A stretch of DNA of 63,829 bases, counting the filler, from Stramenopiles sp. TOSAG23-6 (taxonomy: Eukaryota): assembly GCA_900128565.1 (NCBI GenBank). It is 13 parts of 13 records of this genome, joined end to end, with 100 filler letters (N's around TTAATTAATTAA, not from the genome) between each part and the next. Parts side by side here need not be neighbours in the genome. Positions count along the whole stretch, not along the records: positions 32,501 to 40,509 come from LT636485.1; 12 more parts are not named here. The stretch is one strand, 5' to 3'. Position 1 is the stretch's first letter. The number at the start of each line of letters is the position of its first letter. The notes under the pieces were generated by a model. It had not been told where the DNA came from and ran no database searches. It saw nothing but the letters and a program-made list of their open reading frames with translations. Below are positions 1-63,829 of this stretch, piece by piece. A program made the position numbers and the translations under genes.

Positions 1-212
1 ACAATCTATAAAATACGCAAAACAACATCAACAATATCACAATTATAAAACAAATAACTAAACAACAATGATATCAAATATATTTGTCTTCATTAGTACA
101 ATCTATAAAATACCAAAAACACCATCAACAATATCACAATTATAAAAACAAATGAATACACAACAATGATATCAACTATGGTTGTCTTGATTAATACAAT
201 CTATAAAATACG
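1..212. repeat. ~98-bp degenerate tandem repeat
   Basis: ACAATCTATAAAATAC... recurs at ~1, ~99 and ~196. Confidence 0.7.
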
Positions 213-535
213 CATTACAACATCCGCATATATTCCTTGTATTTGTCATGGTAGTCTGCCCATTTGGATTTAACGGTTTACAGGCTTGGATACAAGACAA
301 TTACCTCAGATTTACGGGTAAAAATAGAGAAGTTGAAACACCTTCTGGAAGAATACACCAAGAATTTGAAAATGTTAACGCTAATAATGATATTAGTATT
401 TCCTGCGAAAGGCCCCCTTTAGTACGACGCCCACTACGTCCACCAGGGCTAAAACTACAAGAAAATAATATTCTGCATGGTGGTATGCGCGGTAATGGTA
501 GTCCAGAGGATTATGAGAATGATAGTGATGAAAAC

Positions 536-682
536 AATAATAGTGAATCTTAAGGTGTACTGATAAATTAAAAAAAAGTGAAAGTAATAATAGTGAATCT
601 TAAGATGTACTGATAAATTAAAAAAAAGTGAAAATAATAATAGTGAATCTTAAGATGTACTGATAAATTAAAAAAAAGTGAA
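536..682. repeat. ~50-bp tandem repeat x3 spanning the stop of ORF 248-553
   Basis: AATAATAGTGAATCTTAAG(G/A)TGTACTGATAAATTAAAAAAAAGTGAA three times. Confidence 0.85.
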
Positions 683-776
683 CTATTATTTATACTTATT
701 ACTTATGTGTATTTCCCATAGTGACTATATCTACTAAAAACGCAACAACTTCAAAAAAATACACCAGATTGTAACT

Positions 777-2045
777 TCAAGTTTTTGTTACAACACGAGT
801 AGCGCAACTGCATTTTAATGGTTCAGCAAAGAAAGCAGCAGCTTCGTTCTTTGATAGCGGAGAATGGCTACTGTCAGATTCTGACCAATAATTGACGACA
901 TCAAGCGCAACGATACAACTCTGTGCAACAGCTAAACAAGTATCTGAGCTATACTCTTCAAGTGTCTTCATGCACAAATCTGTCCCTATAGCACCCAACG
1001 CTTCCGCTGCTTCATGGCGCACCATAACATTCTCTTCCTTCCGTGCTAAAGCGTCACAAAGCGCTTTAGTTGCCACAGCATTTTCTAGTTGTCCGCAAAC
1101 ATATGCAACTTCATGCCGAAATAATGCAGATGACTGATCGGATTGCAACACCTGTGATATAATAGAAACACTACTAGTAGTATTTAAGTCACGCAATGCA
1201 AATAGTGCACCATATCGTTGAAATAACGATTTGCTATCATCACTTAGAATTTGAGAGAGTTCATCAAGCGTTTTGTTTTTTAAAGGAGGTGCTGGGTCAA
1301 CTGAATTAAATAATGAAATATTTAAATTATCATCAATACCATTGATTTTCATTTCTTTTGCTCTCTGTAGTCTAGCTTCTGTTCTAATCTGTTCCTTCCA
1401 CAACAACCGTTCTAAAGCAAGAGCACAAGTCTCCGACACTTCGTTTTGCAAATCAGAACTAAATTCTTTAAGTATATCAACAGATCCTGGAAGAGCAATA
1501 GCACCTATAGCTTCCGCAGCTTCATGACGAACCATTGCGTTATCCGTCACATCACGAAGAATCTTTTCTAAAACAGGAACAGATGAAGCTGCACCCATTT
1601 GACCGAGGACAAATGCGAGTTCATGTCGTAAAAGGGATCTATTATTCTCTCTATCGTTAAGGGCCTTACAAATTGCATTAATAGCTTCTTTTCCTCCAAC
1701 AGAACGTAAATAAAATAAAGAACGCATTCGCATACCAATAGGTTTTGTGTAATCACAGAGAGTTTCACAAAGGTCGCCAATTGAAGCCGGAAGTTCCATC
1801 GCTGGAAGAACAGCTGGCGCACTATAATTAACTTGTTCTCTACTAGACTTATTTTTGGTAGCAATATAAGATGATGACACTCCATGTTTTGTCAAAAATG
1901 CAGTAGCGTCGATGTTTCTCAGATCAATTTTTCTATCTTTGTATTGTTCTAAGGTCTCCTCAACTGCTTCCACAAGATCCTCTATTTCATACTCCTTCAT
2001 TACTTCAAAGATATCAGTTTCAAACTCCGACTGACTTAAGACCAT
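777..2045 (-). CDS. DOHH: deoxyhypusine hydroxylase (HEAT-like repeats)
   Basis: Four His-Glu motifs (LLRHELAFVLGQM, MVRHEAAEAIGAI, LFRHEVAYVCGQL, MVRHEAAEALGAI) and the SVDPAPP linker. Confidence 0.93.
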   Translation of the reverse strand: MVLSQSEFETDIFEVMKEYEIEDLVEAVEETLEQYKDRKIDLRNIDATAFLTKHGVSSSYIATKNKSSREQVNYSAPAVLPAMELPASIGDLCETLCDYTKPIGMRMRSLFYLRSVGGKEAINAICKALNDRENNRSLLRHELAFVLGQMGAASSVPVLEKILRDVTDNAMVRHEAAEAIGAIALPGSVDILKEFSSDLQNEVSETCALALERLLWKEQIRTEARLQRAKEMKINGIDDNLNISLFNSVDPAPPLKNKTLDELSQILSDDSKSLFQRYGALFALRDLNTTSSVSIISQVLQSDQSSALFRHEVAYVCGQLENAVATKALCDALARKEENVMVRHEAAEALGAIGTDLCMKTLEEYSSDTCLAVAQSCIVALDVVNYWSESDSSHSPLSKNEAAAFFAEPLKCSCATRVVTKT

Positions 2046-2398
2046 ACTAGTATGATAAAATGTGCTGCTAAATATATGTCAGCTATCTTTTATTCACGTA
2101 AACATGCACCAGTCGAGGGAACTATATGTTGTGAAAAACACAAAATCTTATTGTCCTCGGTACACAAACTCCGTGTAAATGTTGACTGAATCACCCACAA
2201 ACTCTGACTGAATGGATAGCGATGTTACCCGGTAACAATGTAAAGCAATTTTTTTTAAATTCAAAATTTAATTCTCAAAATCTAAAAATCACAATTGATG
2301 CAAAATTTCAAATTTCTTGCTCTTCTTGCTCTCTCTCGGTTTTTGTTACTTATTCCGATTAACCCTCTTCAAGAAGGAAAGCTACAGTATCAAATTAC

Positions 2399-2848
2399 AT
2401 GGCTTCATTTTTTAATGCTGTTACTACCCCATTGCGGCGCTTAGTTGTTTGGCTTTCTCCTGGTGGTACAAAAAGCAACAACGAAGGAATAAAGACTAAC
2501 AAATCCAAAGCCATAGAATCTCGAAAAAACTTATTTAACGAAAATTCACCAGAATATATTAATGGTGCACATGTATTTCTAAATTTACCAGATAATAATA
2601 TACCTGTAGAACATGTGAAAGAAAATAAGAATAAAAAAAGTCGACCGAAACGGAAAAAACGGAAAAAACAACGAGAGAACGCAGATGTTGGACTTGTAAA
2701 GAAAGTGAAGCTTGAACCTAAGAGAAGAAACAAACGCAGATCAACTCGTTCAAATCAAAAATTGGGGTTTTATCTTGAGAAAAGATTACAAAATGTTGTA
2801 TGGAACGGAAAAGGAACAAAAAATGACCCTATAACTTGGGATCCCTAA
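2399..2848 (+). CDS. hypothetical basic (Lys/Arg-rich) protein
   Basis: 149-aa ATG ORF divergent from DOHH; no family recognised. Confidence 0.5.
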   Translation: MASFFNAVTTPLRRLVVWLSPGGTKSNNEGIKTNKSKAIESRKNLFNENSPEYINGAHVFLNLPDNNIPVEHVKENKNKKSRPKRKKRKKQRENADVGLVKKVKLEPKRRNKRRSTRSNQKLGFYLEKRLQNVVWNGKGTKNDPITWDP

Positions 2849-3074
2849 CTCTAATCCCAGCCGTTAGCAACTTATATAAAGAGAGTATTTATATATAAGT
2901 TAGTTCTTGTGAATAAGGGTATTAACGAGCGTAATAATATAAGCAGGAAACACTCTTTCTAAACAAGTATTATTTGATTTCAAATAAAAAATAAAATTAT
3001 CAACAAGAAAAATTTATCATCAAAGAAAACTAAAAGTTGAAGCGAAATGTGCAATAAAATTAATCACACACGTA

Positions 3075-6000
3075 TCAAATACAACTATCAATTGAATCTA
3101 ACGCAACCCTAATTGCAATCCATGGAGAAAGCATATTCCCTGTTTCAACAAACCATTCCATGAATTCCTCAAAAGTAATAAAACCATGCCTAGGATCAAT
3201 ATTGAGGGCTTTAAATATTTTCATTGCTCTCAAATGGACAGCATCATCAATTACAGCACACTCCTCTTGAGAAAAAAATCCTTCATTTGTATGTGTAAAT
3301 GAAACTAAAAGACAAAATGCACATCGAATAAACCGAGAAAATTGAGAATATGACATCTCTGTATGAGTACCAAAAAAATCACCCAGAGTAGTCCAACAGG
3401 TCATTACACCTTCCACAGAAGAATTTTGTCCCAATAAGATAAGGCCACAAGCAATTTCTTCAGCTAATACTGCACCAGTTCTACACTCATCATATGAACA
3501 AAATAGATTTGATAATGTTTGAGATAAGTATGCATGATCTCTTCCATTTAGCATATTAGATGGTACTAACGTATATATACATTCTTCAAAATCAGTATGA
3601 AGCAACCAATATTTATCAGTATTTGAATCATATTTTGAAAATCGCATCACTATTGAAGCAATGTCGACTAAGAATATTTCGCTAAACTTGATGTATTTAG
3701 CTGTTGCACGCATTGCTTCAGCATGAGTTTCTAAAATTTCTATACTTGCGTAATTGCCATTAATAAGACATAATTGTAATGATTCATTACTATTATTAAC
3801 TCCCAACTTGTATACGGAAGACATTCTAGGCTTTGGATTAGACTCTTCCCATTGAGTTATTATTTCCGACTGCTCCCACTTCTCAAGATTTAATAACTCC
3901 AACCAAGAAAGAACTCTAAAACCACCATTAGTATACCAAGCACCAAATTCTTCAAAACTTATCAAATTATCATAATTTGTGTCGCCCGTAGCAAACACTA
4001 ATCTAGTCGCACGACCGGCAGCAGAATCTACAATACGGGCAAGATCGGTACATATAAGGCTAGAACATTCTTCATTAAGTGCACATAGCATTGTCAAAAA
4101 ACTACGGAAATAAATATACATTTCTGACTGTGTCAAGTGGCCATCACCGTCATGATCTAATAAATCAAACGCATGAAGAAGTTTTCCACTTTTTTTACCC
4201 CCAGCTAACATTATTAAACCAATCGAAAATTCAATGCTTTTAATTTCATCCCAATGGATTGCAGCAAATGTATTATATACAAGTGACAAAGCATGAGTCA
4301 AAAACCTTTTCTCTTTGGGTGATAAAACATTGACATTGATTAATGATCGCATGCAACGCTTAAATGCAGATTTGTCCAACAAATTTTCATCACCAACTTC
4401 TGCATATACAACATCTGTTATATCGGTTGCAGTATAGTAGTGCAACTGTGAACTATCTTTAATTTTTTTCAGATTTGAAATATCATATTCTGTAAACTCC
4501 AAAATATCACCATCTTCGGTCAAAGTAAATGCAAGTGTTACTTCATTGCCCATCGTTGTACGATCTTTATTATCCATTGCTGTACGATCTTTATTATCCA
4601 TTGCTGTACGATCTTTATTATCCATTGTTGTAAGATCTTCATTATACATTGTTGTAAGATCTTCATCATCCATTGCAGTAAGATATTTATTATCCATTGC
4701 TGTCAGATATTTATTATCCATTGCTGTAAGATCTTCACTATCCGTTGCTGTAAGATCATGATTTTGCATATTTTGCATACTTTGTGCACTGAATGTAGAT
4801 CCGCTCGGAGCTTGGAATTCTCGATGGTAATCTACTATTGATTTCCTATCCTTTAGTACCGAATCCATTACTACATTCCACTTTTTTAAATCTAATAATT
4901 CTAACCAACGCAATTTCAGATATCCACCATCTGAATACCAAGAACCAAACTCTTCAAAAGTAATACAATGTGAATTTCGCCTCCTTGACTCAGAAAATAT
5001 TGTCATTACTATTTCCCATGTGGTAGTATAAATAACATTATCATCCATAGACGTTGTAATGCAAGTCTTGCTAACAGCAAAAAGTAGGAGTAAGAAAGAT
5101 TTAATAAACTTACAGAACACGAACATCTCAAGACTACCGGAATCATTATGATCCAAGACATCAAATGCAAAAGCAAGTTTTGCACTCTTGTTACCACCAG
5201 TTAGTACACAAAGACCAATTAACAACTCATTATAGGGGACAAACCCATCATATTCGCCAAGATTGTCTAATGTATCAAAAATGTTGGCAAAGAATCTCAA
5301 TACAATATTAGAATTTTCTTTCGAAATATTAATAGGTATAAAAACATTTTCAATATGTCTCATAAATACAGAACGTGTCACACAACTATCACTGTCTACT
5401 TCGATATTTAAGAGCATCATATTAGGTGACATGTCATTTAATCCACAAATGTCACAAACTGATGAGAGTGTAGCAAGTGTTGTGAAAAATATATTTTTTA
5501 ATAAAATAAATTGTTACCCACGAAATTTTCAATGAAAAATAAATAAATTTGAAATTAAAAAGTTTTACAACGTACAATATTCCCCGAAGAAAATTCCAAA
5601 TGGTCTGCATTTTCATTTAAAATAAACGAGAGAATAGTATCATCATTATGAAATTGATGTATATCTTGATTATAGACATTGTGTGATGATGTTTCAATTT
5701 CATTTGAATTATCCATAGAAAAAAGATTTGGCCACTTTGTCAAATCTAATAATTCTAACCAATTGAGCGATAAATATCCACCTTCATTATACCAATTACC
5801 AAACTGTGCAAACGAAATTAAATTATTTTCATCAAGTAAATGATATTCAAAAGCAATTTGAGTACCATTTTTAGCAACTGATTCAACAAGGCTAACAAAA
5901 TTTGTTTTGCTTATATTTGAGAAATCATTGCTCAAACTCATCATCATTGTCAAATAAGATTTCAACAAAAGATGTAATTTTAACTTTGATAAACCACGAC

Positions 6001-8030
6001 TCGCTTCAGCTACACTATTATTTGAAGATCTGAGATGTCTATATTCAGTATTTTCATTATACTCTAAATTTGACAGAAACTCAAATGCCGAGGCTAATTT
6101 GCTACTTTTTGAACCTTCAGCAAATAAGCTAAATCCAATGGCTAACTCTACAGGAATTACACTACCAAGACTCGATGTATTCGAAGAAATTGAATGGGAC
6201 ATATTCGGAATCACATCCGAACTTGAATTTGAATAAGCTGAAAATATATTTGAAAGTGTAATAAATACTGCAGAAATAGAAGTATCATTACTAGTTGATC
6301 TTATAGTAACGAAACCATCCATACATTNNNNNNNNNNNNNNNGAATCCTGACACATATTATGAGGATCAAATATCTTCAATAATTCACTTGGAAGACTTC
6401 TTCTTGACACAGCACTCAATAAAACTGAAAAGCGATGTATATCATTGAACGAAAACCTCATATTTTTTGTCTCACTTTGTGTATTCAATGCAACTTGAAA
6501 AACAACTTTATCTTTATCCAAATCAGAATGAGTTTCATTATTGACACTTTTACAATTTTGATATAGACTTGTCTGTTGTGACAACTTTTCTCTCGCCATT
6601 TGAGATGATTCATCTACAATTGGCCACTTACGAATATCTAATAATTCCAACCAAGATAGTTGTAAATAACCACGTACATTATACCAAGAAGCAAAATCAG
6701 AAAAAGATACTTTTCGATTTTCTGTAGTAGAATCTTCATTTTCTCCAAGTTCATCAAATACTAGTAAAGCACAAGCCCGTGATACTTCATCAATACCAGT
6801 AAAACTTGATTTTTGATTAGGTTCACCTTTCAAACAAAATAGCATTACAAGAATTGCACGAAAAAAACGAAAAAGAGTATTTTCATCCAAGCAGCTCTCC
6901 TCATCTGTAGCAGTATAACTAGTTTTATGTTTGTTCATACTAGTAGCAAATACATCAAATGCAATAGCTAATTTTTCACTCTTTGAATCAGTACAAAGTA
7001 GGATAAGTGCCACTGTTAAATCTTCAAGTTTCACCTTGCTATCTGGTGTTATTATATCTGCTATAACAAAATGCTCAAAAATACGTAATAAAGTTGATGA
7101 AATTGTTTTCTGGGCGGCAGTTGACATAACAAGCCCATTCGGCACTAATTTTCTTACAATTATTTTAAACATATCTATTGTTATATCTCCATCAGAAGAA
7201 CAACATTCAGATAACACACATATATTGTGAAAAATAATTTGAATTTTAAATTCGTTGGGTACAAAATTTCGTACGAAAACAAATTTCGAAATTAAAAATA
7301 AAATTAAAAAAAATAAAACATATGTTGAACTTCTTGAAGACTTGAATTCTGCATACATGACTTTTCAATAACACTACGAGCTCGATCAGCATCACTACTA
7401 CTAACTTCCAAGACATATCTTGAAAATTGTGATAAAACTGGTAAATGAATAGAAAAAATAGCTTGTTCTTTTGGAGACGGTGGCCATTTTTTTAGATCAA
7501 GTAGTTCAATCCATAGTGCTACAGACGATCCACCTTTACTATACCATTTCGCAAAAGAGTCAAATGATATTTGTTCATTGGTAGAAGTGAACATTGATTC
7601 CACTAAAGAGCCAACTGCAGTGTCATACAGCATTGACGTCAGAGAACCTTGTTTGTTTGAGTTAAGTACCATAATTCCACATAAAAGTGAGCGCAGAAAT
7701 TTATGCATTTCTAAGCGACTTAATGAGCCATTTCTTTGTGAGTCGAATAATTCAAAAACAAAGCTTAGTTTTGCACTTTTATCTTCATCACACAAAATAG
7801 TAGACGCAGATAAAAAATCTACAAGAGGAACTGAATCAGTTTGTTTGTCGTCTAAATGTGTAAAAATCGAGCATACTATATCCTTAATTAGTTCTTTACA
7901 ACTTTGGTTCTTGTCTTGAACATTCATTTTGTGTAAGAGACCAAAAATACACTCTTCGAGTTCTGTTTTCCGTATCCAACCATCCACAGCATTATCATAT
8001 TTTAAAACGATTTTTAATTTCTTCTCCGTC
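3075..8030 (-). CDS. large protein with repeated calcineurin-B/recoverin-like EF-hand modules; 5' partial, introns at 7220-7323 and 5475-5575, N gap at ~6328
   Basis: Five repeats of KSxKLxxAFxxxD...ISFxxFxxWYxxGG..xxWLELLDLxKW across four ORFs; intron removal joins them in frame. Confidence 0.85.
4550..4760 (-). repeat. 24-bp coding tandem repeat (TAMDNKDL-like x8-9)
   Basis: Visible in both DNA and translation. Confidence 0.85.
5475..5575 (-). other. non-canonical intron, GT...TT
   Basis: ATT|GTACGT...CACAACACTT|GCT; phase-0 join gives NI-ATL; degenerate core motif. Confidence 0.7.
7220..7323 (-). other. non-canonical intron, AT...AT
   Basis: C|ATATGT...TTCGTACGAAATTTTGTACCCAAC...CACAATATAT|GT; phase-1 join of two EF-hand ORFs. 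Confidence 0.7.
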
Positions 8031-8130
8031 NNNNNNNNNNNNNNNNNNNNNNNNNNNNNNNNNNNNNNNNNNNNTTAATTAATTAANNNNNNNNNNNNNN
8101 NNNNNNNNNNNNNNNNNNNNNNNNNNNNNN
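8031..8130. other. synthetic contig linker N-TTAATTAATTAA-N (also ~16160, 24289, 32401, 40510, 48618, 56722, 57910, 59095, 60279, 61463, 62647)
   Basis: The same ~100-nt spacer, with stops in all six frames, occurs 12 times. Confidence 0.97.
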
Positions 8131-8846
8131 AAGATCCTTTTTGACTGCTGGGGATTGTACGTTTTCATTTTGATTTGGATTTTTTTTTCGTACGAAATTT
8201 TGTACCTAATGAATTTTTCTTTGAAATATTTTTTCACAATACTTGGACTGTAAAAGTCTGGGCTGAAGATTTAAGTTCGCCGATTATAAGTTCCCCATTT
8301 TGCTCTTCTTCATTAACAGCAGCTTGTTGGTCTTCATCTCGAGCTGGTGTTTTTTTTTGTGGGCGGAAGGATGGGTATATCGATGTTTGGGATTTTTTCG
8401 AGAAACAAAAAGCACCTTCATTATCACATAAGCTTGGCAAAGCTTCTGTTACTTCACTGGGGTTGCAATCTTATAGTTTGGATTATGACGACCACAGTAT
8501 TCTTGCAGTTGGTGATTCGGCTGGTGATGCCCATATACTTCAGTTATGTCCAGCTTTATATGGAAATCAGCATAATGAAAAGGCATCTATTGCAAATGTG
8601 TTTGAAAGAGAATTTAATAGAGAAAAGAATCTTTTAGCAGCAGTGAAGAAAGGACATAGACGTCGAAAAGTCGCGCAGGAAATGGCTAAATTTCAAGAGG
8701 AGGAGAAGATTAAATTGAAAAATACGGAAGACGAACTGGATAAAAAATTAGCCGAAATAGATCAGGAATTTTTAGAAATGATGCGTAACCCAAACACTTC
8801 AGGAGCATTGAATCATATAGGTACAAAACCACTATCGACAGATTAA
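8131..8846 (+). CDS. DNAI2: axonemal dynein intermediate chain 2-like, C-terminal WD40 part (5' partial, one intron)
   Basis: LTAGD/WTVKVWAED...CWSSSRAGVFF..RKDGYIDVWD...EKASIANVFERE..REK resembles IC2/IC69. Confidence 0.75.
8157..8244 (+). other. non-canonical intron, GT...TT
   Basis: GAT T|GTACGT...core...CACAATACTT|GG ACT restores the conserved GDWT. Confidence 0.8.
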
Positions 8847-9106
8847 TATTTGAAAAGTATAACTTTTTAGTATAGAAACAAATAGAGAATAAAAGAATTA
8901 GAAGTTGAATTATTTTTTATCAAATTTCCTTTTTATTATTTTGTGCATTATATTATTTTGTACATGTTTTGTTTCATTAGATATTATAAATGATATTATA
9001 AATGGCATTTGAAATTTGACTTATACGATACCAATGCATTTTTATAGGCCTGCCAAGGACAAATAATTGGTACAATTTTAATATCTAACCACCAAATTTT
9101 ATTTCA

Positions 9107-9907
9107 TTACTGGTGCATCAGAACCTGGGTTTCAGGATGATGATGTTTTTTTGGATGATGTCCATGATGATGTTTTTTTGGATGATGTCCATGATGATGA
9201 TTTTTTGGATGGTTATCATCATCTTTTTTCAGAGCGAGACAAAGTTTATGACAAAAGTGCTCATTTTTCTTTGCCAAGCAAGAATCGCAATATTCGCCAA
9301 TTGTTTGATTCGCTGCACAGCTCAAGCAGGGTAGCGTCAAAGCTCTGCAACACATCCGTTCATGTTTTTTATCTTCAGCATTCTCCAAGACAGAAGACAT
9401 TAAAGCCGTAGCTTTTTTCTTTATCTCAAGTAACACTGGAGGCGGGATTAGTACTTTATCNATGATATGTACAACNCCATTTGATGCGTCAACATTCGGG
9501 GTTGTGACTCGAGCGTAGTTGATAAAGATATTGGAACCTTTTACTGTAGCAAGCACAGATGAACCAGATAAAGTTTTAATTACCTCTTTGTTTTTGAGAT
9601 CTCCAGCGTGCACACTCCCGGATACAACGTGATAAGTGAGGATCTTTACGAGCGTACTTCAGTTTGTTGGATCGAGAAGATATTTGATAAGAACTTTTGG
9701 TAGCATAGCAAACGCTTCATTCGTTGGAGCAAAGACAGTAAATGGACCTGGTCCCTCGAGAGTCTTTACGAGCTCTGCATCTNTAACTGCTGTCACAAGT
9801 GTTGAAAGATCCTTTGTCTTCGCTGCAAGTTGGACGATGTTATCATTAGTAGCATTCGTGAATGCAACCAAGAAAAGGTTTAGAAAAACAATCAATGTTT
9901 TACTCAT
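9107..9907 (-). CDS. secreted fasciclin (FAS1) protein with Cys-rich and His-rich tail; one in-frame TGA at 9659-9661
   Basis: Signal peptide, [31 protein letters not shown]. Confidence 0.85.
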
Positions 9908-10254
9908 TTTTCTTTTGTTAAAGTATTCGAAAGTTACTGGTTTTTTCTAAAGATGTCAGAAACACATGTCCAAAACCACCGAAAAAAATCTTTTTTCCCA
10001 GTTACCGGGTAACCAAATCTGATTACAAAAATTTATTTGAAAAGAAAAAGGCCATTAATTTCAAACAGTATCTACAAATTGTATATTATCATTATATTGA
10101 TCATAACAAGAAATCTAAAATCCATCTATTCACTTTAAAAAAAATCTTTTTTTCGTATATAAATTTGTTACCTAAAAGGTACTGTCATGAGTTTTTTACC
10201 TTTATCGAGACTTATCTTCTTTTCGTATACAAATTTGTTACCTTAAAGGTACTT

Positions 10255-11526
10255 TTACCTTTGTCGAGACTCATCTTTCTCAGGCGGTTCTGGAATTGCT
10301 TTCACTGCTGTGACTAAGTCATCGACAGAAAATGTCATGAGTTCGTCTAATGTAGATTTTATGTCAAGGCGACGATCTAAATGAAATTTTGCAAGTTTGT
10401 GAATTCGTTTTGCCATGGCAGCGTTAAACGTTGAACGTTGTCTTTGACTGGTATATGTTGAAATAATCTTGGCAAGTTCTTCAGTCTTCTGATTACCCCA
10501 TTCCGAAGGAAGCTTNAATTTTTTCCTTTCAATTCGCATAACTGTAATTTTTGCGATTTCGAGACAAGAGTAATCTCTGAAACGAAAATGGCGTTGGACT
10601 CTCCTAAACATACCTTCATTTGATTGAAAAAATCGTTCCATATCTTTATCATAACCAGCAAATACCATGACAGGGTCTCCATCATTCATAACTGCCATCA
10701 ACTCTTCAATTGCTTCAGGTCCAAAATCAGATTTCGCACCAGGCTGTCCTAGTAGTCGATATGCTTCATCGACAAATAAAATTCCTTCTTTAGCTTGTTC
10801 AATAACTTTTTGCGTTTTTGGACCTGTTTGACCAACATAACCAGCAACAAGATCAGAACGCTGTACTTCTACTAATTGACCATGTTTCACAACACCAAGC
10901 GTTCTTAGGCATGATGCAACTAATCTTGCAACCATTGTTTTTCCTGTTCCTGGATTACCGTAGAATGCAAAGTGAGGCGCTTCTATCGGTCCAAGGTCCA
11001 TTCCAAGCTCACGTCTACGCTTATCCAGTAATAGTTCTTGGCGCATTGACAGTATTTCAGCTTTTATATCATCCAATCCTACTAGTTTTGCAAACTCTTC
11101 TTCCAGGTTAATTTTCTTTGCAGGTTTAATTTTAACTCTTTTTTCTTCTTTTTTTTTTGCTGCGTCCTCTTCCATTTTAGCAGTAGCTGTTCCACTTTCC
11201 TCCTCTCCAGCTATTGCTGACTTTAAATATTCAACACGATCCATATAACCAGACATACGACTTTTAATCAGATCCTTTTCATGCATATTTTTACACCATT
11301 TCATATATATCTACTTTTATTACATACTAGTTGAAGGATCACTTGTGAGTTTTACAATAATTGAGAAAAATAGAGTTAGGAAAAATGGTTGAATAATATA
11401 GCTTACCATTAAGTGATCTATACCTTTAAGGTATAAGTTTTTAGCTTTGTTTAACAAACCTTCATTATCAGCAGCGATTGCTTCTTTGATGAACTCAAGA
11501 CCGCGTGTTTTTACATTGTCTGCCAT
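10255..11526 (-). CDS. MIT domain + CbbX/CfxQ/SpoVK-type AAA+ ATPase; canonical intron 11311-11406
   Basis: GNPGTGKT, QRSDLVAGYVGQT, ILFVDEAY, FAGY; N-terminal AIAADNEG...A..LY..GI..LM MIT pattern. Confidence 0.85.
11311..11406 (-). other. canonical GT-AG intron
   Basis: ATG|GTAAGC...AAGTAG|ATA, phase 0; lacks the family core motif. Confidence 0.85.
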
Positions 11527-11809
11527 TTTCTTTTCAAGAACGGAGGTCAAGAACAACAATATTGAAATATATTTTGTCGTCGCGCCGCCGACATTTTCAA
11601 ATTTTCTTTCAAATAATTTTTCCAACCCTAACCCTAGCTAGTTTTTTGATAGCTAATCATAATAATTATGACAGTTTTTTTTTTTCAAATCAAATTTGAA
11701 AATTTTTGCAGACGGTCAGAAGAATTCCAAGAACAACACAATACATTGAATACAGTATAAAAAATAAAAATTGCTATTACTACATATATATAGGCTATAA
11801 GTCAAAAGA

Positions 11810-12748
11810 ATGCCTTCTTTTAAAGAAGTAGCTGGGGCAATATTGCTTGGTATTATAACTGTAGCCTTGCTTACCCCAGAGGCTCCACGTCAACGCGCCA
11901 CAAGACCTAGAAATTTTCCTCAACGACTAAGTCGTCCCCCCCCACCTAGATTAGCCTTTAGAGGAACCGCTGAAACTTTACAGCAAGGAAATCTTCCATC
12001 ACAATTAATTGATTCAATGGCTGTGGACAATGTTAATGATGTAAGTGAAAATATAAATAATATAGACATCATTGAAGAGTCTCCTGAAAGTCAAAATACG
12101 GACGAAGAAGTGGAATCCGGAGAGCTTGAAGCGGCACCAGGGATGCCTTCTCAACGTGTTGAAGAACTATTTGTCCTCCAAGACGAAAGTGAACAACTCG
12201 AGGTTGAAAGTCTTCTTCCAGGCGAGGCATCGAGTCTAATCCTGTCACAGAGAGCTTCATCATCGAGACCTTCATCATTGAGACCCAGTCCAACATCTCA
12301 AAGTAGTCGAGAGAATCCTTGCAACACAGACGAGGCAAAAGCACAGGCAGAAAATCGAATCACCTTAAATGAGGAATCTTTCGCCTCGATTTTTAGTGGA
12401 ACAGATGCAATTAGATTGGCCAAAATATCCCGCAAAAGATGTATCTTTTGTGCATCTGACATAAATACTGAGAAACAACGTCTCAAAGAAAGAAAAATAC
12501 GACGTGAAATACTAGAGAAACCATCACGTAATATCTTCTTAGAGTCAAATTGNTTAGGTATCAGTGATCCTATATCACTTGATGTAATTTCTATAANTGA
12601 TAATCCCGCNTGTATTTATGGCCAATGTTATGCAAAAGGGCCACTGATCAAAAACATTTCNACATTCAAAAATATGCTCATTCCTCATACTGGTGAGAAC
12701 TTCAGTGTGGCTGACATTGCACGAATTGAAAATCTGGGATGGTTTTAG
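11810..12748 (+). CDS. hypothetical protein with N-terminal hydrophobic segment and possible degenerate U-box C-terminus
   Basis: DPISLDVI..DNP...GQCY....I......PHTGE resembles a U-box. Confidence 0.6.
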   Translation: MPSFKEVAGAILLGIITVALLTPEAPRQRATRPRNFPQRLSRPPPPRLAFRGTAETLQQGNLPSQLIDSMAVDNVNDVSENINNIDIIEESPESQNTDEEVESGELEAAPGMPSQRVEELFVLQDESEQLEVESLLPGEASSLILSQRASSSRPSSLRPSPTSQSSRENPCNTDEAKAQAENRITLNEESFASIFSGTDAIRLAKISRKRCIFCASDINTEKQRLKERKIRREILEKPSRNIFLESNXLGISDPISLDVISIXDNPXCIYGQCYAKGPLIKNIXTFKNMLIPHTGENFSVADIARIENLGWF

Positions 12749-12961
12749 TATGGCTGACATTGCTCGTATCGACAATCTGGAATGATTTTAGTAAAATGGT
12801 AGTGATTATTTCTTTTCATAAAGGACAGTGATCAAACTGTTTGAAAACACCAGAAATGATAATGTAAATTGTGAGGAAACAATGAAATCATTTTAATCAA
12901 AAAACAACAAAATATTTACCTACTATAATAGTATAATTTAATGAAAGTGATTTTGTTAATA

Positions 12962-13711
12962 TTATGTCCGAAAAAGTTTCTGAAAAAAAATAATAATTGA
13001 TTGAAGACACCCACTTCTCGAAATCTGTTCTTTNTGTGTTTCTACCAAACTCACCTTAAACCCACCCTCACCCAGACAAACATATGAAAACCTTTGNTTT
13101 TCATTCTGTAAAAGATTTTCAACAGCTGGTTTAATCTTGGCCCTCTGACCTGCTGAGTGTATACCCTTACCCGTGATAATCTCAAGCTCGTGTCCCGGTA
13201 CCTGACCTGCAAATAGCATTTTCAATCGCTCTTGCACGTATTCTATTGCCTCTTTTAAGAAAAGACCATGTAAGTCCATTTGGTTAAGTTCATATCCACT
13301 GTTTTTAACTGCAAAAATTTGTGCTGCAGCCGCTCGGTCTTCGAACTCATATTGACGCTTAAGCTCGTGTGCTTGATTGAGCAACTTGCGGCGCTTANTG
13401 CGGCTAATCCCAGGATGATTTGCAGATTCAAATAGCTTACCAGCTTGTGCACGAAGAGAGTTTGCCGTGTCCCGATAATTTGTTTTGGAGAGACCTAAAA
13501 TGTCTAAAATCCTGGCTTTAGCGCGTTTCACCTGTATTTTAGGACCTTTGATGGTCACAATTGTAGAAGGGTCATGTTTTCGAGGCACTGTTACACATAC
13601 CCCAGGGTAATCTGAGTGGATATCTTTGATAGTGTTGCCACGAGTTCCAATGATTTTGCCCTGCTGGTCCTTTGGTACGTTTACAATTATGCTGCTGGTA
13701 TTGGCACCCAT
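12962..13711 (-). CDS. KH domain + Smr domain protein
   Basis: GKIIGTRGNTI (KH GxxG); MDLHGL...A and IITGKGIHS (Smr). Confidence 0.88.
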   Translation of the reverse strand: MGANTSSIIVNVPKDQQGKIIGTRGNTIKDIHSDYPGVCVTVPRKHDPSTIVTIKGPKIQVKRAKARILDILGLSKTNYRDTANSLRAQAGKLFESANHPGISRXKRRKLLNQAHELKRQYEFEDRAAAAQIFAVKNSGYELNQMDLHGLFLKEAIEYVQERLKMLFAGQVPGHELEIITGKGIHSAGQRAKIKPAVENLLQNEXQRFSYVCLGEGGFKVSLVETXKEQISRSGCLQSIIIFFQKLFRT

Positions 13712-13990
13712 TACTTTAACAGGAGGAGACTTCTTCGTGAGAGCCCAAATTCATTCCAATCACATGAACAAATCGATCAAATTGATCAAAATTGTTGTTT
13801 GACGTTTGACCATTCGCAAAGTCGCTTTTCGTTTTTTCATTTTCCGACGGTTGTTTTTTTTTAAATAACGGACGTATCATATACCTAAGATTAGTTATAT
13901 CTGGATCTGGATACGTACGTATACGTAGATCGACGTAGATACTTCTAACCCAAACGTTTGTTGAATATCTGTAATAATATCAAAAGGACA

Positions 13991-16159
13991 ATGATACGCA
14001 GCAGAACACCTCATTTGGATAGAATTGGTATTGAGTCAATAAATCCAACACGGTCCCTTGGTATACCAGTTGCACAACGACGTCTAAAGGAAATTGTCAA
14101 AGATATTAGTGGACAAAGTGAAAGAGAGCCCAACACGGAAAAAAGAAAAGGGAAGCACAAAAACAACAAAGAAAAATATCATCCAGAAACTCTACTGTTA
14201 GCAAAGGTTCCACGAATATCCAAGTCGCAACATAGTGACATATCATTGTGCTTGTCAACTGTGCAGTTATCACGTGCACTACCTACTTGTCATTTTTGGA
14301 TGGTATTGACTTGTATATTGGTCAATGTAGCTTTGACAGTCCTCTGTGCTTGCTTGTTTCGATTCTTCACAGAATCCTTCACCGCAGCCTACCCATCAAC
14401 ATATCGTGGGCCGACAAATGTCACGGTGTTTGCAAATACGATGCTTTTCCTTGGTGGCTTAGGTATTATTTCTCATTGTACAATGGAGTCTCTTTTGAGT
14501 ACTGCTCGACATCGGTTCACGTATATCGCTNCCTCATTGGTAACAGAAGATATGCGCGAGGATGATGACATTGAAGCAATGGACATCAGCGTTACTGCGA
14601 ACGCTTTATTTCATCTTATTCCAGTAGCCTTACATTCGGTGCTTGTATCTATAATATGCACGGGTTTTATGTTTTATCTAAGCTGGAGACATGCCCTGGT
14701 CGAATGTGGCACAATTATTCTAATGGTTATTATATTGGTGTTGTATTCAACATTTATTGACAAGTATAACTCTGAACGAAATTCAATACATGATAATTCA
14801 AATGATCTAGTTAATATTGAACATGAGAAAGCGTTAATCGAACTGAAAAAAACTAATTTACGAAAACGTAAATCTAGTCTTAAATCTAGCCGTTCTAAAA
14901 TTAATACTGGAAATGAATCATACGATGAAAATTCAAAAGAATCAGAAGAATCAGAAGAAGCGGAAGAAAGAGAAGAAGTTAAAGAAAGGAAAATAATGGC
15001 AATCAAAAACTATGCGCTCCAAGAAGTGACGGCATCATGGCATATTGCATATACACTTGTAGTGCTGTTTATTTTACTCGGTTCAGTGTATGCATTTATT
15101 TTTCTAAGCATCAGTATTGCGGAAGAACAAGACAGTGAACCTAACGTTCTTGTCAAGATTCTTTTACTCTTTTTTACATTGTCACATTTAAAAACTGCAA
15201 ATTTTTCAATTCTTCAAATTAGCTCAAATTCTGATTGTATCTCGCGAATAAATGATATACTTTGTAATTCAGACTTGAATTCGCTATACCGGCATTCAAA
15301 ATTCAATCTTTCTAGTGACTTAAAAAACGCAATGCATAAAAGGGTTAGTAAACCTAAAGTGGATCGTTCCGTAATCTACTCTATACATGTAGTATTTGTA
15401 GGGTTCATGATTATTTTTATCAATAACTACCGTAGAGGTCTTCGAGTTTGTTCTCCTGAAGTAACAGTGGATTGCTCAACAAAATATAACAATACAGAAC
15501 AATACTGCGGACGTGTGACAATACAACAAGAATTTGACTTTTCATCAGCGTCATGTTTACCAGAAAGTAAAGACGTTTTATTTGAAAAATGCTATTCTAT
15601 ATGTAAGACATATCCAATTGAAAAATTTGATATCACCTTGAACGCTACACCACTTGGTGATGATATGATGTCACAAAACCTTCAACCAACATTTTCAATA
15701 TCAATACCAAAAGAAGAAGGAAACAGACGTAGTCTTCGACGGATACTCCAGAATAAACAAAGGGGGAACCAAGTAACATATAACAGTGGTAACAGTCCAA
15801 CGCCAACAAACAATCCAGCACCAGCACCAACACCAAAAACACCAACACCAACACCGCCGCAGGAAACAACACAAACAACTCCAGCTAATGCTGGTGTCGT
15901 TATAAATGGGGATGGCACTAAAATCTATATGAATTCAGAATCAACAAACGCTCAAACAAACGCTCAAACAAACGCTCAAACAAACGCTCAAACAAATGCT
16001 CCAACAAACGCTCCAACACCAACACCAACAAAAACACCAACACCAACACCAACAAAACCACCAACAAAAGCTCCAACAAACGCTCCAACACCAACAAAAC
16101 CACCAACAAAAGCTCCAACAAAAGCTCCAACACCAGCACCAACACCAGCACCAACAAAA
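13991..16159 (+). CDS. multi-pass membrane protein with Cys motif and Pro/Thr-rich repeats (3' partial)
   Basis: Several hydrophobic segments, TNAQ/TKAPTPAP repeats; similar to the N-terminal half of 42513-48290. Confidence 0.75.
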
Positions 16160-16259
16160 NNNNNNNNNNNNNNNNNNNNNNNNNNNNNNNNNNNNNNNNN
16201 NNNTTAATTAATTAANNNNNNNNNNNNNNNNNNNNNNNNNNNNNNNNNNNNNNNNNNNN

Positions 16260-16975
16260 AAGATCCTTTTTGACTGCTGGGGATTGTACGTTTTCATTTT
16301 GATTTGGATTTTTTTTTCGTACGAAATTTTGTACCTAATGAATTTTTCTTTGAAATATTTTTTCACAATACTTGGACTGTAAAAGTCTGGGCTGAAGATT
16401 TAAGTTCGCCGATTATAAGTTCCCCATTTTGCTCTTCTTCATTAACAGCAGCTTGTTGGTCTTCATCTCGAGCTGGTGTTTTTTTTTGTGGGCGGAAGGA
16501 TGGGTATATCGATGTTTGGGATTTTTTCGAGAAACAAAAAGCACCTTCATTATCACATAAGCTTGGCAAAGCTTCTGTTACTTCACTGGGGTTGCAATCT
16601 TATAGTTTGGATTATGACGACCACAGTATTCTTGCAGTTGGTGATTCGGCTGGTGATGCCCATATACTTCAGTTATGTCCAGCTTTATATGGAAATCAGC
16701 ATAATGAAAAGGCATCTATTGCAAATGTGTTTGAAAGAGAATTTAATAGAGAAAAGAATCTTTTAGCAGCAGTGAAGAAAGGACATAGACGTCGAAAAGT
16801 CGCGCAGGAAATGGCTAAATTTCAAGAGGAGGAGAAGATTAAATTGAAAAATACGGAAGACGAACTGGATAAAAAATTAGCCGAAATAGATCAGGAATTT
16901 TTAGAAATGATGCGTAACCCAAACACTTCAGGAGCATTGAATCATATAGGTACAAAACCACTATCGACAGATTAA
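16260..16975 (+). CDS. DNAI2: DNAI2-like fragment (duplicate; intron 16286-16373)
   Basis: Same as 8131-8846. Confidence 0.7.
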
Positions 16976-17235
16976 TATTTGAAAAGTATAACTTTTTAGT
17001 ATAGAAACAAATAGAGAATAAAAGAATTAGAAGTTGAATTATTTTTTATCAAATTTCCTTTTTATTATTTTGTGCATTATATTATTTTGTACATGTTTTG
17101 TTTCATTAGATATTATAAATGATATTATAAATGGCATTTGAAATTTGACTTATACGATACCAATGCATTTTTATAGGCCTGCCAAGGACAAATAATTGGT
17201 ACAATTTTAATATCTAACCACCAAATTTTATTTCA

Positions 17236-18036
17236 TTACTGGTGCATCAGAACCTGGGTTTCAGGATGATGATGTTTTTTTGGATGATGTCCATGATGAT
17301 GTTTTTTTGGATGATGTCCATGATGATGATTTTTTGGATGGTTATCATCATCTTTTTTCAGAGCGAGACAAAGTTTATGACAAAAGTGCTCATTTTTCTT
17401 TGCCAAGCAAGAATCGCAATATTCGCCAATTGTTTGATTCGCTGCACAGCTCAAGCAGGGTAGCGTCAAAGCTCTGCAACACATCCGTTCATGTTTTTTA
17501 TCTTCAGCATTCTCCAAGACAGAAGACATTAAAGCCGTAGCTTTTTTCTTTATCTCAAGTAACACTGGAGGCGGGATTAGTACTTTATCNATGATATGTA
17601 CAACNCCATTTGATGCGTCAACATTCGGGGTTGTGACTCGAGCGTAGTTGATAAAGATATTGGAACCTTTTACTGTAGCAAGCACAGATGAACCAGATAA
17701 AGTTTTAATTACCTCTTTGTTTTTGAGATCTCCAGCGTGCACACTCCCGGATACAACGTGATAAGTGAGGATCTTTACGAGCGTACTTCAGTTTGTTGGA
17801 TCGAGAAGATATTTGATAAGAACTTTTGGTAGCATAGCAAACGCTTCATTCGTTGGAGCAAAGACAGTAAATGGACCTGGTCCCTCGAGAGTCTTTACGA
17901 GCTCTGCATCTNTAACTGCTGTCACAAGTGTTGAAAGATCCTTTGTCTTCGCTGCAAGTTGGACGATGTTATCATTAGTAGCATTCGTGAATGCAACCAA
18001 GAAAAGGTTTAGAAAAACAATCAATGTTTTACTCAT
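17236..18036 (-). CDS. fasciclin protein (duplicate)
   Basis: Same as 9107-9907. Confidence 0.8.
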
Positions 18037-18383
18037 TTTTCTTTTGTTAAAGTATTCGAAAGTTACTGGTTTTTTCTAAAGATGTCAGAAACACATGTCC
18101 AAAACCACCGAAAAAAATCTTTTTTCCCAGTTACCGGGTAACCAAATCTGATTACAAAAATTTATTTGAAAAGAAAAAGGCCATTAATTTCAAACAGTAT
18201 CTACAAATTGTATATTATCATTATATTGATCATAACAAGAAATCTAAAATCCATCTATTCACTTTAAAAAAAATCTTTTTTTCGTATATAAATTTGTTAC
18301 CTAAAAGGTACTGTCATGAGTTTTTTACCTTTATCGAGACTTATCTTCTTTTCGTATACAAATTTGTTACCTTAAAGGTACTT

Positions 18384-19655
18384 TTACCTTTGTCGAGACT
18401 CATCTTTCTCAGGCGGTTCTGGAATTGCTTTCACTGCTGTGACTAAGTCATCGACAGAAAATGTCATGAGTTCGTCTAATGTAGATTTTATGTCAAGGCG
18501 ACGATCTAAATGAAATTTTGCAAGTTTGTGAATTCGTTTTGCCATGGCAGCGTTAAACGTTGAACGTTGTCTTTGACTGGTATATGTTGAAATAATCTTG
18601 GCAAGTTCTTCAGTCTTCTGATTACCCCATTCCGAAGGAAGCTTNAATTTTTTCCTTTCAATTCGCATAACTGTAATTTTTGCGATTTCGAGACAAGAGT
18701 AATCTCTGAAACGAAAATGGCGTTGGACTCTCCTAAACATACCTTCATTTGATTGAAAAAATCGTTCCATATCTTTATCATAACCAGCAAATACCATGAC
18801 AGGGTCTCCATCATTCATAACTGCCATCAACTCTTCAATTGCTTCAGGTCCAAAATCAGATTTCGCACCAGGCTGTCCTAGTAGTCGATATGCTTCATCG
18901 ACAAATAAAATTCCTTCTTTAGCTTGTTCAATAACTTTTTGCGTTTTTGGACCTGTTTGACCAACATAACCAGCAACAAGATCAGAACGCTGTACTTCTA
19001 CTAATTGACCATGTTTCACAACACCAAGCGTTCTTAGGCATGATGCAACTAATCTTGCAACCATTGTTTTTCCTGTTCCTGGATTACCGTAGAATGCAAA
19101 GTGAGGCGCTTCTATCGGTCCAAGGTCCATTCCAAGCTCACGTCTACGCTTATCCAGTAATAGTTCTTGGCGCATTGACAGTATTTCAGCTTTTATATCA
19201 TCCAATCCTACTAGTTTTGCAAACTCTTCTTCCAGGTTAATTTTCTTTGCAGGTTTAATTTTAACTCTTTTTTCTTCTTTTTTTTTTGCTGCGTCCTCTT
19301 CCATTTTAGCAGTAGCTGTTCCACTTTCCTCCTCTCCAGCTATTGCTGACTTTAAATATTCAACACGATCCATATAACCAGACATACGACTTTTAATCAG
19401 ATCCTTTTCATGCATATTTTTACACCATTTCATATATATCTACTTTTATTACATACTAGTTGAAGGATCACTTGTGAGTTTTACAATAATTGAGAAAAAT
19501 AGAGTTAGGAAAAATGGTTGAATAATATAGCTTACCATTAAGTGATCTATACCTTTAAGGTATAAGTTTTTAGCTTTGTTTAACAAACCTTCATTATCAG
19601 CAGCGATTGCTTCTTTGATGAACTCAAGACCGCGTGTTTTTACATTGTCTGCCAT
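18384..19655 (-). CDS. MIT + CbbX-type AAA ATPase (duplicate)
   Basis: Same as 10255-11526. Confidence 0.8.
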
Positions 19656-19938
19656 TTTCTTTTCAAGAACGGAGGTCAAGAACAACAATATTGAAATATA
19701 TTTTGTCGTCGCGCCGCCGACATTTTCAAATTTTCTTTCAAATAATTTTTCCAACCCTAACCCTAGCTAGTTTTTTGATAGCTAATCATAATAATTATGA
19801 CAGTTTTTTTTTTTCAAATCAAATTTGAAAATTTTTGCAGACGGTCAGAAGAATTCCAAGAACAACACAATACATTGAATACAGTATAAAAAATAAAAAT
19901 TGCTATTACTACATATATATAGGCTATAAGTCAAAAGA

Positions 19939-20877
19939 ATGCCTTCTTTTAAAGAAGTAGCTGGGGCAATATTGCTTGGTATTATAACTGTAGCCTTGCT
20001 TACCCCAGAGGCTCCACGTCAACGCGCCACAAGACCTAGAAATTTTCCTCAACGACTAAGTCGTCCCCCCCCACCTAGATTAGCCTTTAGAGGAACCGCT
20101 GAAACTTTACAGCAAGGAAATCTTCCATCACAATTAATTGATTCAATGGCTGTGGACAATGTTAATGATGTAAGTGAAAATATAAATAATATAGACATCA
20201 TTGAAGAGTCTCCTGAAAGTCAAAATACGGACGAAGAAGTGGAATCCGGAGAGCTTGAAGCGGCACCAGGGATGCCTTCTCAACGTGTTGAAGAACTATT
20301 TGTCCTCCAAGACGAAAGTGAACAACTCGAGGTTGAAAGTCTTCTTCCAGGCGAGGCATCGAGTCTAATCCTGTCACAGAGAGCTTCATCATCGAGACCT
20401 TCATCATTGAGACCCAGTCCAACATCTCAAAGTAGTCGAGAGAATCCTTGCAACACAGACGAGGCAAAAGCACAGGCAGAAAATCGAATCACCTTAAATG
20501 AGGAATCTTTCGCCTCGATTTTTAGTGGAACAGATGCAATTAGATTGGCCAAAATATCCCGCAAAAGATGTATCTTTTGTGCATCTGACATAAATACTGA
20601 GAAACAACGTCTCAAAGAAAGAAAAATACGACGTGAAATACTAGAGAAACCATCACGTAATATCTTCTTAGAGTCAAATTGNTTAGGTATCAGTGATCCT
20701 ATATCACTTGATGTAATTTCTATAANTGATAATCCCGCNTGTATTTATGGCCAATGTTATGCAAAAGGGCCACTGATCAAAAACATTTCNACATTCAAAA
20801 ATATGCTCATTCCTCATACTGGTGAGAACTTCAGTGTGGCTGACATTGCACGAATTGAAAATCTGGGATGGTTTTAG
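19939..20877 (+). CDS. hypothetical, possible U-box (duplicate)
   Basis: Same as 11810-12748. Confidence 0.55.
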   Translation: MPSFKEVAGAILLGIITVALLTPEAPRQRATRPRNFPQRLSRPPPPRLAFRGTAETLQQGNLPSQLIDSMAVDNVNDVSENINNIDIIEESPESQNTDEEVESGELEAAPGMPSQRVEELFVLQDESEQLEVESLLPGEASSLILSQRASSSRPSSLRPSPTSQSSRENPCNTDEAKAQAENRITLNEESFASIFSGTDAIRLAKISRKRCIFCASDINTEKQRLKERKIRREILEKPSRNIFLESNXLGISDPISLDVISIXDNPXCIYGQCYAKGPLIKNIXTFKNMLIPHTGENFSVADIARIENLGWF

Positions 20878-21090
20878 TATGGCTGACATTGCTCGTATCG
20901 ACAATCTGGAATGATTTTAGTAAAATGGTAGTGATTATTTCTTTTCATAAAGGACAGTGATCAAACTGTTTGAAAACACCAGAAATGATAATGTAAATTG
21001 TGAGGAAACAATGAAATCATTTTAATCAAAAAACAACAAAATATTTACCTACTATAATAGTATAATTTAATGAAAGTGATTTTGTTAATA

Positions 21091-21840
21091 TTATGTCCGA
21101 AAAAGTTTCTGAAAAAAAATAATAATTGATTGAAGACACCCACTTCTCGAAATCTGTTCTTTNTGTGTTTCTACCAAACTCACCTTAAACCCACCCTCAC
21201 CCAGACAAACATATGAAAACCTTTGNTTTTCATTCTGTAAAAGATTTTCAACAGCTGGTTTAATCTTGGCCCTCTGACCTGCTGAGTGTATACCCTTACC
21301 CGTGATAATCTCAAGCTCGTGTCCCGGTACCTGACCTGCAAATAGCATTTTCAATCGCTCTTGCACGTATTCTATTGCCTCTTTTAAGAAAAGACCATGT
21401 AAGTCCATTTGGTTAAGTTCATATCCACTGTTTTTAACTGCAAAAATTTGTGCTGCAGCCGCTCGGTCTTCGAACTCATATTGACGCTTAAGCTCGTGTG
21501 CTTGATTGAGCAACTTGCGGCGCTTANTGCGGCTAATCCCAGGATGATTTGCAGATTCAAATAGCTTACCAGCTTGTGCACGAAGAGAGTTTGCCGTGTC
21601 CCGATAATTTGTTTTGGAGAGACCTAAAATGTCTAAAATCCTGGCTTTAGCGCGTTTCACCTGTATTTTAGGACCTTTGATGGTCACAATTGTAGAAGGG
21701 TCATGTTTTCGAGGCACTGTTACACATACCCCAGGGTAATCTGAGTGGATATCTTTGATAGTGTTGCCACGAGTTCCAATGATTTTGCCCTGCTGGTCCT
21801 TTGGTACGTTTACAATTATGCTGCTGGTATTGGCACCCAT
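21091..21840 (-). CDS. KH + Smr protein (duplicate)
   Basis: Same as 12962-13711. Confidence 0.85.
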   Translation of the reverse strand: MGANTSSIIVNVPKDQQGKIIGTRGNTIKDIHSDYPGVCVTVPRKHDPSTIVTIKGPKIQVKRAKARILDILGLSKTNYRDTANSLRAQAGKLFESANHPGISRXKRRKLLNQAHELKRQYEFEDRAAAAQIFAVKNSGYELNQMDLHGLFLKEAIEYVQERLKMLFAGQVPGHELEIITGKGIHSAGQRAKIKPAVENLLQNEXQRFSYVCLGEGGFKVSLVETXKEQISRSGCLQSIIIFFQKLFRT

Positions 21841-22119
21841 TACTTTAACAGGAGGAGACTTCTTCGTGAGAGCCCAAATTCATTCCAATCACATGAACAA
21901 ATCGATCAAATTGATCAAAATTGTTGTTTGACGTTTGACCATTCGCAAAGTCGCTTTTCGTTTTTTCATTTTCCGACGGTTGTTTTTTTTTAAATAACGG
22001 ACGTATCATATACCTAAGATTAGTTATATCTGGATCTGGATACGTACGTATACGTAGATCGACGTAGATACTTCTAACCCAAACGTTTGTTGAATATCTG
22101 TAATAATATCAAAAGGACA

Positions 22120-24288
22120 ATGATACGCAGCAGAACACCTCATTTGGATAGAATTGGTATTGAGTCAATAAATCCAACACGGTCCCTTGGTATACCAGTT
22201 GCACAACGACGTCTAAAGGAAATTGTCAAAGATATTAGTGGACAAAGTGAAAGAGAGCCCAACACGGAAAAAAGAAAAGGGAAGCACAAAAACAACAAAG
22301 AAAAATATCATCCAGAAACTCTACTGTTAGCAAAGGTTCCACGAATATCCAAGTCGCAACATAGTGACATATCATTGTGCTTGTCAACTGTGCAGTTATC
22401 ACGTGCACTACCTACTTGTCATTTTTGGATGGTATTGACTTGTATATTGGTCAATGTAGCTTTGACAGTCCTCTGTGCTTGCTTGTTTCGATTCTTCACA
22501 GAATCCTTCACCGCAGCCTACCCATCAACATATCGTGGGCCGACAAATGTCACGGTGTTTGCAAATACGATGCTTTTCCTTGGTGGCTTAGGTATTATTT
22601 CTCATTGTACAATGGAGTCTCTTTTGAGTACTGCTCGACATCGGTTCACGTATATCGCTNCCTCATTGGTAACAGAAGATATGCGCGAGGATGATGACAT
22701 TGAAGCAATGGACATCAGCGTTACTGCGAACGCTTTATTTCATCTTATTCCAGTAGCCTTACATTCGGTGCTTGTATCTATAATATGCACGGGTTTTATG
22801 TTTTATCTAAGCTGGAGACATGCCCTGGTCGAATGTGGCACAATTATTCTAATGGTTATTATATTGGTGTTGTATTCAACATTTATTGACAAGTATAACT
22901 CTGAACGAAATTCAATACATGATAATTCAAATGATCTAGTTAATATTGAACATGAGAAAGCGTTAATCGAACTGAAAAAAACTAATTTACGAAAACGTAA
23001 ATCTAGTCTTAAATCTAGCCGTTCTAAAATTAATACTGGAAATGAATCATACGATGAAAATTCAAAAGAATCAGAAGAATCAGAAGAAGCGGAAGAAAGA
23101 GAAGAAGTTAAAGAAAGGAAAATAATGGCAATCAAAAACTATGCGCTCCAAGAAGTGACGGCATCATGGCATATTGCATATACACTTGTAGTGCTGTTTA
23201 TTTTACTCGGTTCAGTGTATGCATTTATTTTTCTAAGCATCAGTATTGCGGAAGAACAAGACAGTGAACCTAACGTTCTTGTCAAGATTCTTTTACTCTT
23301 TTTTACATTGTCACATTTAAAAACTGCAAATTTTTCAATTCTTCAAATTAGCTCAAATTCTGATTGTATCTCGCGAATAAATGATATACTTTGTAATTCA
23401 GACTTGAATTCGCTATACCGGCATTCAAAATTCAATCTTTCTAGTGACTTAAAAAACGCAATGCATAAAAGGGTTAGTAAACCTAAAGTGGATCGTTCCG
23501 TAATCTACTCTATACATGTAGTATTTGTAGGGTTCATGATTATTTTTATCAATAACTACCGTAGAGGTCTTCGAGTTTGTTCTCCTGAAGTAACAGTGGA
23601 TTGCTCAACAAAATATAACAATACAGAACAATACTGCGGACGTGTGACAATACAACAAGAATTTGACTTTTCATCAGCGTCATGTTTACCAGAAAGTAAA
23701 GACGTTTTATTTGAAAAATGCTATTCTATATGTAAGACATATCCAATTGAAAAATTTGATATCACCTTGAACGCTACACCACTTGGTGATGATATGATGT
23801 CACAAAACCTTCAACCAACATTTTCAATATCAATACCAAAAGAAGAAGGAAACAGACGTAGTCTTCGACGGATACTCCAGAATAAACAAAGGGGGAACCA
23901 AGTAACATATAACAGTGGTAACAGTCCAACGCCAACAAACAATCCAGCACCAGCACCAACACCAAAAACACCAACACCAACACCGCCGCAGGAAACAACA
24001 CAAACAACTCCAGCTAATGCTGGTGTCGTTATAAATGGGGATGGCACTAAAATCTATATGAATTCAGAATCAACAAACGCTCAAACAAACGCTCAAACAA
24101 ACGCTCAAACAAACGCTCAAACAAATGCTCCAACAAACGCTCCAACACCAACACCAACAAAAACACCAACACCAACACCAACAAAACCACCAACAAAAGC
24201 TCCAACAAACGCTCCAACACCAACAAAACCACCAACAAAAGCTCCAACAAAAGCTCCAACACCAGCACCAACACCAGCACCAACAAAA
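22120..24288 (+). CDS. multi-pass membrane Pro/Thr-repeat protein (duplicate)
   Basis: Same as 13991-16159. Confidence 0.7.
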
Positions 24289-24388
24289 NNNNNNNNNNNN
24301 NNNNNNNNNNNNNNNNNNNNNNNNNNNNNNNNTTAATTAATTAANNNNNNNNNNNNNNNNNNNNNNNNNNNNNNNNNNNNNNNNNNNN

Positions 24389-24585
24389 CCTTTTGTATTG
24401 TAAAAAAAATTTTTTTTTTTTTTTTTTTTTTTTGTTAGGTACAATATTTACTATGAAAAAAAAATGTAAAAAAAAAATCAAAATTTTTTTTTTTTGGTTT
24501 AGGTACAAAATATCGTACGAAAAAAAAAATTAAAAAAATAAAAATAAAAAAAACGAAAATTAAGTGTAGGGTAAAAAAAACGTAC
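24389..24585 (-). other. family intron (3' end poorly resolved)
   Basis: A|GTACGTTTT...TTCGTACGATATTTTGTACCTAA; core appears twice. Confidence 0.6.
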
Positions 24586-24775
24586 TTCCATTACACAACA
24601 TTGATATGATTGCAACATATGTAAATGGTGTTATACATTCACAATATTTCTGCTGCATTGTTTCAAATATTTGTAACGCAGTGTTTAATTGATTTGTTTC
24701 TTTACACACACGTAAGGCTATTTGAAAACTATGTCTATTTGGCTTGATTTTGTCATTCTGGAATATATCAAAACA
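24586..24775 (-). CDS. pentatricopeptide-repeat-like internal exon
   Basis: IKPNRHSFQIALRVC...ALQIFETMQQK...TPFTYVAIISMLC, flanked by family introns. Confidence 0.6.
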
Positions 24776-24900
24776 ATGTATTTTGGAAAAATATTTCAAA
24801 ATTTTTTTTTTTTTTAGTTTCAAAAAAAAAAAAAAAAAAAAAAAAAAAATTAAAAAAAAAAAAAAAAAAATTTTTTAGGTAAAAATTTTTGTATAAAAAA

Positions 24901-24934
<34 letters not shown>

Positions 24935-25004
24935 CTAAAAAAAAAAAAAAAAATTTCTAAAAAAAAAAAAAAAATTGAAAACATTTGAAATGATGAAAAC
25001 AAAC
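24776..25004 (-). other. family intron GT...AT (homopolymer-garbled, possibly chimeric)
   Basis: AAT|GTTTGT ... TCCAAAATACAT|TGT. Confidence 0.55.
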
Positions 25005-25730
25005 ATTTACTTCTCCTGGTTTCTTCAGTAAAGTCTCCCCAGATTTGTTTGCAAAACAATAATATGTTTGAAACATATATCGGCGATATTTGCGTTTATC
25101 AATGAACTCAGTTCCATCTGGAGCTACATATTTTATCACTTCATCAGGTTTCTTTATTTCCTGGACTAAAATTTTTTCGCGAATTACATTTTCTTCCACA
25201 TCCCCATCGTCATAAGTAACTACATATGTTCCATTATCATTGACTTTTGTTACTTTTCCAGGATAATACGTCTGTGTATCTTTGAAGCGACATGTCACCA
25301 TCGAATCTTTCTCAATAGGTCCCGTTTGATCAGCAGCGGCTACAGTTGGAGGGCCTAAAAGTTTAATCTTTTCACGTCCGACATTTGCTTCAGTGTCTCC
25401 GTCATCATATGTTATTGTATATGTTCCATTCAGATTAGTTGCCGTAACTTTCCCCCCATAATAAGTTTCCGACTTTTGAAAACGACAATTCACACGGGTA
25501 CCAACAATAATGGGTGTATTCACGACTAGATGATTACGTGGTACGTTTTCTTCAACTTCTCCGTCATCATATGTCACTTTATATGTACCGTCGTCTGATA
25601 AACATGTGACCTTTGCACCATACCATGTTTGAGAACCTTGATAAGCACATCGTACAAGTGTACCTACGGTAACAACTGCACCAAGGGAGGATCCAGCATC
25701 CGCAGTAGGTGGGGCAGGAGGAACTGACAT
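25005..25730 (-). CDS. three Tudor/Agenet-like repeats followed by the start of an XRP2/TBCC-like domain (first exon)
   Basis: 3x (W/Y)YxxKVT..xxGTYxxTYDDGxxExNV; then YCFANKSGETLLKKPGEVN. Confidence 0.75.
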
Positions 25731-26075
25731 ATCTTTATAGTCGGATTATATTTTTAATTTGATGTACAAGTAAGGAATAGAGACAGACACCAATTTCTAA
25801 TAAATAAATAAATAACAACACTTGAGGCGTTATTTATATTTTTTTAACGGCAAAACACGCGAACAAACCTGCTCTCGAATGAAGAAGTTTTTTTTTTATT
25901 TTTTTGACTTCATTTTGGCTCAAGAAAACCGCAAGAACAACAACAACAAAAAGAGACAAAAAAAAGAAGAAAAAAAAAATCCAAAGAAGATCGATATCTA
26001 GTTTAGGTTGGAAGTTCTTCCTTCATACATTGTTTCTTTAATGTATTCCGAATAATGATAAACATATAAAGTGTA

Positions 26076-26663
26076 ATGCCTCATATACGAAGGGGAAGTC
26101 GCATACTCTTTGTAGTATTCTACAGTGTATTCTGCAAAGTTAATTGTAATTTACTCAGAAATAAGAGTAAAGATGAACAAGTGATTCAGCTGGACAACTT
26201 TCCAACGGATAACGAGAATCACTTGCAAGTAAATTTAGTTCCTGAAAATGCTTCTCCATCAGACACAAGAGTCATTCATGGAACATTTACCGGTTCATTT
26301 CGTAATTCATTTGATGGGCCACTATCGTTCGTTCCAACAAAAGAACAACAGCCTACAGCGACCGAATACAAATTTGATGCTAGAGTTCCTTTATACGCAA
26401 CTTTCCCTCCAGGTATGTTGGTTCATAATACTATTGAAACTGATGATATTCAAGAACCTGAAAGCGATTTTTCTGTAGTCACTGTAAAAAATGAAAACAA
26501 TGCTCCCATGAGAGAATCGATTTTGCGTTCTTCAATGAGGGATTTAATTAGGGAACCGAATTTACACGTAATGGGACACGACACTAGTAGATTAGTAGGA
26601 CTAATTGTTGCTCCAATGCCTGCAACGGAAAGATTAAATAAGTATACATCAGATAACAAATAA
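26076..26663 (+). CDS. hypothetical, possibly secreted protein
   Basis: 195-aa ATG ORF with hydrophobic N-terminus. Confidence 0.6.
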   Translation: MPHIRRGSRILFVVFYSVFCKVNCNLLRNKSKDEQVIQLDNFPTDNENHLQVNLVPENASPSDTRVIHGTFTGSFRNSFDGPLSFVPTKEQQPTATEYKFDARVPLYATFPPGMLVHNTIETDDIQEPESDFSVVTVKNENNAPMRESILRSSMRDLIREPNLHVMGHDTSRLVGLIVAPMPATERLNKYTSDNK

Positions 26664-26845
26664 AGACTACCAAACAAAACTTGAAACAGAAAATATTATG
26701 TTTATATCAAATTAAAACAAATTGTTTCTTTTTTTTGTAAAGTAAACTACGTACTATTTTTGGTACCAAATGAATTTCAAAACTTTTTTCGTACCTACCG
26801 ATTTTCAATTTGGTATATTTACTTGACTACAACACAAAATTAAGT

Positions 26846-28427
26846 TTAAAGAGCATTTTGAACTTCCTTATCTTCCTCACGCATGTCCATTATTTCATGG
26901 TACAATTTATTAATTGCACCATCTCCATCAAGATCAGTACAGTACTTGTTAAATGATTTCTTGTTTCGCAATGAGTACAATTCAATTAACAATTTCACCT
27001 CCATATCGACTTCTGCTGCTTTTTTTTCTGCTAACTCTTCAGATGTCAAGCCTTCAAGTTCAGCAAATGAGAAACGTCCACGCCGAGTCATATCTACTCC
27101 ATAATGTTCCCCATTTAATTCAAAAGACACATCATCAGTCACAATAGACTGAGAAGCCTTAGCCATTGCACTTTCCTGCTCAGCTGTGAGCGGTTCCAAT
27201 TTCCCTCTGTTTGCCAATTCTTGCATTCTTTCCAATAACTTTCCTGCCATTTCGAGGTCTTTAAATTCACCATTATTTATTTCAAGATATTCGTCCACTT
27301 TTGCAATCAATTCAGATGTCTTGGTAAGAGCAAGATCTTCTGTGGAAATTTTCTTTTCCGTGAGGATTGAAGCAACATTATCTTTAGTTAAAGAAGATGC
27401 CCAGGTTTTCAAATCTGTTGATGACATTTCTTTAAATGATGCACCAACCGCTTTATATGCTGATTCATCTTTGGCTGCCTGCTGAGCTCGAGATTCAATT
27501 TCTTTTTTGAAATATGCCAATTGTTCATCAGACACATCACCAGCCGTAACAGAGTGACCGGATGCTTGTCGTTTTTCCATAGCTGTAATCTCATCAAGAA
27601 ATTCACGTTGAGTATCTTCGTCGAGCGTTCCAAAAGCTTTTGTATCCCATCGTTCCTGAATGAGTGCAACACGAGCAGCATTGACGTCAACAGCATCAAC
27701 TTCATTATCATAGTTATGTTTTGCTAAGTCGGCTTCGAGCTCTGCTTCAATGTCGGGAAATCGAGCAGCGACCGAGTCATAATCTGTCTCTGCATTCGTA
27801 CGGGTTGCTTCCAATTCAGCAAGTTGTTCTTTAGCAGCACCCAAATGCACATTCATATCACTTTGTGTTTGAGAGATGCTAGCGAGGACGTCCGATTCAG
27901 TCGCTTTGAGAGAAGCTTTTTCTTCTGCTGCATCCTTGGAGAAATCAGTGTATTTGTAGCTTGAGTATTCTTGTCTCACCTTTGCAACAGCATCTTTACC
28001 AAGAATTTTTTCATAAGCTGCCCAATCTACCTCACCTAACGCCTCTTGTGATTGAGCTGTTGCGAGGGACGTTCGTTTACTCATGTCAGCAAGTTTCGTT
28101 CCCCACTCGAGTTTTTTTGACTCTGGGATCATATTACCCATGTTGGACCTGTAATGTAAAGGATATACAAAAAAATACATCTAATGAGAATATGAGTCAC
28201 ATGAAATTATGTGAATATAAAGTTTGTATAATTGAAACGAGACCCACACGGCACTCGCCAAAAATGACGTCGCTGTGCGAATAGTGTTTAATACTTCATG
28301 GACAGAAAAAATATAGTCCATAATGATTGAACATTCGTATAAATAGTACTTACCAGTGATTACCAGTTGCTAATGCTCGAACACCATTGGTGTGTGAAGC
28401 AACACGGAGAGTGCGGAAGAGCATCAT
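26846..28427 (-). CDS. mitochondrial ATP synthase subunit d-like protein with long C-terminal extension; canonical intron 28149-28353
   Basis: Presequence-like MMLFRTLRVAS...; VDWAAYEKIL...VAKVRQEY motif; strong codon bias. Confidence 0.65.
28149..28353 (-). other. canonical GT-AG intron
   Basis: TG|GTAAGT...TTACAG|G restores H-W-S-N-M. Confidence 0.85.
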
Positions 28428-28646
28428 CTTTATATTGTGCCGTTAAATCTATAAGAAATCGACAATAAAGGCGCAGAGAGAGAGAGAGAGAGAGACAACG
28501 AACTCGTGAAAAGGAAGACGCGTGTTTGGTTGGCCAACTAACCCTAACCCTAATTACAATTTTACCTAACCCTAACCCTAGAAGTACGTGTTGTATTATA
28601 TATAGTCATAACCAAATTTATTTATTTTATTATACAATATTAAAAA

Positions 28647-29309
28647 CTACTCGGAATCATTTTTAAGCATTACAAATACCCTTGCAGGGCGAATGACTTG
28701 CTCATCACATGAATAGCCAACTTGCACAACAGAAGTTACTTCGTTATGTTTTGCATTTTCCACTTCATCAACTGTACTACGCCCTACAGCTTCATGACAG
28801 TCAGGATTAAATTCCGATCCTAATGGGTTTATTTTGACAATGCCATGTTTTGTAAATGTTTTTTGTAGTTGCATCTTGGTCATGGACACGCCTTCAAGTA
28901 ATGCTTCTTTTGATGTATCTGTTTTTTCAATGTCTGACGCCCTTTCCAAGTTATCTGCAACATCGAGAAGATCCTTTGCGAATCGGACTTTACCCTGTTG
29001 ACGTGCCTTTTTTACATCAACTGCTGATCGCTTTTGAAGAGTTTCTATTTGTTTTGCATACATTTGTCTGATAGAATGCCGTTCAAGCTTTAAGCGCCGC
29101 CTCGATAATGCATATATCGTAGCTACACTTGCACACACAGCAACTCCACCTAGAGCTAAAGCCACCTTTGCATTTCGTTCTAATTCTTCTCTTTGTTCTT
29201 TGAGTCCTGTGACTTCTTCTATTAAACGTTGACGTCGACGGTTCTCGGACTCAATGTGTCGGGCATGTGCAGCACGAAGCTCTCGATCATTGGATAATAC
29301 ACCACCCAT
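28647..29309 (-). CDS. grpE: GrpE-family nucleotide exchange factor with N-terminal hydrophobic segment
   Basis: FAKDLLDVADNLERA, LEGVSMT, FNPDCHEAV, VGY...VIRPARV. Confidence 0.85.
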   Translation of the reverse strand: MGGVLSNDRELRAAHARHIESENRRRQRLIEEVTGLKEQREELERNAKVALALGGVAVCASVATIYALSRRRLKLERHSIRQMYAKQIETLQKRSAVDVKKARQQGKVRFAKDLLDVADNLERASDIEKTDTSKEALLEGVSMTKMQLQKTFTKHGIVKINPLGSEFNPDCHEAVGRSTVDEVENAKHNEVTSVVQVGYSCDEQVIRPARVFVMLKNDSE

Positions 29310-29669
29310 GGAGAGAATGATTTGCTGGAACCTTAAAAAAATATGATATAGAAACGAGAACAACCAAAAGAAGGGGAAGAAAATCGAGTTGACTTTCAAG
29401 GTATTTATTTATTACCGGGTATCGGAAAAAATTTTTAAGTCGAAAAAAGTTTCAAAAAACGATTTTGTGAAATCACACTCTATCGGCAATTATCAAGAAT
29501 TTTGCAACGTATATACGTTACTTTTCAAAAGTAATTACAAATAGTATCTACTTCGATCTACTTGTTTTAGTCTAGCTTTTATTTATCCGTTCGAAGTTCG
29601 AACTCTATCCGCATCTTCTTTCCCCCACTTATTCAACATTCACGACAATCGACAATAATCGACAATAAT

Positions 29670-31397
29670 ATGAAAAACTGTTACATCAGCATTTTGTCCA
29701 TTGTATGCTTTTCCTTTGTGGCAACAGAAGTTATGTCGGCGCTGTCGTCGGAGGTGAAGCGGGCGGCATCCCGTAGCGCTCTCCGCAATCTCCGTAATGC
29801 GAATGATCGTGAACGACAGTATTCAGTATGGAATAAAACAAAAAATTCAATACGTGAAGATCCAGAGAAGATGCGTAACCTGTTTTTACGACATATTGTT
29901 GCTAAATTTCAGTCACAAGATCCGAAAGAGACAGAAAAGTATACAAAGTTTTTGAAATTGGCACAAACAATTGAACAACAACAGCTTCAACAAAGTAATG
30001 TTCAGTGCCCTTCTGGTCGATTACAACAAACTTTTTTCAACGCATATAATTGTATTCTAAATGCCAAAATGGAACTAGGAGAATTGCGACAACAACAAAC
30101 CAACTTTGAAGGAGCATCTTCAGTATTCTATCCAGAATGTGAAGTAGCCAGAAAAATTTCGAAATGTTTTGATGATTGTTGTGATGATATAGAAGAATTT
30201 GTCAACTTTGCTATGCAAAATGTTGGCAAATATCATGTTCAAAGTTTTTCTGCATCTGAAGTTTGCGATGCTTCTCAATACTACGGCTACAATCCATCAC
30301 AAAAACAATACAAACTCAAATTTGAGTGTCAGCGAAGTGTAGATGATCAAAAGAGGTTTGAGGCACAGGAAAAATTACAAAAACAAATAAAGGAAGAAGA
30401 GGAAGCCAATGCAAGAAGAGAGAAGATAAGGAAAGAATCTCAAAAACAAAGAAAACAGCGACTGGCAGAAGAGAAACAGCAACTGGCAGAAGAGCAACTG
30501 GAAGAGCAACTGGTAGAAAAGTTGCAAGAAGAGACAGAGAGAGCTCAAAATTTTTTGATACAATTGAACAAGGAAATTTCAGACACTCAAGAAGAGGAAA
30601 TGGTCATTCCAAAAGGCAATGTATATGCAAAACAATCAAATGATTCGGATCATACTCTAGAAAAGATGTTACAGAACGGGAAAGTGAAGAAAATTGGTAA
30701 AGTGATGAAAAGTGGTACAGATGGGTTTTTTTATGGAACAGTGAAAGAAAGAGATTTATATGTTGATACATGGTCATCCAAATGTCCTAAAAATGATGGA
30801 TTTATTGACGCCGCTAGATTCCCAGAGAGAGCCAAACTTTGGGATGAACATGTTGCACAAAATGGACTCTGTCTCCGATTTTATTACTGTGAAATGAATT
30901 CATTGAGTCCAAAAGGTGAATTTGTGATACTAAACCCCAAACAGATGATTATTGACTCCCAGTACCAAGATTTGGTGTCAATTTATCCATCATATGCATC
31001 AAAATCAGGAAGAAACAATACAAAAAAGCCAAAGCCCTTTACATTTACACAAGTCACTTTTCAATTTCAATGCATTGTTTCCACAAAATTTGAGCCTAGG
31101 CTACAACAGCGGCAAAAAAAACACGGAACAAACACCACTGGATACTATTACGAAACGATGTATGTTTTATTTTTTTTTTCAATTTCAAATATTTTTTTCG
31201 TACGAAATTTTGTACCTAACGTTTTTTTTTTTGAAAATATTTGTACAAAATACATACTAGGACAGTTTGTATCTAAAGGGAAAGGTTGTGGGAATAAGAC
31301 ATTTGATTTTGATGTAGAATCCAAAATAGGAGGAGACAATGTCCCCAGCTCTCATTTGGAAATGGTAACACGGCATACGAGAACCATCCATTGGTGA
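29670..31397 (+). CDS. hypothetical secreted protein; in-frame family intron 31160-31255
   Basis: Signal peptide, coiled-coil middle region. Confidence 0.7.
   Translation: MKNCYISILSIVCFSFVATEVMSALSSEVKRAASRSALRNLRNANDRERQYSVWNKTKNSIREDPEKMRNLFLRHIVAKFQSQDPKETEKYTKFLKLAQTIEQQQLQQSNVQCPSGRLQQTFFNAYNCILNAKMELGELRQQQTNFEGASSVFYPECEVARKISKCFDDCCDDIEEFVNFAMQNVGKYHVQSFSASEVCDASQYYGYNPSQKQYKLKFECQRSVDDQKRFEAQEKLQKQIKEEEEANARREKIRKESQKQRKQRLAEEKQQLAEEQLEEQLVEKLQEETERAQNFLIQLNKEISDTQEEEMVIPKGNVYAKQSNDSDHTLEKMLQNGKVKKIGKVMKSGTDGFFYGTVKERDLYVDTWSSKCPKNDGFIDAARFPERAKLWDEHVAQNGLCLRFYYCEMNSLSPKGEFVILNPKQMIIDSQYQDLVSIYPSYASKSGRNNTKKPKPFTFTQVTFQFQCIVSTKFEPRLQQRQKKHGTNTTGYYYETMYVLFFFSISNIFFVRNFVPNVFFFENICTKYILGQFVSKGKGCGNKTFDFDVESKIGGDNVPSSHLEMVTRHTRTIHW
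31160..31255 (+). other. non-canonical intron, GT...AT (96 nt)
   Basis: AT|GTATGT...TTCGTACGAAATTTTGTACCTAAC...AAAATACAT|A. Confidence 0.8.
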
Positions 31398-31772
31398 TCA
31401 ATGATGTTGTGTATGTATCAGTATGTATACATGTGTACGTATGATTGTTGTAGTGAAGTTTTCTTTTGAGCATTTGAGCTTTTGAGCGTTTGAGTCGGTG
31501 GAATGAATTCTTTACTTTTGACATCTTTATAAGTCAATTTGAAACAGTTATTTGGTAGGAAAGGAATTTCATTATTATTGCCAATAAAAAAAAATGTACA
31601 CAATATAATCTTTTTTATTTTGTTTTTGTTTTTGTATTTTTGTCAATTTTTGTATCGCACTTCTCCATCCCCGCCAGTTCAATGTAGGTGCTTATAATAT
31701 ACAAATCAAATTGCTGTGGTATTTTGATGCTTATATATACTTTTTTTGTATCGCAATCATATAGGTGCAATT

Positions 31773-32400
31773 TCAAATATTCCCATTGCTTCTTGCGGCA
31801 GCTATTTCTTGTCTTCTTGCAGCAGCTATTATTTGTTGGCGTCTTGCGACTCTTTCTGCCATTGCCTCTCCTGCTCTTCTTCTTGCTTCGTTTATATAGG
31901 CTCTTCTTTCGGCTGCTTCTCTTTCGGCTTCTCTTACTTTTGCTGGTCTTGCATTTGCTTTTCTTCTTTCGCCTGCTCTTGTTGCTGCTGCTCTTATTAT
32001 TGCTAATCTTGCATTTGCTTCATTTATTTCGTCTGCTGTTCTTACTGTTTCTTTTCCTTCTCCCATTGCTTTAAAGTGTTTTCTTGTTTTTTCATCGATG
32101 TTGACACATTTGCTCTTTACAACGCTGTTTCGATGTTGAACAAATGATTTTTTTCCGGTTATGGTGGTACGAATGTTCGGATTTTGGTCCGGTTCCATCC
32201 CTAAAAGTTCACGAATTGTTTTTTTCTGGCCATCCTCTCCCATATTTTTCTTTTTGTTCTTCTTTTCTTTTTTTTTAGGCTCCTCCCCTTGTGACATTAA
32301 GGCTTTTAATCGATTTATTTGTTCTTTTTTCGAAAGAGCCATTTTTGCACACTCCGCAAACGTTTCTTTATATGTTGAGTGTTGAATGCCCAACACCTCG
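31773..32400 (-). CDS. hypothetical charged coiled-coil protein (5' partial)
   Basis: Open to contig end; Lys/Arg/Ala/Glu-rich. Confidence 0.5.
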
Positions 32401-32500
32401 NNNNNNNNNNNNNNNNNNNNNNNNNNNNNNNNNNNNNNNNNNNNTTAATTAATTAANNNNNNNNNNNNNNNNNNNNNNNNNNNNNNNNNNNNNNNNNNNN

Positions 32501-32554
32501 TATAAAAATTTTGTACCTAACGATTTTTTTTTGAAATATTTTTCCAAAATACAT
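32501..32554 (+). other. 3' half of family intron
   Basis: TTTTGTACCTAAC...AAATATTTTTCCAAAATACAT; the ORF-track ATG at 32553 straddles this junction. Confidence 0.75.
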
Positions 32555-34580
32555 GAATTCGAATTCTAGTGTATTAAAGGTTGCATCGATATGGTGGGTA
32601 ATGAGTTTAGCTTGGGGAAGTTTGTGTGGTAATGAACGATGGTATAGAGAATTTCGAAAAATATTTATACCGAATTTCGTACCTGGTGAATTGTCAATCA
32701 CTCCAGAATACGTAAATAATCAAAATGATCCAACCAATCAAAATGTTTTGATAAAAATAATTTGTAATTATTTTCTTACTTCATCATCAAATTCATCGAA
32801 CTGTCAGAATTTATATGAAAAACAACTTTCTTTATGTTGTTTTACTGATTGTGTTAGTGTGATTCGAATGCATGACAATTTTAATAATTCATCAAATTAT
32901 AAAACACGAAAAATGCATGAAGAATATAATTCATCAAATTATGAGACAACAAATAATAATTCATCAAATTATAAAACACGAAATATACATGAAGAATATG
33001 ACCAATTGTTCTCTTGTAATTTGACAACACTAATGAAATCTCTTCTTGATTGTATAAATGTTCCTGTTCCAGGTAATAATAATGAAACAATTGAAAGGTT
33101 GAATCAAAAAATACAACAACAAACTATAGAATTAGAAACATTTCATAAAGAGAAAACTGGACAAAAATATGAAAATCAAAATGATATAGAATTTACGGGA
33201 ATAGATAGTATTGCTACTACAACATATGATAATTTCAATAATTCTGGTCAAAACAATACTTCTGAGTATATAAAAGTATTACAAGAACTAAAGAAAGAGA
33301 AAGATACATCTGCACAATTAAATCAAGAACTAAAGAAAGAGAAAGATACATCTGCACAATTAAATCGTAACTTTCAAGATGCTTTGAGAGCTGTAGCCAC
33401 CGAGCGAATGAAAACTGAAATTCTAGAGGGTAGAATAGTAGAAATTGCATCAAGTAAAGTTGTCTCCAAAAACGATACAAAAAGACAAATAACAGATTCT
33501 AACACAAGTATTCGGAGTGTGACTACTGATGCAGTGATTTTTCAAAATCAAAGGCAACACGAGTTTGATCAAATGAAAAAAGAATTGTACATAGAGAAAG
33601 AAAAAAATTCGGCAGTTGAAAAGAAACTCTCAAAATTATATATGAAACTAGTATCGCTAACAAAGTTATATGAAGATACTGTCGCTAAATTAAATAGGGC
33701 AAAAGTTGAGATAGAGAGGACTCAAGAAAAAGATCGTGAAGCTGAAATTTTGGCTGGGCGACTGCAAGAAGTTATGGCAGGAATTCGCAAACAACATTCT
33801 GAGCAACAGTTTGCTTTGGAACAAAGTGCAGAATGGAAAAAACAAAGTATTTTTGAATTATCAAATTTGCGACGTGAATTGGCTGGTGCAAAATGTGAAC
33901 TTTTAGAAAAAGACAGAACAATTGCTGCCCTAGAAAAAAGAGAAGAAATTCAAAAAATACGTTTCGATTCGATAGAAGCTCGTGAGATTTCATTGAATAA
34001 TGAAATTGCGGCCATGCGTCAGGTTGTCAATAAATCAGGTCAAGATTTATTAAAAAAGGAAGAAGAACTCATGGATCATCAAAAATTGACAAAGTTAATT
34101 CATGATCTTAGTGGCAGTCATCAACCTAACCCTAATGTCGGTAATGTCGGTAATGTCTCATATGATTATATTCTTGATCGATCTAGCAGTGAATCTCGGG
34201 GATTGGAATTCTCTGCTGAAGTGATTCAAAGTTTAGACAGGTCAAGTAATAGTAAAGAACGTTCATATTTTAATTCTTCTTCTGGTTTTACTGACGGATC
34301 ATTTCACATGAAGAATGATAACCCTAACCCTAATGATTCAAAACCTTTTTTAAAAATTGATAAAAATCATCATTCACTTGATATATCCGATATGCATCAA
34401 AATAGTCAACCAACATGTAATGAGGAATTTTTATCTGTTCCCGAAAGCAACAATGCCTCAAAACAAGCTTTAAATATAGAAAATAATATCAGTATAGAAA
34501 ATACTGAAGCTCAGCTACTTCTGAGAGATGCCGATATTGCATTGCTGGAGGCTAAACTTGATGGAATCCTTCAAGAGTAA
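32555..34580 (+). CDS. long coiled-coil protein, last exon (5' partial)
   Basis: 675-aa ORF, heptad-rich, with short internal duplications. Confidence 0.7.
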
Positions 34581-34822
34581 TTAGGGTTAGGGTCCCTACC
34601 CTAAACCCTAACCTAAACTTGATGGAATTCTTCAAGAGTAATACACCTAAATTTAATATATATTAATATATCAATATAATACGCGCTCCGCATTGTTATA
34701 TAACATATAAGTACTTATAATTCTTTATATGACGTATGATACAAAAATAAAAATAATGTAACGCTTTTGTTTTGTAGACTAATTCAAATATTGAACATTT
34801 TTATTTCATGCCAAAACTCTGA

Positions 34823-36412
34823 TTAAGGGTTGTCATAAAAACTATCTCTACAACAGTGTATTGCTGTACAAATCTCCCAATCTTCGTAGTCGTGTAAATA
34901 CATCTCAACAAGAATTTCTCCATTTTTGAATAGGAGTGCACAATATTTTACATATTCAGACGGNAAGTCTGAAAAACAGATTGAATCTAAAGCATCCATA
35001 AAATCTGTAAACATTTGTTGATATTCCATAGATTTCTCTGCAGTGGCATTGATGCGAGCAATGTCACGATGTGTCATTCTTTGGGATCGTACTTTCCGAG
35101 ATGTATTTATGGTTTGTCGGATTTCGCTCACACTGACATCTTGGAGGTCCTGGGGACTGAAATTCTTTTTTAAAATATTAGCCGAAGTATCAATACTTTT
35201 GTTTGTAATGCTTTGCGTCGGTAGTGTTGCTTCTGGAAGACCAGTTCCCGGTCCATATTCTACACGGTGTTTTACTGCTGTACTTTCATTCACTTCAAGA
35301 TAGGCTCCAGGATAAGTGCGAAAGTAACCTTGTGATTCACCTGGGGAAAAGTCGACAGTTCCAGGGAAATTCCCTCCTCCACCATTGGCCCAACGTGGCA
35401 CTGCTTTGATATGTCGATCGGCCATTTCTGCAAGATAGGAACACATTACACATTCTGTATCGCGACTGAATAGAGCCGTCATTGCCGCTTTGGCAATAAG
35501 ACTTGGTCCACCCTTTGCATCACCAGCTGCACCAGTTTCACCACCAGCAGCAGCACTACCAGCTTCACCACCAGCTTCACCACCAGCTTCACCACCAGTA
35601 GTATTTTCAGCTTCACCACCAGCTTCACCACCAGCTTCACCGCCAGCTTCACCACTGGCAGCAGCACCGACATCACCAACAGCACTACCAGCTTCAACAC
35701 TTGCAGCAGTATTACCAGCTTCACCAGCAGCACCAGCACCGACAGCAGCACCAGCACCGACAGCACTACTAGCAGCACCAGCACCGACAGCACCAGCACC
35801 GACATCACCAGCGGCAGGAGGAGGAGCGACAGGTACTCCTCCTCCTGCTAAGCCTGTTGGTGGCATACCTGTTGTTCCTCCACCAGGTGTGCTTTTACTC
35901 ATAGTACCAAGTTCAAGAAAGTTTAGTGGTATACTAGAAATGTTGTCATTTGCAAAAAAATTCCGATTTTTTTCCACTTTTTTTATGTCACCATTGTGCT
36001 GGACCATGAATTCTTCCAACATCTTTTGATGTGATACATTNAATTTCTCTTCACTTTCTATAATATTATTTAATCGGGTAGTACTATCACTAAGTCGTTT
36101 TTCTCTGATGTGTTTAAATGCTGGAGGAAGCAACTTATGGAACGGCGGATGTTTTGATCTCATTTTACGTTTTGACTCTGTTTTCAAAGGGTCCACTTCT
36201 AGTCTACTTTTGATCATATGAATGGTATCTTTAAAATTGTTTAAAGAGGATTTGTTGTCACTCGAAATTAAAGTACCCACCTTTGGTTTTCTGACAACCG
36301 ACGGCAAAAATGTTTCCAGCAATTCATTTCTTTTGAGGATACCAACTGCGAATATTTCTTCTATTAAAGTACAAGCGTACCATACCACAACACCGATATA
36401 CAATATGCGCAT
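34823..36412 (-). CDS. secreted protein with Gly/Ala repeats and a split saposin-B-like domain
   Basis: ECVMCSYL...(insert)...IC..P..YVKYC...EICTAIHCC Cys spacing. Confidence 0.7.
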   Translation of the reverse strand: MRILYIGVVVWYACTLIEEIFAVGILKRNELLETFLPSVVRKPKVGTLISSDNKSSLNNFKDTIHMIKSRLEVDPLKTESKRKMRSKHPPFHKLLPPAFKHIREKRLSDSTTRLNNIIESEEKXNVSHQKMLEEFMVQHNGDIKKVEKNRNFFANDNISSIPLNFLELGTMSKSTPGGGTTGMPPTGLAGGGVPVAPPPAAGDVGAGAVGAGAASSAVGAGAAVGAGAAGEAGNTAASVEAGSAVGDVGAAASGEAGGEAGGEAGGEAENTTGGEAGGEAGGEAGSAAAGGETGAAGDAKGGPSLIAKAAMTALFSRDTECVMCSYLAEMADRHIKAVPRWANGGGGNFPGTVDFSPGESQGYFRTYPGAYLEVNESTAVKHRVEYGPGTGLPEATLPTQSITNKSIDTSANILKKNFSPQDLQDVSVSEIRQTINTSRKVRSQRMTHRDIARINATAEKSMEYQQMFTDFMDALDSICFSDXPSEYVKYCALLFKNGEILVEMYLHDYEDWEICTAIHCCRDSFYDNP

Positions 36413-36799
36413 GGTGTCTTCTCTAATGGCGTATATAGATGAGAAATACTTAATGTAATAGGTTCTTCTTAGGGATAATTGGGTTTTTCATCGACAGTAA
36501 TTTATAATGTGTGTGTTGTCGTCTACTATATACTAGCTAAAAGCCTATTTCGGTTCTCTCCTACGTATGAATTAATTTTCAAAAGTTTGCACTTTGTTCT
36601 TCTTTTTTCTTTTTCCTTGTTGAGCAGGTTCGTTCAAAATTAGAATGATAAACAAGATAAACAACGGTCGTATCTTTCGCACAGCCAAAAAAAATTGCCT
36701 TTAGAATAATATATCTACCTTGATATTATAATTATATTCTTTATATCATTTGGAAAGTGAAGCCATAGATTAAATTGATAGTGTTTAAGTTTTATCGGC

Positions 36800-39700
36800 A
36801 TGAAGGAGGCATTGGTGCCCCAATTAAGAGAAGCCTCTAAAAATGGAAGTTCCAAATATCAGCTCTTAAGCCTCTTGTCACCGTTTCGACCACAATTCAA
36901 CACTGTAAAGTCGGATGCTTCAACACCTGGTCACTTACTCTTTAATTCGGAAGTGATAATTCCTAGATGCACTATATATCCTAGTGGTGATTCATTTCAT
37001 TCTACCGAACCAAGGTCTCGTCGATCCTCTGCCGAAGAACTAGCATGCAGCGTNGCACTCAAATCACTACGCAAAGTTGAACATAATCGAAAACGTTTTG
37101 CTTTTCAAAAAAAATTACCAACTCCTACTCTTTTAATTTCTTCAACGAATGGTAAGGGTACACAAAGTCTTCTTCGGATGGTCATGTATGTTCAATATAT
37201 AATGCCAATTATAGCAGTAGTATTTTGTTACACAACTNGTCTTCCAGATTGGTTGAACGCTACAGAACAAAAAGAGAGGTTCGGTTTTGTACGAGAACAT
37301 CCTTTTGTGTGGGACGACTTAGAAGCCATTCTTCATCAACCAGATGTTCAAGGAACTACATCTATATCATCATTATTTTTTAGTGGTAGAGATTTCTGGG
37401 GTCAATTGCCTACTTCAAATAATTATTTAGGTGCATGGAGGCCAGTCACTATCGCTTTCTTTAGGCTCCAGTTTTACTTTACAGGATTATGTATGTTTTA
37501 TTTTTTTTTCAATTAGAAATTACGAATTTATTTTTCGTACGAAATTTTGTACCTAAATATTTTTTTTTGAAATATTTTTCCAAAATACATCGTATTTGAC
37601 TCCAATATTATTTCATACAACTCACNTGTGCTTACATGCCATTGCTGCAAGTTATGTAGTATACATTGCAAACCAAATAATTGATTTAAATGAGACAAAT
37701 GTTAGATGTACCAAAAAATATATGTCCAAAATGCTTACATATTTTGTCAGTTGTGCGTCTGGAATGGCATATGCTGTAGATCCTATACACACAGAAATTC
37801 TACATTATGCATGCGGACGCGCCCAACTCTTGTGTACATTGTTATTTCTTATAGCATTATCGAATGTTTTACAATATCATGGGAAAAGAATGCTTCGTCA
37901 AAAGTCCTTACATAATAATGAAAAAGTTAAGCTTTTTTTTATTCAAGTTGGTCTCAGTTTTTTATGCGGTTTAACTTGTGCCGAAGGAGCTGTAGTTGGA
38001 ATAATCATTGCCGCTGCAGATTTTTTATTAAGTACAAGAAGATTGACACAAACAAGTGAAAAACATGATGTTTTATTACGTACAATTCCACTTCTCAGTC
38101 TGTCATTTACACTGATATGGATCCATTGGCGTTTGATACTTAATTCTGTAGCAGGCCATACGTCTCTTTCACTTTGGGAAAAAATAGAGATTGGCTTTGA
38201 AAGTAACACCCGATTAATTGCACTTGTTAGCATTACTATCTTTGCTTCATTGATACACACAAGTTTACATATACATTGGATTCTGTCTCGATTTTCTATC
38301 GGGTTAGCATCGTGTACATTTGTGACACAATTCTTCTCAGCAACTGCGCCATTGGAAGCTGGGTTTCCAATAATTCCACGACTCAGTTGTTTAGTCACTC
38401 CAGTACGTTATTTATTTATTTCTGAATGTATGAGAAATGTAATAGTTTTAGCTCAAAATTATACAACTTCAAGTCGCTTACATGTAGTAAAAAAGTCAAA
38501 GAGAGTATCCAATATCAGCCTCAATCGTTTCATGTCATGTATCTTTACATCTATGATATCTATCTTTACCTCAAAAACTTTGTTATGTATAGTNGTATTT
38601 GCTCATATTTTACAAATGGGTCGAATGACTGTCACAGAAACATCTTCTTGGAAGAATTCATCAATGAGAAACACGACGCGAAATAAATCAATTAAGTTTT
38701 CATCTAATAATGTGAGACTTCTATATCGACAATCAATTTTATTTTTAGATGCAAGTTATGAAAATAATTATACAAAGAACATTACCACTGAAATGGGTAA
38801 AGAAAACATGGCAAATCTCTTGCAATCAGCTGAGTTTGGTCTTTTAAAAGTTTTACGAATTGAACCACAAAATGCTAAAGCTCTTCTTGGACTGGGTTTA
38901 GTGTACGAAAGACTTGAACTTTTAAATATCAATCTCAAAAGTCCAGTGAAAATGGGAAAAAAATACTTTATTCTTGGGTCATTTCGTTTAGCTGTCGCGG
39001 CCCCGAATGGAAATGTTGGATGGATGCTTGCGACTTTAGGGAAGAAATTAGCATATGGCGGATTTCATATGCAAAATGAAGCAGCGATGCATTTATCAGC
39101 AGCAATACATACTCCACGATTACCTCATCAAAATCGTAGCGAATGGTATCATACACTAGCTGTTGTTGAATTGAGACGCGGAAGGCTCGAAAAAGCAAAA
39201 AAAGTTCTTGCTCAGGCTATATCAGAGATGAATACTTTCCAAACGGATAATACTATACAGGATGTAAATGATGGAAACGTATATGCATTATTGGGTCTTT
39301 TATTATCTAGTCAGGGACAATTTTTACCTGGGGTTGGTTTAATTCGTAAGTGTACAGCATTTCAAAACAATATCTGTAATAATGTACTGAATATTGTATA
39401 CAAAGAATGGTCAAATGCAAGTTCAGTTGAGGAAGGGGAAATAGTCAAAGAGAGGGCAATGAATCAACTCATACAGTTCGTTGGTTGGGGAAAGTACACG
39501 AATGATCTGTTTAACATGCAAAATATAAATACAGAAACTATATTTGATGAAGATTCGGTGAGTCAGGCAGCTTTATGGGATTCATTTGATTGTTCAATGA
39601 ATCTGAATCTTTTGGATAATGAAACTCGTCAAGTGAAAACAAGGCGGGAGTATTTGATACTAGAACTACAAAAAAAGTTGAGAGAAGCTTGTAGTATTGT

Positions 39701-40331
39701 TCATACAACTGAACCAATTTGGTTAGATCAGAGATTAACTATCAAATTTAACGTAGACGAAATTCCACAAGAAGTAATGATTGGTAGAAAGGATGATTCA
39801 TTAATTGCTGCAATGTTTATTTGTAGAGTGCACATGTCTGACGTTGAGCACGAATTATGTATGAAATCTATACTACCAGAAATTATAAATGTACAAAATC
39901 AAGAAAAATTTCAACACATTGAGAAAAACAAACAGGGAAATGATATTGTTCTTGGTGCAATTTGTCGATTATTACTTGAACAGGCTGAACATATTGATAA
40001 ATGTAGAAAATCATTACAACTATACCAAAATGGTACAAATATCTATGATTGGTTGAAACCAAATTCCTTGAAAACATTATTATTCAAAAAGATAAAAGTC
40101 CAGTACAAGATTGAGAGCTATGATAAAGTATTTGGTATCAATATTTTACTTACTGTAGATAATGTTGTTCATAAAGCCCATAATAGATGTTTGGTGCACG
40201 AAATATCAAATATGAAATGTGAAAAATTCATTCAAAATATTCAAAATCAATGGCAAATACAATTTAGACGAATAATTGATGCAAAAAAAGAGACACAAGT
40301 TTTTAATATTTTAGGAAATCTTGTCCAATAA
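36800..40331 (+). CDS. TMTC-like membrane/TPR protein with N-terminal dsRBD-like segment; intron 37491-37590
   Basis: WDDLEAI...PDVQG...DFWG...WRPVT..FRL, P..FH....LH, HTE....GRA.LL, TPR-like helices. Confidence 0.7.
37491..37590 (+). other. non-canonical intron, GT...AT (100 nt)
   Basis: AT|GTATGT...core...CCAAAATACAT|CG joins ORFs 36800 and 37596 in frame. Confidence 0.85.
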
Positions 40332-41381
40332 AAACTTTGATTTTTTATTGTTGTATTGTTTTATTGTTGTATTGTTTTATTGTTGTATTGTTGTATTGCC
40401 TTGATTAATTTTTAATTTTATTTTCAATTTTTTCTTGTTGTCGTATTTCATCCATAATGATATAGATTTTCATCATTGATTTTTTTTTTTTTTTTTTTTA
40501 GGAAATTTTNNNNNNNNNNNNNNNNNNNNNNNNNNNNNNNNNNNNNNNNNNNNTTAATTAATTAANNNNNNNNNNNNNNNNNNNNNNNNNNNNNNNNNNN
40601 NNNNNNNNNATGCCTCTTTTAGATCCAAGTGCTAAATTGAAGCCCAGAAAATTCAGGAAGTGAATTGAAAAACTAGATTTTGCCTTCATTTTGAGTGTTT
40701 TACAGTGGGGAAATTCGCCATGAAATAGTAGAGTTGGCCTTTTAAAGTTAGTATTTTCTGAAACTACATGCAATAATGGTGTATATACCTTGTCGATTAG
40801 GGATGATATTAGTTTTCAATCAACTTTTCAAGGTTTGAAACAAGCTTGGCATGAGAATGTCTAGAATTGACTTGGGTTTGGACAAGCCAATTTACCAAAA
40901 GTCATGAAAAAAATGGAAGGTAAGAAAATTAGGCTTTAAAAGTTTTGCTAAAGGCATCTTTGTAGAGGGTGTAGTTGTTTGTATGACACTGTGTGTGATA
41001 GCAGTCTCCATAGAAGGCTCTATATTGAGCCAACAAGAGACTAAAAAGAGGTCAAAAATTTCCCGTGTTTTACTAGTGATTAAATTTGATTTCAATTTCA
41101 AATTTATAACCTGTTCTTGCGCGCGGTCATTTGTGGTGTGACACGTGGATATACGTGGAATGGTAGTAGACTACTAGTAGTAGTAGTTGGTAGAGTACCT
41201 TATAATCTATACGCGTGATGACACGGATGATATAAAATTATAACTCAACCATCACCCAACGTCATGATAACTTCGCCGAGTGTAATATAAAAATCACTTG
41301 CTCGGACAAACAAAGTGTTATTGTTGATTGTATTGATTCTAAATAATGTTAGGGTTATATAAGTGAAATTTTTGTGTACCA

Positions 41382-42122
41382 ATGTTGTTGTGGAACCGGT
41401 TTCGTGTTAATTGTATACTTCGTGGGATACAAAGAGTAACTTCGCCTACTTTTCGCCAGCTTTCCTCACAAAAGAAAAGTCACCGTCATAAATGTATACT
41501 AACTATGTTTCTCACCCGTTTTAGTCGTTGGGTTGGGCCGATGAACAGGCAGAAATTTCGAGCAACGTGGAGAGAAATAAAAGTGCATGCGTGTCTTGTA
41601 CCTAAATATACTGGTATATTTCTAGGTTTTTTGCTCCATTTTCAATGTTCGGTGTATGTATTACAAAATTATGGGTTCAGTTATATCCTGACAACGGGTC
41701 CATCGATGAAGCCAACGTTAAATGATACCGGTGATGTATTACTAGTTGACTGTTTTTCATATCTCTTTCGCAGTCCTCGATATGGTGAAGTTGTATTGAG
41801 TCAATCTATCACAGATCCTAACGCTCACATAGTAAAACGAGTATGTGGACTCCCGATGGATACAATAAGATATCAAAATTCAAAGAAAGAAAAAATGAAA
41901 AACTGTATCGTACCTAGAGGTCATGTCTGGCTAGAGGGTGATAACCCAAATAATTCCCGAGATTCTAGAGATTATGGAGCAGTACCAGAAGCAATGATCC
42001 GAGGTCGCGTAGTTGCTAGACTGTGGCCTTTAAAACATTTTGGTCGATTACGACATCGTGAATATGAGGATAAACATTCCGAATTGCAAACTAGTCGATG
42101 GAGGTCAAGTTCTTTGAGATGA
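41382..42122 (+). CDS. IMMP1L: mitochondrial inner membrane protease subunit 1 (peptidase S26)
   Basis: GPSMKPT, IVKRVCG, VPRGHVWLEGDN..NSRDSRDYG. Confidence 0.85.
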   Translation: MLLWNRFRVNCILRGIQRVTSPTFRQLSSQKKSHRHKCILTMFLTRFSRWVGPMNRQKFRATWREIKVHACLVPKYTGIFLGFLLHFQCSVYVLQNYGFSYILTTGPSMKPTLNDTGDVLLVDCFSYLFRSPRYGEVVLSQSITDPNAHIVKRVCGLPMDTIRYQNSKKEKMKNCIVPRGHVWLEGDNPNNSRDSRDYGAVPEAMIRGRVVARLWPLKHFGRLRHREYEDKHSELQTSRWRSSSLR

Positions 42123-42512
42123 AAGTTGATAACAGATAAATATATACCCTAACCCTAAAAGAGCGCTCTTTGTATGAAATTTGTATTTTTAATTTTATTT
42201 TTTTAGAAGATCAGTTTCGAAACTGAAAAAAAGTAGTTTCGTTAACTACCATTGTAAATTATGAAATACAAACTTAATTTGTGTATCTACTACGTAAATG
42301 GTACGGAATTCTATAATAATCAAAATTTCATAAATTGCGCGTGTCCCTTTTTTCCAAAAATGTCCTTCCTTTTTTGTAACGACCAGGTCAAATAGTTTTG
42401 TACACGTTTACATGTGTGTATTATCTGTCAAGTGTCAACGGTTATCCAGAAGATACCCTTTGATTGAATTTATAAACCGCATATTGATTAAGATTGATAA
42501 AGCTTTTGAGAA

Positions 42513-45500
42513 ATGTCAGTTGCTCCAGCTGATACTGGGTCAGGCGTTGATAACATTTCGAGTATTGTAGTGTTATCAGAAGAGAAAGATCCTTCAGAGC
42601 AGGTATGGACGAAAGGTCGATCTGCAGACGACGGTTCAACTTTTTGGCACTGTGTACAAACTGGTGAAAAGGTCACGGAAGAGCCAACGACTGGCATAAT
42701 CCGTGATGCACATCAATTTGCACGCCGCATGACTCAAAAAGTCATTCGTGCCAATCGAAGTTTAAAAAAAGTGAAGGAACATGTAGAGGCGAATCGGCAA
42801 AAAGAGGCACTTAAATCAGATGGTATCCCTCTTTTGAATGTGAAAGACTTCTTTGACGCATGGGATTCTGTTGATCCGCACGCAACTGAGTTGATTGATC
42901 GTGTTCTCGCCCATGACAAATGTGCTATATGGATCGTGAAATTTTTGACGATTCTTCAAGCTCTATTTGCTGCCTTCATACCGGTGGTAGCGACACTTGC
43001 ATGCCGAACGGCTTTTTTCAATCCGTTGGAGCAGTCAGCAGTCGGTGAAGATCTAAAAAAATTCTGTGGTGGAGTGCTTCTCCTTATCATGGGTATGGGG
43101 TACGTGTATTGTATTCGGTCGCTTTTACTCAACGTACTTGCAGAAAGGTTTAATTTTCGATTGGAGATGCCTCTACGTAAAGCAGCTGAAACCAGTGATC
43201 CACCTCAAACGTTCGACGACATGCACGATATCGGTCAACAAGTTCGTGAACTCGGTGATTGTTTGTTTCACAAACTACCTCAGGCACATTACAACCTTGC
43301 AGCAGCTTCATTTTCCCTCATTTGCATGATCATATTTTTTGACGCTGTAACTGCTATTTGTGCTGTTCTCGCTTTCTTCCTTGTCTTTGTGATGATTATT
43401 GTATTCGAAAAGTTTGCCATGGCACACGCTGAAGAAGATGTAATGCTCGAGGGTAAAGAAGAACTTGCATGGGAAGCTCAAGATTTCGAAGCAGCTCATA
43501 AAATTACGGCAGCTCGTAATGCAAGAGCACACAGTGAGCTTTTACCAAAGGTATTATTCAGTACTTTAACACAGTGCATATTTATGTCTACAGTTGTTGC
43601 CGCCTTCTACGTTGGTTCTCGCTTAGCTGAACGTAAGGTTGTAAAATCCGAATCTGCCGCTGTCGCTGTAGTATTTTACTACATCTTTTTGATGTTCAAC
43701 ATTAATTCGTATCATTCACACACAATACAAGCATCAAAGTTGTGGGTATCTGGTTGTCGATTTAATGATGACTCCAACTTCCACCACTCCATGAAACATA
43801 TTGATGCTCACTTGACCCAGAATGACCCAAAGCACAAAAAACGTATGGTAGATGCAATTAAAGAGCTCAAAGACAGCAAAGGTGCCTCTCGTAAAATGCT
43901 CTTCTTTCTCATTATGGTGTTCATTGGTTGCTCCTCATTTGTAGTTTGGTATGTTGCTGACCATGGAAATCCATTATCGTGTCAAAATACATACTTTGCG
44001 TGTACGACTAAGGATAACGGTAAAGGTGAAGCTGCTAAATGTGGTGACTTGGAAATCATTCATGCATGGTCATTTGATTTCGGTTGCTCTGAAGCTCCAT
44101 CAAATAACGAACTCTTGGCACGTTGTGTTAACCTTTGTTCTTTGGTTTATCCCCAGTCTGTTGCACAGCAAACTCGACGTAGGCTTAAGAAAGTCCCTCA
44201 GAGACCGAATCAACCTGGAGAGAAAAGTCGTGAAGGGAAATCGATGTCACCTACTATGACAGGTGATGGGAAATGGCCAACACGGAAACCTGGCAGCATG
44301 ACGGCCAGTACAGAAAATTTTGGACCTAAGCCTACTATGGGTAAAACTCCTGCGGATGCCCTAAATGCAGTTTATGGGAAATTGAATAAACCACCTCCTG
44401 CAGAGTTAAAACAAGTGGGAAAAGAAAGAGAGGAACGCAAAGAGGAAGAGTCGAAAACTGAAGAACTCTCGCATATTCCATCCAAATTTTTGGAAACGTG
44501 GTTGTATGACGATGGTGGAAAACAAGAGATGATGGAAAAATCAACGGCTAAGTCTCGAGATACAGATGGCGATGGTGTAGAGGAACCTCCAAAAGCTCTC
44601 GAAATAATGAAATCTGCAATCGAGAATGGTTATAAAGTGATTGAAGAAGTGATTGAATTTGGGGATAAATTGAAGGTAACGTATGAAAGTATTCAAACAG
44701 ACGCTGCCTTGCATGATGAAAAGTTCACTGCGCAGCTAACAACAAGACCTCTGACGAACAAAGATCAAGATACACCAACGGTACTTAAAGATGATGAAGA
44801 TGAAGCGGAAGCAAAAGAGGAACATCATGATGACAGTTCTCAAGGTTGTCATGAGAATAATGAATGTGCAGATGATGAGTATTGTGCTAGTGGGTACAAT
44901 ACATATGGTAAACCGAATGAACCAGGAGATGGTAAGGGTTACTGCATGCATGAAGACACTTGTTGCAGTTTCCCTAATGATGCCTTACATCGTCAGAAAC
45001 CAGACTACGGTTCGGGAAATCCTTGGGGTAAGGAATCGGGTTTGGATCATGAAAAGTCATACACTGGTTGTCCAAAGCCATGCAAGCCTACATGGATACA
45101 TCTGGAAGATTGTGAAGATGAAGAAGGAGAAAATTGTGAACGTCATTTTCCAGGTGATCCAGCATACAAATCAAAAGGTTGCGGCTCTGGTGATCGTGTT
45201 GGAAAACACGCTACAGTTCATTCGTGTCGCTCTCATGATGATTGTAACCCAGAAGGTGATGAAATATTTTATTGTGCAGGTGATCCCAAAGAAGAATGTG
45301 GTGGGAGATGTCAATATTTTACATACTGCTGTGATCCTGGAAGTGAAGCGAAATATTATTCATACGAGAGAGACGAGGATTGGAAACCAGGAATGGATGT
45401 AAGTCTACTTTATTGCCCAAAAGAATGTAAATCGAATGAAACTAAGGAAGATCGTGAGAAGGCTGCAGAAAAAACATATATTGATAAAGAGTCTTTTGAT

Positions 45501-48290
45501 ACAAAGGCACCAACACCTGCACCTACAACAAAGGCACCAACACCTGCTCCATCAACAAAAGCGCCAACACCTGCACCAACGAAGTCTAAAAAGAAACAAT
45601 TTGAAATCAAGATGCAGCCAAAGGTTGACAAAAATAAAAAGGCTGCATTTGATCCTCATAGATCTGCCGTGAGTTCAGAAGTGGAATTTGTTAAAGAACG
45701 TGCAATTGCGAATAATCCGAATATTTCAGAAGTTTCTAAATTGATGTATGGACCATCTGAACCGTCAATGAATAATCCCCATGATGGAACGGAATTAAAG
45801 CCAACCAATAAGGGCAAAATGCCAAGTGATTTTTTTAAGGGATCTATGAATTTGATGCAAAAGGGTTATGAAGAAATAATGATGAAAGGTGCACGTGGAA
45901 GGGCCAGAGAGGAACACTCTATGGGTCCGAAGGATCATCATCGTCGATTGCATCCTCATGATGTAAAACCAGATGTAGATGATTTTTTCAATGAAAAGAA
46001 AGAGATGGCTAAACAACAACGCGAATCGAATGACGGAATGCCAGTAGGTAGATTTGAACCAGAAACGGTTGAATTTGAGAAATTGGCGGAACCTAAAAAT
46101 AAACCTTTTAAAGAAGAAAAGGAAAAGGAATTAAAATTCGAAGGTTTTTATGGTGGGGATGATGGTAAGGAGAAAGAGGATTTACCTGAAAAACTACAAG
46201 AAAAACTTGAGGAAACAGCAAAACTTCGTTCGCAAGAAATTGAAAATCCAATGACTTATGCTCATAAAGATGCTGATTCAGATGGTATTGAAGACGAATT
46301 TGATCATGATGTTCATCCCGGTAAACCAGATCATGATTCGGATGGTATCAATGATGAGGGAGACCTTGATGATGATAATGACGGAATTTTTGATGAAGCT
46401 GATCGTTTTGATGATGTTGAGGAAAAAGAAATAATGCCTGAACTAAAGGATGGGAGTGGAAACCCTATGCCTGATACTGATAAAGATGGCATTCCAGATG
46501 TAGCAGAGCATGAACTTCATAAAGATAAACCAGATACAGATTCTGATGGATGGAATGATCCGTATGATGATGATGACGATAATGATGGTGTGGAGGACAA
46601 GTATGATCTTGATCGAGATAACGACAGAATACCAGATAAAGCAGAACATAAATATCATCCAGATAAACCAGATTTGGATAGTGATGGGTGGAATGATCCG
46701 TATGACATAGATGACGATAATGATGAAATTGATGATTTTATAGATTTTGAGGATAATAATGATAAGCAAAACCCTAAACCATATACTACTTCCAAAGACG
46801 AGAAGATTAAAAATATTGTGAAAGACCAGACCCCAGAATATGAAAAAGAAGTAAAGAAAGGAAAACATTCTGACATTCCTGAATCTTTCAAAACATATGG
46901 TCCCTCACCAGATGATGAAAGAGAATCTGACACACCAAAATTCAAGAAAAACATTAAAGACAAAGACACACGAGGTGCATTTGAAGACATGGACGGTGAT
47001 GGGGTTGTGAATTGGGCTGATGCTGATCAAGACGGGGACGAAGTTCGTGATGAGGCAGACGTTGATGCTGATGCTGATGGTCTACCAGACGAATGGGAAA
47101 ATCTCTATGAAAATGGAACTCTCGACCGTGCGAAAGATAATAAACAGAATAATACTTTTTATCCAGACATCATTGTGGAAGATTTGGAATTAAATAAAGA
47201 TGATGATTTCGATTCTGATGGACTTCCTGATTCAGTCGATTCTGATGCTGATGGCGATGATGTTCTGGATACAGAGGATAGAGATGTCCTTGACATTAAC
47301 GGAAAAATTGGAGGTGACGGTATTCCAGATGATAAAGAGGAACTTATAAGTACAAATTTGCAATGTAAAGCATATGACAACGAAGAGGCATGTATTAAAC
47401 ATTCTAAAAAATGCCATTGGGGTTACTTGCCTGAGGCAGAACGAGATGTATGTATGACCCATAATCTCGAAGGGAAAATTGACAAAGAGAAGCGTATAAT
47501 GAACGAGAAAAAAGAAATGGTTGTTGAGATGGCAACAGAGCAGCATGAATGTTACGATAAGGATCATGCAGATTGTATTACTGATGATCTTTGTTCTTGG
47601 ACCAATGCTACTGAGGTTACATTTGAAGGTGATTCTGATGATAAAGATGAAGTCGAGAAGTTTACAACATCTTCTTCTCTTGGTCTCTGGGGCGAAGAAG
47701 TTACTCCATTCAAAGAAGGATGTTTTTTATCCCCATATGCAATATTTGAACTGCATGATTCAGGTGCGTCAAAAAAAGATCAAAAAAAGAAATATGAAGA
47801 AGAGATGACAATGTGTGCGGCATATGATGAAGAAGCATGTGCAATGTCATCATGGTGCGAATATGGAGAAGTTGGCTCATGTAAATCAATCAAAGGTGAG
47901 AAAAACCATTTCTGCAAACATCTGCCAGCTGATGAATGTAGAAATGCTGATTTTTATGGTCTGTGTAAATGGAAACCAGAAGTGGACGAAGCATTTGAAG
48001 AGGAAGAAAAAGCCGAATATGGATTCTGTCGAAGTCAAATGTCCGCAAACGAAGAAATTACAAGAGAAGACAAACTTGAGCGTCGGTTGGGAGTAATTAG
48101 ACCTAAAAAGTCATGGTGGGTACCTCAAGTAATTCATAACATATTTTATCCACCACGAGGGCGCAATTTTCCAATTAACAGCCATGAATACAAACACAGA
48201 CGGTTGATGAAACTTTTTGAAGCAGAAATTATAAAGAAGGATGTTATCCTCTTTTCAGGGAAAATTCAAATCAACATAGAAATGGTGTAA
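42513..48290 (+). CDS. 1925-aa membrane protein: WW-like N-terminus, multi-TM region, Cys-rich modules, TSP3-like DxDxDG repeats
   Basis: Uninterrupted ORF; WTKGRSADDGSTFWHCVQTGE; many DSDG/DGDG motifs; TKAPTPAP repeats. Confidence 0.85.
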   Translation: MSVAPADTGSGVDNISSIVVLSEEKDPSEQVWTKGRSADDGSTFWHCVQTGEKVTEEPTTGIIRDAHQFARRMTQKVIRANRSLKKVKEHVEANRQKEALKSDGIPLLNVKDFFDAWDSVDPHATELIDRVLAHDKCAIWIVKFLTILQALFAAFIPVVATLACRTAFFNPLEQSAVGEDLKKFCGGVLLLIMGMGYVYCIRSLLLNVLAERFNFRLEMPLRKAAETSDPPQTFDDMHDIGQQVRELGDCLFHKLPQAHYNLAAASFSLICMIIFFDAVTAICAVLAFFLVFVMIIVFEKFAMAHAEEDVMLEGKEELAWEAQDFEAAHKITAARNARAHSELLPKVLFSTLTQCIFMSTVVAAFYVGSRLAERKVVKSESAAVAVVFYYIFLMFNINSYHSHTIQASKLWVSGCRFNDDSNFHHSMKHIDAHLTQNDPKHKKRMVDAIKELKDSKGASRKMLFFLIMVFIGCSSFVVWYVADHGNPLSCQNTYFACTTKDNGKGEAAKCGDLEIIHAWSFDFGCSEAPSNNELLARCVNLCSLVYPQSVAQQTRRRLKKVPQRPNQPGEKSREGKSMSPTMTGDGKWPTRKPGSMTASTENFGPKPTMGKTPADALNAVYGKLNKPPPAELKQVGKEREERKEEESKTEELSHIPSKFLETWLYDDGGKQEMMEKSTAKSRDTDGDGVEEPPKALEIMKSAIENGYKVIEEVIEFGDKLKVTYESIQTDAALHDEKFTAQLTTRPLTNKDQDTPTVLKDDEDEAEAKEEHHDDSSQGCHENNECADDEYCASGYNTYGKPNEPGDGKGYCMHEDTCCSFPNDALHRQKPDYGSGNPWGKESGLDHEKSYTGCPKPCKPTWIHLEDCEDEEGENCERHFPGDPAYKSKGCGSGDRVGKHATVHSCRSHDDCNPEGDEIFYCAGDPKEECGGRCQYFTYCCDPGSEAKYYSYERDEDWKPGMDVSLLYCPKECKSNETKEDREKAAEKTYIDKESFDTKAPTPAPTTKAPTPAPSTKAPTPAPTKSKKKQFEIKMQPKVDKNKKAAFDPHRSAVSSEVEFVKERAIANNPNISEVSKLMYGPSEPSMNNPHDGTELKPTNKGKMPSDFFKGSMNLMQKGYEEIMMKGARGRAREEHSMGPKDHHRRLHPHDVKPDVDDFFNEKKEMAKQQRESNDGMPVGRFEPETVEFEKLAEPKNKPFKEEKEKELKFEGFYGGDDGKEKEDLPEKLQEKLEETAKLRSQEIENPMTYAHKDADSDGIEDEFDHDVHPGKPDHDSDGINDEGDLDDDNDGIFDEADRFDDVEEKEIMPELKDGSGNPMPDTDKDGIPDVAEHELHKDKPDTDSDGWNDPYDDDDDNDGVEDKYDLDRDNDRIPDKAEHKYHPDKPDLDSDGWNDPYDIDDDNDEIDDFIDFEDNNDKQNPKPYTTSKDEKIKNIVKDQTPEYEKEVKKGKHSDIPESFKTYGPSPDDERESDTPKFKKNIKDKDTRGAFEDMDGDGVVNWADADQDGDEVRDEADVDADADGLPDEWENLYENGTLDRAKDNKQNNTFYPDIIVEDLELNKDDDFDSDGLPDSVDSDADGDDVLDTEDRDVLDINGKIGGDGIPDDKEELISTNLQCKAYDNEEACIKHSKKCHWGYLPEAERDVCMTHNLEGKIDKEKRIMNEKKEMVVEMATEQHECYDKDHADCITDDLCSWTNATEVTFEGDSDDKDEVEKFTTSSSLGLWGEEVTPFKEGCFLSPYAIFELHDSGASKKDQKKKYEEEMTMCAAYDEEACAMSSWCEYGEVGSCKSIKGEKNHFCKHLPADECRNADFYGLCKWKPEVDEAFEEEEKAEYGFCRSQMSANEEITREDKLERRLGVIRPKKSWWVPQVIHNIFYPPRGRNFPINSHEYKHRRLMKLFEAEIIKKDVILFSGKIQINIEMV

Positions 48291-48717
48291 ACAACCTCTC
48301 GATATCAATATGAGGGGTATTAATTTATTGAATATATATGTACATAATCAAAATACTGGTACTTTTAAAAAAAGATAAGTTCGTGGTACAGCCTATAGAG
48401 CTGGTACGGGTGATCTTTTTAACGGTACAATTTGTACAAAGAAAATAAAAAAAAAATACTGTAAGTTTTCAATTATTTATATTGCATAGGCCTAAATTGT
48501 TATCTCATTAAATATTGTTTTTTCTTCGGTATTTTCTTCGGTAACTAATGGTTTGAATAAAATACTTCTTCCAGTACCAGGTCGATATGAAATATTCGAT
48601 GTAGTACTTCTTCCTGTNNNNNNNNNNNNNNNNNNNNNNNNNNNNNNNNNNNNNNNNNNNNTTAATTAATTAANNNNNNNNNNNNNNNNNNNNNNNNNNN
48701 NNNNNNNNNNNNNNNNN

Positions 48718-50348
48718 ATAGTATAGAAAATCATGAAATGGAAAAAGTATCAAAAAAAAGTGTTGGTAATTTTGAAAAAAAACAAAATCTTGATAGTATA
48801 GAAAATCATGAAATGGAAAAAGTATCAAAAAAAAGTGTTAGTAATAGTATGACTTCTGTACAGTTTGATGAAAGTATGAATAATGTAAAAATTACAAGAA
48901 AAGGTCTTTTGAAAGAGCTTCAAAGATATATGTCACCTCCTCCAACAAAAGAAAATGTATATCTCTTATTTTCATCATTTGATTCTCAAGGATGTGGTAG
49001 AGTCATTTGGTTTGATGTTTTACTTTTTTTATCATCAAAGATGTTTTCTTTGTCCAAAGAAAAAATATCAGAGAAAGAAAAACGACGGCATAAATTAAGA
49101 CTCCTTAACAGAGCACAGAGATATCAAACCTTATATAGACATAATATGAAAAGATTAAAGAGGCAGCGACAAAAACAAAAGATACATAAAACAGGTTCTA
49201 TTTCTTCTTTAGGTCTCCTTCATCAAATTCGACAGGAGAAAGGTAGATCCAAAAGACAACAGCGGGGTCAATTGATGCGTCGTTACCACCTTGGTTATTC
49301 TTGTGATAATATTGATGCAAATAAAACAACATGGGATTCCAGTATAATCTGTTCCAAGACAAAATACTTATTACATTCAAACAATCAAAATAATCGAAAT
49401 AGTATTCGACTTGATCCATTTGATTCCGATGTCATGCCAAAACATATTCAGAAGAATACATGTATGTTTATTTTTTTCGGAATTTTTATTTTTTTTCATA
49501 CGAAATTTCGTACCTAACAAAAACAAAAACAAAAATATTTTTCCCCAATACATTAATAGAACATAGAAAAAAAGGTCGCCAAGATAAAAGAAATCGAAAC
49601 AAACGAATTCAAAATACCTCACGTAATCTTTTACATAAAAGAATGAAAAATCCGAAAAGTAGTCCTAGATATAGATTAGGTAGGAAATTTCGTATGAAAA
49701 ACTTACCAAATTATATGAATACAGATATAGATAAAAAACACTACCGAGCAGTGTTATATGCTTTCTTTGAACAATTTGCAATTCATCGTTTAGATGATGT
49801 TGATAGTGTTGTTGAAAGAACTACAGGTGTGGAAAAAGAAACATTTTCTCAATTAGCTACTTTGTTCGATATTCCTGTGAATGATTTTTGGAATCGATTA
49901 AAACTTGAATACGAAATTGAAGAAAAGTCATTGTTAGCAAATTATCCAATTGTATCATCAACTACACGAAATAATCCAATTGTATCATCAACTACACGAA
50001 ATAAGAAAAAAACAAAACGTCCTCGTCGTTCCAGAGATGTTTTTTCTACAACCAAAAAAAAACATTTCGTCAACACAAAACTCAAGATATAAATATGGTA
50101 ATTCTGACGTTGATTTCGCAACTCGAGAAAATGAAAATAATTTTTTCCGAAGTTTACCCTTACATGTCCAGAAGGCGATGCCATTTCTTTCACATGATTT
50201 GAATTTAAGTACTCGATTAATTACAAAAAACAATACAAATGATGATTTGATGCTTCCGAAGTTAAATTCACATCAAGAGTATAAAGATTTTGGAAATGAT
50301 TCAGATAATGCTTCATTTGAAAATGTCGATGAGAGTAATTTTATGTAA
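48718..50348 (+). CDS. hypothetical protein with an EF-hand-like motif (5' partial); intron 49462-49553; probable poly-A frameshift at ~50060
   Basis: LFSSFDSQGCGRVIWFD; ORFs joined by the family intron; third ORF continues after an A-run. Confidence 0.6.
49462..49553 (+). other. non-canonical intron, GT...AT (92 nt)
   Basis: AT|GTATGT...TTCATACGAAATTTCGTACCTAAC...CCAATACAT|TA; the nearest downstream AG would create TAA. Confidence 0.85.
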
Positions 50349-50470
50349 GGTATAAAAAGTGTTTATTTTCTATATAAAAAAAGTGTAATTACCCTACTAA
50401 ACCAAAAAAAAAAGACTTTTTCTTTTTTTTCTGTATAAAAAAGTGTAATTACCCTAACCCTAAAAAAGAC

Positions 50471-51538
50471 TTATTTGTTTTTCTTTTCTACTTCTTTTTT
50501 AATTGCATCTTCCACTTTTTTACATAAAAGATTAGGAACAAGAACAAAATCCGTATTTCCGTATGAATGTATTGTGAAAAATATTTTTTTGCTTTTACTA
50601 AAAAAATTGTTAGGTACAAAATTTCGTATGAAAAATAAATAAATTTGAAATTCATAATGAAAACGTACATACTTTAGTATCGGTTGTTTTTCAGTTATAC
50701 CCATTACAATAAGATCGCCATTTTTACGAGGGATTTTCACAGTACCAACCGAAAAATCCAAAAGGAGATCATCACCATGTAGAGCGGTATCATCCCTGTC
50801 TTGTACGTCACAAGATTTCAGTGTTGAGGAAAATGAAAATTCAGCCGCACCTCTTTCAGTATATGTCGAATATTCTGATATTGGTGAAAATCCTTTTCGT
50901 GATGCAATGAGTTGATATCCAACTGGTCTAAACTCAATGCGGTTGACGGAAGTTGATTCTGGAAGATTTATTAAGAAATCAAGTGCACGAGTAACAGCTG
51001 CAATATCTGGACTCTTCCCTGTAAGAGCAGAAAGTTCATCAACAGATGCCTTTGGCTTTGAACCTTGAAATTTTTCAATGATTCGGTTAATTTTTTTCTT
51101 CATACTATTCAAAGGTTTTTCTACAAATGTGCCTTCAATAGTAGAACTCAAAACGCTGAAGACGCGCCACTTGAAAATACTACTCAGGCTATCGTCTTTG
51201 GCAGTTCCGTCGTTCCCAGTGGCAAGATTAACTACCCCCTGTACGTGGGCAGCATCTCCAGAAAAACTCTTGAAAAGATCAGCAAGAACACGCTCGTTAC
51301 GGTCTTGCATTATGCGATGACATGAAGCAGACTGAAAGTCATCCATCGTAGACATGTCTTCACAAAGGGTGCCCAAGCAACCATTATCACCGCCGCCATC
51401 ACAGTAGCCNTAGAGNTTTGACTTGTCCCGCAAAGCGCGTAGTAACTTTTTTTTTGTCAAAGCTGGTGGTGGATCAAATGAAAGACCCGTAATCAAAGCA
51501 ATAACAAAGACGGTCAAGTAGGTAACAGAGTTCCACAT
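50471..51538 (-). CDS. hypothetical secreted protein; in-frame intron 50567-50668
   Basis: Signal peptide MWNSVTYLTVFVIALITG. Confidence 0.65.
   Translation of the reverse strand: MWNSVTYLTVFVIALITGLSFDPPPALTKKKLLRALRDKSXLXGYCDGGGDNGCLGTLCEDMSTMDDFQSASCHRIMQDRNERVLADLFKSFSGDAAHVQGVVNLATGNDGTAKDDSLSSIFKWRVFSVLSSTIEGTFVEKPLNSMKKKINRIIEKFQGSKPKASVDELSALTGKSPDIAAVTRALDFLINLPESTSVNRIEFRPVGYQLIASRKGFSPISEYSTYTERGAAEFSFSSTLKSCDVQDRDDTALHGDDLLLDFSVGTVKIPRKNGDLIVMGITEKQPILKYVRFHYEFQIYLFFIRNFVPNNFFSKSKKIFFTIHSYGNTDFVLVPNLLCKKVEDAIKKEVEKKNK
50567..50668 (-). other. non-canonical intron, GT...AT (102 nt)
   Basis: TAT|GTACGT...core...CACAATACAT|TCA. Confidence 0.8.
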
Positions 51539-51813
51539 TGTACTAAATGATGTTAAGTTCGTTAAGTTCCAATGCGCTAAAGTATATTTTCTCTCTCTCT
51601 CTCTCTCTCTCTCTCGAGTCAGGTCTCTTTTTGGTCCCGAAGAGTCAAAAAATTCCAAAAATGATTGGAATTAATTCAAAAAATTTGATTTCGTGTTCGC
51701 AGGAGCGAAAAGTTCTCTCTCTCTAGCGACACAAGTTCAAAGTTCAACAACACCAGAATCAAAAGGGGGATATCAAAATTGAATAAATATTACGCTAGCC
51801 TCTGACGCGTACA

Positions 51814-54800
51814 ATGNTTATTGTGTCAATATCACAGAAGTTTCCGAAATTAGTATTCTTCACCCTTCTATATTTTTTACCGAAATTCTCTGAAGCGCTG
51901 TCGATAGATAATTTGAAGGACGATTCGATAGATAATTTTAAGGACGATTCAAATTTACTTGCGACAAACGCTGAAGGCAAAACCTCTTTGGAAGTGTCTC
52001 TACAAAATTTGCTTTTAGCTGGGCAAACATCATTGCCTCTGGATGGTGACTTTTGGTTCACTAAATATCGTAGTGCGGAAAATGGTAACAATAAAAAATT
52101 CAAAAAATGTGAGATATATTCCGAAGTTGTAGTGAAACTAAAAAAAAACAACCAAAACAACGGTGCCTCATGGGTGGCAGGCACCATACTAAAAATAAGT
52201 TCAGATGGATCTATTTTAACAATTAGCTATCCTGGGGGACTTATTAATGCACATATTGATCGTGTGAGGCCATGCTTTCATGCTTTACTACATGGCGATA
52301 ACTCCTCATACAAATCAGAGACCGAACNAAATTCTATAAAAATTCCTCAAAGTTGTTTTTTATCCCAGTGTAGAAAGAAGAAGAAGCTTTGCTATAGATA
52401 TAAATGGTCTGAGACTTTATTCGATAATATAGAACATCATACAACTGAAAAACATATCAATTCATGTAAAGAAGTTTTCTCGAGTGGTACGTCAAAACCT
52501 TCTTTTAATAATATTCCCATTGTCTATCCTCTCAGTCGTAATTGGAATCCAAATTCATTGTTGCTTTGGGGTAAAAGTTGTGAATGTATGTTATTAATTT
52601 CTACTGAACGAGCAAATGAACATTTTCATTGTTATTGGGATGAAAAGTCGTCTGATGAAGTGTATAAAGAATGGGAACATTGTCGGAGACCATTGAATTC
52701 TACCATCGCGAAAACAATACAAAAAAAAACAAATATTACTAGCCAAAGTCAACGAATCAAATCCTTAAGTAATTCAATAATTGATTTAAAAAACATCTAC
52801 AAGGTCAACAATAATAGCACCATATTTGATGAAAATGATAAAAAAATATTTCAAAATCTCTCCCATATGAAAGTGAATATCACATTGGAACAGCAAAAAA
52901 ACGAATTTCTAAATATGAAATCAACAGTTGCAGAAACAATTCGCATTTTTTTAACACCTCAAATTACAAAAGCTCAAAATAAAACACAAACAGAAAATCT
53001 TGAAACAATACACAAATGGAGTTGTAGTGATTCAAATATTACAGAAAAGGAAAATTGTGTAAGTTTTTGCTCTGGGCCAAAAAAAAATGATACAAAAAAA
53101 GTATACGATGACTGCTTTAGTTCTTGCTCAGACGAAAGTATCTATACTACTGATGATTGTATCAAAGCAAAACCGAAGTGGGAGCTTCATAAATGGTACA
53201 ATCAGACATGGGATGACAAAATTAGTCAATGTGTGACTGTTGGAAGTCCAATTACATGGAATGAGAACTTGGATATAAAAGATGGTGAAATACCTACAAA
53301 AGATAAAAAAATAGAAAGATGTAGTCAAGGTGCAAATGTAATTGTAAAATATAATGATACTCTTGGCAATACGCAACGTATTTCTGCAAAGGTTGTACAG
53401 ATTTCGGATTCTTCAGATTTAACAAGGAAAAACACGACACTTCACGTGTCGTATTCTGATAAAGTTACTTATTCACGTGATGATACAGATGTTAAATTAC
53501 CTGAAATTATTCCAATTAGTGATGCTATTCTTTGTACAAATCAATCAAAAGAATATAGTACTGAAGCACAGTGTAAAAAAATGAAAAACAAGTGCCTCTC
53601 TCTACGAGAATTTGGAGATGAATGCCGTGCAGAAAAAGGTTGTATCTTTACATCTCGTCGCAAACCAAACTGTCAGTCTTTAAGTGATCCTTCAATATGT
53701 TCAAATGTTGGTAAAAATGGTGGTACAATAAATAGTGAGACTTGTACAGAAGAAATGCATTGTAATTTTATCTCAGCCAAAGGCAACGAAAAAGGGTTTT
53801 GTACCCAAATTGAAGGTCTCTGTGACATTATTGGTCCCATTGAGAGAGATATTTGCGAAGGTTTAACAGCAATAGAGCATTGCAAATACATTCCTGAGAG
53901 GAAATCAGAATGTGTACTACGCGAAAATTATTGTGAGGAAAATATTATTGAATCAAATTGTATCAATAGTACGACTCAAAAATGTGATGACATTGAAAGA
54001 GCCTTGCAGAAAGAAATGATAAAATTAGATAATTTGTCTGAGCATAACTGCTTTCCATTTTGTAATCACCGTAGTCGAAAGACAAAGCGAGCATGTTTAT
54101 ATGATAAAAGTAGCAGTGGAGAATGCACAAATGGAAAAGATATCAATCAAGAAGAATGTGAAGCATTGGGACCTCATATAATAAAACGAACTTGGATCGA
54201 TCGATATCCAATATACTCTGAATTTAATACAACAAGCGTTCCAAAAGAATTGACATTATCTTTACAGTGGCTAAGTGAATCATTGTATACATATATAAAG
54301 GGAATATTGATGGTTGACGAAAGAATTGCTGTAGAAGAAGAGAAGCACGAAGCTTGGTGTTTACATTCAGAAAATAGCTTAAGAGAAGCACAAGANGGTC
54401 GAAGCAGTAATTCATATGCCTCTGATATTCAAATTGATATAATGAAAAGTCTTCGTACTTTAATCGATTCAATGTGCAATAATTGGTCAATAGATAGAAA
54501 ATTTCAAGAGTTTTCTCGACTCTCATTAATTCAGATTATTACGGAACTTTTACTACTCATTAATCGTGGGCAGAATGATCGAATGATACTGACGTCACTC
54601 CCAGTTGTAGCTTCACAAATCGAAGAATCACATGCAAATGCAAATTTTGTTCCAATTTCGGTATGCTCAACTAAAACTAATACTAGAAGTTCATTTGATG
54701 CCTTTACTGAAAAGTTTAATGTAGCTGCTGAAAATATCCGAGATATAAACAATATCATAATAGAAAGCGATGGATCATTTCAGCCAACGCGAAATATTAT

Positions 54801-56634
54801 TGTCGCGCAAACTATTAAAAATTTACCTGATTTAGTAGATGCACTACATGGACGTAAAAGTGAATCAGTATGGGCAAATTGTACCTGGGTGTCNGNATCG
54901 CTTTTACACAAAAATCAACGGGATAAAATTTTCCTTCAAGGTAGTCAGAGTAATGAATTAAATCCAATAGAAACCCGTGAGTTGCTTAAACAAATCTCGT
55001 TTTCAATGATTGGAGCAATACATTCAAAATCAAATGACGCAGATATTTCTAGACGATTTAGATTTAGATCTAAACGATTGAAGAATAAACGTCTTAAAAC
55101 TCAACTTGAGCCAGGAGATGAACAATTATTCGAAAAACTCAAAGGCGCAAATGCAGCATTAGCAGCCTTCGATGGCACAGAATTCCCACCCGAATCTTNC
55201 ATTCCGTCTGTTTTTTTTAAGGATAATAGCATTCTTAGTGAAGGTTCTTCTTTATGTGGAAAGTTTGGTTTGCCATGTCCACCAAAATCTTGTGGTTTCC
55301 ATGGTTCAATGAATGCGGGGAAATGTGAATGTGATTACGGGTATATTGGCGATGATTGTACTGCGTACGTTTTCATGATGAATTTCAAATTATTTTTTTT
55401 CATACAAAATTTTGTACCTAACNTATTTTTTGACTAAAAAAATATTTTTCACAATATATGTGTGTGTCTACTCATTCTAAACAAAGGATTATTGAAGAAG
55501 TTACTCTTCAAAAAAAAGATGTGTGTCTTGCATGTGAGCCTTACATAACAGCTATGATGAGCGAATATTCAACAACGACTGTTGAAGAAAAGCAACCACA
55601 GACCATTGCACAATTTGTGGATATTTATAGGGACATTGGATTACTCCACTCTGTGGAAATTCAAATGAAAGGAGACCAACCTCCCCCACATAATATGCTA
55701 GTGAACATGACAGTCAAACAAAATGGTGGTCTATTGGACATGAATTACCAGGATTTTACAAATAAGTACACTTTAAATATGACAGACTCTTTCAATTTGC
55801 TATTTGATGTTAATGAAGGGCGTCATGACGATTGGTATAGGTTTAGTACTAAAGATGTTAGATGTATTCACTCTGGAGCTCAAATAATGTTTACTCTAGC
55901 AAATGTTGGAAATCTAGAGTGGAAAATGAACAGAGCCGCAAATAATTTGACTGGTATTGTCTTGTTTGTTTTCATCATGAATTTTTTATCTACATTTTTT
56001 TTACTATGAAAATTTTGTACCTAACAATTTTTTTAAACCAAAAAAAATATTTCTTCGACAATACATACAACGGATGAATAAAACACAATCAAATAAAAAT
56101 TGTAAAGTGGTAGAAAGTATAGCAAAAATGAAAGGGGCTTCAGAAAATTCAGATTATAAAGTTTGGACGGATACGTGTAGTAGATTCGATACCAGGATCA
56201 CTTGCAATGAAAAGAGTGCCGACCATGGGAAACCCGGTGGTCATTGCAAGTATGTTTTTCAAAATTGAATTAAAAAAAAGTCATACCAAATTTCGTATCT
56301 AACAAAAACATGAATGTAACATATTTTTTCATAACACATATGGACTGAAAATGTAACTCCATCTCCATTTTTCTGGAAATTATACGGAGGACGCCCGCAA
56401 AGTGACACGAAAGATATACGCTCAATACCGAAAAAGTTTGGACAAGTTGACGTTATTTCTGCAACGTAAATAATTTTCACTACAACTAACTACTACAAAA
56501 TCTAAATTTATTTTTTTTCTCAATCTTTTATCATAATTGTGATATCACACACACACAGTTGTCCTGAGAGTCACAAATTTCCATTCATGAAAGGCAAAAA
56601 GTGTTGCAAAACTGATAGATATAAGCTTCCAAAT
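51814..56634 (+). CDS. large Cys-rich secreted/surface protein with an EGF-like motif (3' partial, multi-exon)
   Basis: Signal peptide; CGFHG...GKCECDYGYIGDDC; exons join in frame across four introns. Confidence 0.75.
55365..55459 (+). other. non-canonical intron, GT...AT (95 nt)
   Basis: GC|GTACGT...core...CACAATATAT|G, phase 2. Confidence 0.75.
55964..56066 (+). other. non-canonical intron, GT...AT (103 nt)
   Basis: TT|GTTTGT...TTTTGTACCTAAC...ACAATACAT|A, phase 2. Confidence 0.75.
56250..56339 (+). other. non-canonical intron, GT...AT (90 nt)
   Basis: AA|GTATGT...TTTCGTATCTAAC...ATAACACAT|A gives HCK-W. Confidence 0.75.
56466..56558 (+). other. canonical GT-AG intron
   Basis: AC|GTAAAT...ACACAG|T gives T-CPESHKFP..GKKCC. 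Confidence 0.7.
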
Positions 56635-56721
56635 GTATGTTTTATTTTTTTTCAATTTCGAATTTCTTTTTTTCGTACGAAATTTTGTACCTAACGATTT
56701 TTTTTTGAAATATTTTTCCAA
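56635..56721 (+). other. family intron truncated by contig end
   Basis: AAT|GTATGT...TTCGTACGAAATTTTGTACCTAAC... Confidence 0.8.
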
Positions 56722-56821
56722 NNNNNNNNNNNNNNNNNNNNNNNNNNNNNNNNNNNNNNNNNNNNTTAATTAATTAANNNNNNNNNNNNNNNNNNNNNNN
56801 NNNNNNNNNNNNNNNNNNNNN

Positions 56822-57909
56822 TGATGTTGTTTGGGACAAACCTGAAAATTATAAGATGGCAGCTGATGATCAAACGATGCACTCTGTTATTCTGATCCAG
56901 ACAATGTGGAGAAGTAAAAAGGCAAGAAATGCCGTTGAGAATGTTCGAGAAGCCAGTTTTGCCCAGGATTTGAAAGCAGGTTATGACGAAGCATCTATAC
57001 AACCGGAGCCAACAGAGGCAGTCCAAAAAGGAATAAGTACTTTACTTGATAGTTCTTCTAAAGATCTTGGGTCATTGCTTAAAGCAGGGATGATCGAAGC
57101 CAAGGTTAGATCTGCAAATTATGAAAAGTCACTTATTGAGGATACTCCGTGGGTAGAGGTGTATGATCCAGATGCACGTGAGTACTATTATTGGAATACG
57201 GAAACTCAGGATGTAATCTGGGACAAACCCGAGAATTATAAAATGGCAGCTGATGATGAAATGATGTCAGCCGTCATTCGAATTCAATGTGGCGTTCGTG
57301 CAATGTTGGCGAACAAGAAAATACGCAATAAACTCAGAATGATATTTGAAGGCAAAATGAAAGAAGTACCACCAGAAGTGCAACACCGACTGGATATCGC
57401 TTGGACTGAATATGAGACAATGTCAAGTCTTGCTGATCGATCGTGGGCAGAACAATTCGATAAAGAACATCAGCGTCATTATTATTACTGTATTGAGACT
57501 GGGGATGTTGTATGGGAGAAACCAGATGATTATTTAATGCATGCAGAATACTCAGAAATGTTAGCTGCCGTGCGTATTCAATTTAAATATCGAACTCGAA
57601 TAGCAAATAGAGCTGCACAAGAATTACTTGAAATTGAAGAATCAGGAGGAGACGTAGAAGGGTACATTAGACAAAGAGCTGAAGCACAAGCTGACAAAAT
57701 TCGTGTTCAATCCGCTGCCCTTGCAGGGTCAGCATTAGACCAAGCTCAAATGGCAATGGCTCATATGAATGAGCAGGAAGAATTAATGAAGAAAGAACTT
57801 GCTGCATTAAAGCATAAGAAGGAAGCACAACGTATAGCAGCACGCGAGAAAGAAAAACGCGAAAAAGAAAAATTAGATAAAGCTGCGGTTAGAAAACGTC
57901 TAAAAAAAG
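56822..57909 (+). CDS. WW-domain / IQ-motif repeat protein (partial)
   Basis: WVEVYD...YYYWNTET..V.WDKP alternating with IQ..(W/V/Y)R motifs. Confidence 0.85.
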
Positions 57910-58009
57910 NNNNNNNNNNNNNNNNNNNNNNNNNNNNNNNNNNNNNNNNNNNNTTAATTAATTAANNNNNNNNNNNNNNNNNNNNNNNNNNNNNNNNNNN
58001 NNNNNNNNN

Positions 58010-58094
58010 AAAAAAAACTTAAATTTGTTAGGTACAAAATTTCGTACGAAAAATAAATTCGATTATTTTTGTAAAAAAATAAAATAAAACATAC
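58010..58094 (-). other. family intron truncated by contig end
   Basis: AAT|GTATGT...core. Confidence 0.8.
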
Positions 58095-59020
58095 ATTCGC
58101 TGCAACAATTAAATCGCCTGCTTGAATATCCCGACGGGCTGCTGCTGAACTAGGAGCACAATTTTCAACAACAATTCGGCCTGATCGTACATAATTTGTG
58201 AGAAAATATTTAAAAAAAAAAAAAAAATGTTAGGTACAAATTTTTTTTACGAAAAAAAACCAAAAAAAAAAAAAAAAAAAATTCAAAAAAAAAATTGAAA
58301 TGTAAAATGTAAAATAAGGATTTAAAACACGAAATACGTACAGCTAGATGAAGACCTAATGGGCCGACGCCAAACTCAGCCTCTTTGAATGTAATTTCTC
58401 TACCATCTGTAATTCGTATTTTTAAAGTCTTTAAAATAACTGATAATGTTCTTACCCATGTGTTATAAAAATATATTTCAAAAAAAAATTTTTTTTAGTA
58501 AAAATTTGTTAGGGTAGGGTTAAAAATATATTTCAAAAAAAAAAATTTTTTAGTAAAAATTTGTTAGGTATGAAACTTTTTTATAACATTAGGGTTAGGG
58601 TTAGGGATAAAAACGTACAAGCATCTCGAAGCTGAATAGATACTGTTTGAAATTGATAACAGGCAAAATTTGTTGTCAATTTAAATCGTCGATCAACATC
58701 ACTTTCGTGACTATTTCGTGTTTTTTCTATATTGTGCGATGTGTTGACACGTGGCAATTCAAGAGTCATTGGGCGTAAATCAACAATGTCACAAGGAGGT
58801 AATCCCCATATTTTGTAAAACAATATTCTTATTAGGGTTAGGGTTATAAATACGTCAATAAAATTTCTATGAAAAAAAATCCATGAAAAAACAACTCTAA
58901 AACTCTTAGGTACAATATTTCGTATGAAAAAAAATTCTAAGAAAAAAAACCTACATGTAGATTCTTTCTCATAGATAAATAACGTGCTCCCATGTAGAGA
59001 TATCCAACGTCTCCTCCAGG
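58095..59020 (-). CDS. PH + PDZ domain protein fragment (four exons: 59020-58955, 58807-58619, 58457-58342, 58190-58095)
   Basis: Spliced: WRRRWISLHGSTLFIY...RDAWV (PH); GPLGLHL...IVV...SAAA...IQAGDLIVAAN (PDZ). Confidence 0.8.
58191..58341 (-). other. non-canonical intron, GT...AT
   Basis: GCT|GTACGT...GTACCTAAC...CACAAATTAT|GTA, phase 0. Confidence 0.75.
58458..58618 (-). other. non-canonical intron, GT...AT, with telomeric repeats and an internal duplication
   Basis: T|GTACGT...ATAACACAT|GG restores the PH-domain Trp. Confidence 0.8.
58808..58954 (-). other. non-canonical intron, GT...AT (147 nt, in frame)
   Basis: AT|GTAGGT...TTCATACGAAATATTGTACCTAA...ACAAAATAT|GG. Confidence 0.7.
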
Positions 59021-59094
59021 ATGTCTTTTGAAACAATATTTCAAAAAAAAAACTTAAATTCGTTAGGTACAAAATTTCGTATGAAAAATAAATT
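59021..59094 (-). other. 3' half of family intron
   Basis: core...CAAAAGACAT|CC TGG. Confidence 0.7.
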
Positions 59095-59194
59095 NNNNNN
59101 NNNNNNNNNNNNNNNNNNNNNNNNNNNNNNNNNNNNNNTTAATTAATTAANNNNNNNNNNNNNNNNNNNNNNNNNNNNNNNNNNNNNNNNNNNN

Positions 59195-59245
59195 CAAAAT
59201 TTCGTACGAAAAATAAATTCGAAATTGAAAAAAAATAAAACATAC
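59195..59245 (-). other. 5' half of family intron
   Basis: AT|GTATGT...TTCGTACGAAATTTTG. Confidence 0.8.
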
Positions 59246-60278
59246 ATTTGCTTTGTAATGTACTTACATGTGTTTTAATGATTGTATCTACCCACATGCG
59301 TTCATTTTCATCATTTTCATCATTTGCAATTGTATTCGTTTTATTCAGTGTAGGCGAAGCGCAAGTAGAAATAATTATATTTTCTTGTGCATCCTTTGTG
59401 TTGCTTACCGTACTTTTATCTTTTTTAATATTCATACCCAAAGCTTGTAACAAGCGAACTTTCTTCCTTAATTGCTTTACTGTATTATTATCCGGTCGTG
59501 AATTCAACTCGTCTTGTAAATCGTCAACTTTTTCTTTCAATAAAGAACATTCATTCTCTATAATCTTAACTTTGTCTTCGTAATTCTTGAGATTTTCAGT
59601 GAGAATGTCCCTTTCTCTTGCGAGAATGTCCCTTTCTCTTGAATACTTTTTTTCACTGGTTTCAATTTTTTTACGTAATTTGTCTTCTAGAGTTTTCTTA
59701 TTTGTTCTACTTGAATCAGTGGATGTAAGTGAACCGTTGGGCAGTAGTGTTCGTCCAGGGGTTAAAGCATTCAGAATGTTCCCTTCTAGTGCCCCTTCTA
59801 ATCGAGAGTTATTTGCACAGACACTACGGCGAGCTTCATCTTTAAGTTTTTCTGTATCGGCAATTAAAAGAGACATCTTCGAATGTGATGCCGCAGATTC
59901 GTCTAAAAGCCTTTGTTGTAAATCTAATATAGTGTCTTCTGCTTCTCTTCACCTGAGTTCACTTTGTTTTACTTCATTTTCACTATTCGAAATAGTTTCT
60001 TTTAATGAGGCAACTTCATGGTCATGTAAAGAAGTTAATCCATCTAATTCTTCTCGATGATTTCTTTCCATATTTAATATACGTTGTTTGAACTCTTCGA
60101 GTTTATTATCCTTTTCTTTTACTTCAGATAGCCTTTGTTCAAAAGCAGTATTTCGTTCTTTGAGAGCACGAATTTCAATTTGTTCCTGCAATTGTTCACA
60201 AGAAGAAGCTAATTGCGTCAGAGCATGAGTTGGATCAGGGATAGTCTGCACAAATCTATACAACTTTAGAAAATCATT
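59246..60278 (-). CDS. CASP/CUX1-like coiled-coil golgin fragment with in-frame TGA at 59949-59951
   Basis: Y....IPDP motif and ELNSRPD...++K++.LL.AL resemble CASP; long coiled coil. Confidence 0.55.
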
Positions 60279-60466
60279 NNNNNNNNNNNNNNNNNNNNNN
60301 NNNNNNNNNNNNNNNNNNNNNNTTAATTAATTAANNNNNNNNNNNNNNNNNNNNNNNNNNNNNNNNNNNNNNNNNNNNTCTTCATTTTGAGTCGTATAAG
60401 AGGAGGAGGTGGTGTTTTAGATTAGTTTTATATATAGTAGGAAAGACTTATGATGAATTTCAATAC

Positions 60467-60725
60467 ATGTATTTTGTAAAAATATTTCAAAAAAAAAATT
60501 ATAAAAAATTTGTTAGGTACAAAATTTACTATAAAAAAAAAATTTTAAAAAAATAAAATGAAAATAAAAAAGAGGAGGTGGTGTTTTAGATTAGTTTTAT
60601 ATATAGTAGGAAAGAGTTAAGATGAATTTCAATTGAATTTTTCAACGACCGAGGATATATATTTTTGAAAATTTGTTAGGTACAACATTTCGTACGAAAA
60701 AAAAAATTAAAGGTAATTTTATAAA
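60467..60725 (-). other. two family-intron-like elements in apparently non-coding DNA
   Basis: Core motif at ~60512-60530 and ~60674-60698; 3' ends AAAATACAT and AAAATATATAT; 5' ends unclear. Confidence 0.55.
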
Positions 60726-60879
60726 TCGGAAATCGCCGACCGGCATCGATCGATAATCAGTCAAAAAAAATAGAGCAAAAATCAAAAAAATAGAAATAAG
60801 GTAAACAAGAGAACCTCCTAAGCTACAGTAGATAAAGTATTTCATACTCACTTGAATGTAATATAGACTTTTGAACAAC

Positions 60880-61462
60880 ATGGAGTCATCGCCTGCGTGG
60901 TTTCATGGGTATGCATCTGAAGCAGAGTCTCGACAAATCCTACAGTCTCAACCGTCTGGGACTTTTTTGGTTCGATTGTCTCATTCCAGGCGCAATTGTC
61001 TATTGCTTTTGTTTGTAAATTCTATGTGCTCCGTTGAACGATATAAGATTCAACGAGTATATGATACTCATAAAAGTATGCAATATAGAATTGACCCGCT
61101 TGCGTTTCATGGACATGGTTCTGATATTATAGAAACTTCTGTCGTCGGCTTAATACACCAACACATGCAAATAGGTAATTTATCTATACCTCTACCAAAA
61201 CCAGAGAAAGACTCTTCTTTTGCTTATTTTTTAGAGAGTCATGGTCGTAATTGGTTTCATGGTTTTCTCCGTTATGAGGAAGCTATTAAGTGCTTACAAC
61301 ACAAACAACCAGGCTCTTTTCTATTACGATTTTCAGAGTCACAACCTGGGGCATTAGTCATTGTTTGGACGTCTCAAGACAATTCGTCTCAAAAAGTACA
61401 ACAAACAATTGCCAAAAATATGTCAACAAAACTCTTACAATCCTCCTCTCAAAAAGAATCGT
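60880..61462 (+). CDS. tandem SH2-domain protein (3' partial)
   Basis: WFHG...GTFLVRLS and WFHG...GSFLLRFSES. Confidence 0.85.
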
Positions 61463-61562
61463 NNNNNNNNNNNNNNNNNNNNNNNNNNNNNNNNNNNNNN
61501 NNNNNNTTAATTAATTAANNNNNNNNNNNNNNNNNNNNNNNNNNNNNNNNNNNNNNNNNNNN

Positions 61563-61677
61563 TTGTAGAAAAATAAAAATAAAAAAAAAAAAATGAAAAA
61601 ATATTTCAAAAAAATTAAAAAATATCTTAGGTACAAAATTTCGTATGAAAAAAATATTTGGTATGAAAAAAACGTAC
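61563..61677 (-). other. family intron truncated by contig end
   Basis: GTT|GTACGT...TTCATACGAAATTTTGTACCTAA. Confidence 0.8.
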
Positions 61678-62219
61678 AACTTCACGAAGTGGATTATTAA
61701 ACGTTTGACAAGCTCTTTCTGAAAAATCAAATTGATTTTTAACATTTTCCTCATCGCGTATTTCAGGAACATCACCATCCTCTGCCATTTCCGCACGTTG
61801 TCGAGATGCCATCTTCTTTTCTTCCGCCTGAGCTTTGGCTTCATCTCGCGCATCCAGAACNNNNNNNNNNNNNNNNNNNNNNNNNNNNNNNNNNNNNNNN
61901 NNNNNNNNNNNTGAGCATTACTCTCTTGTGCAACTGGAATATACTCTTGTTTCTTAAAATCATATTTTACTACACTTGTTGGGACGTTTGGATCACCCCA
62001 GTTTAACATTCGTGCATGTTCATAGGTCAGTTGTTTTCGACTTAATTTCAATTGATTGTTTGGTTTGATAAACACAACACGTTGAACTGCAAATTCAGAA
62101 TCTAAATCTCTATCTTCATCAGGATTTACTTCAGGCTCTTCTACAACAGGAGCCTCTTTTTTACCCTTCTTACCTCCTTTTTTTCCTTTCTTTTTACCCA
62201 TTGTTTGGGTTTGTGACAT
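61678..62219 (-). CDS. DNAI1: axonemal dynein intermediate chain 1-like, N-terminal part (internal N gap)
   Basis: KPNNQLKLS..L..EH.RML...DPN.P..VV.Y.FK and NQFDFSERACQTFNNPLRE. Confidence 0.8.
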
Positions 62220-62368
62220 TGAATTGAGATGTAGAATTTGAGATTTTTGAGAAAAAATGTTTTATATTTGAACATAATATACAATGTTTTACATATCTTT
62301 ACATACAATACATGTAAAAAAAAAAAAAAAAGTCCTTTAAAAATTCTTATTTTATATCGAAACAAAAA

Positions 62369-62646
62369 TTAATCAAATGTAATTTTTTTCCCTGTAAAAA
62401 CAGCATTTTTCGTGTTTTCTTTCATTTTTTGTTTAGCTAACCAAGACGGATGTGCTTCACTATCTTTCTCATTCGTATTATAAGAATCATACGTATCTCC
62501 CATTTGTTTTAGGTTACCTTGTCTACGTGTCTGATGTTTCCATTCAACATTTTCAGTCCAATCTTTATCAAGTTTTCTTTTTTTTTGTGTTTTTTGTGTT
62601 TTTTGTGATTTTTGTGTTTTTTGTAAATTCGTGGAATTGCCCATTT
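62369..62646 (-). CDS. BUD22/SRFBP1-like C-terminal fragment
   Basis: HPSWLAK...FTGKKITFD-stop terminal motif. Confidence 0.75.
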
Positions 62647-62746
62647 NNNNNNNNNNNNNNNNNNNNNNNNNNNNNNNNNNNNNNNNNNNNTTAATTAATT
62701 AANNNNNNNNNNNNNNNNNNNNNNNNNNNNNNNNNNNNNNNNNNNN

Positions 62747-63340
62747 GTGTGATCCTAATCGAAGGGGGCCTAAAAACATGTGGAGAAGCTCATGATTCGC
62801 AATGTTAAATTGATGAGTAATTGGAGTTATTAAAGATTTCTCTACCATAACGGCGACAATTCGACCTAAATCTGCCAAATCGCAACCATCTTTATCCAAC
62901 ATCCTTTCCCAACTTGAAAGAAAATTTTGAGAATATATAGGGTTAGGGTTGCTTTCGGATACGGATGATTCAAAAGTTTCGCCAATAGCGTTACGAGCCT
63001 CACTCTCGGCGGTGTTATACGGAGAATCTTGATGATGAACTTTCAAAGGAGGTAAGCCCAATTCTAAAGCTAAGCATAACTTGTAAAGTATATTTTTAGA
63101 AAAAAAAGTGTTAGGTACAAAATTTTGTATGTACAGAAAAATAAATTCAAAATTGAAATGAAAACGTACATGATGATTTTGAAGTATCATTTTTTTCTTT
63201 ACACATATACTCAATAAAAGATGCAGTACCACTCATAAAACATCTATTTAATTTTGATTTAGCTATTCTTTTTGCTATTTTATTAATTACTATTCTCTCA
63301 ACATTTTCTTTTTCAAAACTTTTTCCATCAAACATTTCAT
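62747..63340 (-). CDS. hypothetical protein fragment; intron 63076-63169
   Basis: Two ORFs joined in frame by a family intron. Confidence 0.55.
63076..63169 (-). other. non-canonical intron, GT...AT (94 nt)
   Basis: AT|GTACGT...TTTTGTACCTAAC...ACAAGTTAT|GC, phase 1. Confidence 0.7.
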
Positions 63341-63726
63341 CAAAGTTTTGATTTTTTTTTTATGTTTTTCTAATGATAATAATAATGAATGTGTGGACTC
63401 AATCGTATTAGATTTAATAACATGTTTTGTATTTTTTGTATTTTTTGTATTTTTTTTTTTTTTTCAATTTAAAANNNNNNNNNNNNNNNNNNNNNNNNNN
63501 NNNNNNNNNNNNNNNNNNNNNNNNNNNNNNNNNNNNNNNNNNNNNNNNNNNNNNNNNGATTTGCACAAATCGTTACAGAAATTTGTACTTAAAGGATCAG
63601 ATGAACTCAAACGTAATATCGAACGAGACGCAGAAGATCGAATGTCAGCATTGAATTTCGATTGAACTTCTGGAGATCGACCTCTACCATATTCAACATT
63701 TGACATTGATAGTGTCGATAAAATAC

Positions 63727-63829
63727 ATAATTTGTGAAAATATTTTTTTTTTTTTTTTCTTAAGTACAAAATTTTATACAAAAAAAAAATATTTGATAAA
63801 AAAAAAAAAAAATATTTTTTTTTTCTTAA
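63727..63829 (-). other. 3' part of family intron preceding an exon at 63558-63726
   Basis: TTTTGTACTTAAG...AAATATTTTCACAAATTAT|GT. Confidence 0.6.

Follow-up and report, generated by a model that had tools for sequence, protein, structure and literature searches.

The insert at positions 56250..56339 of the window (the whole stretch of DNA analysed, 63,829 nucleotides, filler included) is cut from RNA as an intron ending AT, not AG. It belongs to an AT-rich element of ~90-160 nt with about 24 copies in ~56 kb of unique sequence, and we consider it quite likely that the copies are spliceosomal introns from one short, non-autonomous, introner-like repeat family with a YAT acceptor, older introns using AG. 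Three marks of introners are found here: similar copies sit in unrelated genes, they bring their own splice signals and lie in sense orientation, and their exact removal from RNA leaves the frame intact, RNA proof being at hand for one copy. We infer that all copies are spliced uniformly.

Allowing up to 2 mismatches, a 12-nt core of the element matches 39 times vs 6.85 expected, the maximum over 100 shuffles being 14, and an nhmmer profile built from the complete copies gives 26 window matches at E<=0.01. The repeat family proposed in the earlier note is thus borne out, and so are its 14 complete copies with their coordinates and lengths of 88-161 nt; their pairwise identity is 49-87%. Among the 26 profile matches, 1 lies in an exactly duplicated contig and 1 is a weak 33-nt match within an ORF. 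The contig at 8131-16159 recurs exactly at 16260-24288, so one family copy appears double in raw lists. The complete copies are as follows.

5475..5575, minus strand: GT..TT, 101 nt; preceding exon ends TT; frame open after excision; the first downstream AG (+16) gives a frameshift
7220..7323, minus strand: AT..AT, 104 nt, the sole non-GT start; open frame after excision
8157..8244, plus strand: GT..TT, 88 nt, in an outer-arm dynein intermediate chain gene; supported by frame and homologue alignment; identical copy at 16286-16373, in the duplicated contig
31160..31255, plus strand: GT..AT, 96 nt; preceding exon ends AT; open frame
37491..37590, plus strand: GT..AT, 100 nt; open frame after excision
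49462..49553, plus strand: GT..AT, 92 nt; open frame after excision; junction ambiguous because exon end and intron end have 6 nt in common
50567..50668, minus strand: GT..AT, 102 nt; open frame after excision; two AGs skipped between branch box and 3' end
55365..55459, plus strand: GT..AT, 95 nt; open frame; no RNA contig bridges it
55964..56066, plus strand: GT..AT, 103 nt; open frame; no RNA contig bridges it
56250..56339, plus strand: GT..AT, 90 nt; RNA joint 56249->56340; open frame
58191..58341, minus strand: GT..AT, 151 nt; open frame after excision
58458..58618, minus strand: GT..AT, 161 nt, with an internal duplication and CCCTAA repeats; open frame
58808..58954, minus strand: GT..AT, 147 nt, with CCCTAA repeats; open frame
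63076..63169, minus strand: GT..AT, 94 nt; open frame after excision

The host genes are unrelated, and include those for a dynein intermediate chain, an EF-hand protein, a TPR protein and others. For the PH-domain and TMTC hosts named in the earlier note, Pfam gives just a weak PH match (E 0.0066) and no TMTC family. Orientation was scored for the 22 copies with a same-contig flanking ORF of at least 90 codons, and the element is sense to its host ORF in 21 of them, in agreement with the earlier claim; the sole exception is the 33-nt match within an ORF (E 0.0015). In a DNA metagenome, summed contig depth is 5,519-182,519 in element bins, which may take in other organisms, vs 3-8 in unique exon bins, and this fits a very high copy number of the family. 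No family copies were found in the three public collections searched.

The window consists of short contigs strung together with N-TTAATTAATTAA-N spacers, and many of these contigs have their breakpoints inside the repeat. The partial, composite and diverged copies are listed below.

24389..24585, minus strand: composite copy with two branch boxes, 5' GT at 24585; its 3' end meets the contig end
24776..25010, minus strand: long degenerate copy, rich in T-runs, with a GTAAAT start and the family ..ATACAT end block; candidate ends
32501..32554, plus strand: 3' half, truncated by contig start, AT end
56635..56721, plus strand: 5' part, truncated by contig end, GT start after exon AT
58010..58094, minus strand: 5' part, truncated by contig start, GT start after exon AT
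59021..59094, minus strand: 3' part, truncated by contig end, AT end
59195..59245, minus strand: 5' half, truncated by contig start; profile match
60467..60544, minus strand: 3' two-thirds, AT end, flanked by a ~60-nt direct duplication, no clear host ORF
60664..60714, minus strand: central fragment, no clear host ORF; profile match
61563..61677, minus strand: 5' part, truncated by contig start, GT start after exon TT
63727..63829, minus strand: 3' part of a diverged copy, truncated by the window end, AT end

The ends of the complete copies are uniform. The 5' end is GT in 13/14 and AT in 1/14, and the 3' end is AT in 12/14, TT in 2/14 and AG in 0/14, just as the earlier note had counted them; the last intron triplet is CAT or TAT in 12 copies and CTT in the other 2. 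All 14 have an open frame once excised at these ends, again as claimed, against 4 when the first AG downstream is used instead. The damage that use of the next AG had been said to cause was found at 31160, 37491, 58191 and 58458 (frameshift or stop) and at 49462 (stop at the junction). At 8157 the next AG, at +12, is in frame yet costs 4 residues, a conserved W among them. Two homologues of the dynein intermediate chain align gap-free, at 139 and 104 bits, if 8157-8244 is excised as GT..TT; excision to the AG lowers the scores to 126 and 93 bits and opens a gap of 4 residues.

For 56250..56339, assembled RNA contigs carry a joint 56249->56340 that skips 90 nt with ends GT..AT in an unambiguous register. 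The earlier note had allowed for both junctions lying 2 nt upstream (NNGT...AC); that alternative is excluded at this copy by the joint, and its preferred GT..AT register stands. The joint occurs in three poly(A)/RNA seawater runs from two studies, with one contig in each of X6, X7 and X9 (sides 85/30/37, both=0). The comparison used contigs, not raw reads, and took in 3 complete copies, of which 1 was bridged; for 55365..55459 and 55964..56066 there is no bridging RNA contig in the runs compared. X7 also has an unspliced RNA contig (record 18).

The joined form might instead be an insert-free allele or paralogue, the product of DNA elimination of the kind that removes internal eliminated sequences in ciliates, or an artefact of assembly. 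Such readings draw on the use of contigs, on there being one DNA run, at a depth of about 5, and on the dynein fragment, whose best solved-structure match comes from a ciliate axoneme entry. The DNA run, X3, has 0 joined contigs, however, and its record 3 spans 56005-56421 unbroken with the insert kept, sharing four variant bases (56112, 56138, 56351, 56356) with the RNA contigs. A repeat-driven misjoin is unlikely because the joint recurs in three RNA runs and no letters are shared there. DNA elimination would not demand the one-sided orientation of the copies, and the long ORFs are open under the standard code. We regard all of these readings as extremely improbable, and excision from RNA as the account to carry forward.

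The signals inside the copies are of a familiar kind. U2-type introns have a GTRNGT-like 5' site and a YTRAY branch site 5' of a pyrimidine-rich tract. Most copies have the 5' site GTAYGT, a CTAAC-type box is present in 12/14 complete copies, and pyrimidines make up 36-77% of the T-rich tail, counted over the 22 nt that precede the final 8, so that 5' site, branch site and pyrimidine tract are all of U2 type and it is the 3' AG that is missing. The branch box reads TACCTAAC. Among the 13 copies with a recognised box, 10 have no AG between it and the 3' end, and in the other 3 splicing would have to pass over AGs there to reach the proposed end. The window holds no snRNA, splicing-factor or U2AF gene, so the spliceosome type is read from motifs alone. 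One might think of U12-type, minor-spliceosome introns, a class tolerant of unusual 3' ends, and the branch box is indeed long and strongly conserved. U12 introns have RTATCCTT at the 5' end and a branch box TCCTTAAC close to the 3' end, the branch A being only a short distance from it. Here the 5' end is GTAYGTTTT, and in 11 of the 13 copies 34-43 nt separate the presumed branch A from the 3' end, which makes U12-type splicing quite improbable. U11 and U12 RNA were not found in the window, which is far too small for this to carry weight.

Removal without a spliceosome, by base pairing that joins the ends as in euglenids and hemistasiid diplonemids, has some points in its favor. Those introns have non-GT-AG borders, short junction repeats and a suspected MITE origin (PMC12621601; PMC11282704), and eupelagonemid diplonemid single-cell genomes are reported to have many non-canonical introns. 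In some of our copies a 5-6 bp pairing of 'exon AT + GTAT' with the terminal 'ATACAT' is possible. Six copies were folded with 10-nt flanks, and with z-scores of -1.37 to +0.85 relative to shuffles all 6 lack a stable structure that would join the ends. The euglenid and hemistasiid introns lack U1 complementarity and conserved ends and need strong end pairing, and hemistasiid intron ends are G/C-rich (PMC12621601); the introns here are AT-rich, with a textbook U1/U6-matching 5' end and a conserved CTAAC box that are absent from those introns. The strict sense orientation, too, suits strand-specific signals. We find this route very improbable and keep to spliceosomal removal.

The AT rule appears to be a property of the repeat family and not of all splicing, because two introns outside the family fit GT-AG.

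28149..28353, minus strand: intron candidate outside the family, GTAAGT..CAG, 205 nt; host gene ATP synthase subunit d; frame kept
56466..56558, plus strand: non-family intron candidate GTAAAT..CAG, 93 nt; frame kept; the host gene also carries three family copies

The recognisable introns of the window thus number about 24 of the family vs 2 others. The earlier reading, that this organism splices most of its introns independently of AG, holds in that the inserts are introns with a non-AG acceptor, and fails in that AG is still used, as the two GT-AG candidates indicate; its 'most' also says more than 56 kb of contigs broken at the repeat can bear out.

As to how the family spread, the upstream exon's last dinucleotide equals the intron's final one in 8/14 complete copies (6 AT/AT, 2 TT/TT), against a background expectation of about 0.10 per copy, and this 2-nt direct repeat is absent in 6/14. 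Under a duplication model, the perfect terminal inverted match is 0-4 nt only. No transposase domain turned up when Pfam was run on 28 window ORFs, and neither an empty site nor a transposase partner was found for the family. On these counts DNA transposition stays a hypothesis for how the family spreads. The same splicing could go with a spread by reverse splicing and reverse transcription, the upstream AT then being a preferred insertion context; such a route has reportedly been proposed for fungal introner-like elements. It would suit element boundaries that are exactly the intron boundaries, the negligible terminal inverted repeats, and an upstream exon that ends AT or TT in 13/19 scorable copies whatever the intron end. 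Both TT-enders are preceded by exon TT, however, which duplication explains and a fixed context does not; the count is small, with a chance of 6/91, or about 0.07, that is marginal alone. We hold reverse splicing to be rather unlikely and transposition to be the preferred route.

The proposed sequence of events is as follows. A copy would supply a yeast-like 5' site, GTAYGT, at its first base, a CTAAC branch box, a T-rich stretch and a conserved 3' block of ~20 nt that ends YAT. The transcript would be cut at GT and ligated right after the terminal AT, rarely TT. The intron's last two bases, often matching the last two of the upstream exon, would resemble a 2-bp target-site duplication, and removal of the element plus one repeat would therefore restore an uninterrupted coding sequence. 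The major (U2-type) spliceosome would presumably do the work, its acceptor step tolerating U for the final G with A at -2 kept, and older non-repeat introns of the genome would keep AG. How AT comes to be chosen as acceptor is a proposal of ours and not a direct observation.

In Fritillaria tunicates, introns derived from transposons have already been reported to use AT acceptors (PMC13326754; PMC11282704), and the earlier note, in not recognising such a rule as described, goes too far. In that account AT is the commonest 3' terminus, at 44% in F. pellucida and 34% in F. borealis, and YAY forms the last three intron bases and often also precedes the 5' site (PMC13326754). Fritillariidae keep a T-rich tract, have rarer GT-AG introns beside the non-canonical ones and remove the latter with a U2-type spliceosome, and an introner/MITE-like transposon origin is under discussion (PMC13326754; PMC11282704). 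A fritillariid host would have duplicated U2AF subunits. The likeness lies in the CAT or TAT end in 12/14 copies here and in non-AG acceptors beside GT-AG introns; the upstream exon triplet is YAY in 5/14 (TAT at 37491 and 50567; CAT at 49462, 58808 and 63076). The main F. borealis classes start AG, as AG/AC and AG/AT (PMC13326754), whereas here 13/14 copies start GT within a full GTAYGT site, and a single sequence family, its branch box conserved, is dominant.

The introners of Micromonas pusilla and Aureococcus anophagefferens, and those surveyed across eukaryotes, are described as short non-autonomous repeats with thousands of copies in unrelated genes, which carry splice signals, whose target-site duplication supplies or abuts a splice site, and of which one family can dominate gain (PMC11282704; PMC12130899). 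The copies here are likewise short repeats with splice signals inside unrelated genes. Those families begin GT or GC and finish AG, and the Micromonas ones have 3-nt duplications and clear inverted repeats (PMC11282704), whereas the copies here have an AT or TT acceptor, a 2-nt direct repeat and inverted repeats of <=4 nt. A 2025 introner survey counted AG and AC as valid 3' sites and left out families whose sites were unfamiliar and had no RNA-seq support, so an AT-acceptor family could have escaped it (PMC12130899). In the marine protist Amoebophrya (Syndiniales), >60% of introns are non-canonical, the minor spliceosome is absent, some introns are repeated elements with direct repeats of 3-5 nt over the junctions, and no terminal dinucleotide is favored, with 8-20 nt inverted repeats forming exon-joining hairpins (PMC7789003). 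The copies here differ in their uniform GT..AT ends and in having no significant hairpin among the 6 folded.

The dynein fragment bears on what the organism is. It scores 117 and 88 bits against protist axoneme entries and 76 bits against human DNAI2. The 117-bit entry is from Tetrahymena, a ciliate. Because the fragment is nearer the protist entries than DNAI2, the organism is probably not a tunicate, and the sequence suggests that the host is a protist, not an animal.

It is nearly an even bet, in our estimate, that a marine protist unrelated to tunicates has independently evolved a routine YAT acceptor for one hugely amplified introner family with perfect 5' and branch signals, its older introns using AG. 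If true, nature would offer a second and cleaner example of a major-type spliceosome ligating exons independently of AG, and the requirement for a terminal G would be directly testable, because only the last intron base departs from the rule.

Parts of the contig at 48718-56721, used as the query against public runs, are present in seawater metagenomes and poly(A) metatranscriptomes. For the junction comparison on 54897-56721, we use contigs, not raw reads, from three seawater RNA runs of two studies (X6, X7, and X9) and from an independent DNA metagenome run (X3). Each RNA run has one contig in which 56249 is followed directly by 56340, so that 90 nt with the ends GT..AT are skipped; the shorter side of the joint has 85, 30, and 37 letters, and zero letters fit both sides. 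The joint is absent from DNA run X3, whose record 3 is unbroken over 56005-56421. Four variant bases (56112, 56138, 56351, and 56356) are common to the RNA contigs and the X3 DNA contig, so these come from the same population. The 5′ junction of the same copy is unspliced in one RNA contig, X7 record 18. This is direct evidence that the family copy at 56250-56339 leaves the RNA with precisely the ends GT..AT, and the alternative register left open in the earlier note, with both junctions 2 nt upstream, is excluded for this copy by the unambiguous joint. RNA contigs bridged one of the three complete copies in 54897-56721; the other two, starting at 55365 and 55964, were not bridged, which is evidence neither way.

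For a second copy, at 8157-8244, the evidence is homology. The exon 3′ of it matches the outer-arm dynein intermediate chains of solved axoneme structures, and the best alignment begins at the conserved G-D-W. When the copy is excised as GT..TT, two dynein intermediate chain homologues, P0003 and P0004, align without gaps over the junction at 139 and 104 bits, versus 126 and 93 bits, a 4-residue gap, and loss of the conserved W when the excision is made at the AG at +12. The restored dynein homology proposed in the earlier note is thereby upheld. Neither of the two further homologies it had named is confirmed by Pfam, which gives a weak match for the PH domain and no family for TMTC. All 14 complete copies leave a frame open for at least 31 codons, up to the limit examined, when excised at ends that were fixed by family similarity and not by frame, where chance alone would do so for about 1 in 3. 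The next AG 3′ of the proposed end leads to a stop or frameshift in 10 of the 14 and is in frame and open in four (7220, 8157, 55365, and 63076), about the chance level if AG is irrelevant. The reading of the inserts as introns with a non-AG acceptor is thus proven by RNA for one copy and supported by homology for a second and by frame for 14 of 14.

The inserts far exceed chance, as first observed. Allowing up to 2 mismatches, the 12-nt element core matches 39 times in the window against 6.85 expected. A profile for nhmmer, made from the same 14 complete copies that had been delimited before, gives 26 matches in the window at E ≤ 0.01, including one in a duplicated contig and one weak antisense match of 33 nt within an ORF. 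About 10 of these are truncated at contig ends, so the assembler evidently broke at the repeat. The complete copies are 88-161 nt long with pairwise identity of 49-87%; 13 start with GT and one with AT, while 12 end in AT and two in TT. Orientation, scored only where an ORF of at least 90 codons flanks the copy on the same contig, is that of the host ORF in 21 of 22 copies, the exception being the weak 33-nt match. In the X3 DNA metagenome the summed contig depth, which is not copy number, is 5,519-182,519 in element-core bins versus 3-8 in unique exon bins, and this agrees with the roughly 1 copy per 2 kb in the window. Elsewhere, the strict 23-nt element pattern has 0 matches in the metagenome contig collection; a 17-nt pattern finds 64 loci there, all chance according to the profile, with only 3 marginal at E ≤ 0.001, and the profile at E ≤ 0.01 adds one locus that by eye is unrelated. 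The viral contig collection has 6 pattern loci, all chance, and the prokaryote genome contigs have 0 element matches.

The element begins with GTAYGT, in two sub-types starting GTATGT and GTACGT, followed by T-rich sequence and then a short palindrome, which in many copies reads TTTCGTACGAAA. On the 3′ side of the palindrome is a box, TTTGTACCTAAC, which holds the branch consensus CTAAC, and after that come a T-rich stretch and a conserved block ending CA(A/C)AAYAYAT. A box is recognised in 13 copies, and in 11 of them the distance from the presumed branch A to the final base of the intron is 34-43 nt; the two long copies have internal duplications. Between box and intron end, AG is absent in 10 of these 13 and present in three, in which an AG upstream of the end would be skipped.

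The last 2 nt of the upstream exon are the same as the last 2 nt of the intron in 8 of 14 copies, six as AT/AT and both TT-enders as TT/TT. From background dinucleotide frequencies about 0.10 per copy is expected, giving a binomial tail of about 1e-5 by hand calculation. This 2-nt junction repeat is the remnant expected of a 2-bp target-site duplication, with which removal of the element plus one repeat is scarless. As evidence for such an origin it is suggestive, not conclusive: the repeat is absent in 6 of 14 copies, terminal inverted repeats are only 0-4 nt, and neither an empty site nor an autonomous element was found. In euglenids and hemistasiids, pairing of the intron ends is reported to be required, without U1 complementarity (PMC12621601). 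Six copies folded with 10-nt flanks have z from -1.37 to +0.85 versus shuffled controls and are not more stable, and a euglenid-like end-pairing mechanism is not favoured because the folds are no better than the shuffles. The most likely reading is that an introner-like family is spliced by major-type machinery, with the element's own 3′ block and the 2-bp junction repeat together defining a YAT acceptor.

AG acceptors would coexist with AT acceptors in this genome, since two candidate introns outside the family look canonical and fit GT-AG.

Candidate introns outside the family
28149-28353, minus strand: GTAAGT..CAG, in the gene for ATP synthase subunit d, just past its start, frame kept
56466-56558, plus strand: GTAAAT..CAG, in a gene that also holds three family copies, frame kept

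The AG-independent rule proposed earlier for the whole organism therefore narrows to the family, which would use AT or TT. Family copies outnumber other recognisable introns in the window about 24 to 2, a ratio inflated by the repeat-broken contigs; other AT-rich islands that we inspected are intergenic.

In behaviour, the nearest known system is that of the fritillariid larvaceans. There, AT is the commonest 3′ terminus (44% in F. pellucida, 34% in F. borealis), a YAY triplet stands at the intron end and often also before the 5′ site, canonical introns are in the minority, and all classes are removed by a U2-type spliceosome, helped by U2AF subunits that are duplicated and by changes in snRNA methylation (PMC13326754). 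A review reports a MITE-like origin for these introns (PMC11282704). The present introns differ from those of Fritillaria in that their 5′ site is a canonical GT, their branch box is conserved, a single family dominates, and the host is probably not an animal. The classical introners of Micromonas and Aureococcus have the mobile-element logic in common with this family, but their acceptor is AG (PMC11282704), whereas here it is AT or TT. Amoebophrya introners are described with long inverted repeats and no preferred termini (PMC7789003). In a 2025 introner survey, the 3′ sites are AG and AC only and families with unfamiliar sites were dropped unless backed by RNA-seq (PMC12130899); under these 3′-site rules it would have missed a family with GT..AT ends in a draft that lacks annotation. 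Our literature search, which covered the main text of largely open-access papers, found no protist GT-AT introner family. To that extent the view that nothing like it has been described holds, but AT acceptors as such are already published for Fritillaria.

Fritillaria was considered first as the source organism and was downgraded on the dynein structure scores. Against solved structures, the score of the dynein fragment is 117 bits for 7k58/6zyw and 88 for 8glv/7kzm, which we take to be Tetrahymena and Chlamydomonas entries, and 76 for human DNAI2; because the protist axoneme entries score above the human protein, an animal, hence tunicate, host is unlikely. The host may be a small flagellate, either heterotrophic or an alga. 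Non-canonical introns, predicted without RNA data, are reported to be numerous in single-cell genomes of marine eupelagonemids, and the window may derive from a lineage of that kind; the canonical signals at the 5′ site and branch, together with an ATP synthase d detectable by Pfam, argue mildly against this. That subunit is compatible with many lineages, and a protein-atlas search with deoxyhypusine hydroxylase and solved-structure searches with GrpE, signal peptidase, ATP synthase d, and a TPR protein carry no lineage signal. Protein searches for same-species transcripts gave distant matches only (2, 2, and 0). An AAA+ ATPase at 10258-11310 (minus strand) was tried as a red-type Rubisco activase, and so as plastid evidence, and rejected: it matches CbbX structures at 1.6e-42 but is of the generic CbbX/SpoVK/EccA type, under all curated NCBIfam cut-offs. 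No Pfam family matches any of five long ORFs (529-1926 codons) at E ≤ 0.001, which suggests a lineage thinly represented in databases.

Long ORFs without a Pfam family
13949-16207
32535-34580
34823-36487
42510-48290
51799-55364, cysteine-rich with EGF-like spacing

The window is a chain of short contigs, not a single molecule, and each spacer consists of TTAATTAATTAA between two runs of 44 N.

Spacers
8031-8130
16160-16259
11 further spacers

Seven contigs are about 8 kb each and several about 1.08 kb, and the contig at 8131-16159 equals that at 16260-24288 letter for letter. GC is about 29-41%, long ORFs stay open in the standard code, and no Rfam families or tRNAs were found within the window. 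Single Ns scattered through the contigs suggest a draft of low coverage or one that was amplified. Telomere-like (TTAGGG)2-3 arrays occur at 28542, 34322, 34581, 42147, 50452, 58589-58606, and 58832, with (TTAGGG)2 seen 8 times in the window versus 0 expected. Several lie between genes or just 3′ of stop codons, and two are within family introns, where their CCCTAAC also gives CTAAC branch-like motifs. A motif, GTGTAATTACCCTA(A/C), is present twice, about 60 nt apart, at 50375-50465 in the short spacer of two convergent genes, and may be a terminator or polyadenylation-region signal. The ORF at 56822-57909 (plus strand) has WW and IQ motifs and a segment of about 120 residues repeated at least 3 times, with a 'pen-y-k-m-a-a-d-d'-like stretch as read from the DNA. 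At 60400-60650 (minus strand), where no ORF is clear, the family copy at 60467-60544 has a direct duplication, about 60 nt long, on either side; perhaps the element was included in a local duplication.

The terminal AG of introns is one of the most constant gene signals in eukaryotes, and gene finders, introner surveys, and spliced aligners assume it. If the interpretation is true, standard tools would make serious annotation errors in a genome with a GT..AT family at about 1 copy per 2 kb. Given its normal 5′ site, branch site, and A at -2, the family would also serve as a simple natural substrate for site choice in the second splicing step. The finding is of clear interest to research on splicing and intron origin, limited by its single RNA-proven junction. 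If true, it would widen to another lineage the association of transposon invasion with relaxed splice-site rules, so far documented in Fritillaria, Amoebophrya, and euglenozoans.

What the first reader, a model, noticed from the sequence alone, without database searches (positions are those of the whole stretch)
31194..31255. Conserved palindromic core fused to a branch-point-like CCTAAC, about 35 nt from the 3' end
Seen: TTTCGTACGAAA is a perfect palindrome and overlaps the near-palindrome GTACGAAATTTTGTAC, directly followed by CTAAC. A second palindrome-like AAATATTT lies ~10-20 nt before the acceptor. The spacing from CTAA to the intron end is ~35 nt at 8157, 31160, 37491 and 49462. The spacers between motifs diverge, so the motifs look selected rather than just recently copied. 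TACCTAAC matches neither the U2 (TACTAAC) nor the U12 (TCCTTAAC) consensus exactly. Inference: an extended branch element or RNA hairpin, possibly read by a variant snRNA or dedicated protein, defines the 3' site in place of AG.
Basis: partly seen in the sequence, partly recalled or inferred. Interest (0 to 1): 0.8.

Follow-up and report, generated by a model that had tools for sequence, protein, structure and literature searches.

The report
Repeated non-AG introns in marine stramenopile
The palindrome-plus-CTAAC motif is the conserved middle of a roughly 100-base, transposon-like intron that is copied about 25 times in this window of a marine protist genome, and these introns appear to end in AT, TT or AA instead of the almost universal AG.

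Summary
TTTCGTACGAAA (31196-31207), GTACGAAATTTTGTAC (31200-31215) and CTAAC (31216-31220) sit inside a 96-nt unit, 31160-31255. The 12-mer occurs 16 times against 0.3 expected.

The unit is one member of a repeated intron family found at about 25 places in the window. Its layout is GTAYGT, a T-rich stretch, the core, a T-run, AAATATTTTT, then ...ACAATAC plus 2 nt.

Removing "element + 2 nt" rejoins long open frames in 15 of 15 testable copies. No AG is available in 4 of 11 simple copies. The last 2 nt repeat the last 2 exon bases in 10 of 16 copies, including the three non-AT ends (TT, TT, AA; p=0.007). That is a 2-bp target-site duplication, so this is an introner-like mobile element.

Only AATTTTGTACCTAA is strongly conserved (pairwise difference 0.056, against 0.25 for the 12-nt palindrome). 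Neither palindrome covaries. The branch-site reading is therefore plausible and the hairpin reading is not supported.

The host is a MAST-3-like stramenopile. I obtained no RNA evidence. Papers searched describe no such introns in this lineage. I rate it a new member of a known kind.

The parts
31160..31255 (+). The copy in the finding: a 96-nt intron, made of the element 31160-31253 plus the 2-nt copy AT at 31254-31255. The upstream exon ends in AT at 31158-31159. It is in frame and stop-free inside ORF 29571-31397.
31160..31165 (+). 5' splice-site-like GTATGT. The family consensus is GTAYGTTTT.
   Evidence: 17 5' ends, positions 1-3 and 5-9 at least 90% conserved
31196..31207 (+). Palindrome TTTCGTACGAAA. 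It is poorly maintained across copies.
   Evidence: (pairwise difference 0.25)
31200..31215 (+). Near-palindrome GTACGAAATTTTGTAC. There is no covariation: the right arm is invariant and the left arm decays.
31205..31220 (+). The most conserved module, AAATTTTGTACCTAAC. I read it as the branch-site region, with the presumed branch A at 31219.
   Evidence: (pairwise difference 0.056). The branch point itself is inferred.
31221..31232 (+). G followed by T11: a polypyrimidine-tract-like run directly after CTAAC.
31235..31242 (+). AAATATTT, part of the conserved 3' module GAAATATTTTT.
31246..31255 (+). Element end CAAAATAC plus the duplicated AT, which is the inferred 3' splice site.
5475..5575 (-). 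Degenerate copy, 101 nt, GT..TT. The core has decayed to CATTGAAAATTTCGTGGGTAAC. The frame is restored only if the 2-nt TT copy is included.
7220..7323 (-). Copy, 104 nt. The 5' end is ATATGT instead of GTATGT and the branch motif is CCCAAC.
8157..8244 (+). Copy, 88 nt, GT..TT with TT/TT flanks. Alternatively it ends at 8242 (GT..AC) if the other upstream frame is used. An identical duplicate lies at 16286-16373.
24393..24585 (-). Composite copy with two cores (CTAA at 24502 and 24438), GT..AA with AA/AA flanks. The downstream exon is cut by the end of the piece.
24776..25004 (-). Long degenerate copy, 229 nt, with expanded T-runs. The core is reduced to ATACAAAAATTTTTACCTAAAA.
32501..32554 (+). 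3' part of a copy, cut by the start of the piece.
37491..37590 (+). Copy, 100 nt. It joins ORFs 36782-37516 and 37557-40331. There is no AG from CTAA to +30 nt.
49462..49553 (+). Copy, 92 nt, with a 7-nt direct repeat AATACAT at both borders.
49676..49701 (-). Core-like sequence antisense to an open + strand frame. Its status is uncertain.
   Evidence: (E 5.6e-05)
50567..50668 (-). Copy, 102 nt, in frame and stop-free.
55365..55459 (+). Copy, 95 nt, joining ORFs 51799-55437 and 55434-56009.
55964..56066 (+). Copy, 103 nt, with 5' GTTTGT.
56250..56339 (+). Copy, 90 nt, with a diverged core (CATACCAAATTTCGTATCTAAC).
56635..56721 (+). 5' part and core of a copy, cut by the end of the piece.
58010..58094 (-). 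5' part and core of a copy, cut by the end of the piece.
58191..58341 (-). Copy, 151 nt, interrupting a PDZ-like domain.
58458..58618 (-). Derived copy, 161 nt. The palindrome is deleted (TTTCATACCTAAC), the 3' half is duplicated, and CCCTAA repeats are present.
58808..58954 (-). Composite copy, 147 nt, with 5' GTAGGT.
59021..59094 (-). 3' part of a copy, cut by the end of the piece.
59195..59245 (-). 5' part of a copy, cut by the end of the piece.
60467..60560 (-). Copy without a 5' splice site, in a stretch with stops in all frames. It is flanked by a direct repeat of about 60 nt.
60650..60720 (-). Fragment holding the core only (1 mismatch), in the same non-coding stretch.
61563..61677 (-). 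5' part and core of a copy. The 3' part is T-rich and is cut by the end of the piece.
63076..63169 (-). Copy, 94 nt. The AG 6 nt upstream would lead to an early stop.

Best explanation
The motif is the internal core of a family of short (86-104 nt; up to 229 nt when decayed or composite) transposon-derived introns, that is, 'introners', in a MAST-3-like marine stramenopile.

Each copy carries its own splicing cassette on one strand:
- a 5' site GTAYGT(TTT);
- a branch-site module AAATTTTGTACCTAAC, with the branch A presumed to be the second A of CTAAC;
- a T-run;
- a 3' module AAATATTTTT..ACAATAC.

The element inserted at the DNA level with a 2-bp target-site duplication, mostly AT. The cell removes the element plus one copy of the duplication. 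The intron's last two bases are therefore the duplicated host bases (AT, TT, AA) and not AG, and the 3' splice site is fixed by its position 2 nt past the element's end.

Shown: the repeat family, the frame-restoring boundaries, the absence of AG, the covarying 2-nt flanks, and the conservation profile. Inferred: spliceosomal removal, the branch point, and which factor picks the 3' site. I take the palindromes to be a relic of the ancestral element sequence, not a maintained structure.
For: The family is large: nhmmer finds 22 hits at E<=0.0014, two weaker hits proved to be copies, and three more degenerate copies were found by reading. All copies with flanking ORFs are in the sense orientation.

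Removing 'element + 2 nt' joins long open frames in 15 of 15 testable copies. The 16th has its downstream exon cut off.

The distal end, and not the nearer AAATAT| site, is the only frame-compatible choice in 4 copies (55365, 55964, 56250, 7323).

There is no AG between CTAA and +30 nt in 4 of 11 simple copies.

The last 2 intron bases equal the last 2 exon bases in 10 of 16 copies. All three non-AT ends match their exon (TT/TT, TT/TT, AA/AA; permutation p=0.007). In the 5575 copy the frame is restored only when the TT copy is included.

Two copies lie in a stretch with stops in all frames, one of them a bare core fragment.

Pairwise difference is 0.056 for AATTTTGTACCTAA, 0.25 for the 12-nt palindrome and 0.21 for the first 12 intron bases. 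Decayed copies keep (T)ACCTAA while losing the palindrome.

Host: P0124 is identical over all 285 aligned residues of the window's DOHH ORF, and the next named hits are oomycetes at 45-46%.

Precedent: duplicated target sites forming non-AG 3' ends in Fritillaria (PMC11282704 section 6, PMC13326754 section 21).
Against: There is no RNA evidence at all.

Terminal inverted repeats are weak: 3-4 perfect bases GTA(Y)/(R)TAC, and 25-nt arms only 72% complementary in T/A-rich sequence.

No autonomous element or transposase was seen.

6 of 16 copies lack a full 2-nt match.

The interior is better conserved than the termini, which is unusual for a MITE.

Only 64 kb of pieces were available, and how those pieces were chosen is unknown, so genome-wide statements are extrapolations.

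Where the flanks do not match, the borders could be shifted by 1-2 nt without changing the frame.
Confidence: 0.7

Rival explanations
1. One reading: the palindromic core plus CCTAAC is an extended branch element or RNA hairpin, read by a variant snRNA or a dedicated protein, that measures out the 3' splice site in place of AG.
For: AATTTTGTACCTAA is 4-5 times less variable than the 5' end or the palindrome. That is longer than a normal branch site, and it survives in decayed copies. The 3' terminal dinucleotide is not fixed (AT, TT, AA), so something internal must place the cut. A CTAA lies 37-46 nt upstream in all 11 simple copies.
Against: There is no covariation in either palindrome, and the left arm decays without compensation. 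There is no consensus structure and the folds are weak. The CTAA-to-end distance varies by 10 nt, and more in composite copies. The cut always lies 2 nt after a conserved local motif ..ACAAYAY, which is a simpler determinant. A core fragment in non-coding DNA is as well conserved as the intronic ones, so part of the conservation reflects recent copying.
Confidence: 0.2
2. The introns spread at the RNA level, by reverse splicing followed by reverse transcription and recombination, and not as a DNA transposon. The flanking repeats would then reflect a preferred proto-splice site.
For: Every copy with a host gene is in the sense orientation. The terminal inverted repeats are weak. No transposase was seen.
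Against: The last two intron bases covary with the upstream exon bases (TT/TT twice, AA/AA; p=0.007). That is expected from a target-site duplication and not from a fixed RNA end. Copies and a fragment occur in non-coding DNA without a 5' splice site.
Confidence: 0.1
3. They are a transformed class of minor (U12-type) introns. In that class the 3' terminal bases are flexible and the branch site is long and conserved.
For: GTATGTTTT matches the recalled U12 5' consensus GTATCCTTT at 7 of 9 positions. CCTAAC differs from CCTTAAC by one base. The 3' ends are non-AG.
Against: Positions +5 and +6 differ from the U12 consensus, and half of the copies have GTACGT. The branch motif lies 37-46 nt from the 3' end and is followed by a T-run, whereas U12-type sites sit roughly 10-20 nt from the end without a tract (recalled). 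GTAYGT is a good major-type site.
Confidence: 0.04
4. The units are not removed from RNA. They are either gene-disrupting insertions in decaying genes or DNA segments excised from a somatic genome.
For: There is no RNA evidence here. A paper on MAST-3 single-cell genomes reports 'advanced pseudogenization' of dynein heavy-chain genes in one lineage (PMC5778133, passage read).
Against: The frame is restored precisely in 15 of 15 copies, spread over roughly ten different genes with long ORFs on both sides. That is not expected of random disruptions. Each unit carries a 5' site, a branch motif and a T-run on the sense strand.
Confidence: 0.05

Closest known systems
MITE-derived non-canonical introns of Fritillaria tunicates (Henriet et al. 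2019, not held; known to me through PMC13326754 sections 4 and 21 and PMC11282704 section 6)
   Same: Multi-copy introns with inverted ends and target-site duplications. The duplicated exon bases form a non-AG 3' splice site. 3' ends are AT or AC within a YAY triplet, which is almost invariant at the 3' end and often also present upstream of the 5' site. A U-rich tract is kept.
   Different: The host here is a stramenopile protist and not a chordate. The 5' end is a canonical GTAYGT and not AG. The duplication is 2 nt, and TT and AA ends occur. There is one dominant family with a long conserved branch module. U2AF duplication could not be examined.
Introner elements of Amoebophrya (PMC7789003, passages read)
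   Same: A marine protist with repeated non-canonical introns. Direct repeats overlap the exon/intron borders and inverted repeats lie at the ends. The terminal dinucleotides are variable.
   Different: Amoebophrya elements have 8-20 nt inverted repeats that form a hairpin, and 3-5 nt direct repeats, with no fixed 5' signal. Here the terminal complementarity is only 3-4 nt, the repeat is 2 nt, and the 5' site and branch motif are strongly conserved.
Canonical introners of Micromonas, Aureococcus and dinoflagellates (review PMC11282704; Huff et al. 2016 recalled)
   Same: A non-autonomous element that brings its own splice signals, is found in the sense orientation in genes, and has an intron equal to the element plus one duplicated target copy.
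   Different: Those families splice at GT-AG (or GC-AG). This family does not use AG.
Constrained branch sites of intron-poor lineages (yeast TACTAAC; the fused branch/3' motif of Giardia and Trichomonas; recalled)
   Same: A near-invariant branch motif ending in CTAAC, paired with a GTATGT 5' site.
   Different: There is an extra C (TACCTAAC) and about 8 further conserved upstream bases. The conservation cannot be separated from recent common descent of the copies.
U12-type introns and euglenid non-conventional introns
   Same: Flexible 3' terminal bases (U12-type). Direct repeats at the borders and a proposed transposon origin (euglenids).
   Different: The U12 5' and branch consensus and the branch-to-3' distance are not met. 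Euglenid introns lack a pyrimidine tract and a GT 5' site and rely on end pairing, which is not seen here.

Membership tests
Introner (transposon-derived repeated spliceosomal intron) | Many similar copies that occupy introns of unrelated genes | tested here: met
   About 25 places in 64 kb, in roughly ten different ORF contexts.
Introner (transposon-derived repeated spliceosomal intron) | Target-site duplication at the borders, with intron = element + one copy | tested here: met
   10 of 16 copies have a 2-nt match, including TT/TT twice and AA/AA once; permutation p=0.007. The frame of the 5575 copy needs the TT copy.
Introner (transposon-derived repeated spliceosomal intron) | Terminal inverted repeats | tested here: inconclusive
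   GTA(Y)...(R)TAC only. The 25-nt arms are 72% complementary in low-complexity sequence.
Introner (transposon-derived repeated spliceosomal intron) | Precise removal from mRNA | tested here: inconclusive
   Reading frames are restored in 15 of 15, but no RNA reads could be laid.
Introner (transposon-derived repeated spliceosomal intron) | Copies outside introns, or an autonomous partner element | tested here: inconclusive
   Two non-coding copies. No transposase was found in the window, and the genome is not held.
Fritillaria-type non-canonical introns | YAY triplet as the last three intron bases | tested here: met
   13 of 16 copies end in CAT or TAT. The other 3 end in CTT or CAA.
Fritillaria-type non-canonical introns | Host in the Fritillaria lineage, with non-GT 5' ends (AG) dominant | tested here: not met
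   The host is a MAST-3-like stramenopile. 16 of 17 5' ends start with GT.
U12-type (minor) introns | 5' site RTATCCTT and branch site TCCTTAAC close to the 3' end without a pyrimidine tract (consensus recalled) | tested here: not met
   The 5' site is GTAYGTTTT, the branch motif is TACCTAAC 37-46 nt from the end, and a T-run follows.
U12-type (minor) introns | Minor snRNAs present in the genome | not testable with these tools
   No genome is held. The window has no Rfam match.
Conserved structured RNA element (hairpin) | Base pairs kept through compensatory changes | tested here: not met
   0-2 pairs show changes on both sides, the paired share equals that of shuffles, and variants mostly break pairs.
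Amoebophrya introner elements | 8-20 nt inverted repeats joining the intron ends, with 3-5 nt direct repeats | tested here: not met
   3-4 nt of perfect terminal complementarity and a 2-nt direct repeat.

The most novel reading that the evidence does not exclude
In MAST-3 stramenopiles most or all spliceosomal introns are copies of a single mobile family. Their 3' splice site is chosen by position (2 nt beyond the element end), whatever the terminal bases are. They depend on an unusually long, sequence-constrained branch module (AAATTTTGTACCTAAC) that is read by a co-evolved factor, such as an altered U2, SF1 or U2AF. This would be an independent origin of AG-free splicing outside tunicates, Amoebophrya and euglenozoans. 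It would also mean that published gene catalogues and pseudogene calls for these uncultured protists are distorted, because gene finders assume GT-AG.
Probability: 0.3. Interest if true: 0.8.

Novelty: new member of a known kind. Interest (0 to 1): 0.62.

Why it matters
AG at the 3' end of introns is close to universal. The lineages that abandon it on a large scale are few: Fritillaria, Amoebophrya and euglenozoans. They are the main handle on how the spliceosome can choose a 3' site without it.

This window suggests a further, independent case in an abundant but uncultured group of marine grazers. The family is very uniform, with a canonical 5' site, a yeast-like branch motif and a 3' site made from a 2-bp target duplication, and that makes the rules easy to test.

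There is also a practical consequence. Gene finders that insist on GT-AG will split, truncate or mis-splice such genes. In this same window a public CDS (P0124) lacks two conserved 13-residue segments, removed as 39-nt GT..AG 'introns', and the host gene of the finding has no match in two protein libraries. A paper I read reports low gene counts and 'pseudogenization' for MAST-3 single-cell genomes; these may partly reflect the same problem. That last point is my inference and is not shown.

Tried and rejected

Transcript-derived proteins. A search with the C-terminal 165 residues of the host ORF found nothing among proteins of 90-289 residues. The whole ORF found nothing among 1.84 billion representatives.

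More copies elsewhere. A scan of metagenome contigs with a 21-nt core pattern gave one 1076-nt contig (L001). It holds one copy after a DNA-polymerase-like exon, and the rest looks chimeric. Viral contigs gave none.

Tunicate host. I first suspected a Fritillaria-like larvacean, because of the YAY ends, the compact genes, and the SH2, WW, Tudor and fasciclin domains. I rejected this. A GrpE search and an Atlas look-up were uninformative on taxonomy.

Canonical AG ends. I first read ...CATAG in the copies at 24511 and 58918, and a 42-nt GTAAGT..CTAG unit at 49688, as AG introns. Closer reading showed that CATAG is a variant of the core in composite introns, and that 49688 lies antisense in an open + frame.

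A YAY-only rule for the 3' end left the 5575 copy out of frame. The 'element + 2 nt' rule resolved it.

The pairwise differences I computed for the 3' ends (0.41, 0.49) are inflated, because four rows were one base out of register. I do not use them.

Rfam and tRNA scans of the window found nothing.

Literature. No paper in the library holds the core sequence. Among the 15 papers listed out of the 60 that hold at least 2 of the terms, none combines 'introner' with MAST-3, MAST-4, Incisomonas, Nanomonadea or Solenicola. Henriet et al. 2019 is not held, and supplements were not seen, so a description of a similar family there cannot be excluded.
Full report
WHAT IS THERE

The window is AT-rich (about 29-41% GC). 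It is a chain of pieces of about 8 kb and about 1.08 kb, joined by N44-TTAATTAATTAA-N44 linkers. Piece 8131-16159 is repeated exactly at 16260-24288.

- TTTCGTACGAAA at 31196-31207;
- GTACGAAATTTTGTAC at 31200-31215;
- CTAAC at 31216-31220;
- a T-run at 31222-31232;
- AAATATTT at 31235-31242;
- ...ACAAAATACAT ending at 31255.

The 12-mer occurs 16 times with up to one mismatch, against 0.30 expected.

A REPEATED UNIT

Printing the flanks and running an nhmmer profile of the core show that the motif is the middle of a unit of about 100 nt. The profile gives 22 hits at E<=0.0014, one of them in the duplicated piece. Two weaker hits proved to be copies. Reading the sequence added three more degenerate copies.

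The unit is laid out as GTAYGTTTT(A/C)AT, a T-rich stretch with AATTTCGAA, TTTTTCRTACGAAATTTTGTACCTAAC, a T-run, GAAATATTTTT, then (C)ACAATAC plus 2 nt. I count about 25 places in the window. Several are cut by the ends of pieces. Some are composite (two cores in 24393-24585) or decayed (5475-5575, 24776-25004, 58458-58618).

One 1085-nt piece (58010-59094) holds five copies, separated by exons of about 77-190 nt.

THEY BEHAVE AS INTRONS WITHOUT AG

Every copy that has flanking ORFs lies in the sense orientation.

Removing the unit from GTAYGT to 2 nt past the conserved ...AYAY end joins long open frames in 15 of 15 testable copies. The 16th has its downstream exon cut off.

In four copies (55365, 55964, 56250, 7323) this distal end is the only frame-compatible choice when set against the nearer AAATAT| site.

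In 4 of 11 simple copies there is no AG at all from CTAA to 30 nt beyond the end. In the 63169 copy the nearby AG leads to an early stop.

A PDZ-like domain is split by the 58191-58341 copy, and the profile match resumes in the next exon.

All of this is inference from DNA.

THE LAST TWO BASES ARE A TARGET-SITE DUPLICATION

The last 2 intron bases are AT in 13 of 16 complete copies, TT in two and AA in one. They equal the last 2 bases of the upstream exon in 10 of 16 copies, and in all three non-AT cases (TT/TT, TT/TT, AA/AA). Permutation gives p=0.007.

The decayed copy at 5575 was out of frame under a 'YAY end' rule. It comes into frame only when the TT copy is counted as intron.

This is the logic known for introners: the intron equals the element plus one copy of the duplicated target. 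It is also the logic described for Fritillaria, where the duplicated exon triplet creates the non-AG 3' site (PMC11282704 section 6; PMC13326754 section 21).

Two copies lie in a stretch with stops in all frames. One lacks a 5' site and the other is a bare core fragment. That fits insertion at the DNA level.

WHAT THE CORE IS

Measured as pairwise differences on anchored, ungapped alignments:
- AATTTTGTACCTAA: 0.056;
- the 12-nt palindrome: 0.25;
- the first 12 intron bases: 0.21.

In the 21-row core alignment the invariant or nearly invariant columns are concentrated in AAATTTTGTACCTAA.

Decayed copies keep TACCTAA(C) while the palindrome is mutated or deleted, as in TTTCATACCTAAC at 58458-58618 and ATACAAAAATTTTTACCTAAAA at 24776-25004.

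Neither palindrome shows covariation. For TTTCGTACGAAA, the C-G and G-C pairs are unpaired in 7 and 9 of 19 distinct rows. For GTACGAAATTTTGTAC, the paired share is 83.6% against 83.1% in shuffles (189 of 500 shuffles as high), and the outermost pair is unpaired in 10 of 19 rows.

RNAalifold on ten complete copies finds only a 5-bp hairpin at -0.05 kcal/mol with no compensatory change. Single copies fold weakly and differently from one another, with z from -1.8 to +0.3.

I therefore read the CTAAC end of the core, together with the following T-run, as the branch site and pyrimidine tract that the element carries. The palindromes I read as ancestral element sequence that is not maintained.

Why about 8 bases upstream of TACCTAAC are also so well kept remains open. 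Recent copying explains part of it, since a non-coding fragment keeps the core with one mismatch. A sequence-specific contact upstream of the branch site is the interesting alternative.

WHAT SETS THE 3' SITE

The distance from CTAA to the end is 37-46 nt in the 11 simple copies, and is different in the composite ones. The cut, in contrast, is always 2 nt after ...ACAAYAY.

A local 3' module is therefore a simpler determinant than a ruler from the branch element. The terminal dinucleotide itself cannot be the signal. The penultimate base is A in 14 of 16 copies.

HOST

I first suspected a Fritillaria-like tunicate. A DOHH ORF (864-1796, - strand) settled it. A public protein named GSMAST32.ASY1.ANO1.2412.1 (P0124) is identical over all 285 aligned residues. 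The next hit is at 65%, and the named hits after that are oomycetes at 45-46%. The host is therefore a MAST-3-like marine stramenopile. The genes use the standard code with all three stop codons.

LITERATURE

- No paper in the library prints the core sequence.
- None of the 15 papers listed combines 'introner' with MAST-3-related names.
- A paper on MAST-3 and MAST-4 single-cell genomes mentions introns only in its methods (passages read).
- The Incisomonas genome paper does not mention introns.
- Henriet et al. 2019 is not held, and supplements were closed.

VERDICT

The thing is a new member of a known kind: a transposon-derived, non-AG intron family, in a lineage where none has been described in the papers I could search. 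The main weakness is the lack of RNA evidence.

Noticed in passing
window 1-63829; linkers such as 8031-8130; 8131-16159 = 16260-24288: The window is a chain of separate pieces (about 8.0 kb and about 1.08 kb) joined by N44-TTAATTAATTAA-N44 linkers. One 8-kb piece is present twice, identically. Six piece ends fall inside copies of the element.
   Followed up: partly
window 1302-1340 and 1362-1400 (- strand): The public CDS P0124 lacks two 13-residue segments of the DOHH ORF. Each corresponds to a 39-nt GT..AG stretch. Both segments are conserved in homologues (WKE..R and SLFNSVDPAPP), so these look like false canonical introns in the public gene model.
   Followed up: yes
window 58590-58612, 58505-58520 and 58835-58850 (- strand): Telomere-like CCCTAA repeats (2-3 units) sit inside two derived copies of the intron. 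Each unit supplies a further CTAA.
   Followed up: no
window 60379-60640 (- strand): A direct repeat of about 60 nt (TTGAAATTCATC...CACCACCTCCTC) flanks the non-coding copy at 60467-60560. The 3' end ...ATACAT is followed directly by GTAT, like a head-to-tail junction.
   Followed up: no
window 49676-49701 (- strand), inside + ORF 49424-50092: A 26-nt core-like sequence (nhmmer E 5.6e-05) lies antisense within an open + strand frame. On the - strand it would form a 42-nt GTAAGT..CTAG unit. It may be an exonised antisense insertion.
   Followed up: partly
window 31160-31255 and 50567-50668: Two copies are a multiple of 3 in length (96 and 102 nt) and stop-free in the host frame, so retention would add 32 or 34 residues without breaking the protein.
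   Followed up: no
window 7318-7323 (- strand): One copy has ATATGT instead of GTATGT at its 5' end and CCCAAC instead of CCTAAC, yet it still restores a long frame when removed.
   Followed up: partly
window about 50040-50065 (+ strand): The open frame of ORF 49424-50092 shifts at an A9 run. This is either a homopolymer error in the assembly or the true gene end.
   Followed up: no
L001 1-1076: The only metagenome contig with the core looks chimeric. It has a DNA-polymerase-like exon plus one element copy at 1-170, then unrelated AT-rich sequence on the other strand, and an adapter-like 3' end.
   Followed up: partly
window 26849-28180 (- strand): A 444-residue ORF matches mitochondrial ATP synthase subunit d only over its first 145 residues or so, and carries a long acidic, coiled-coil-like extension.
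   Followed up: no

Follow-up and report, generated by a model that had tools for sequence, protein, structure and literature searches.

A short, AT-rich element at 37491-37590 was found to split a conserved TMTC-type gene in the window, which is the whole 63,829-nt stretch of DNA that was analyzed (filler included), joined from 13 parts of the Stramenopiles sp. TOSAG23-6 assembly GCA_900128565.1; positions 32501-40509 come from LT636485.1. The element reads AT/GTATGTTTT...AAAATACAT/, and by direct reading its surroundings are ...ggattAT/GTATGTTTTATTTT...TTTCCAAAATACAT/cgtattt, with GT at 37491-37492 and the terminal AT at 37589-37590. The window reads well with the standard code. The features of the locus are as follows.

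36782..37490, + strand: TMTC-like gene, upstream exon (start provisional; ORF, HMM)
37489..37490, + strand: last two exon bases, AT, the same as the last two intron bases at 37589-37590
37491..37590, + strand: the element under study, a candidate GT...AT intron of 100 nt
37491..37496, + strand: putative donor GTATGT (family consensus GTAYGT, GT in 16/16 copies; position counts)
37533..37544, + strand: perfect 12-nt palindrome TTTCGTACGAAA in the conserved core (read from the sequence and the alignment)
37549..37557, + strand: branch-site-like box by presumed function, GTACCTAAA here and GTACCTAAC in most copies (alignment)
37569..37588, + strand: conserved 3' box GAAATATTTTTCCAAAATAC, with the predicted cut two bases past it (alignment, position counts)
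37591..40331, + strand: TMTC-like gene, downstream exon through the stop codon (ORF, HMM)

The element interrupts a conserved TMTC domain. In an HMM built from 19 TMTC homologues, exon 1 covered positions 23-84 and exon 2 continued at 86-157. Removing 37491-37590 fuses the ORF at 36782-37490 with that at 37591-40331, and the joined product of exons 1 and 2 aligned with the same HMM as a single TMTC domain (111.9 bits, E 5.9e-36).

The element belongs to a repeated family. An nhmmer profile built from nine complete copies was searched against the window with its exact duplicate contig masked, leaving 54.6 kb of unique sequence. The search gave 24 matches at E <= 0.0016, the nine copies of the profile among them, representing 23 loci, and 38 rows at E <= 1. 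Two extra long copies were found with blastn and by eye, bringing the family to 25 loci in 54.6 kb, with a density of about one copy per 2.4 kb. Pairwise identity was 80-96% between copies sitting in unrelated genes, the lengths were typically about 88-103 nt with some copies of 150-235 nt, and six contig ends fell inside family copies. Common to the copies are a donor GTAYGT, a branch-like box TACCTAAC, a T-run, and, stopping two bases short of the 3' end, a box TTTTYCACAATAC. The further copies, with the exon end written before the slash, are these.

31160..31255, + strand: copy of 96 nt, AT/GT...AT
49462..49553, + strand: copy of 92 nt, AT/GT...AT
50567..50668, - strand: copy of 102 nt, AT/GTACGT...AT; an alternative reading has an internal TTTAG acceptor and then an immediate stop codon
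5475..5575, - strand: copy of 101 nt, TT/GTACGT...TT
7222..7319, - strand: copy whose boundaries can be set in two ways, as GTTTTA...AT (98 nt) or as ATATGT...AT at 7220-7323, the latter homologous to the family
8157..8244, + strand: copy of 88 nt, TT/GTACGT...TT, its upstream exon only 26 nt because of the contig start
55365..55459, + strand: copy of 95 nt, GC/GTACGT...AT, without the repeat
55964..56066, + strand: copy of 103 nt, TT/GTTTGT...AT, without the repeat
56250..56339, + strand: copy of 90 nt, AA/GTATGT...AT, without the repeat
63076..63169, - strand: copy of 94 nt, AT/GTACGT...AT
58808..58954, - strand: intron A/B of a PDZ gene, 147 nt, AT/GTAGGT...AT
58458..58618, - strand: intron B/C of the PDZ gene, 161 nt, TT/GTACGT...AT, with CCCTAA repeats at 58589-58606
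58191..58341, - strand: intron C/D of the PDZ gene, 151 nt, CT/GTACGT...AT
24776..25010, - strand: long copy of 235 nt ending ...AAAATACAT, its donor either GTAAAT (exon end AA) or GTTTGT 6 nt inward (exon end AT)
24393..24585, - strand: long copy, donor AA/GTACGT, 3' end uncertain (...ACAATACAA by alignment, or AG 4 nt on, at the contig end)
32501..32554, + strand: 3' portion of a copy truncated by the contig start; final bases ...AAAATACAT
56635..56721, + strand: 5' portion of a copy truncated by the contig end, AT/GTATGT
58010..58094, - strand: 5' portion of a copy, following PDZ exon D, AT/GTATGT
59021..59094, - strand: 3' portion of a copy, preceding PDZ exon A; final bases ...AAAAGACAT
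59195..59245, - strand: 5' portion of a copy, following a coiled-coil ORF, AT/GTATGT
61563..61677, - strand: 5' part of a copy, TT/GTACGT, after an exon that is presumably dynein-intermediate-chain-like
60468..60543, - strand: copy outside any recognised ORF, 5' end degenerate
60665..60711, - strand: core fragment outside any recognised ORF
49665..49706, - strand: family core antisense to a + strand ORF, reading GTAAGT-core-CTAG on its own strand

A 19-nt family core gave three unrelated matches in metagenome contigs, none in viral contigs, and one in genome contigs, to an unrelated bacterial MAG. Searches of the window with Rfam (gathering threshold) and ARAGORN gave no match.

Position counts were made over the 16 copies with both ends in the window. 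The donor stretch of the family is GTAYGTTTT, with GT in all 16 copies and G at +5 in 14; between the branch-like TACCTAAC and the 3' end there are about 35-50 nt. At the 3' end, position -4 is A in 14/16, -3 is C in 11 or T in 5, -2 is A in 14/16, and -1 is T in 15/16. The last two bases at the frame-restoring position are AT in 13 copies, TT in two, and AA in one (doubtful). The AG of a canonical U2-type GT-AG intron was thus not found at the family 3' ends.

The orientation of the copies is strongly biased, with 22 of the 25 loci lying sense in or next to ORFs, one antisense, and two without ORF context; by simple arithmetic, a 22:1 bias would arise by chance with a probability of about 3e-6 at equal odds. 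Removal also restores the reading frame of the hosts. With the donor GT and the family-homologous end as acceptor, the frames join in 14 of the 15 testable copies (those of 63076 and 24776 were read by hand), and copy 7220 needs a 2- or 4-nt shift. Joining the four PDZ-gene exons across their three family introns gives an open frame of 155 codons. In the gene at 51799-56634, five exons separated by three family introns and one GT-AG intron give an open frame of 385 codons once joined, the remaining two frames of the joined gene containing 23 and 40 stops. The copy lengths are multiples of 3 in only 4/16, and read-through translation was rejected on account of these lengths and the stops. At 63076-63169, an AG 4 nt before the end leads to a stop after 22 codons, and the AT site leaves the frame open to the contig end. 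Frame continuity sets the removed length only modulo 3 and does not fix the exact cut.

We considered whether the copies might be plain MITE insertions that break their genes into pseudogenes and are never removed. By construction, an ORF that was hit recently becomes whole again whenever the element and one repeat are cut out, and the frames alone are therefore no proof of splicing. However, such insertions would not explain the 22:1 sense bias or the presence of several copies per gene amid long intact exons, RNA contigs cover TMTC-like exons, and one copy per about 2.4 kb would leave few working genes; we regard this explanation as extremely improbable. Near-identical introns in unrelated genes and sense copies whose removal restores the frame, by which introners are recognised, were both found. 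The earlier note had proposed an introner/MITE origin for the element. Copy number, orientation, signals, and frames support the introner part well, whereas the MITE part, with terminal inverted repeats (TIRs) and a 2-bp target-site duplication (TSD) that supplies the acceptor, is at most plausible.

Two canonical GT-AG introns lie near the family, at 11311-11406 and 56466-56558. The former is preceded by MIT HMM positions 3-35, and CCTAAC also occurs inside it, as in the branch-like box. Since ordinary GT-AG introns occur in the same genes, the same or a relaxed U2-type spliceosome would have to take the non-AG acceptor. For the second splicing step, GT...AT is an unusual combination chemically, and in the AT/AT copies the registers AT...AC, TG...CA, and GT...AT yield identical mRNA. 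These copies could accordingly be read as AT...AC introns (ATGTATG...ATAC) of a minor U12-type or AT-AC-tolerant spliceosome. A 2-nt register shift gives AT...AC with the same mRNA in 7/15 copies, and introns starting with A and finishing with C are known to be workable. However, at least five copies, whose exons end in GC, TT, AA, or CT, do not allow the shift and stay in frame only with GT...AT, and GT is invariant (16/16) while the two preceding bases vary. The family 5' end, ATGTATGT, also differs from the U12 donor box, whose consensus is ATATCCTT or GTATCCTT; U12 introns have their branch box near the 3' end, whereas the branch-like box here is not close to it, at about 35-50 nt. The AT...AC and GT...AC readings were rejected by the reading frames, and an AT-AC intron class therefore appears very unlikely.

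Contigs from three RNA contig sets and one DNA contig set, from seawater, were mapped to 32501-40509; these were assembled contigs, not raw reads. RNA contigs cover parts of 37820-39587, within TMTC-like exon 2. No RNA contig linked 37490 to 37591 among the joints listed (15 of 97), so we infer splicing from the genomic sequence. Joints from 32528-32558 to 37487-37531 were rejected as cross-matches between two repeat copies, not junctions, and RNA contigs in which element ends are attached to exons represent unspliced RNA or DNA carried into the RNA libraries. The summed contig depth over seawater DNA and RNA runs, which is not usable as copy number or expression, reached thousands over the element compared with 0-7 in the adjoining bins. 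A 2024 seawater metagenome contig begins within the element, at 37567, and continues into exon 2 with 12 differences over 1988 nt. Metagenome contigs break at the repeat. A homologous-protein search with TMTC-like exon 2 and the exon at 55461-55961 gave no match, and consequently no transcript-derived protein spanning a junction was found by it.

Folding of typical-length copies gave minimum free energy z scores from +1.8 to -2.3, and the ends paired in about half of the copies in a varying register, which does not support a conserved RNA structure joining the ends. These results bear on a further explanation, in which the elements would be excised at the DNA level, or from RNA without the spliceosome, guided by the repeats as in ciliate IESs or euglenid nonconventional introns. 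Short direct repeats at the junctions and non-AG ends also mark those systems in the accounts consulted (PMC11282704, PMC12621601), and the joints listed hold no spliced RNA junction. On the other hand, the family has a conserved spliceosomal-type donor (GTAYGT, GT in 16/16) and a branch-like box, folding showed neither consistent end-pairing nor stability, the element is present at the same locus in the source DNA assembly and in an independent metagenome contig, and the standard code reads the window well. Neither the lack of conserved borders nor the stable end-paired structure of euglenid and diplonemid nonconventional introns was found in the family. We therefore consider non-spliceosomal removal hardly probable and spliceosomal removal the better explanation.

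The ends of the element were then compared across the family. ATGTAT and ATACAT at the two ends of 37491-37590 are reverse complements, as noted previously for GTAT/ATAC (or ATGTA/TACAT) at this locus. Inverted termini occur in the youngest subfamily only: terminal complementarity over 10 nt reached 7-8/10 in 31160 and 37491 alone, both of the GTATGT subfamily, and covered 3 nt in the GTACGT subfamily. Over the 16 copies, the mean number of complementary positions was 3.75-4.8/10 compared with 3.0 (sd 1.55) in controls, and a family-wide TIR, as expected of a MITE, was not found. No transposase, reverse transcriptase, or integrase Pfam family was detected in 91 ORF translations of the window, which confirms the earlier observation that the window holds no transposase.

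The exon-end and intron-end dinucleotides were counted in 15 of the 16 copies with both ends in the window; 24393-24585 was dropped, its 3' end being set by alignment only with an AG 4 nt on. The two dinucleotides are equal in 9/15 usable copies (AT/AT in seven, TT/TT in two), a count that may be biased by boundaries picked with the pattern already known and that changes by +/-1 with the alternative boundaries of 7220 and 24776. With a chance match of 0.10-0.12 per intron, 9/15 corresponds to a P of about 1e-5. When intron ends were shuffled among the same introns, the mean was 6.6 matches with P(>=9) = 0.057, and P rose to 0.11 once four ambiguous copies were dropped. Most of the excess is therefore attributable to both sides carrying the same AT consensus and is not locus specific, and the locus-specific signal comes only from the two TT/TT copies (P = 0.057). 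The earlier note had counted 8/14 matching copies. No signal was seen across copies for a repeat longer than 2 nt or for a register in which the intron start equals the next exon start, the lone exception being a 5-nt GTACG at 58191-58341, where the first intron bases recur as the opening bases of the next exon.

These patterns leave two main readings of how the repeat arose. Five copies mismatch, with the intron end AT after exon ends GC, TT, AA, TT, and CT; the 3' AT is thus kept despite differing exon ends, which speaks against the suggestion that the duplicated target supplies the acceptor. The same mobile GT...AT introns may have spread without a TSD, the AT being part of the element and the exon AT or T reflecting a preferred site context, and the routes might then be reverse splicing or insertion without staggered cuts. 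In keeping with this, each of the six GTATGT-type donors is preceded by AT, as element-owned AT or a preferred context would predict as well as a TSD would, and the exon carries T at -1 in 12/16 copies and A at -2 in 10/16, a consensus that extends across the intron. Matches at -2 and -1 (12/16 and 13/16, or 0.75 and 0.81) barely exceed the cross-pair values of 0.57 and 0.71, and the permutation P is 0.057-0.11. According to the methods text of Gozashti et al. 2022 (PMC9860276), a pattern in which a TSD and an insertion or splice-site consensus are inseparable is "ambiguous," and by this criterion the dinucleotide pattern here is ambiguous. However, both TT-ending introns are preceded by TT-ending exons, the antisense and non-ORF copies are not predicted by reverse splicing into mRNA, and a cut exactly two bases past the conserved box is the expected remnant of a 2-bp duplication. 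Spread without a TSD, by either route, is in our judgment rather unlikely, though it deserves serious weight.

We lean slightly toward an origin in which the family inserted as DNA and duplicated a 2-bp (A/T)T target. Such a duplication would account for the cut two bases past the box and for the TT-ending introns after TT-ending exons, and insertion at the DNA level would account for the antisense and non-ORF copies. Because the repeat is mostly shared consensus, five copies mismatch, and inverted termini occur only in the youngest subfamily, a 2-bp TSD is plausible and is put no higher than that. As a tentative extension, with the odds against it, the 3' cut may be measured as two bases past the ...CACAATAC box, so that any duplicated target (AT, TT, perhaps AA) could serve as the "acceptor."

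Taken together, 37491-37590 is probably one copy of an introner-like family of spliceosomal GT...AT introns with the mechanism and origin proposed here. The family would comprise high-copy, recently multiplied short introns in the nuclear genome of an uncultured marine eukaryote, each copy bringing its donor GTAYGT, a branch-site-like TACCTAAC, a T-rich tract, and the 3' box TTTTYCACAATAC. Cleavage of the RNA would take place at the GT and, at the other end, two bases beyond the 3' box (mostly YAT/, twice CTT/), so that a single copy of the dinucleotide would remain in the mRNA and the host would regain its reading frame. Both splicing with a YAT acceptor, including the exact acceptor base, and spliceosomal removal at the RNA level are deductions that we infer from the reading frames and conserved motifs.

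Bursts of intron gain are at present best explained by introners, and most described families have canonical ends. If the proposed mechanism is true, this is a family with a textbook donor and branch box yet an AT end, in an organism abundant enough to assemble from seawater metagenomes. It would offer a natural experiment on the choice of the 3' splice site and a test of whether the target duplication of a transposon can become a splice site. Should the cut indeed be measured from the box, a DNA transposon could make an exactly excised intron anywhere, and an abundant marine eukaryote could carry thousands of GT...NT introns with a ruler-like, AG-independent second step alongside GT-AG splicing. 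For annotation, gene finders that demand AG would break most genes of this genome, and the repeat itself breaks assemblies.

A limited literature search found no GT-AT intron family in marine protists or single-cell genomes. The introners of Micromonas pusilla and Aureococcus anophagefferens (Worden 2009; Huff, Zilberman and Roy 2016), as described in the parts consulted of PMC11282704, PMC9860276, and PMC7789003, resemble the present family as thousands of near-identical short introns in unrelated genes that are removed without altering the mRNA; one splice site is brought by the element, and a splice site at the duplicated target has been proposed. They have TSDs of at least 3 bp, clear TIRs, and GY-AG ends according to the same text, whereas here there are a 2-nt repeat as putative TSD, no family-wide TIR, and an AT or TT acceptor. 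The repeated noncanonical introns of Amoebophrya (Farhat et al. 2021, PMC7789003) likewise have direct repeats over their borders and no family transposase in the account consulted. Their repeats of 3-5 nt, inverted repeats of 8-20 nt forming hairpins, and lack of conserved end dinucleotides differ from the 2-nt repeats, absence of a hairpin, and invariant GT of the present family. For the animal Fritillaria borealis (Henriet et al. 2019), the portions used of PMC11282704 and PMC13326754 describe MITE-derived introns in which a short exonic repeat makes the non-AG acceptor, an exonic TAC before the intron giving an AC end; AG-AT is common, and a modified U2 spliceosome is involved. Those introns have a donor other than GT (AG-AC, AG-AT), and both TIRs and TSDs have been reported for them, whereas the element here has a canonical GTAYGT and a branch-like box and sits in a protist-like eukaryote. 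The architecture of the Chrysochromulina sp. introners, also from marine plankton, is that of the model put forward in the earlier note; as far as the consulted text of Gozashti et al. 2022 (PMC9860276) describes them, they combine a 4-bp TSD with a canonical acceptor, in contrast to the 2-nt repeat and non-AG acceptor of the present family.

The element at 37491–37590 (+), with AT before and CG after GTATGTTTTATTTTTTTTTCAATT...GAAATATTTTTCCAAAATACAT (37489–37590), divides two long ORFs of different frame (36782–37516 and 37557–40331), and excision of exactly 100 nt fuses them. Because AT flanks both sides, the product is identical for three registers of removal (AT...AC, TG...CA, and GT...AT). 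When 1.84 billion representatives were searched with the final 83 residues of exon 1, 55 matched at E ≤ 0.001; PF08409 (TMTC_DUF1736) was found in three of four scanned homologues, as were TPR repeats. On sequence grounds, the interrupted gene (36782–40331) codes for a TMTC-type protein. In a TMTC HMM made from 19 of the 55 homologues (the long ones, matching near the N terminus), exon 1 corresponded to positions 23–84 and exon 2 to positions 86–157, and the joined product was a single domain scoring 111.9 bits. Since the two exons adjoin in this HMM, the element lies inside a conserved domain, and its removal would be required to make the protein.

The window was composed of 13 small contigs (seven of ~8.0 kb and six of ~1.08 kb) with N44-TTAATTAATTAA-N44 linkers between them (8031–8130, 16160–16259, and ten more). 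The contig at 8131–16159 (8029 nt) was present a second time at 16260–24288 with 0 differences, and 54.6 kb of unique sequence was left after this duplicate was discounted. The ~8.1-kb repeat spacing returned by repeat finders was an artefact of the contig layout. Judged by its G+C content (29–41% in 2-kb bins), long ORFs under the standard code, and domains (EF-hand, Fasciclin, AAA, KH/Smr, Tudor, GrpE, PPR, SH2, WW/IQ, and MIT), the DNA is eukaryotic. The contig at 32501–40509 was found in contig sets from seawater metagenomes and metatranscriptomes, indicating that the organism is a sea-water dweller.

Other features of the gene content were also recorded. Two in-frame TGA codons interrupt otherwise continuous coding frames: one at 9659–9661 (−) within a Fasciclin domain, where HMM positions 2–49 stop three residues before and positions 53–123 resume two after, and one at 59949–59951 (−) that is preceded by 109 open codons and followed by 252 in a coiled-coil ORF. 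No plausible coding frame showed a similar interruption by TAA or TAG, and the two codons could reflect sequencing error, read-through, or rare sense use of TGA. ORF 60880–61461 (+) contains two SH2 domains (PF00017, E 6.5e-22, two stretches) and runs past the contig end. The AAA protein at 10258–11637 (−) has an MIT-domain match in its first exon and an ATPase part whose nearest solved structure is CbbX (E 2e-42). Coding tandem repeats occur at 4517–4793 (period 24 nt), 15907–16180 (12 nt), and 35494–35800 (12 nt), the last coding for GGEA-type repeats.

A family profile was built from nine complete copies and searched with the duplicate contig masked. It gave 24 matches at E ≤ 0.0016, representing 23 loci (38 rows at E ≤ 1; nine were the training copies), and two longer copies were identified by blastn and inspection by eye:
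58458–58618, − strand, longer family copy
24776–25010, − strand, longer family copy
The family therefore totals 25 loci in 54.6 kb of unique sequence. The donor GTAYGT leads into T-rich sequence and comes in two subfamilies (GTATGTTTTATTTT and GTACGTTTTCAT); the core, TTTTTCGTACGAAATTTTGTACCTAAC, contains a palindrome of 12 nt together with a branch-site-like CCTAAC, downstream of which come a T-run and then the 3' box TTTTYCACAATAC and two further bases. Between copies in unrelated genes, identity was 80–96%, and six contig ends lay inside family copies. In seawater contig sets, summed depth, which does not equal copy number, reached thousands over the element versus 0–7 in the flanking bins.

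Several copies had individual peculiarities. Family introns of the PDZ gene contain CCCTAA telomere-like repeats, (CCCTAA)3 at 58589–58606 (−) and shorter ones near 58830 and 58520, which adjoin the CCTAAC branch-like boxes. The 3' half of intron 58458–58618 is tandemly duplicated inside it, and 24776–25010 (−), flanked by one exon with a Tudor domain and another with PPR repeats, is lengthened by poly-T/poly-A runs of 20–35 nt. In 58191–58341 (−), the intron start GTACG equals the next exon start GTACG, a 5-nt repeat in another register within which the cut may fall anywhere; this was the sole such case among 16 copies. The 42-nt copy 49665–49706 (−), consisting of GTAAGT, the family core, and CTAG, looks like a GT-AG form of the family in miniature. 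The cut copies 56635–56721 (end of contig 48718–56721) and 32501–32554 (start of contig 32501–40509) share ~42 identical nt, and these contigs might be neighbours via one intron or merely carry two young copies.

The family was oriented in the sense of the flanking ORF at 22 of 25 loci, with one antisense copy (49665–49706, within an open + strand frame) and two lacking ORF context (60468–60543 and 60665–60711). With the donor GT and the family-homologous acceptor, 14 of the 15 complete copies open to this test had joined frames (two read by hand); at 7220, the frame is restored if the donor is taken 4 nt upstream (ATATGT) or if the acceptor is moved upstream by 2 nt. These results, together with near-identical copies in unrelated genes, support the introner reading of the earlier note. 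The most stringent test came from two genes with several introns each. In the PDZ gene (contig 58010–59094), four exons over three family introns left all 155 codons open, and exon D matched PDZ HMM positions 26–53. Five exons of gene 51799–56634, joined across three family introns plus a GT-AG intron, gave 385 open codons, and the other two frames of the joined exons contained 23 and 40 stops. Read-through translation was ruled out because element lengths were multiples of three in only 4 of 16 copies. Two canonical introns were found alongside the family in these contigs:
11311–11406, − strand, canonical GT-AG intron (GTAAGC...TAG), containing CCTAAC; the MIT domain of its gene (HMM 3–35) ends at the intron
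56466–56558, + strand, canonical GT-AG intron (GTAAAT...CAG), in a gene that also carries family introns

The predicted acceptor is YAT, being CAT or TAT in 13 copies and CTT in two, and most copies, by eye, had no AG between the CCTAAC box and the end. In 63076–63169, use of the AG four bases before the end leads to a stop after 22 codons, and the AT site leaves the frame open to the contig end. We conclude that the family represents putative spliceosomal-type introns with a YAT acceptor, the frames setting the removed length only modulo 3.

Contigs assembled from three RNA runs plus a single DNA run were aligned to 32501–40509. RNA contigs partly covered exon 2 (37820–39587, depth 2–3.7) and also carried element ends attached to other exons; among the 15 of 97 joints listed, no contig joined 37490 to 37591. 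We infer from sequence that the family introns are spliced. A contig assembled from the DNA of an independent metagenome of 2024 started inside the element (37567) and extended into exon 2, showing 12 differences over 1988 nt; as it spans the element end and exon 2, the element is at the same locus in a wild relative.

The earlier note had read 2-nt direct repeats at the element ends as a 2-bp target-site duplication (TSD). Both ends were defined in 16 copies, and 15 were compared; 24393–24585 was left out, as its end …ACAATACAA (an AA/AA pair) came from alignment only, with an AG 4 nt beyond and a contig end. Exon-end and intron-end dinucleotides were identical in 9 of 15 copies (AT/AT in seven, TT/TT in two), and in the other six the exons ended in GC, TT, AA, TT, CT, and AA before AT-ending introns. 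The last AA belongs to 24776, where taking the GTTTGT that lies 6 nt inward as the donor would turn the pair into AT/AT. Relative to the coding background (AT 0.098 and TT 0.086; before GT, 0.121 and 0.110), nine matches gave P ~1e-5, and 10 of 16 over all copies gave P 4e-7 to 2e-6. Shared consensus accounts for most of this excess: exon −2 was A in 10/16 and exon −1 T in 12/16, and intron −2 was A in 14/16 and intron −1 T in 15/16. Position-wise matches were 0.75 and 0.81 versus 0.57 and 0.71 from cross-pairs, a comparison that gave no repeat signal at −3 to −5 or in another register. When intron ends were shuffled among the 15 introns, the mean was 6.6 and P(≥9) = 0.057, unchanged with alternative boundaries; removal of four copies with any ambiguity left 6 of 11 matching (P = 0.11). 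The observation made in the earlier note is confirmed. The sole locus-specific support for a TSD was that TT-ending exons precede both TT-ending introns.

Each of the six GTATGT-type donors, in whole and in cut copies, was preceded by AT, and by the methods rule of Gozashti et al. 2022, a pattern of this kind is compatible with either a TSD or a preference in insertion or splice sites, without separating the two (PMC9860276). The AT may instead belong to the element, inserted after a preferred AT without any TSD, which accounts just as well for five mismatched copies and for the unvarying AT in the young subfamily; we lean only slightly towards the TSD origin, by which the TT/TT pairs would also be accounted for.

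Inverted termini, also proposed earlier, were present in the element itself, where ATGTAT and ATACAT are complementary, and in 31160, the ends of both copies being complementary at 7–8 positions over 10 nt. A family-wide terminal inverted repeat (TIR) was unsupported: mean end complementarity over 10 nt in 16 copies was 3.75–4.8 versus 3.0 (sd 1.55) in internal control windows, and ends of the GTACGT subfamily have only GTA/TAC in common. On folding, ends paired in about half of the copies in differing registers, with no consistent terminal helix or stability (z +1.8 to −2.3 for typical-length copies, 40 mononucleotide shuffles each). As the earlier note had stated, there was no transposase in the window; none of its 91 ORF translations matched transposase, integrase, or reverse-transcriptase families. 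A MITE origin with TSD and TIR is a plausible hypothesis.

In the proposed splicing mechanism, the donor would be recognized in the usual way, GTAYGT matching the U1/U6 consensus except for T at exon −1. The branch would form at TACCTAAC, and the second step would occur two bases beyond the ...CACAATAC box, ~35–50 nt downstream of the branch box, across a stretch usually without AG. Duplication of a 2-bp (A/T)T target would account for the removal, along with the intron, of exactly two bases past the conserved box. Insertion at the DNA level, with later selection against antisense genic copies, fits the copies found in antisense and outside genes.

In the main texts of the freely available papers searched, no GT-AT intron family was described in marine protists. 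Chrysochromulina introners are described as giving the donor, the duplicated target becoming the acceptor, with a 4-bp TSD and a canonical acceptor (PMC9860276), and the same logic is reported for Micromonas and Aureococcus introners (PMC11282704, PMC9860276). Fritillaria borealis has non-AG acceptors from a short exonic repeat, with AG-AC and AG-AT introns and a TAC in the exon ahead of the intron (PMC11282704). In Amoebophrya (PMC7789003) and in euglenid and diplonemid nonconventional introns (PMC12621601, PMC11282704), short direct repeats are described together with intron ends that are non-canonical. Compared with these systems as described there, the present family differs in its repeat of only 2 nt, in being without family-wide TIRs and hairpins, and in that its donor and branch box follow the textbook and its acceptor is AT.
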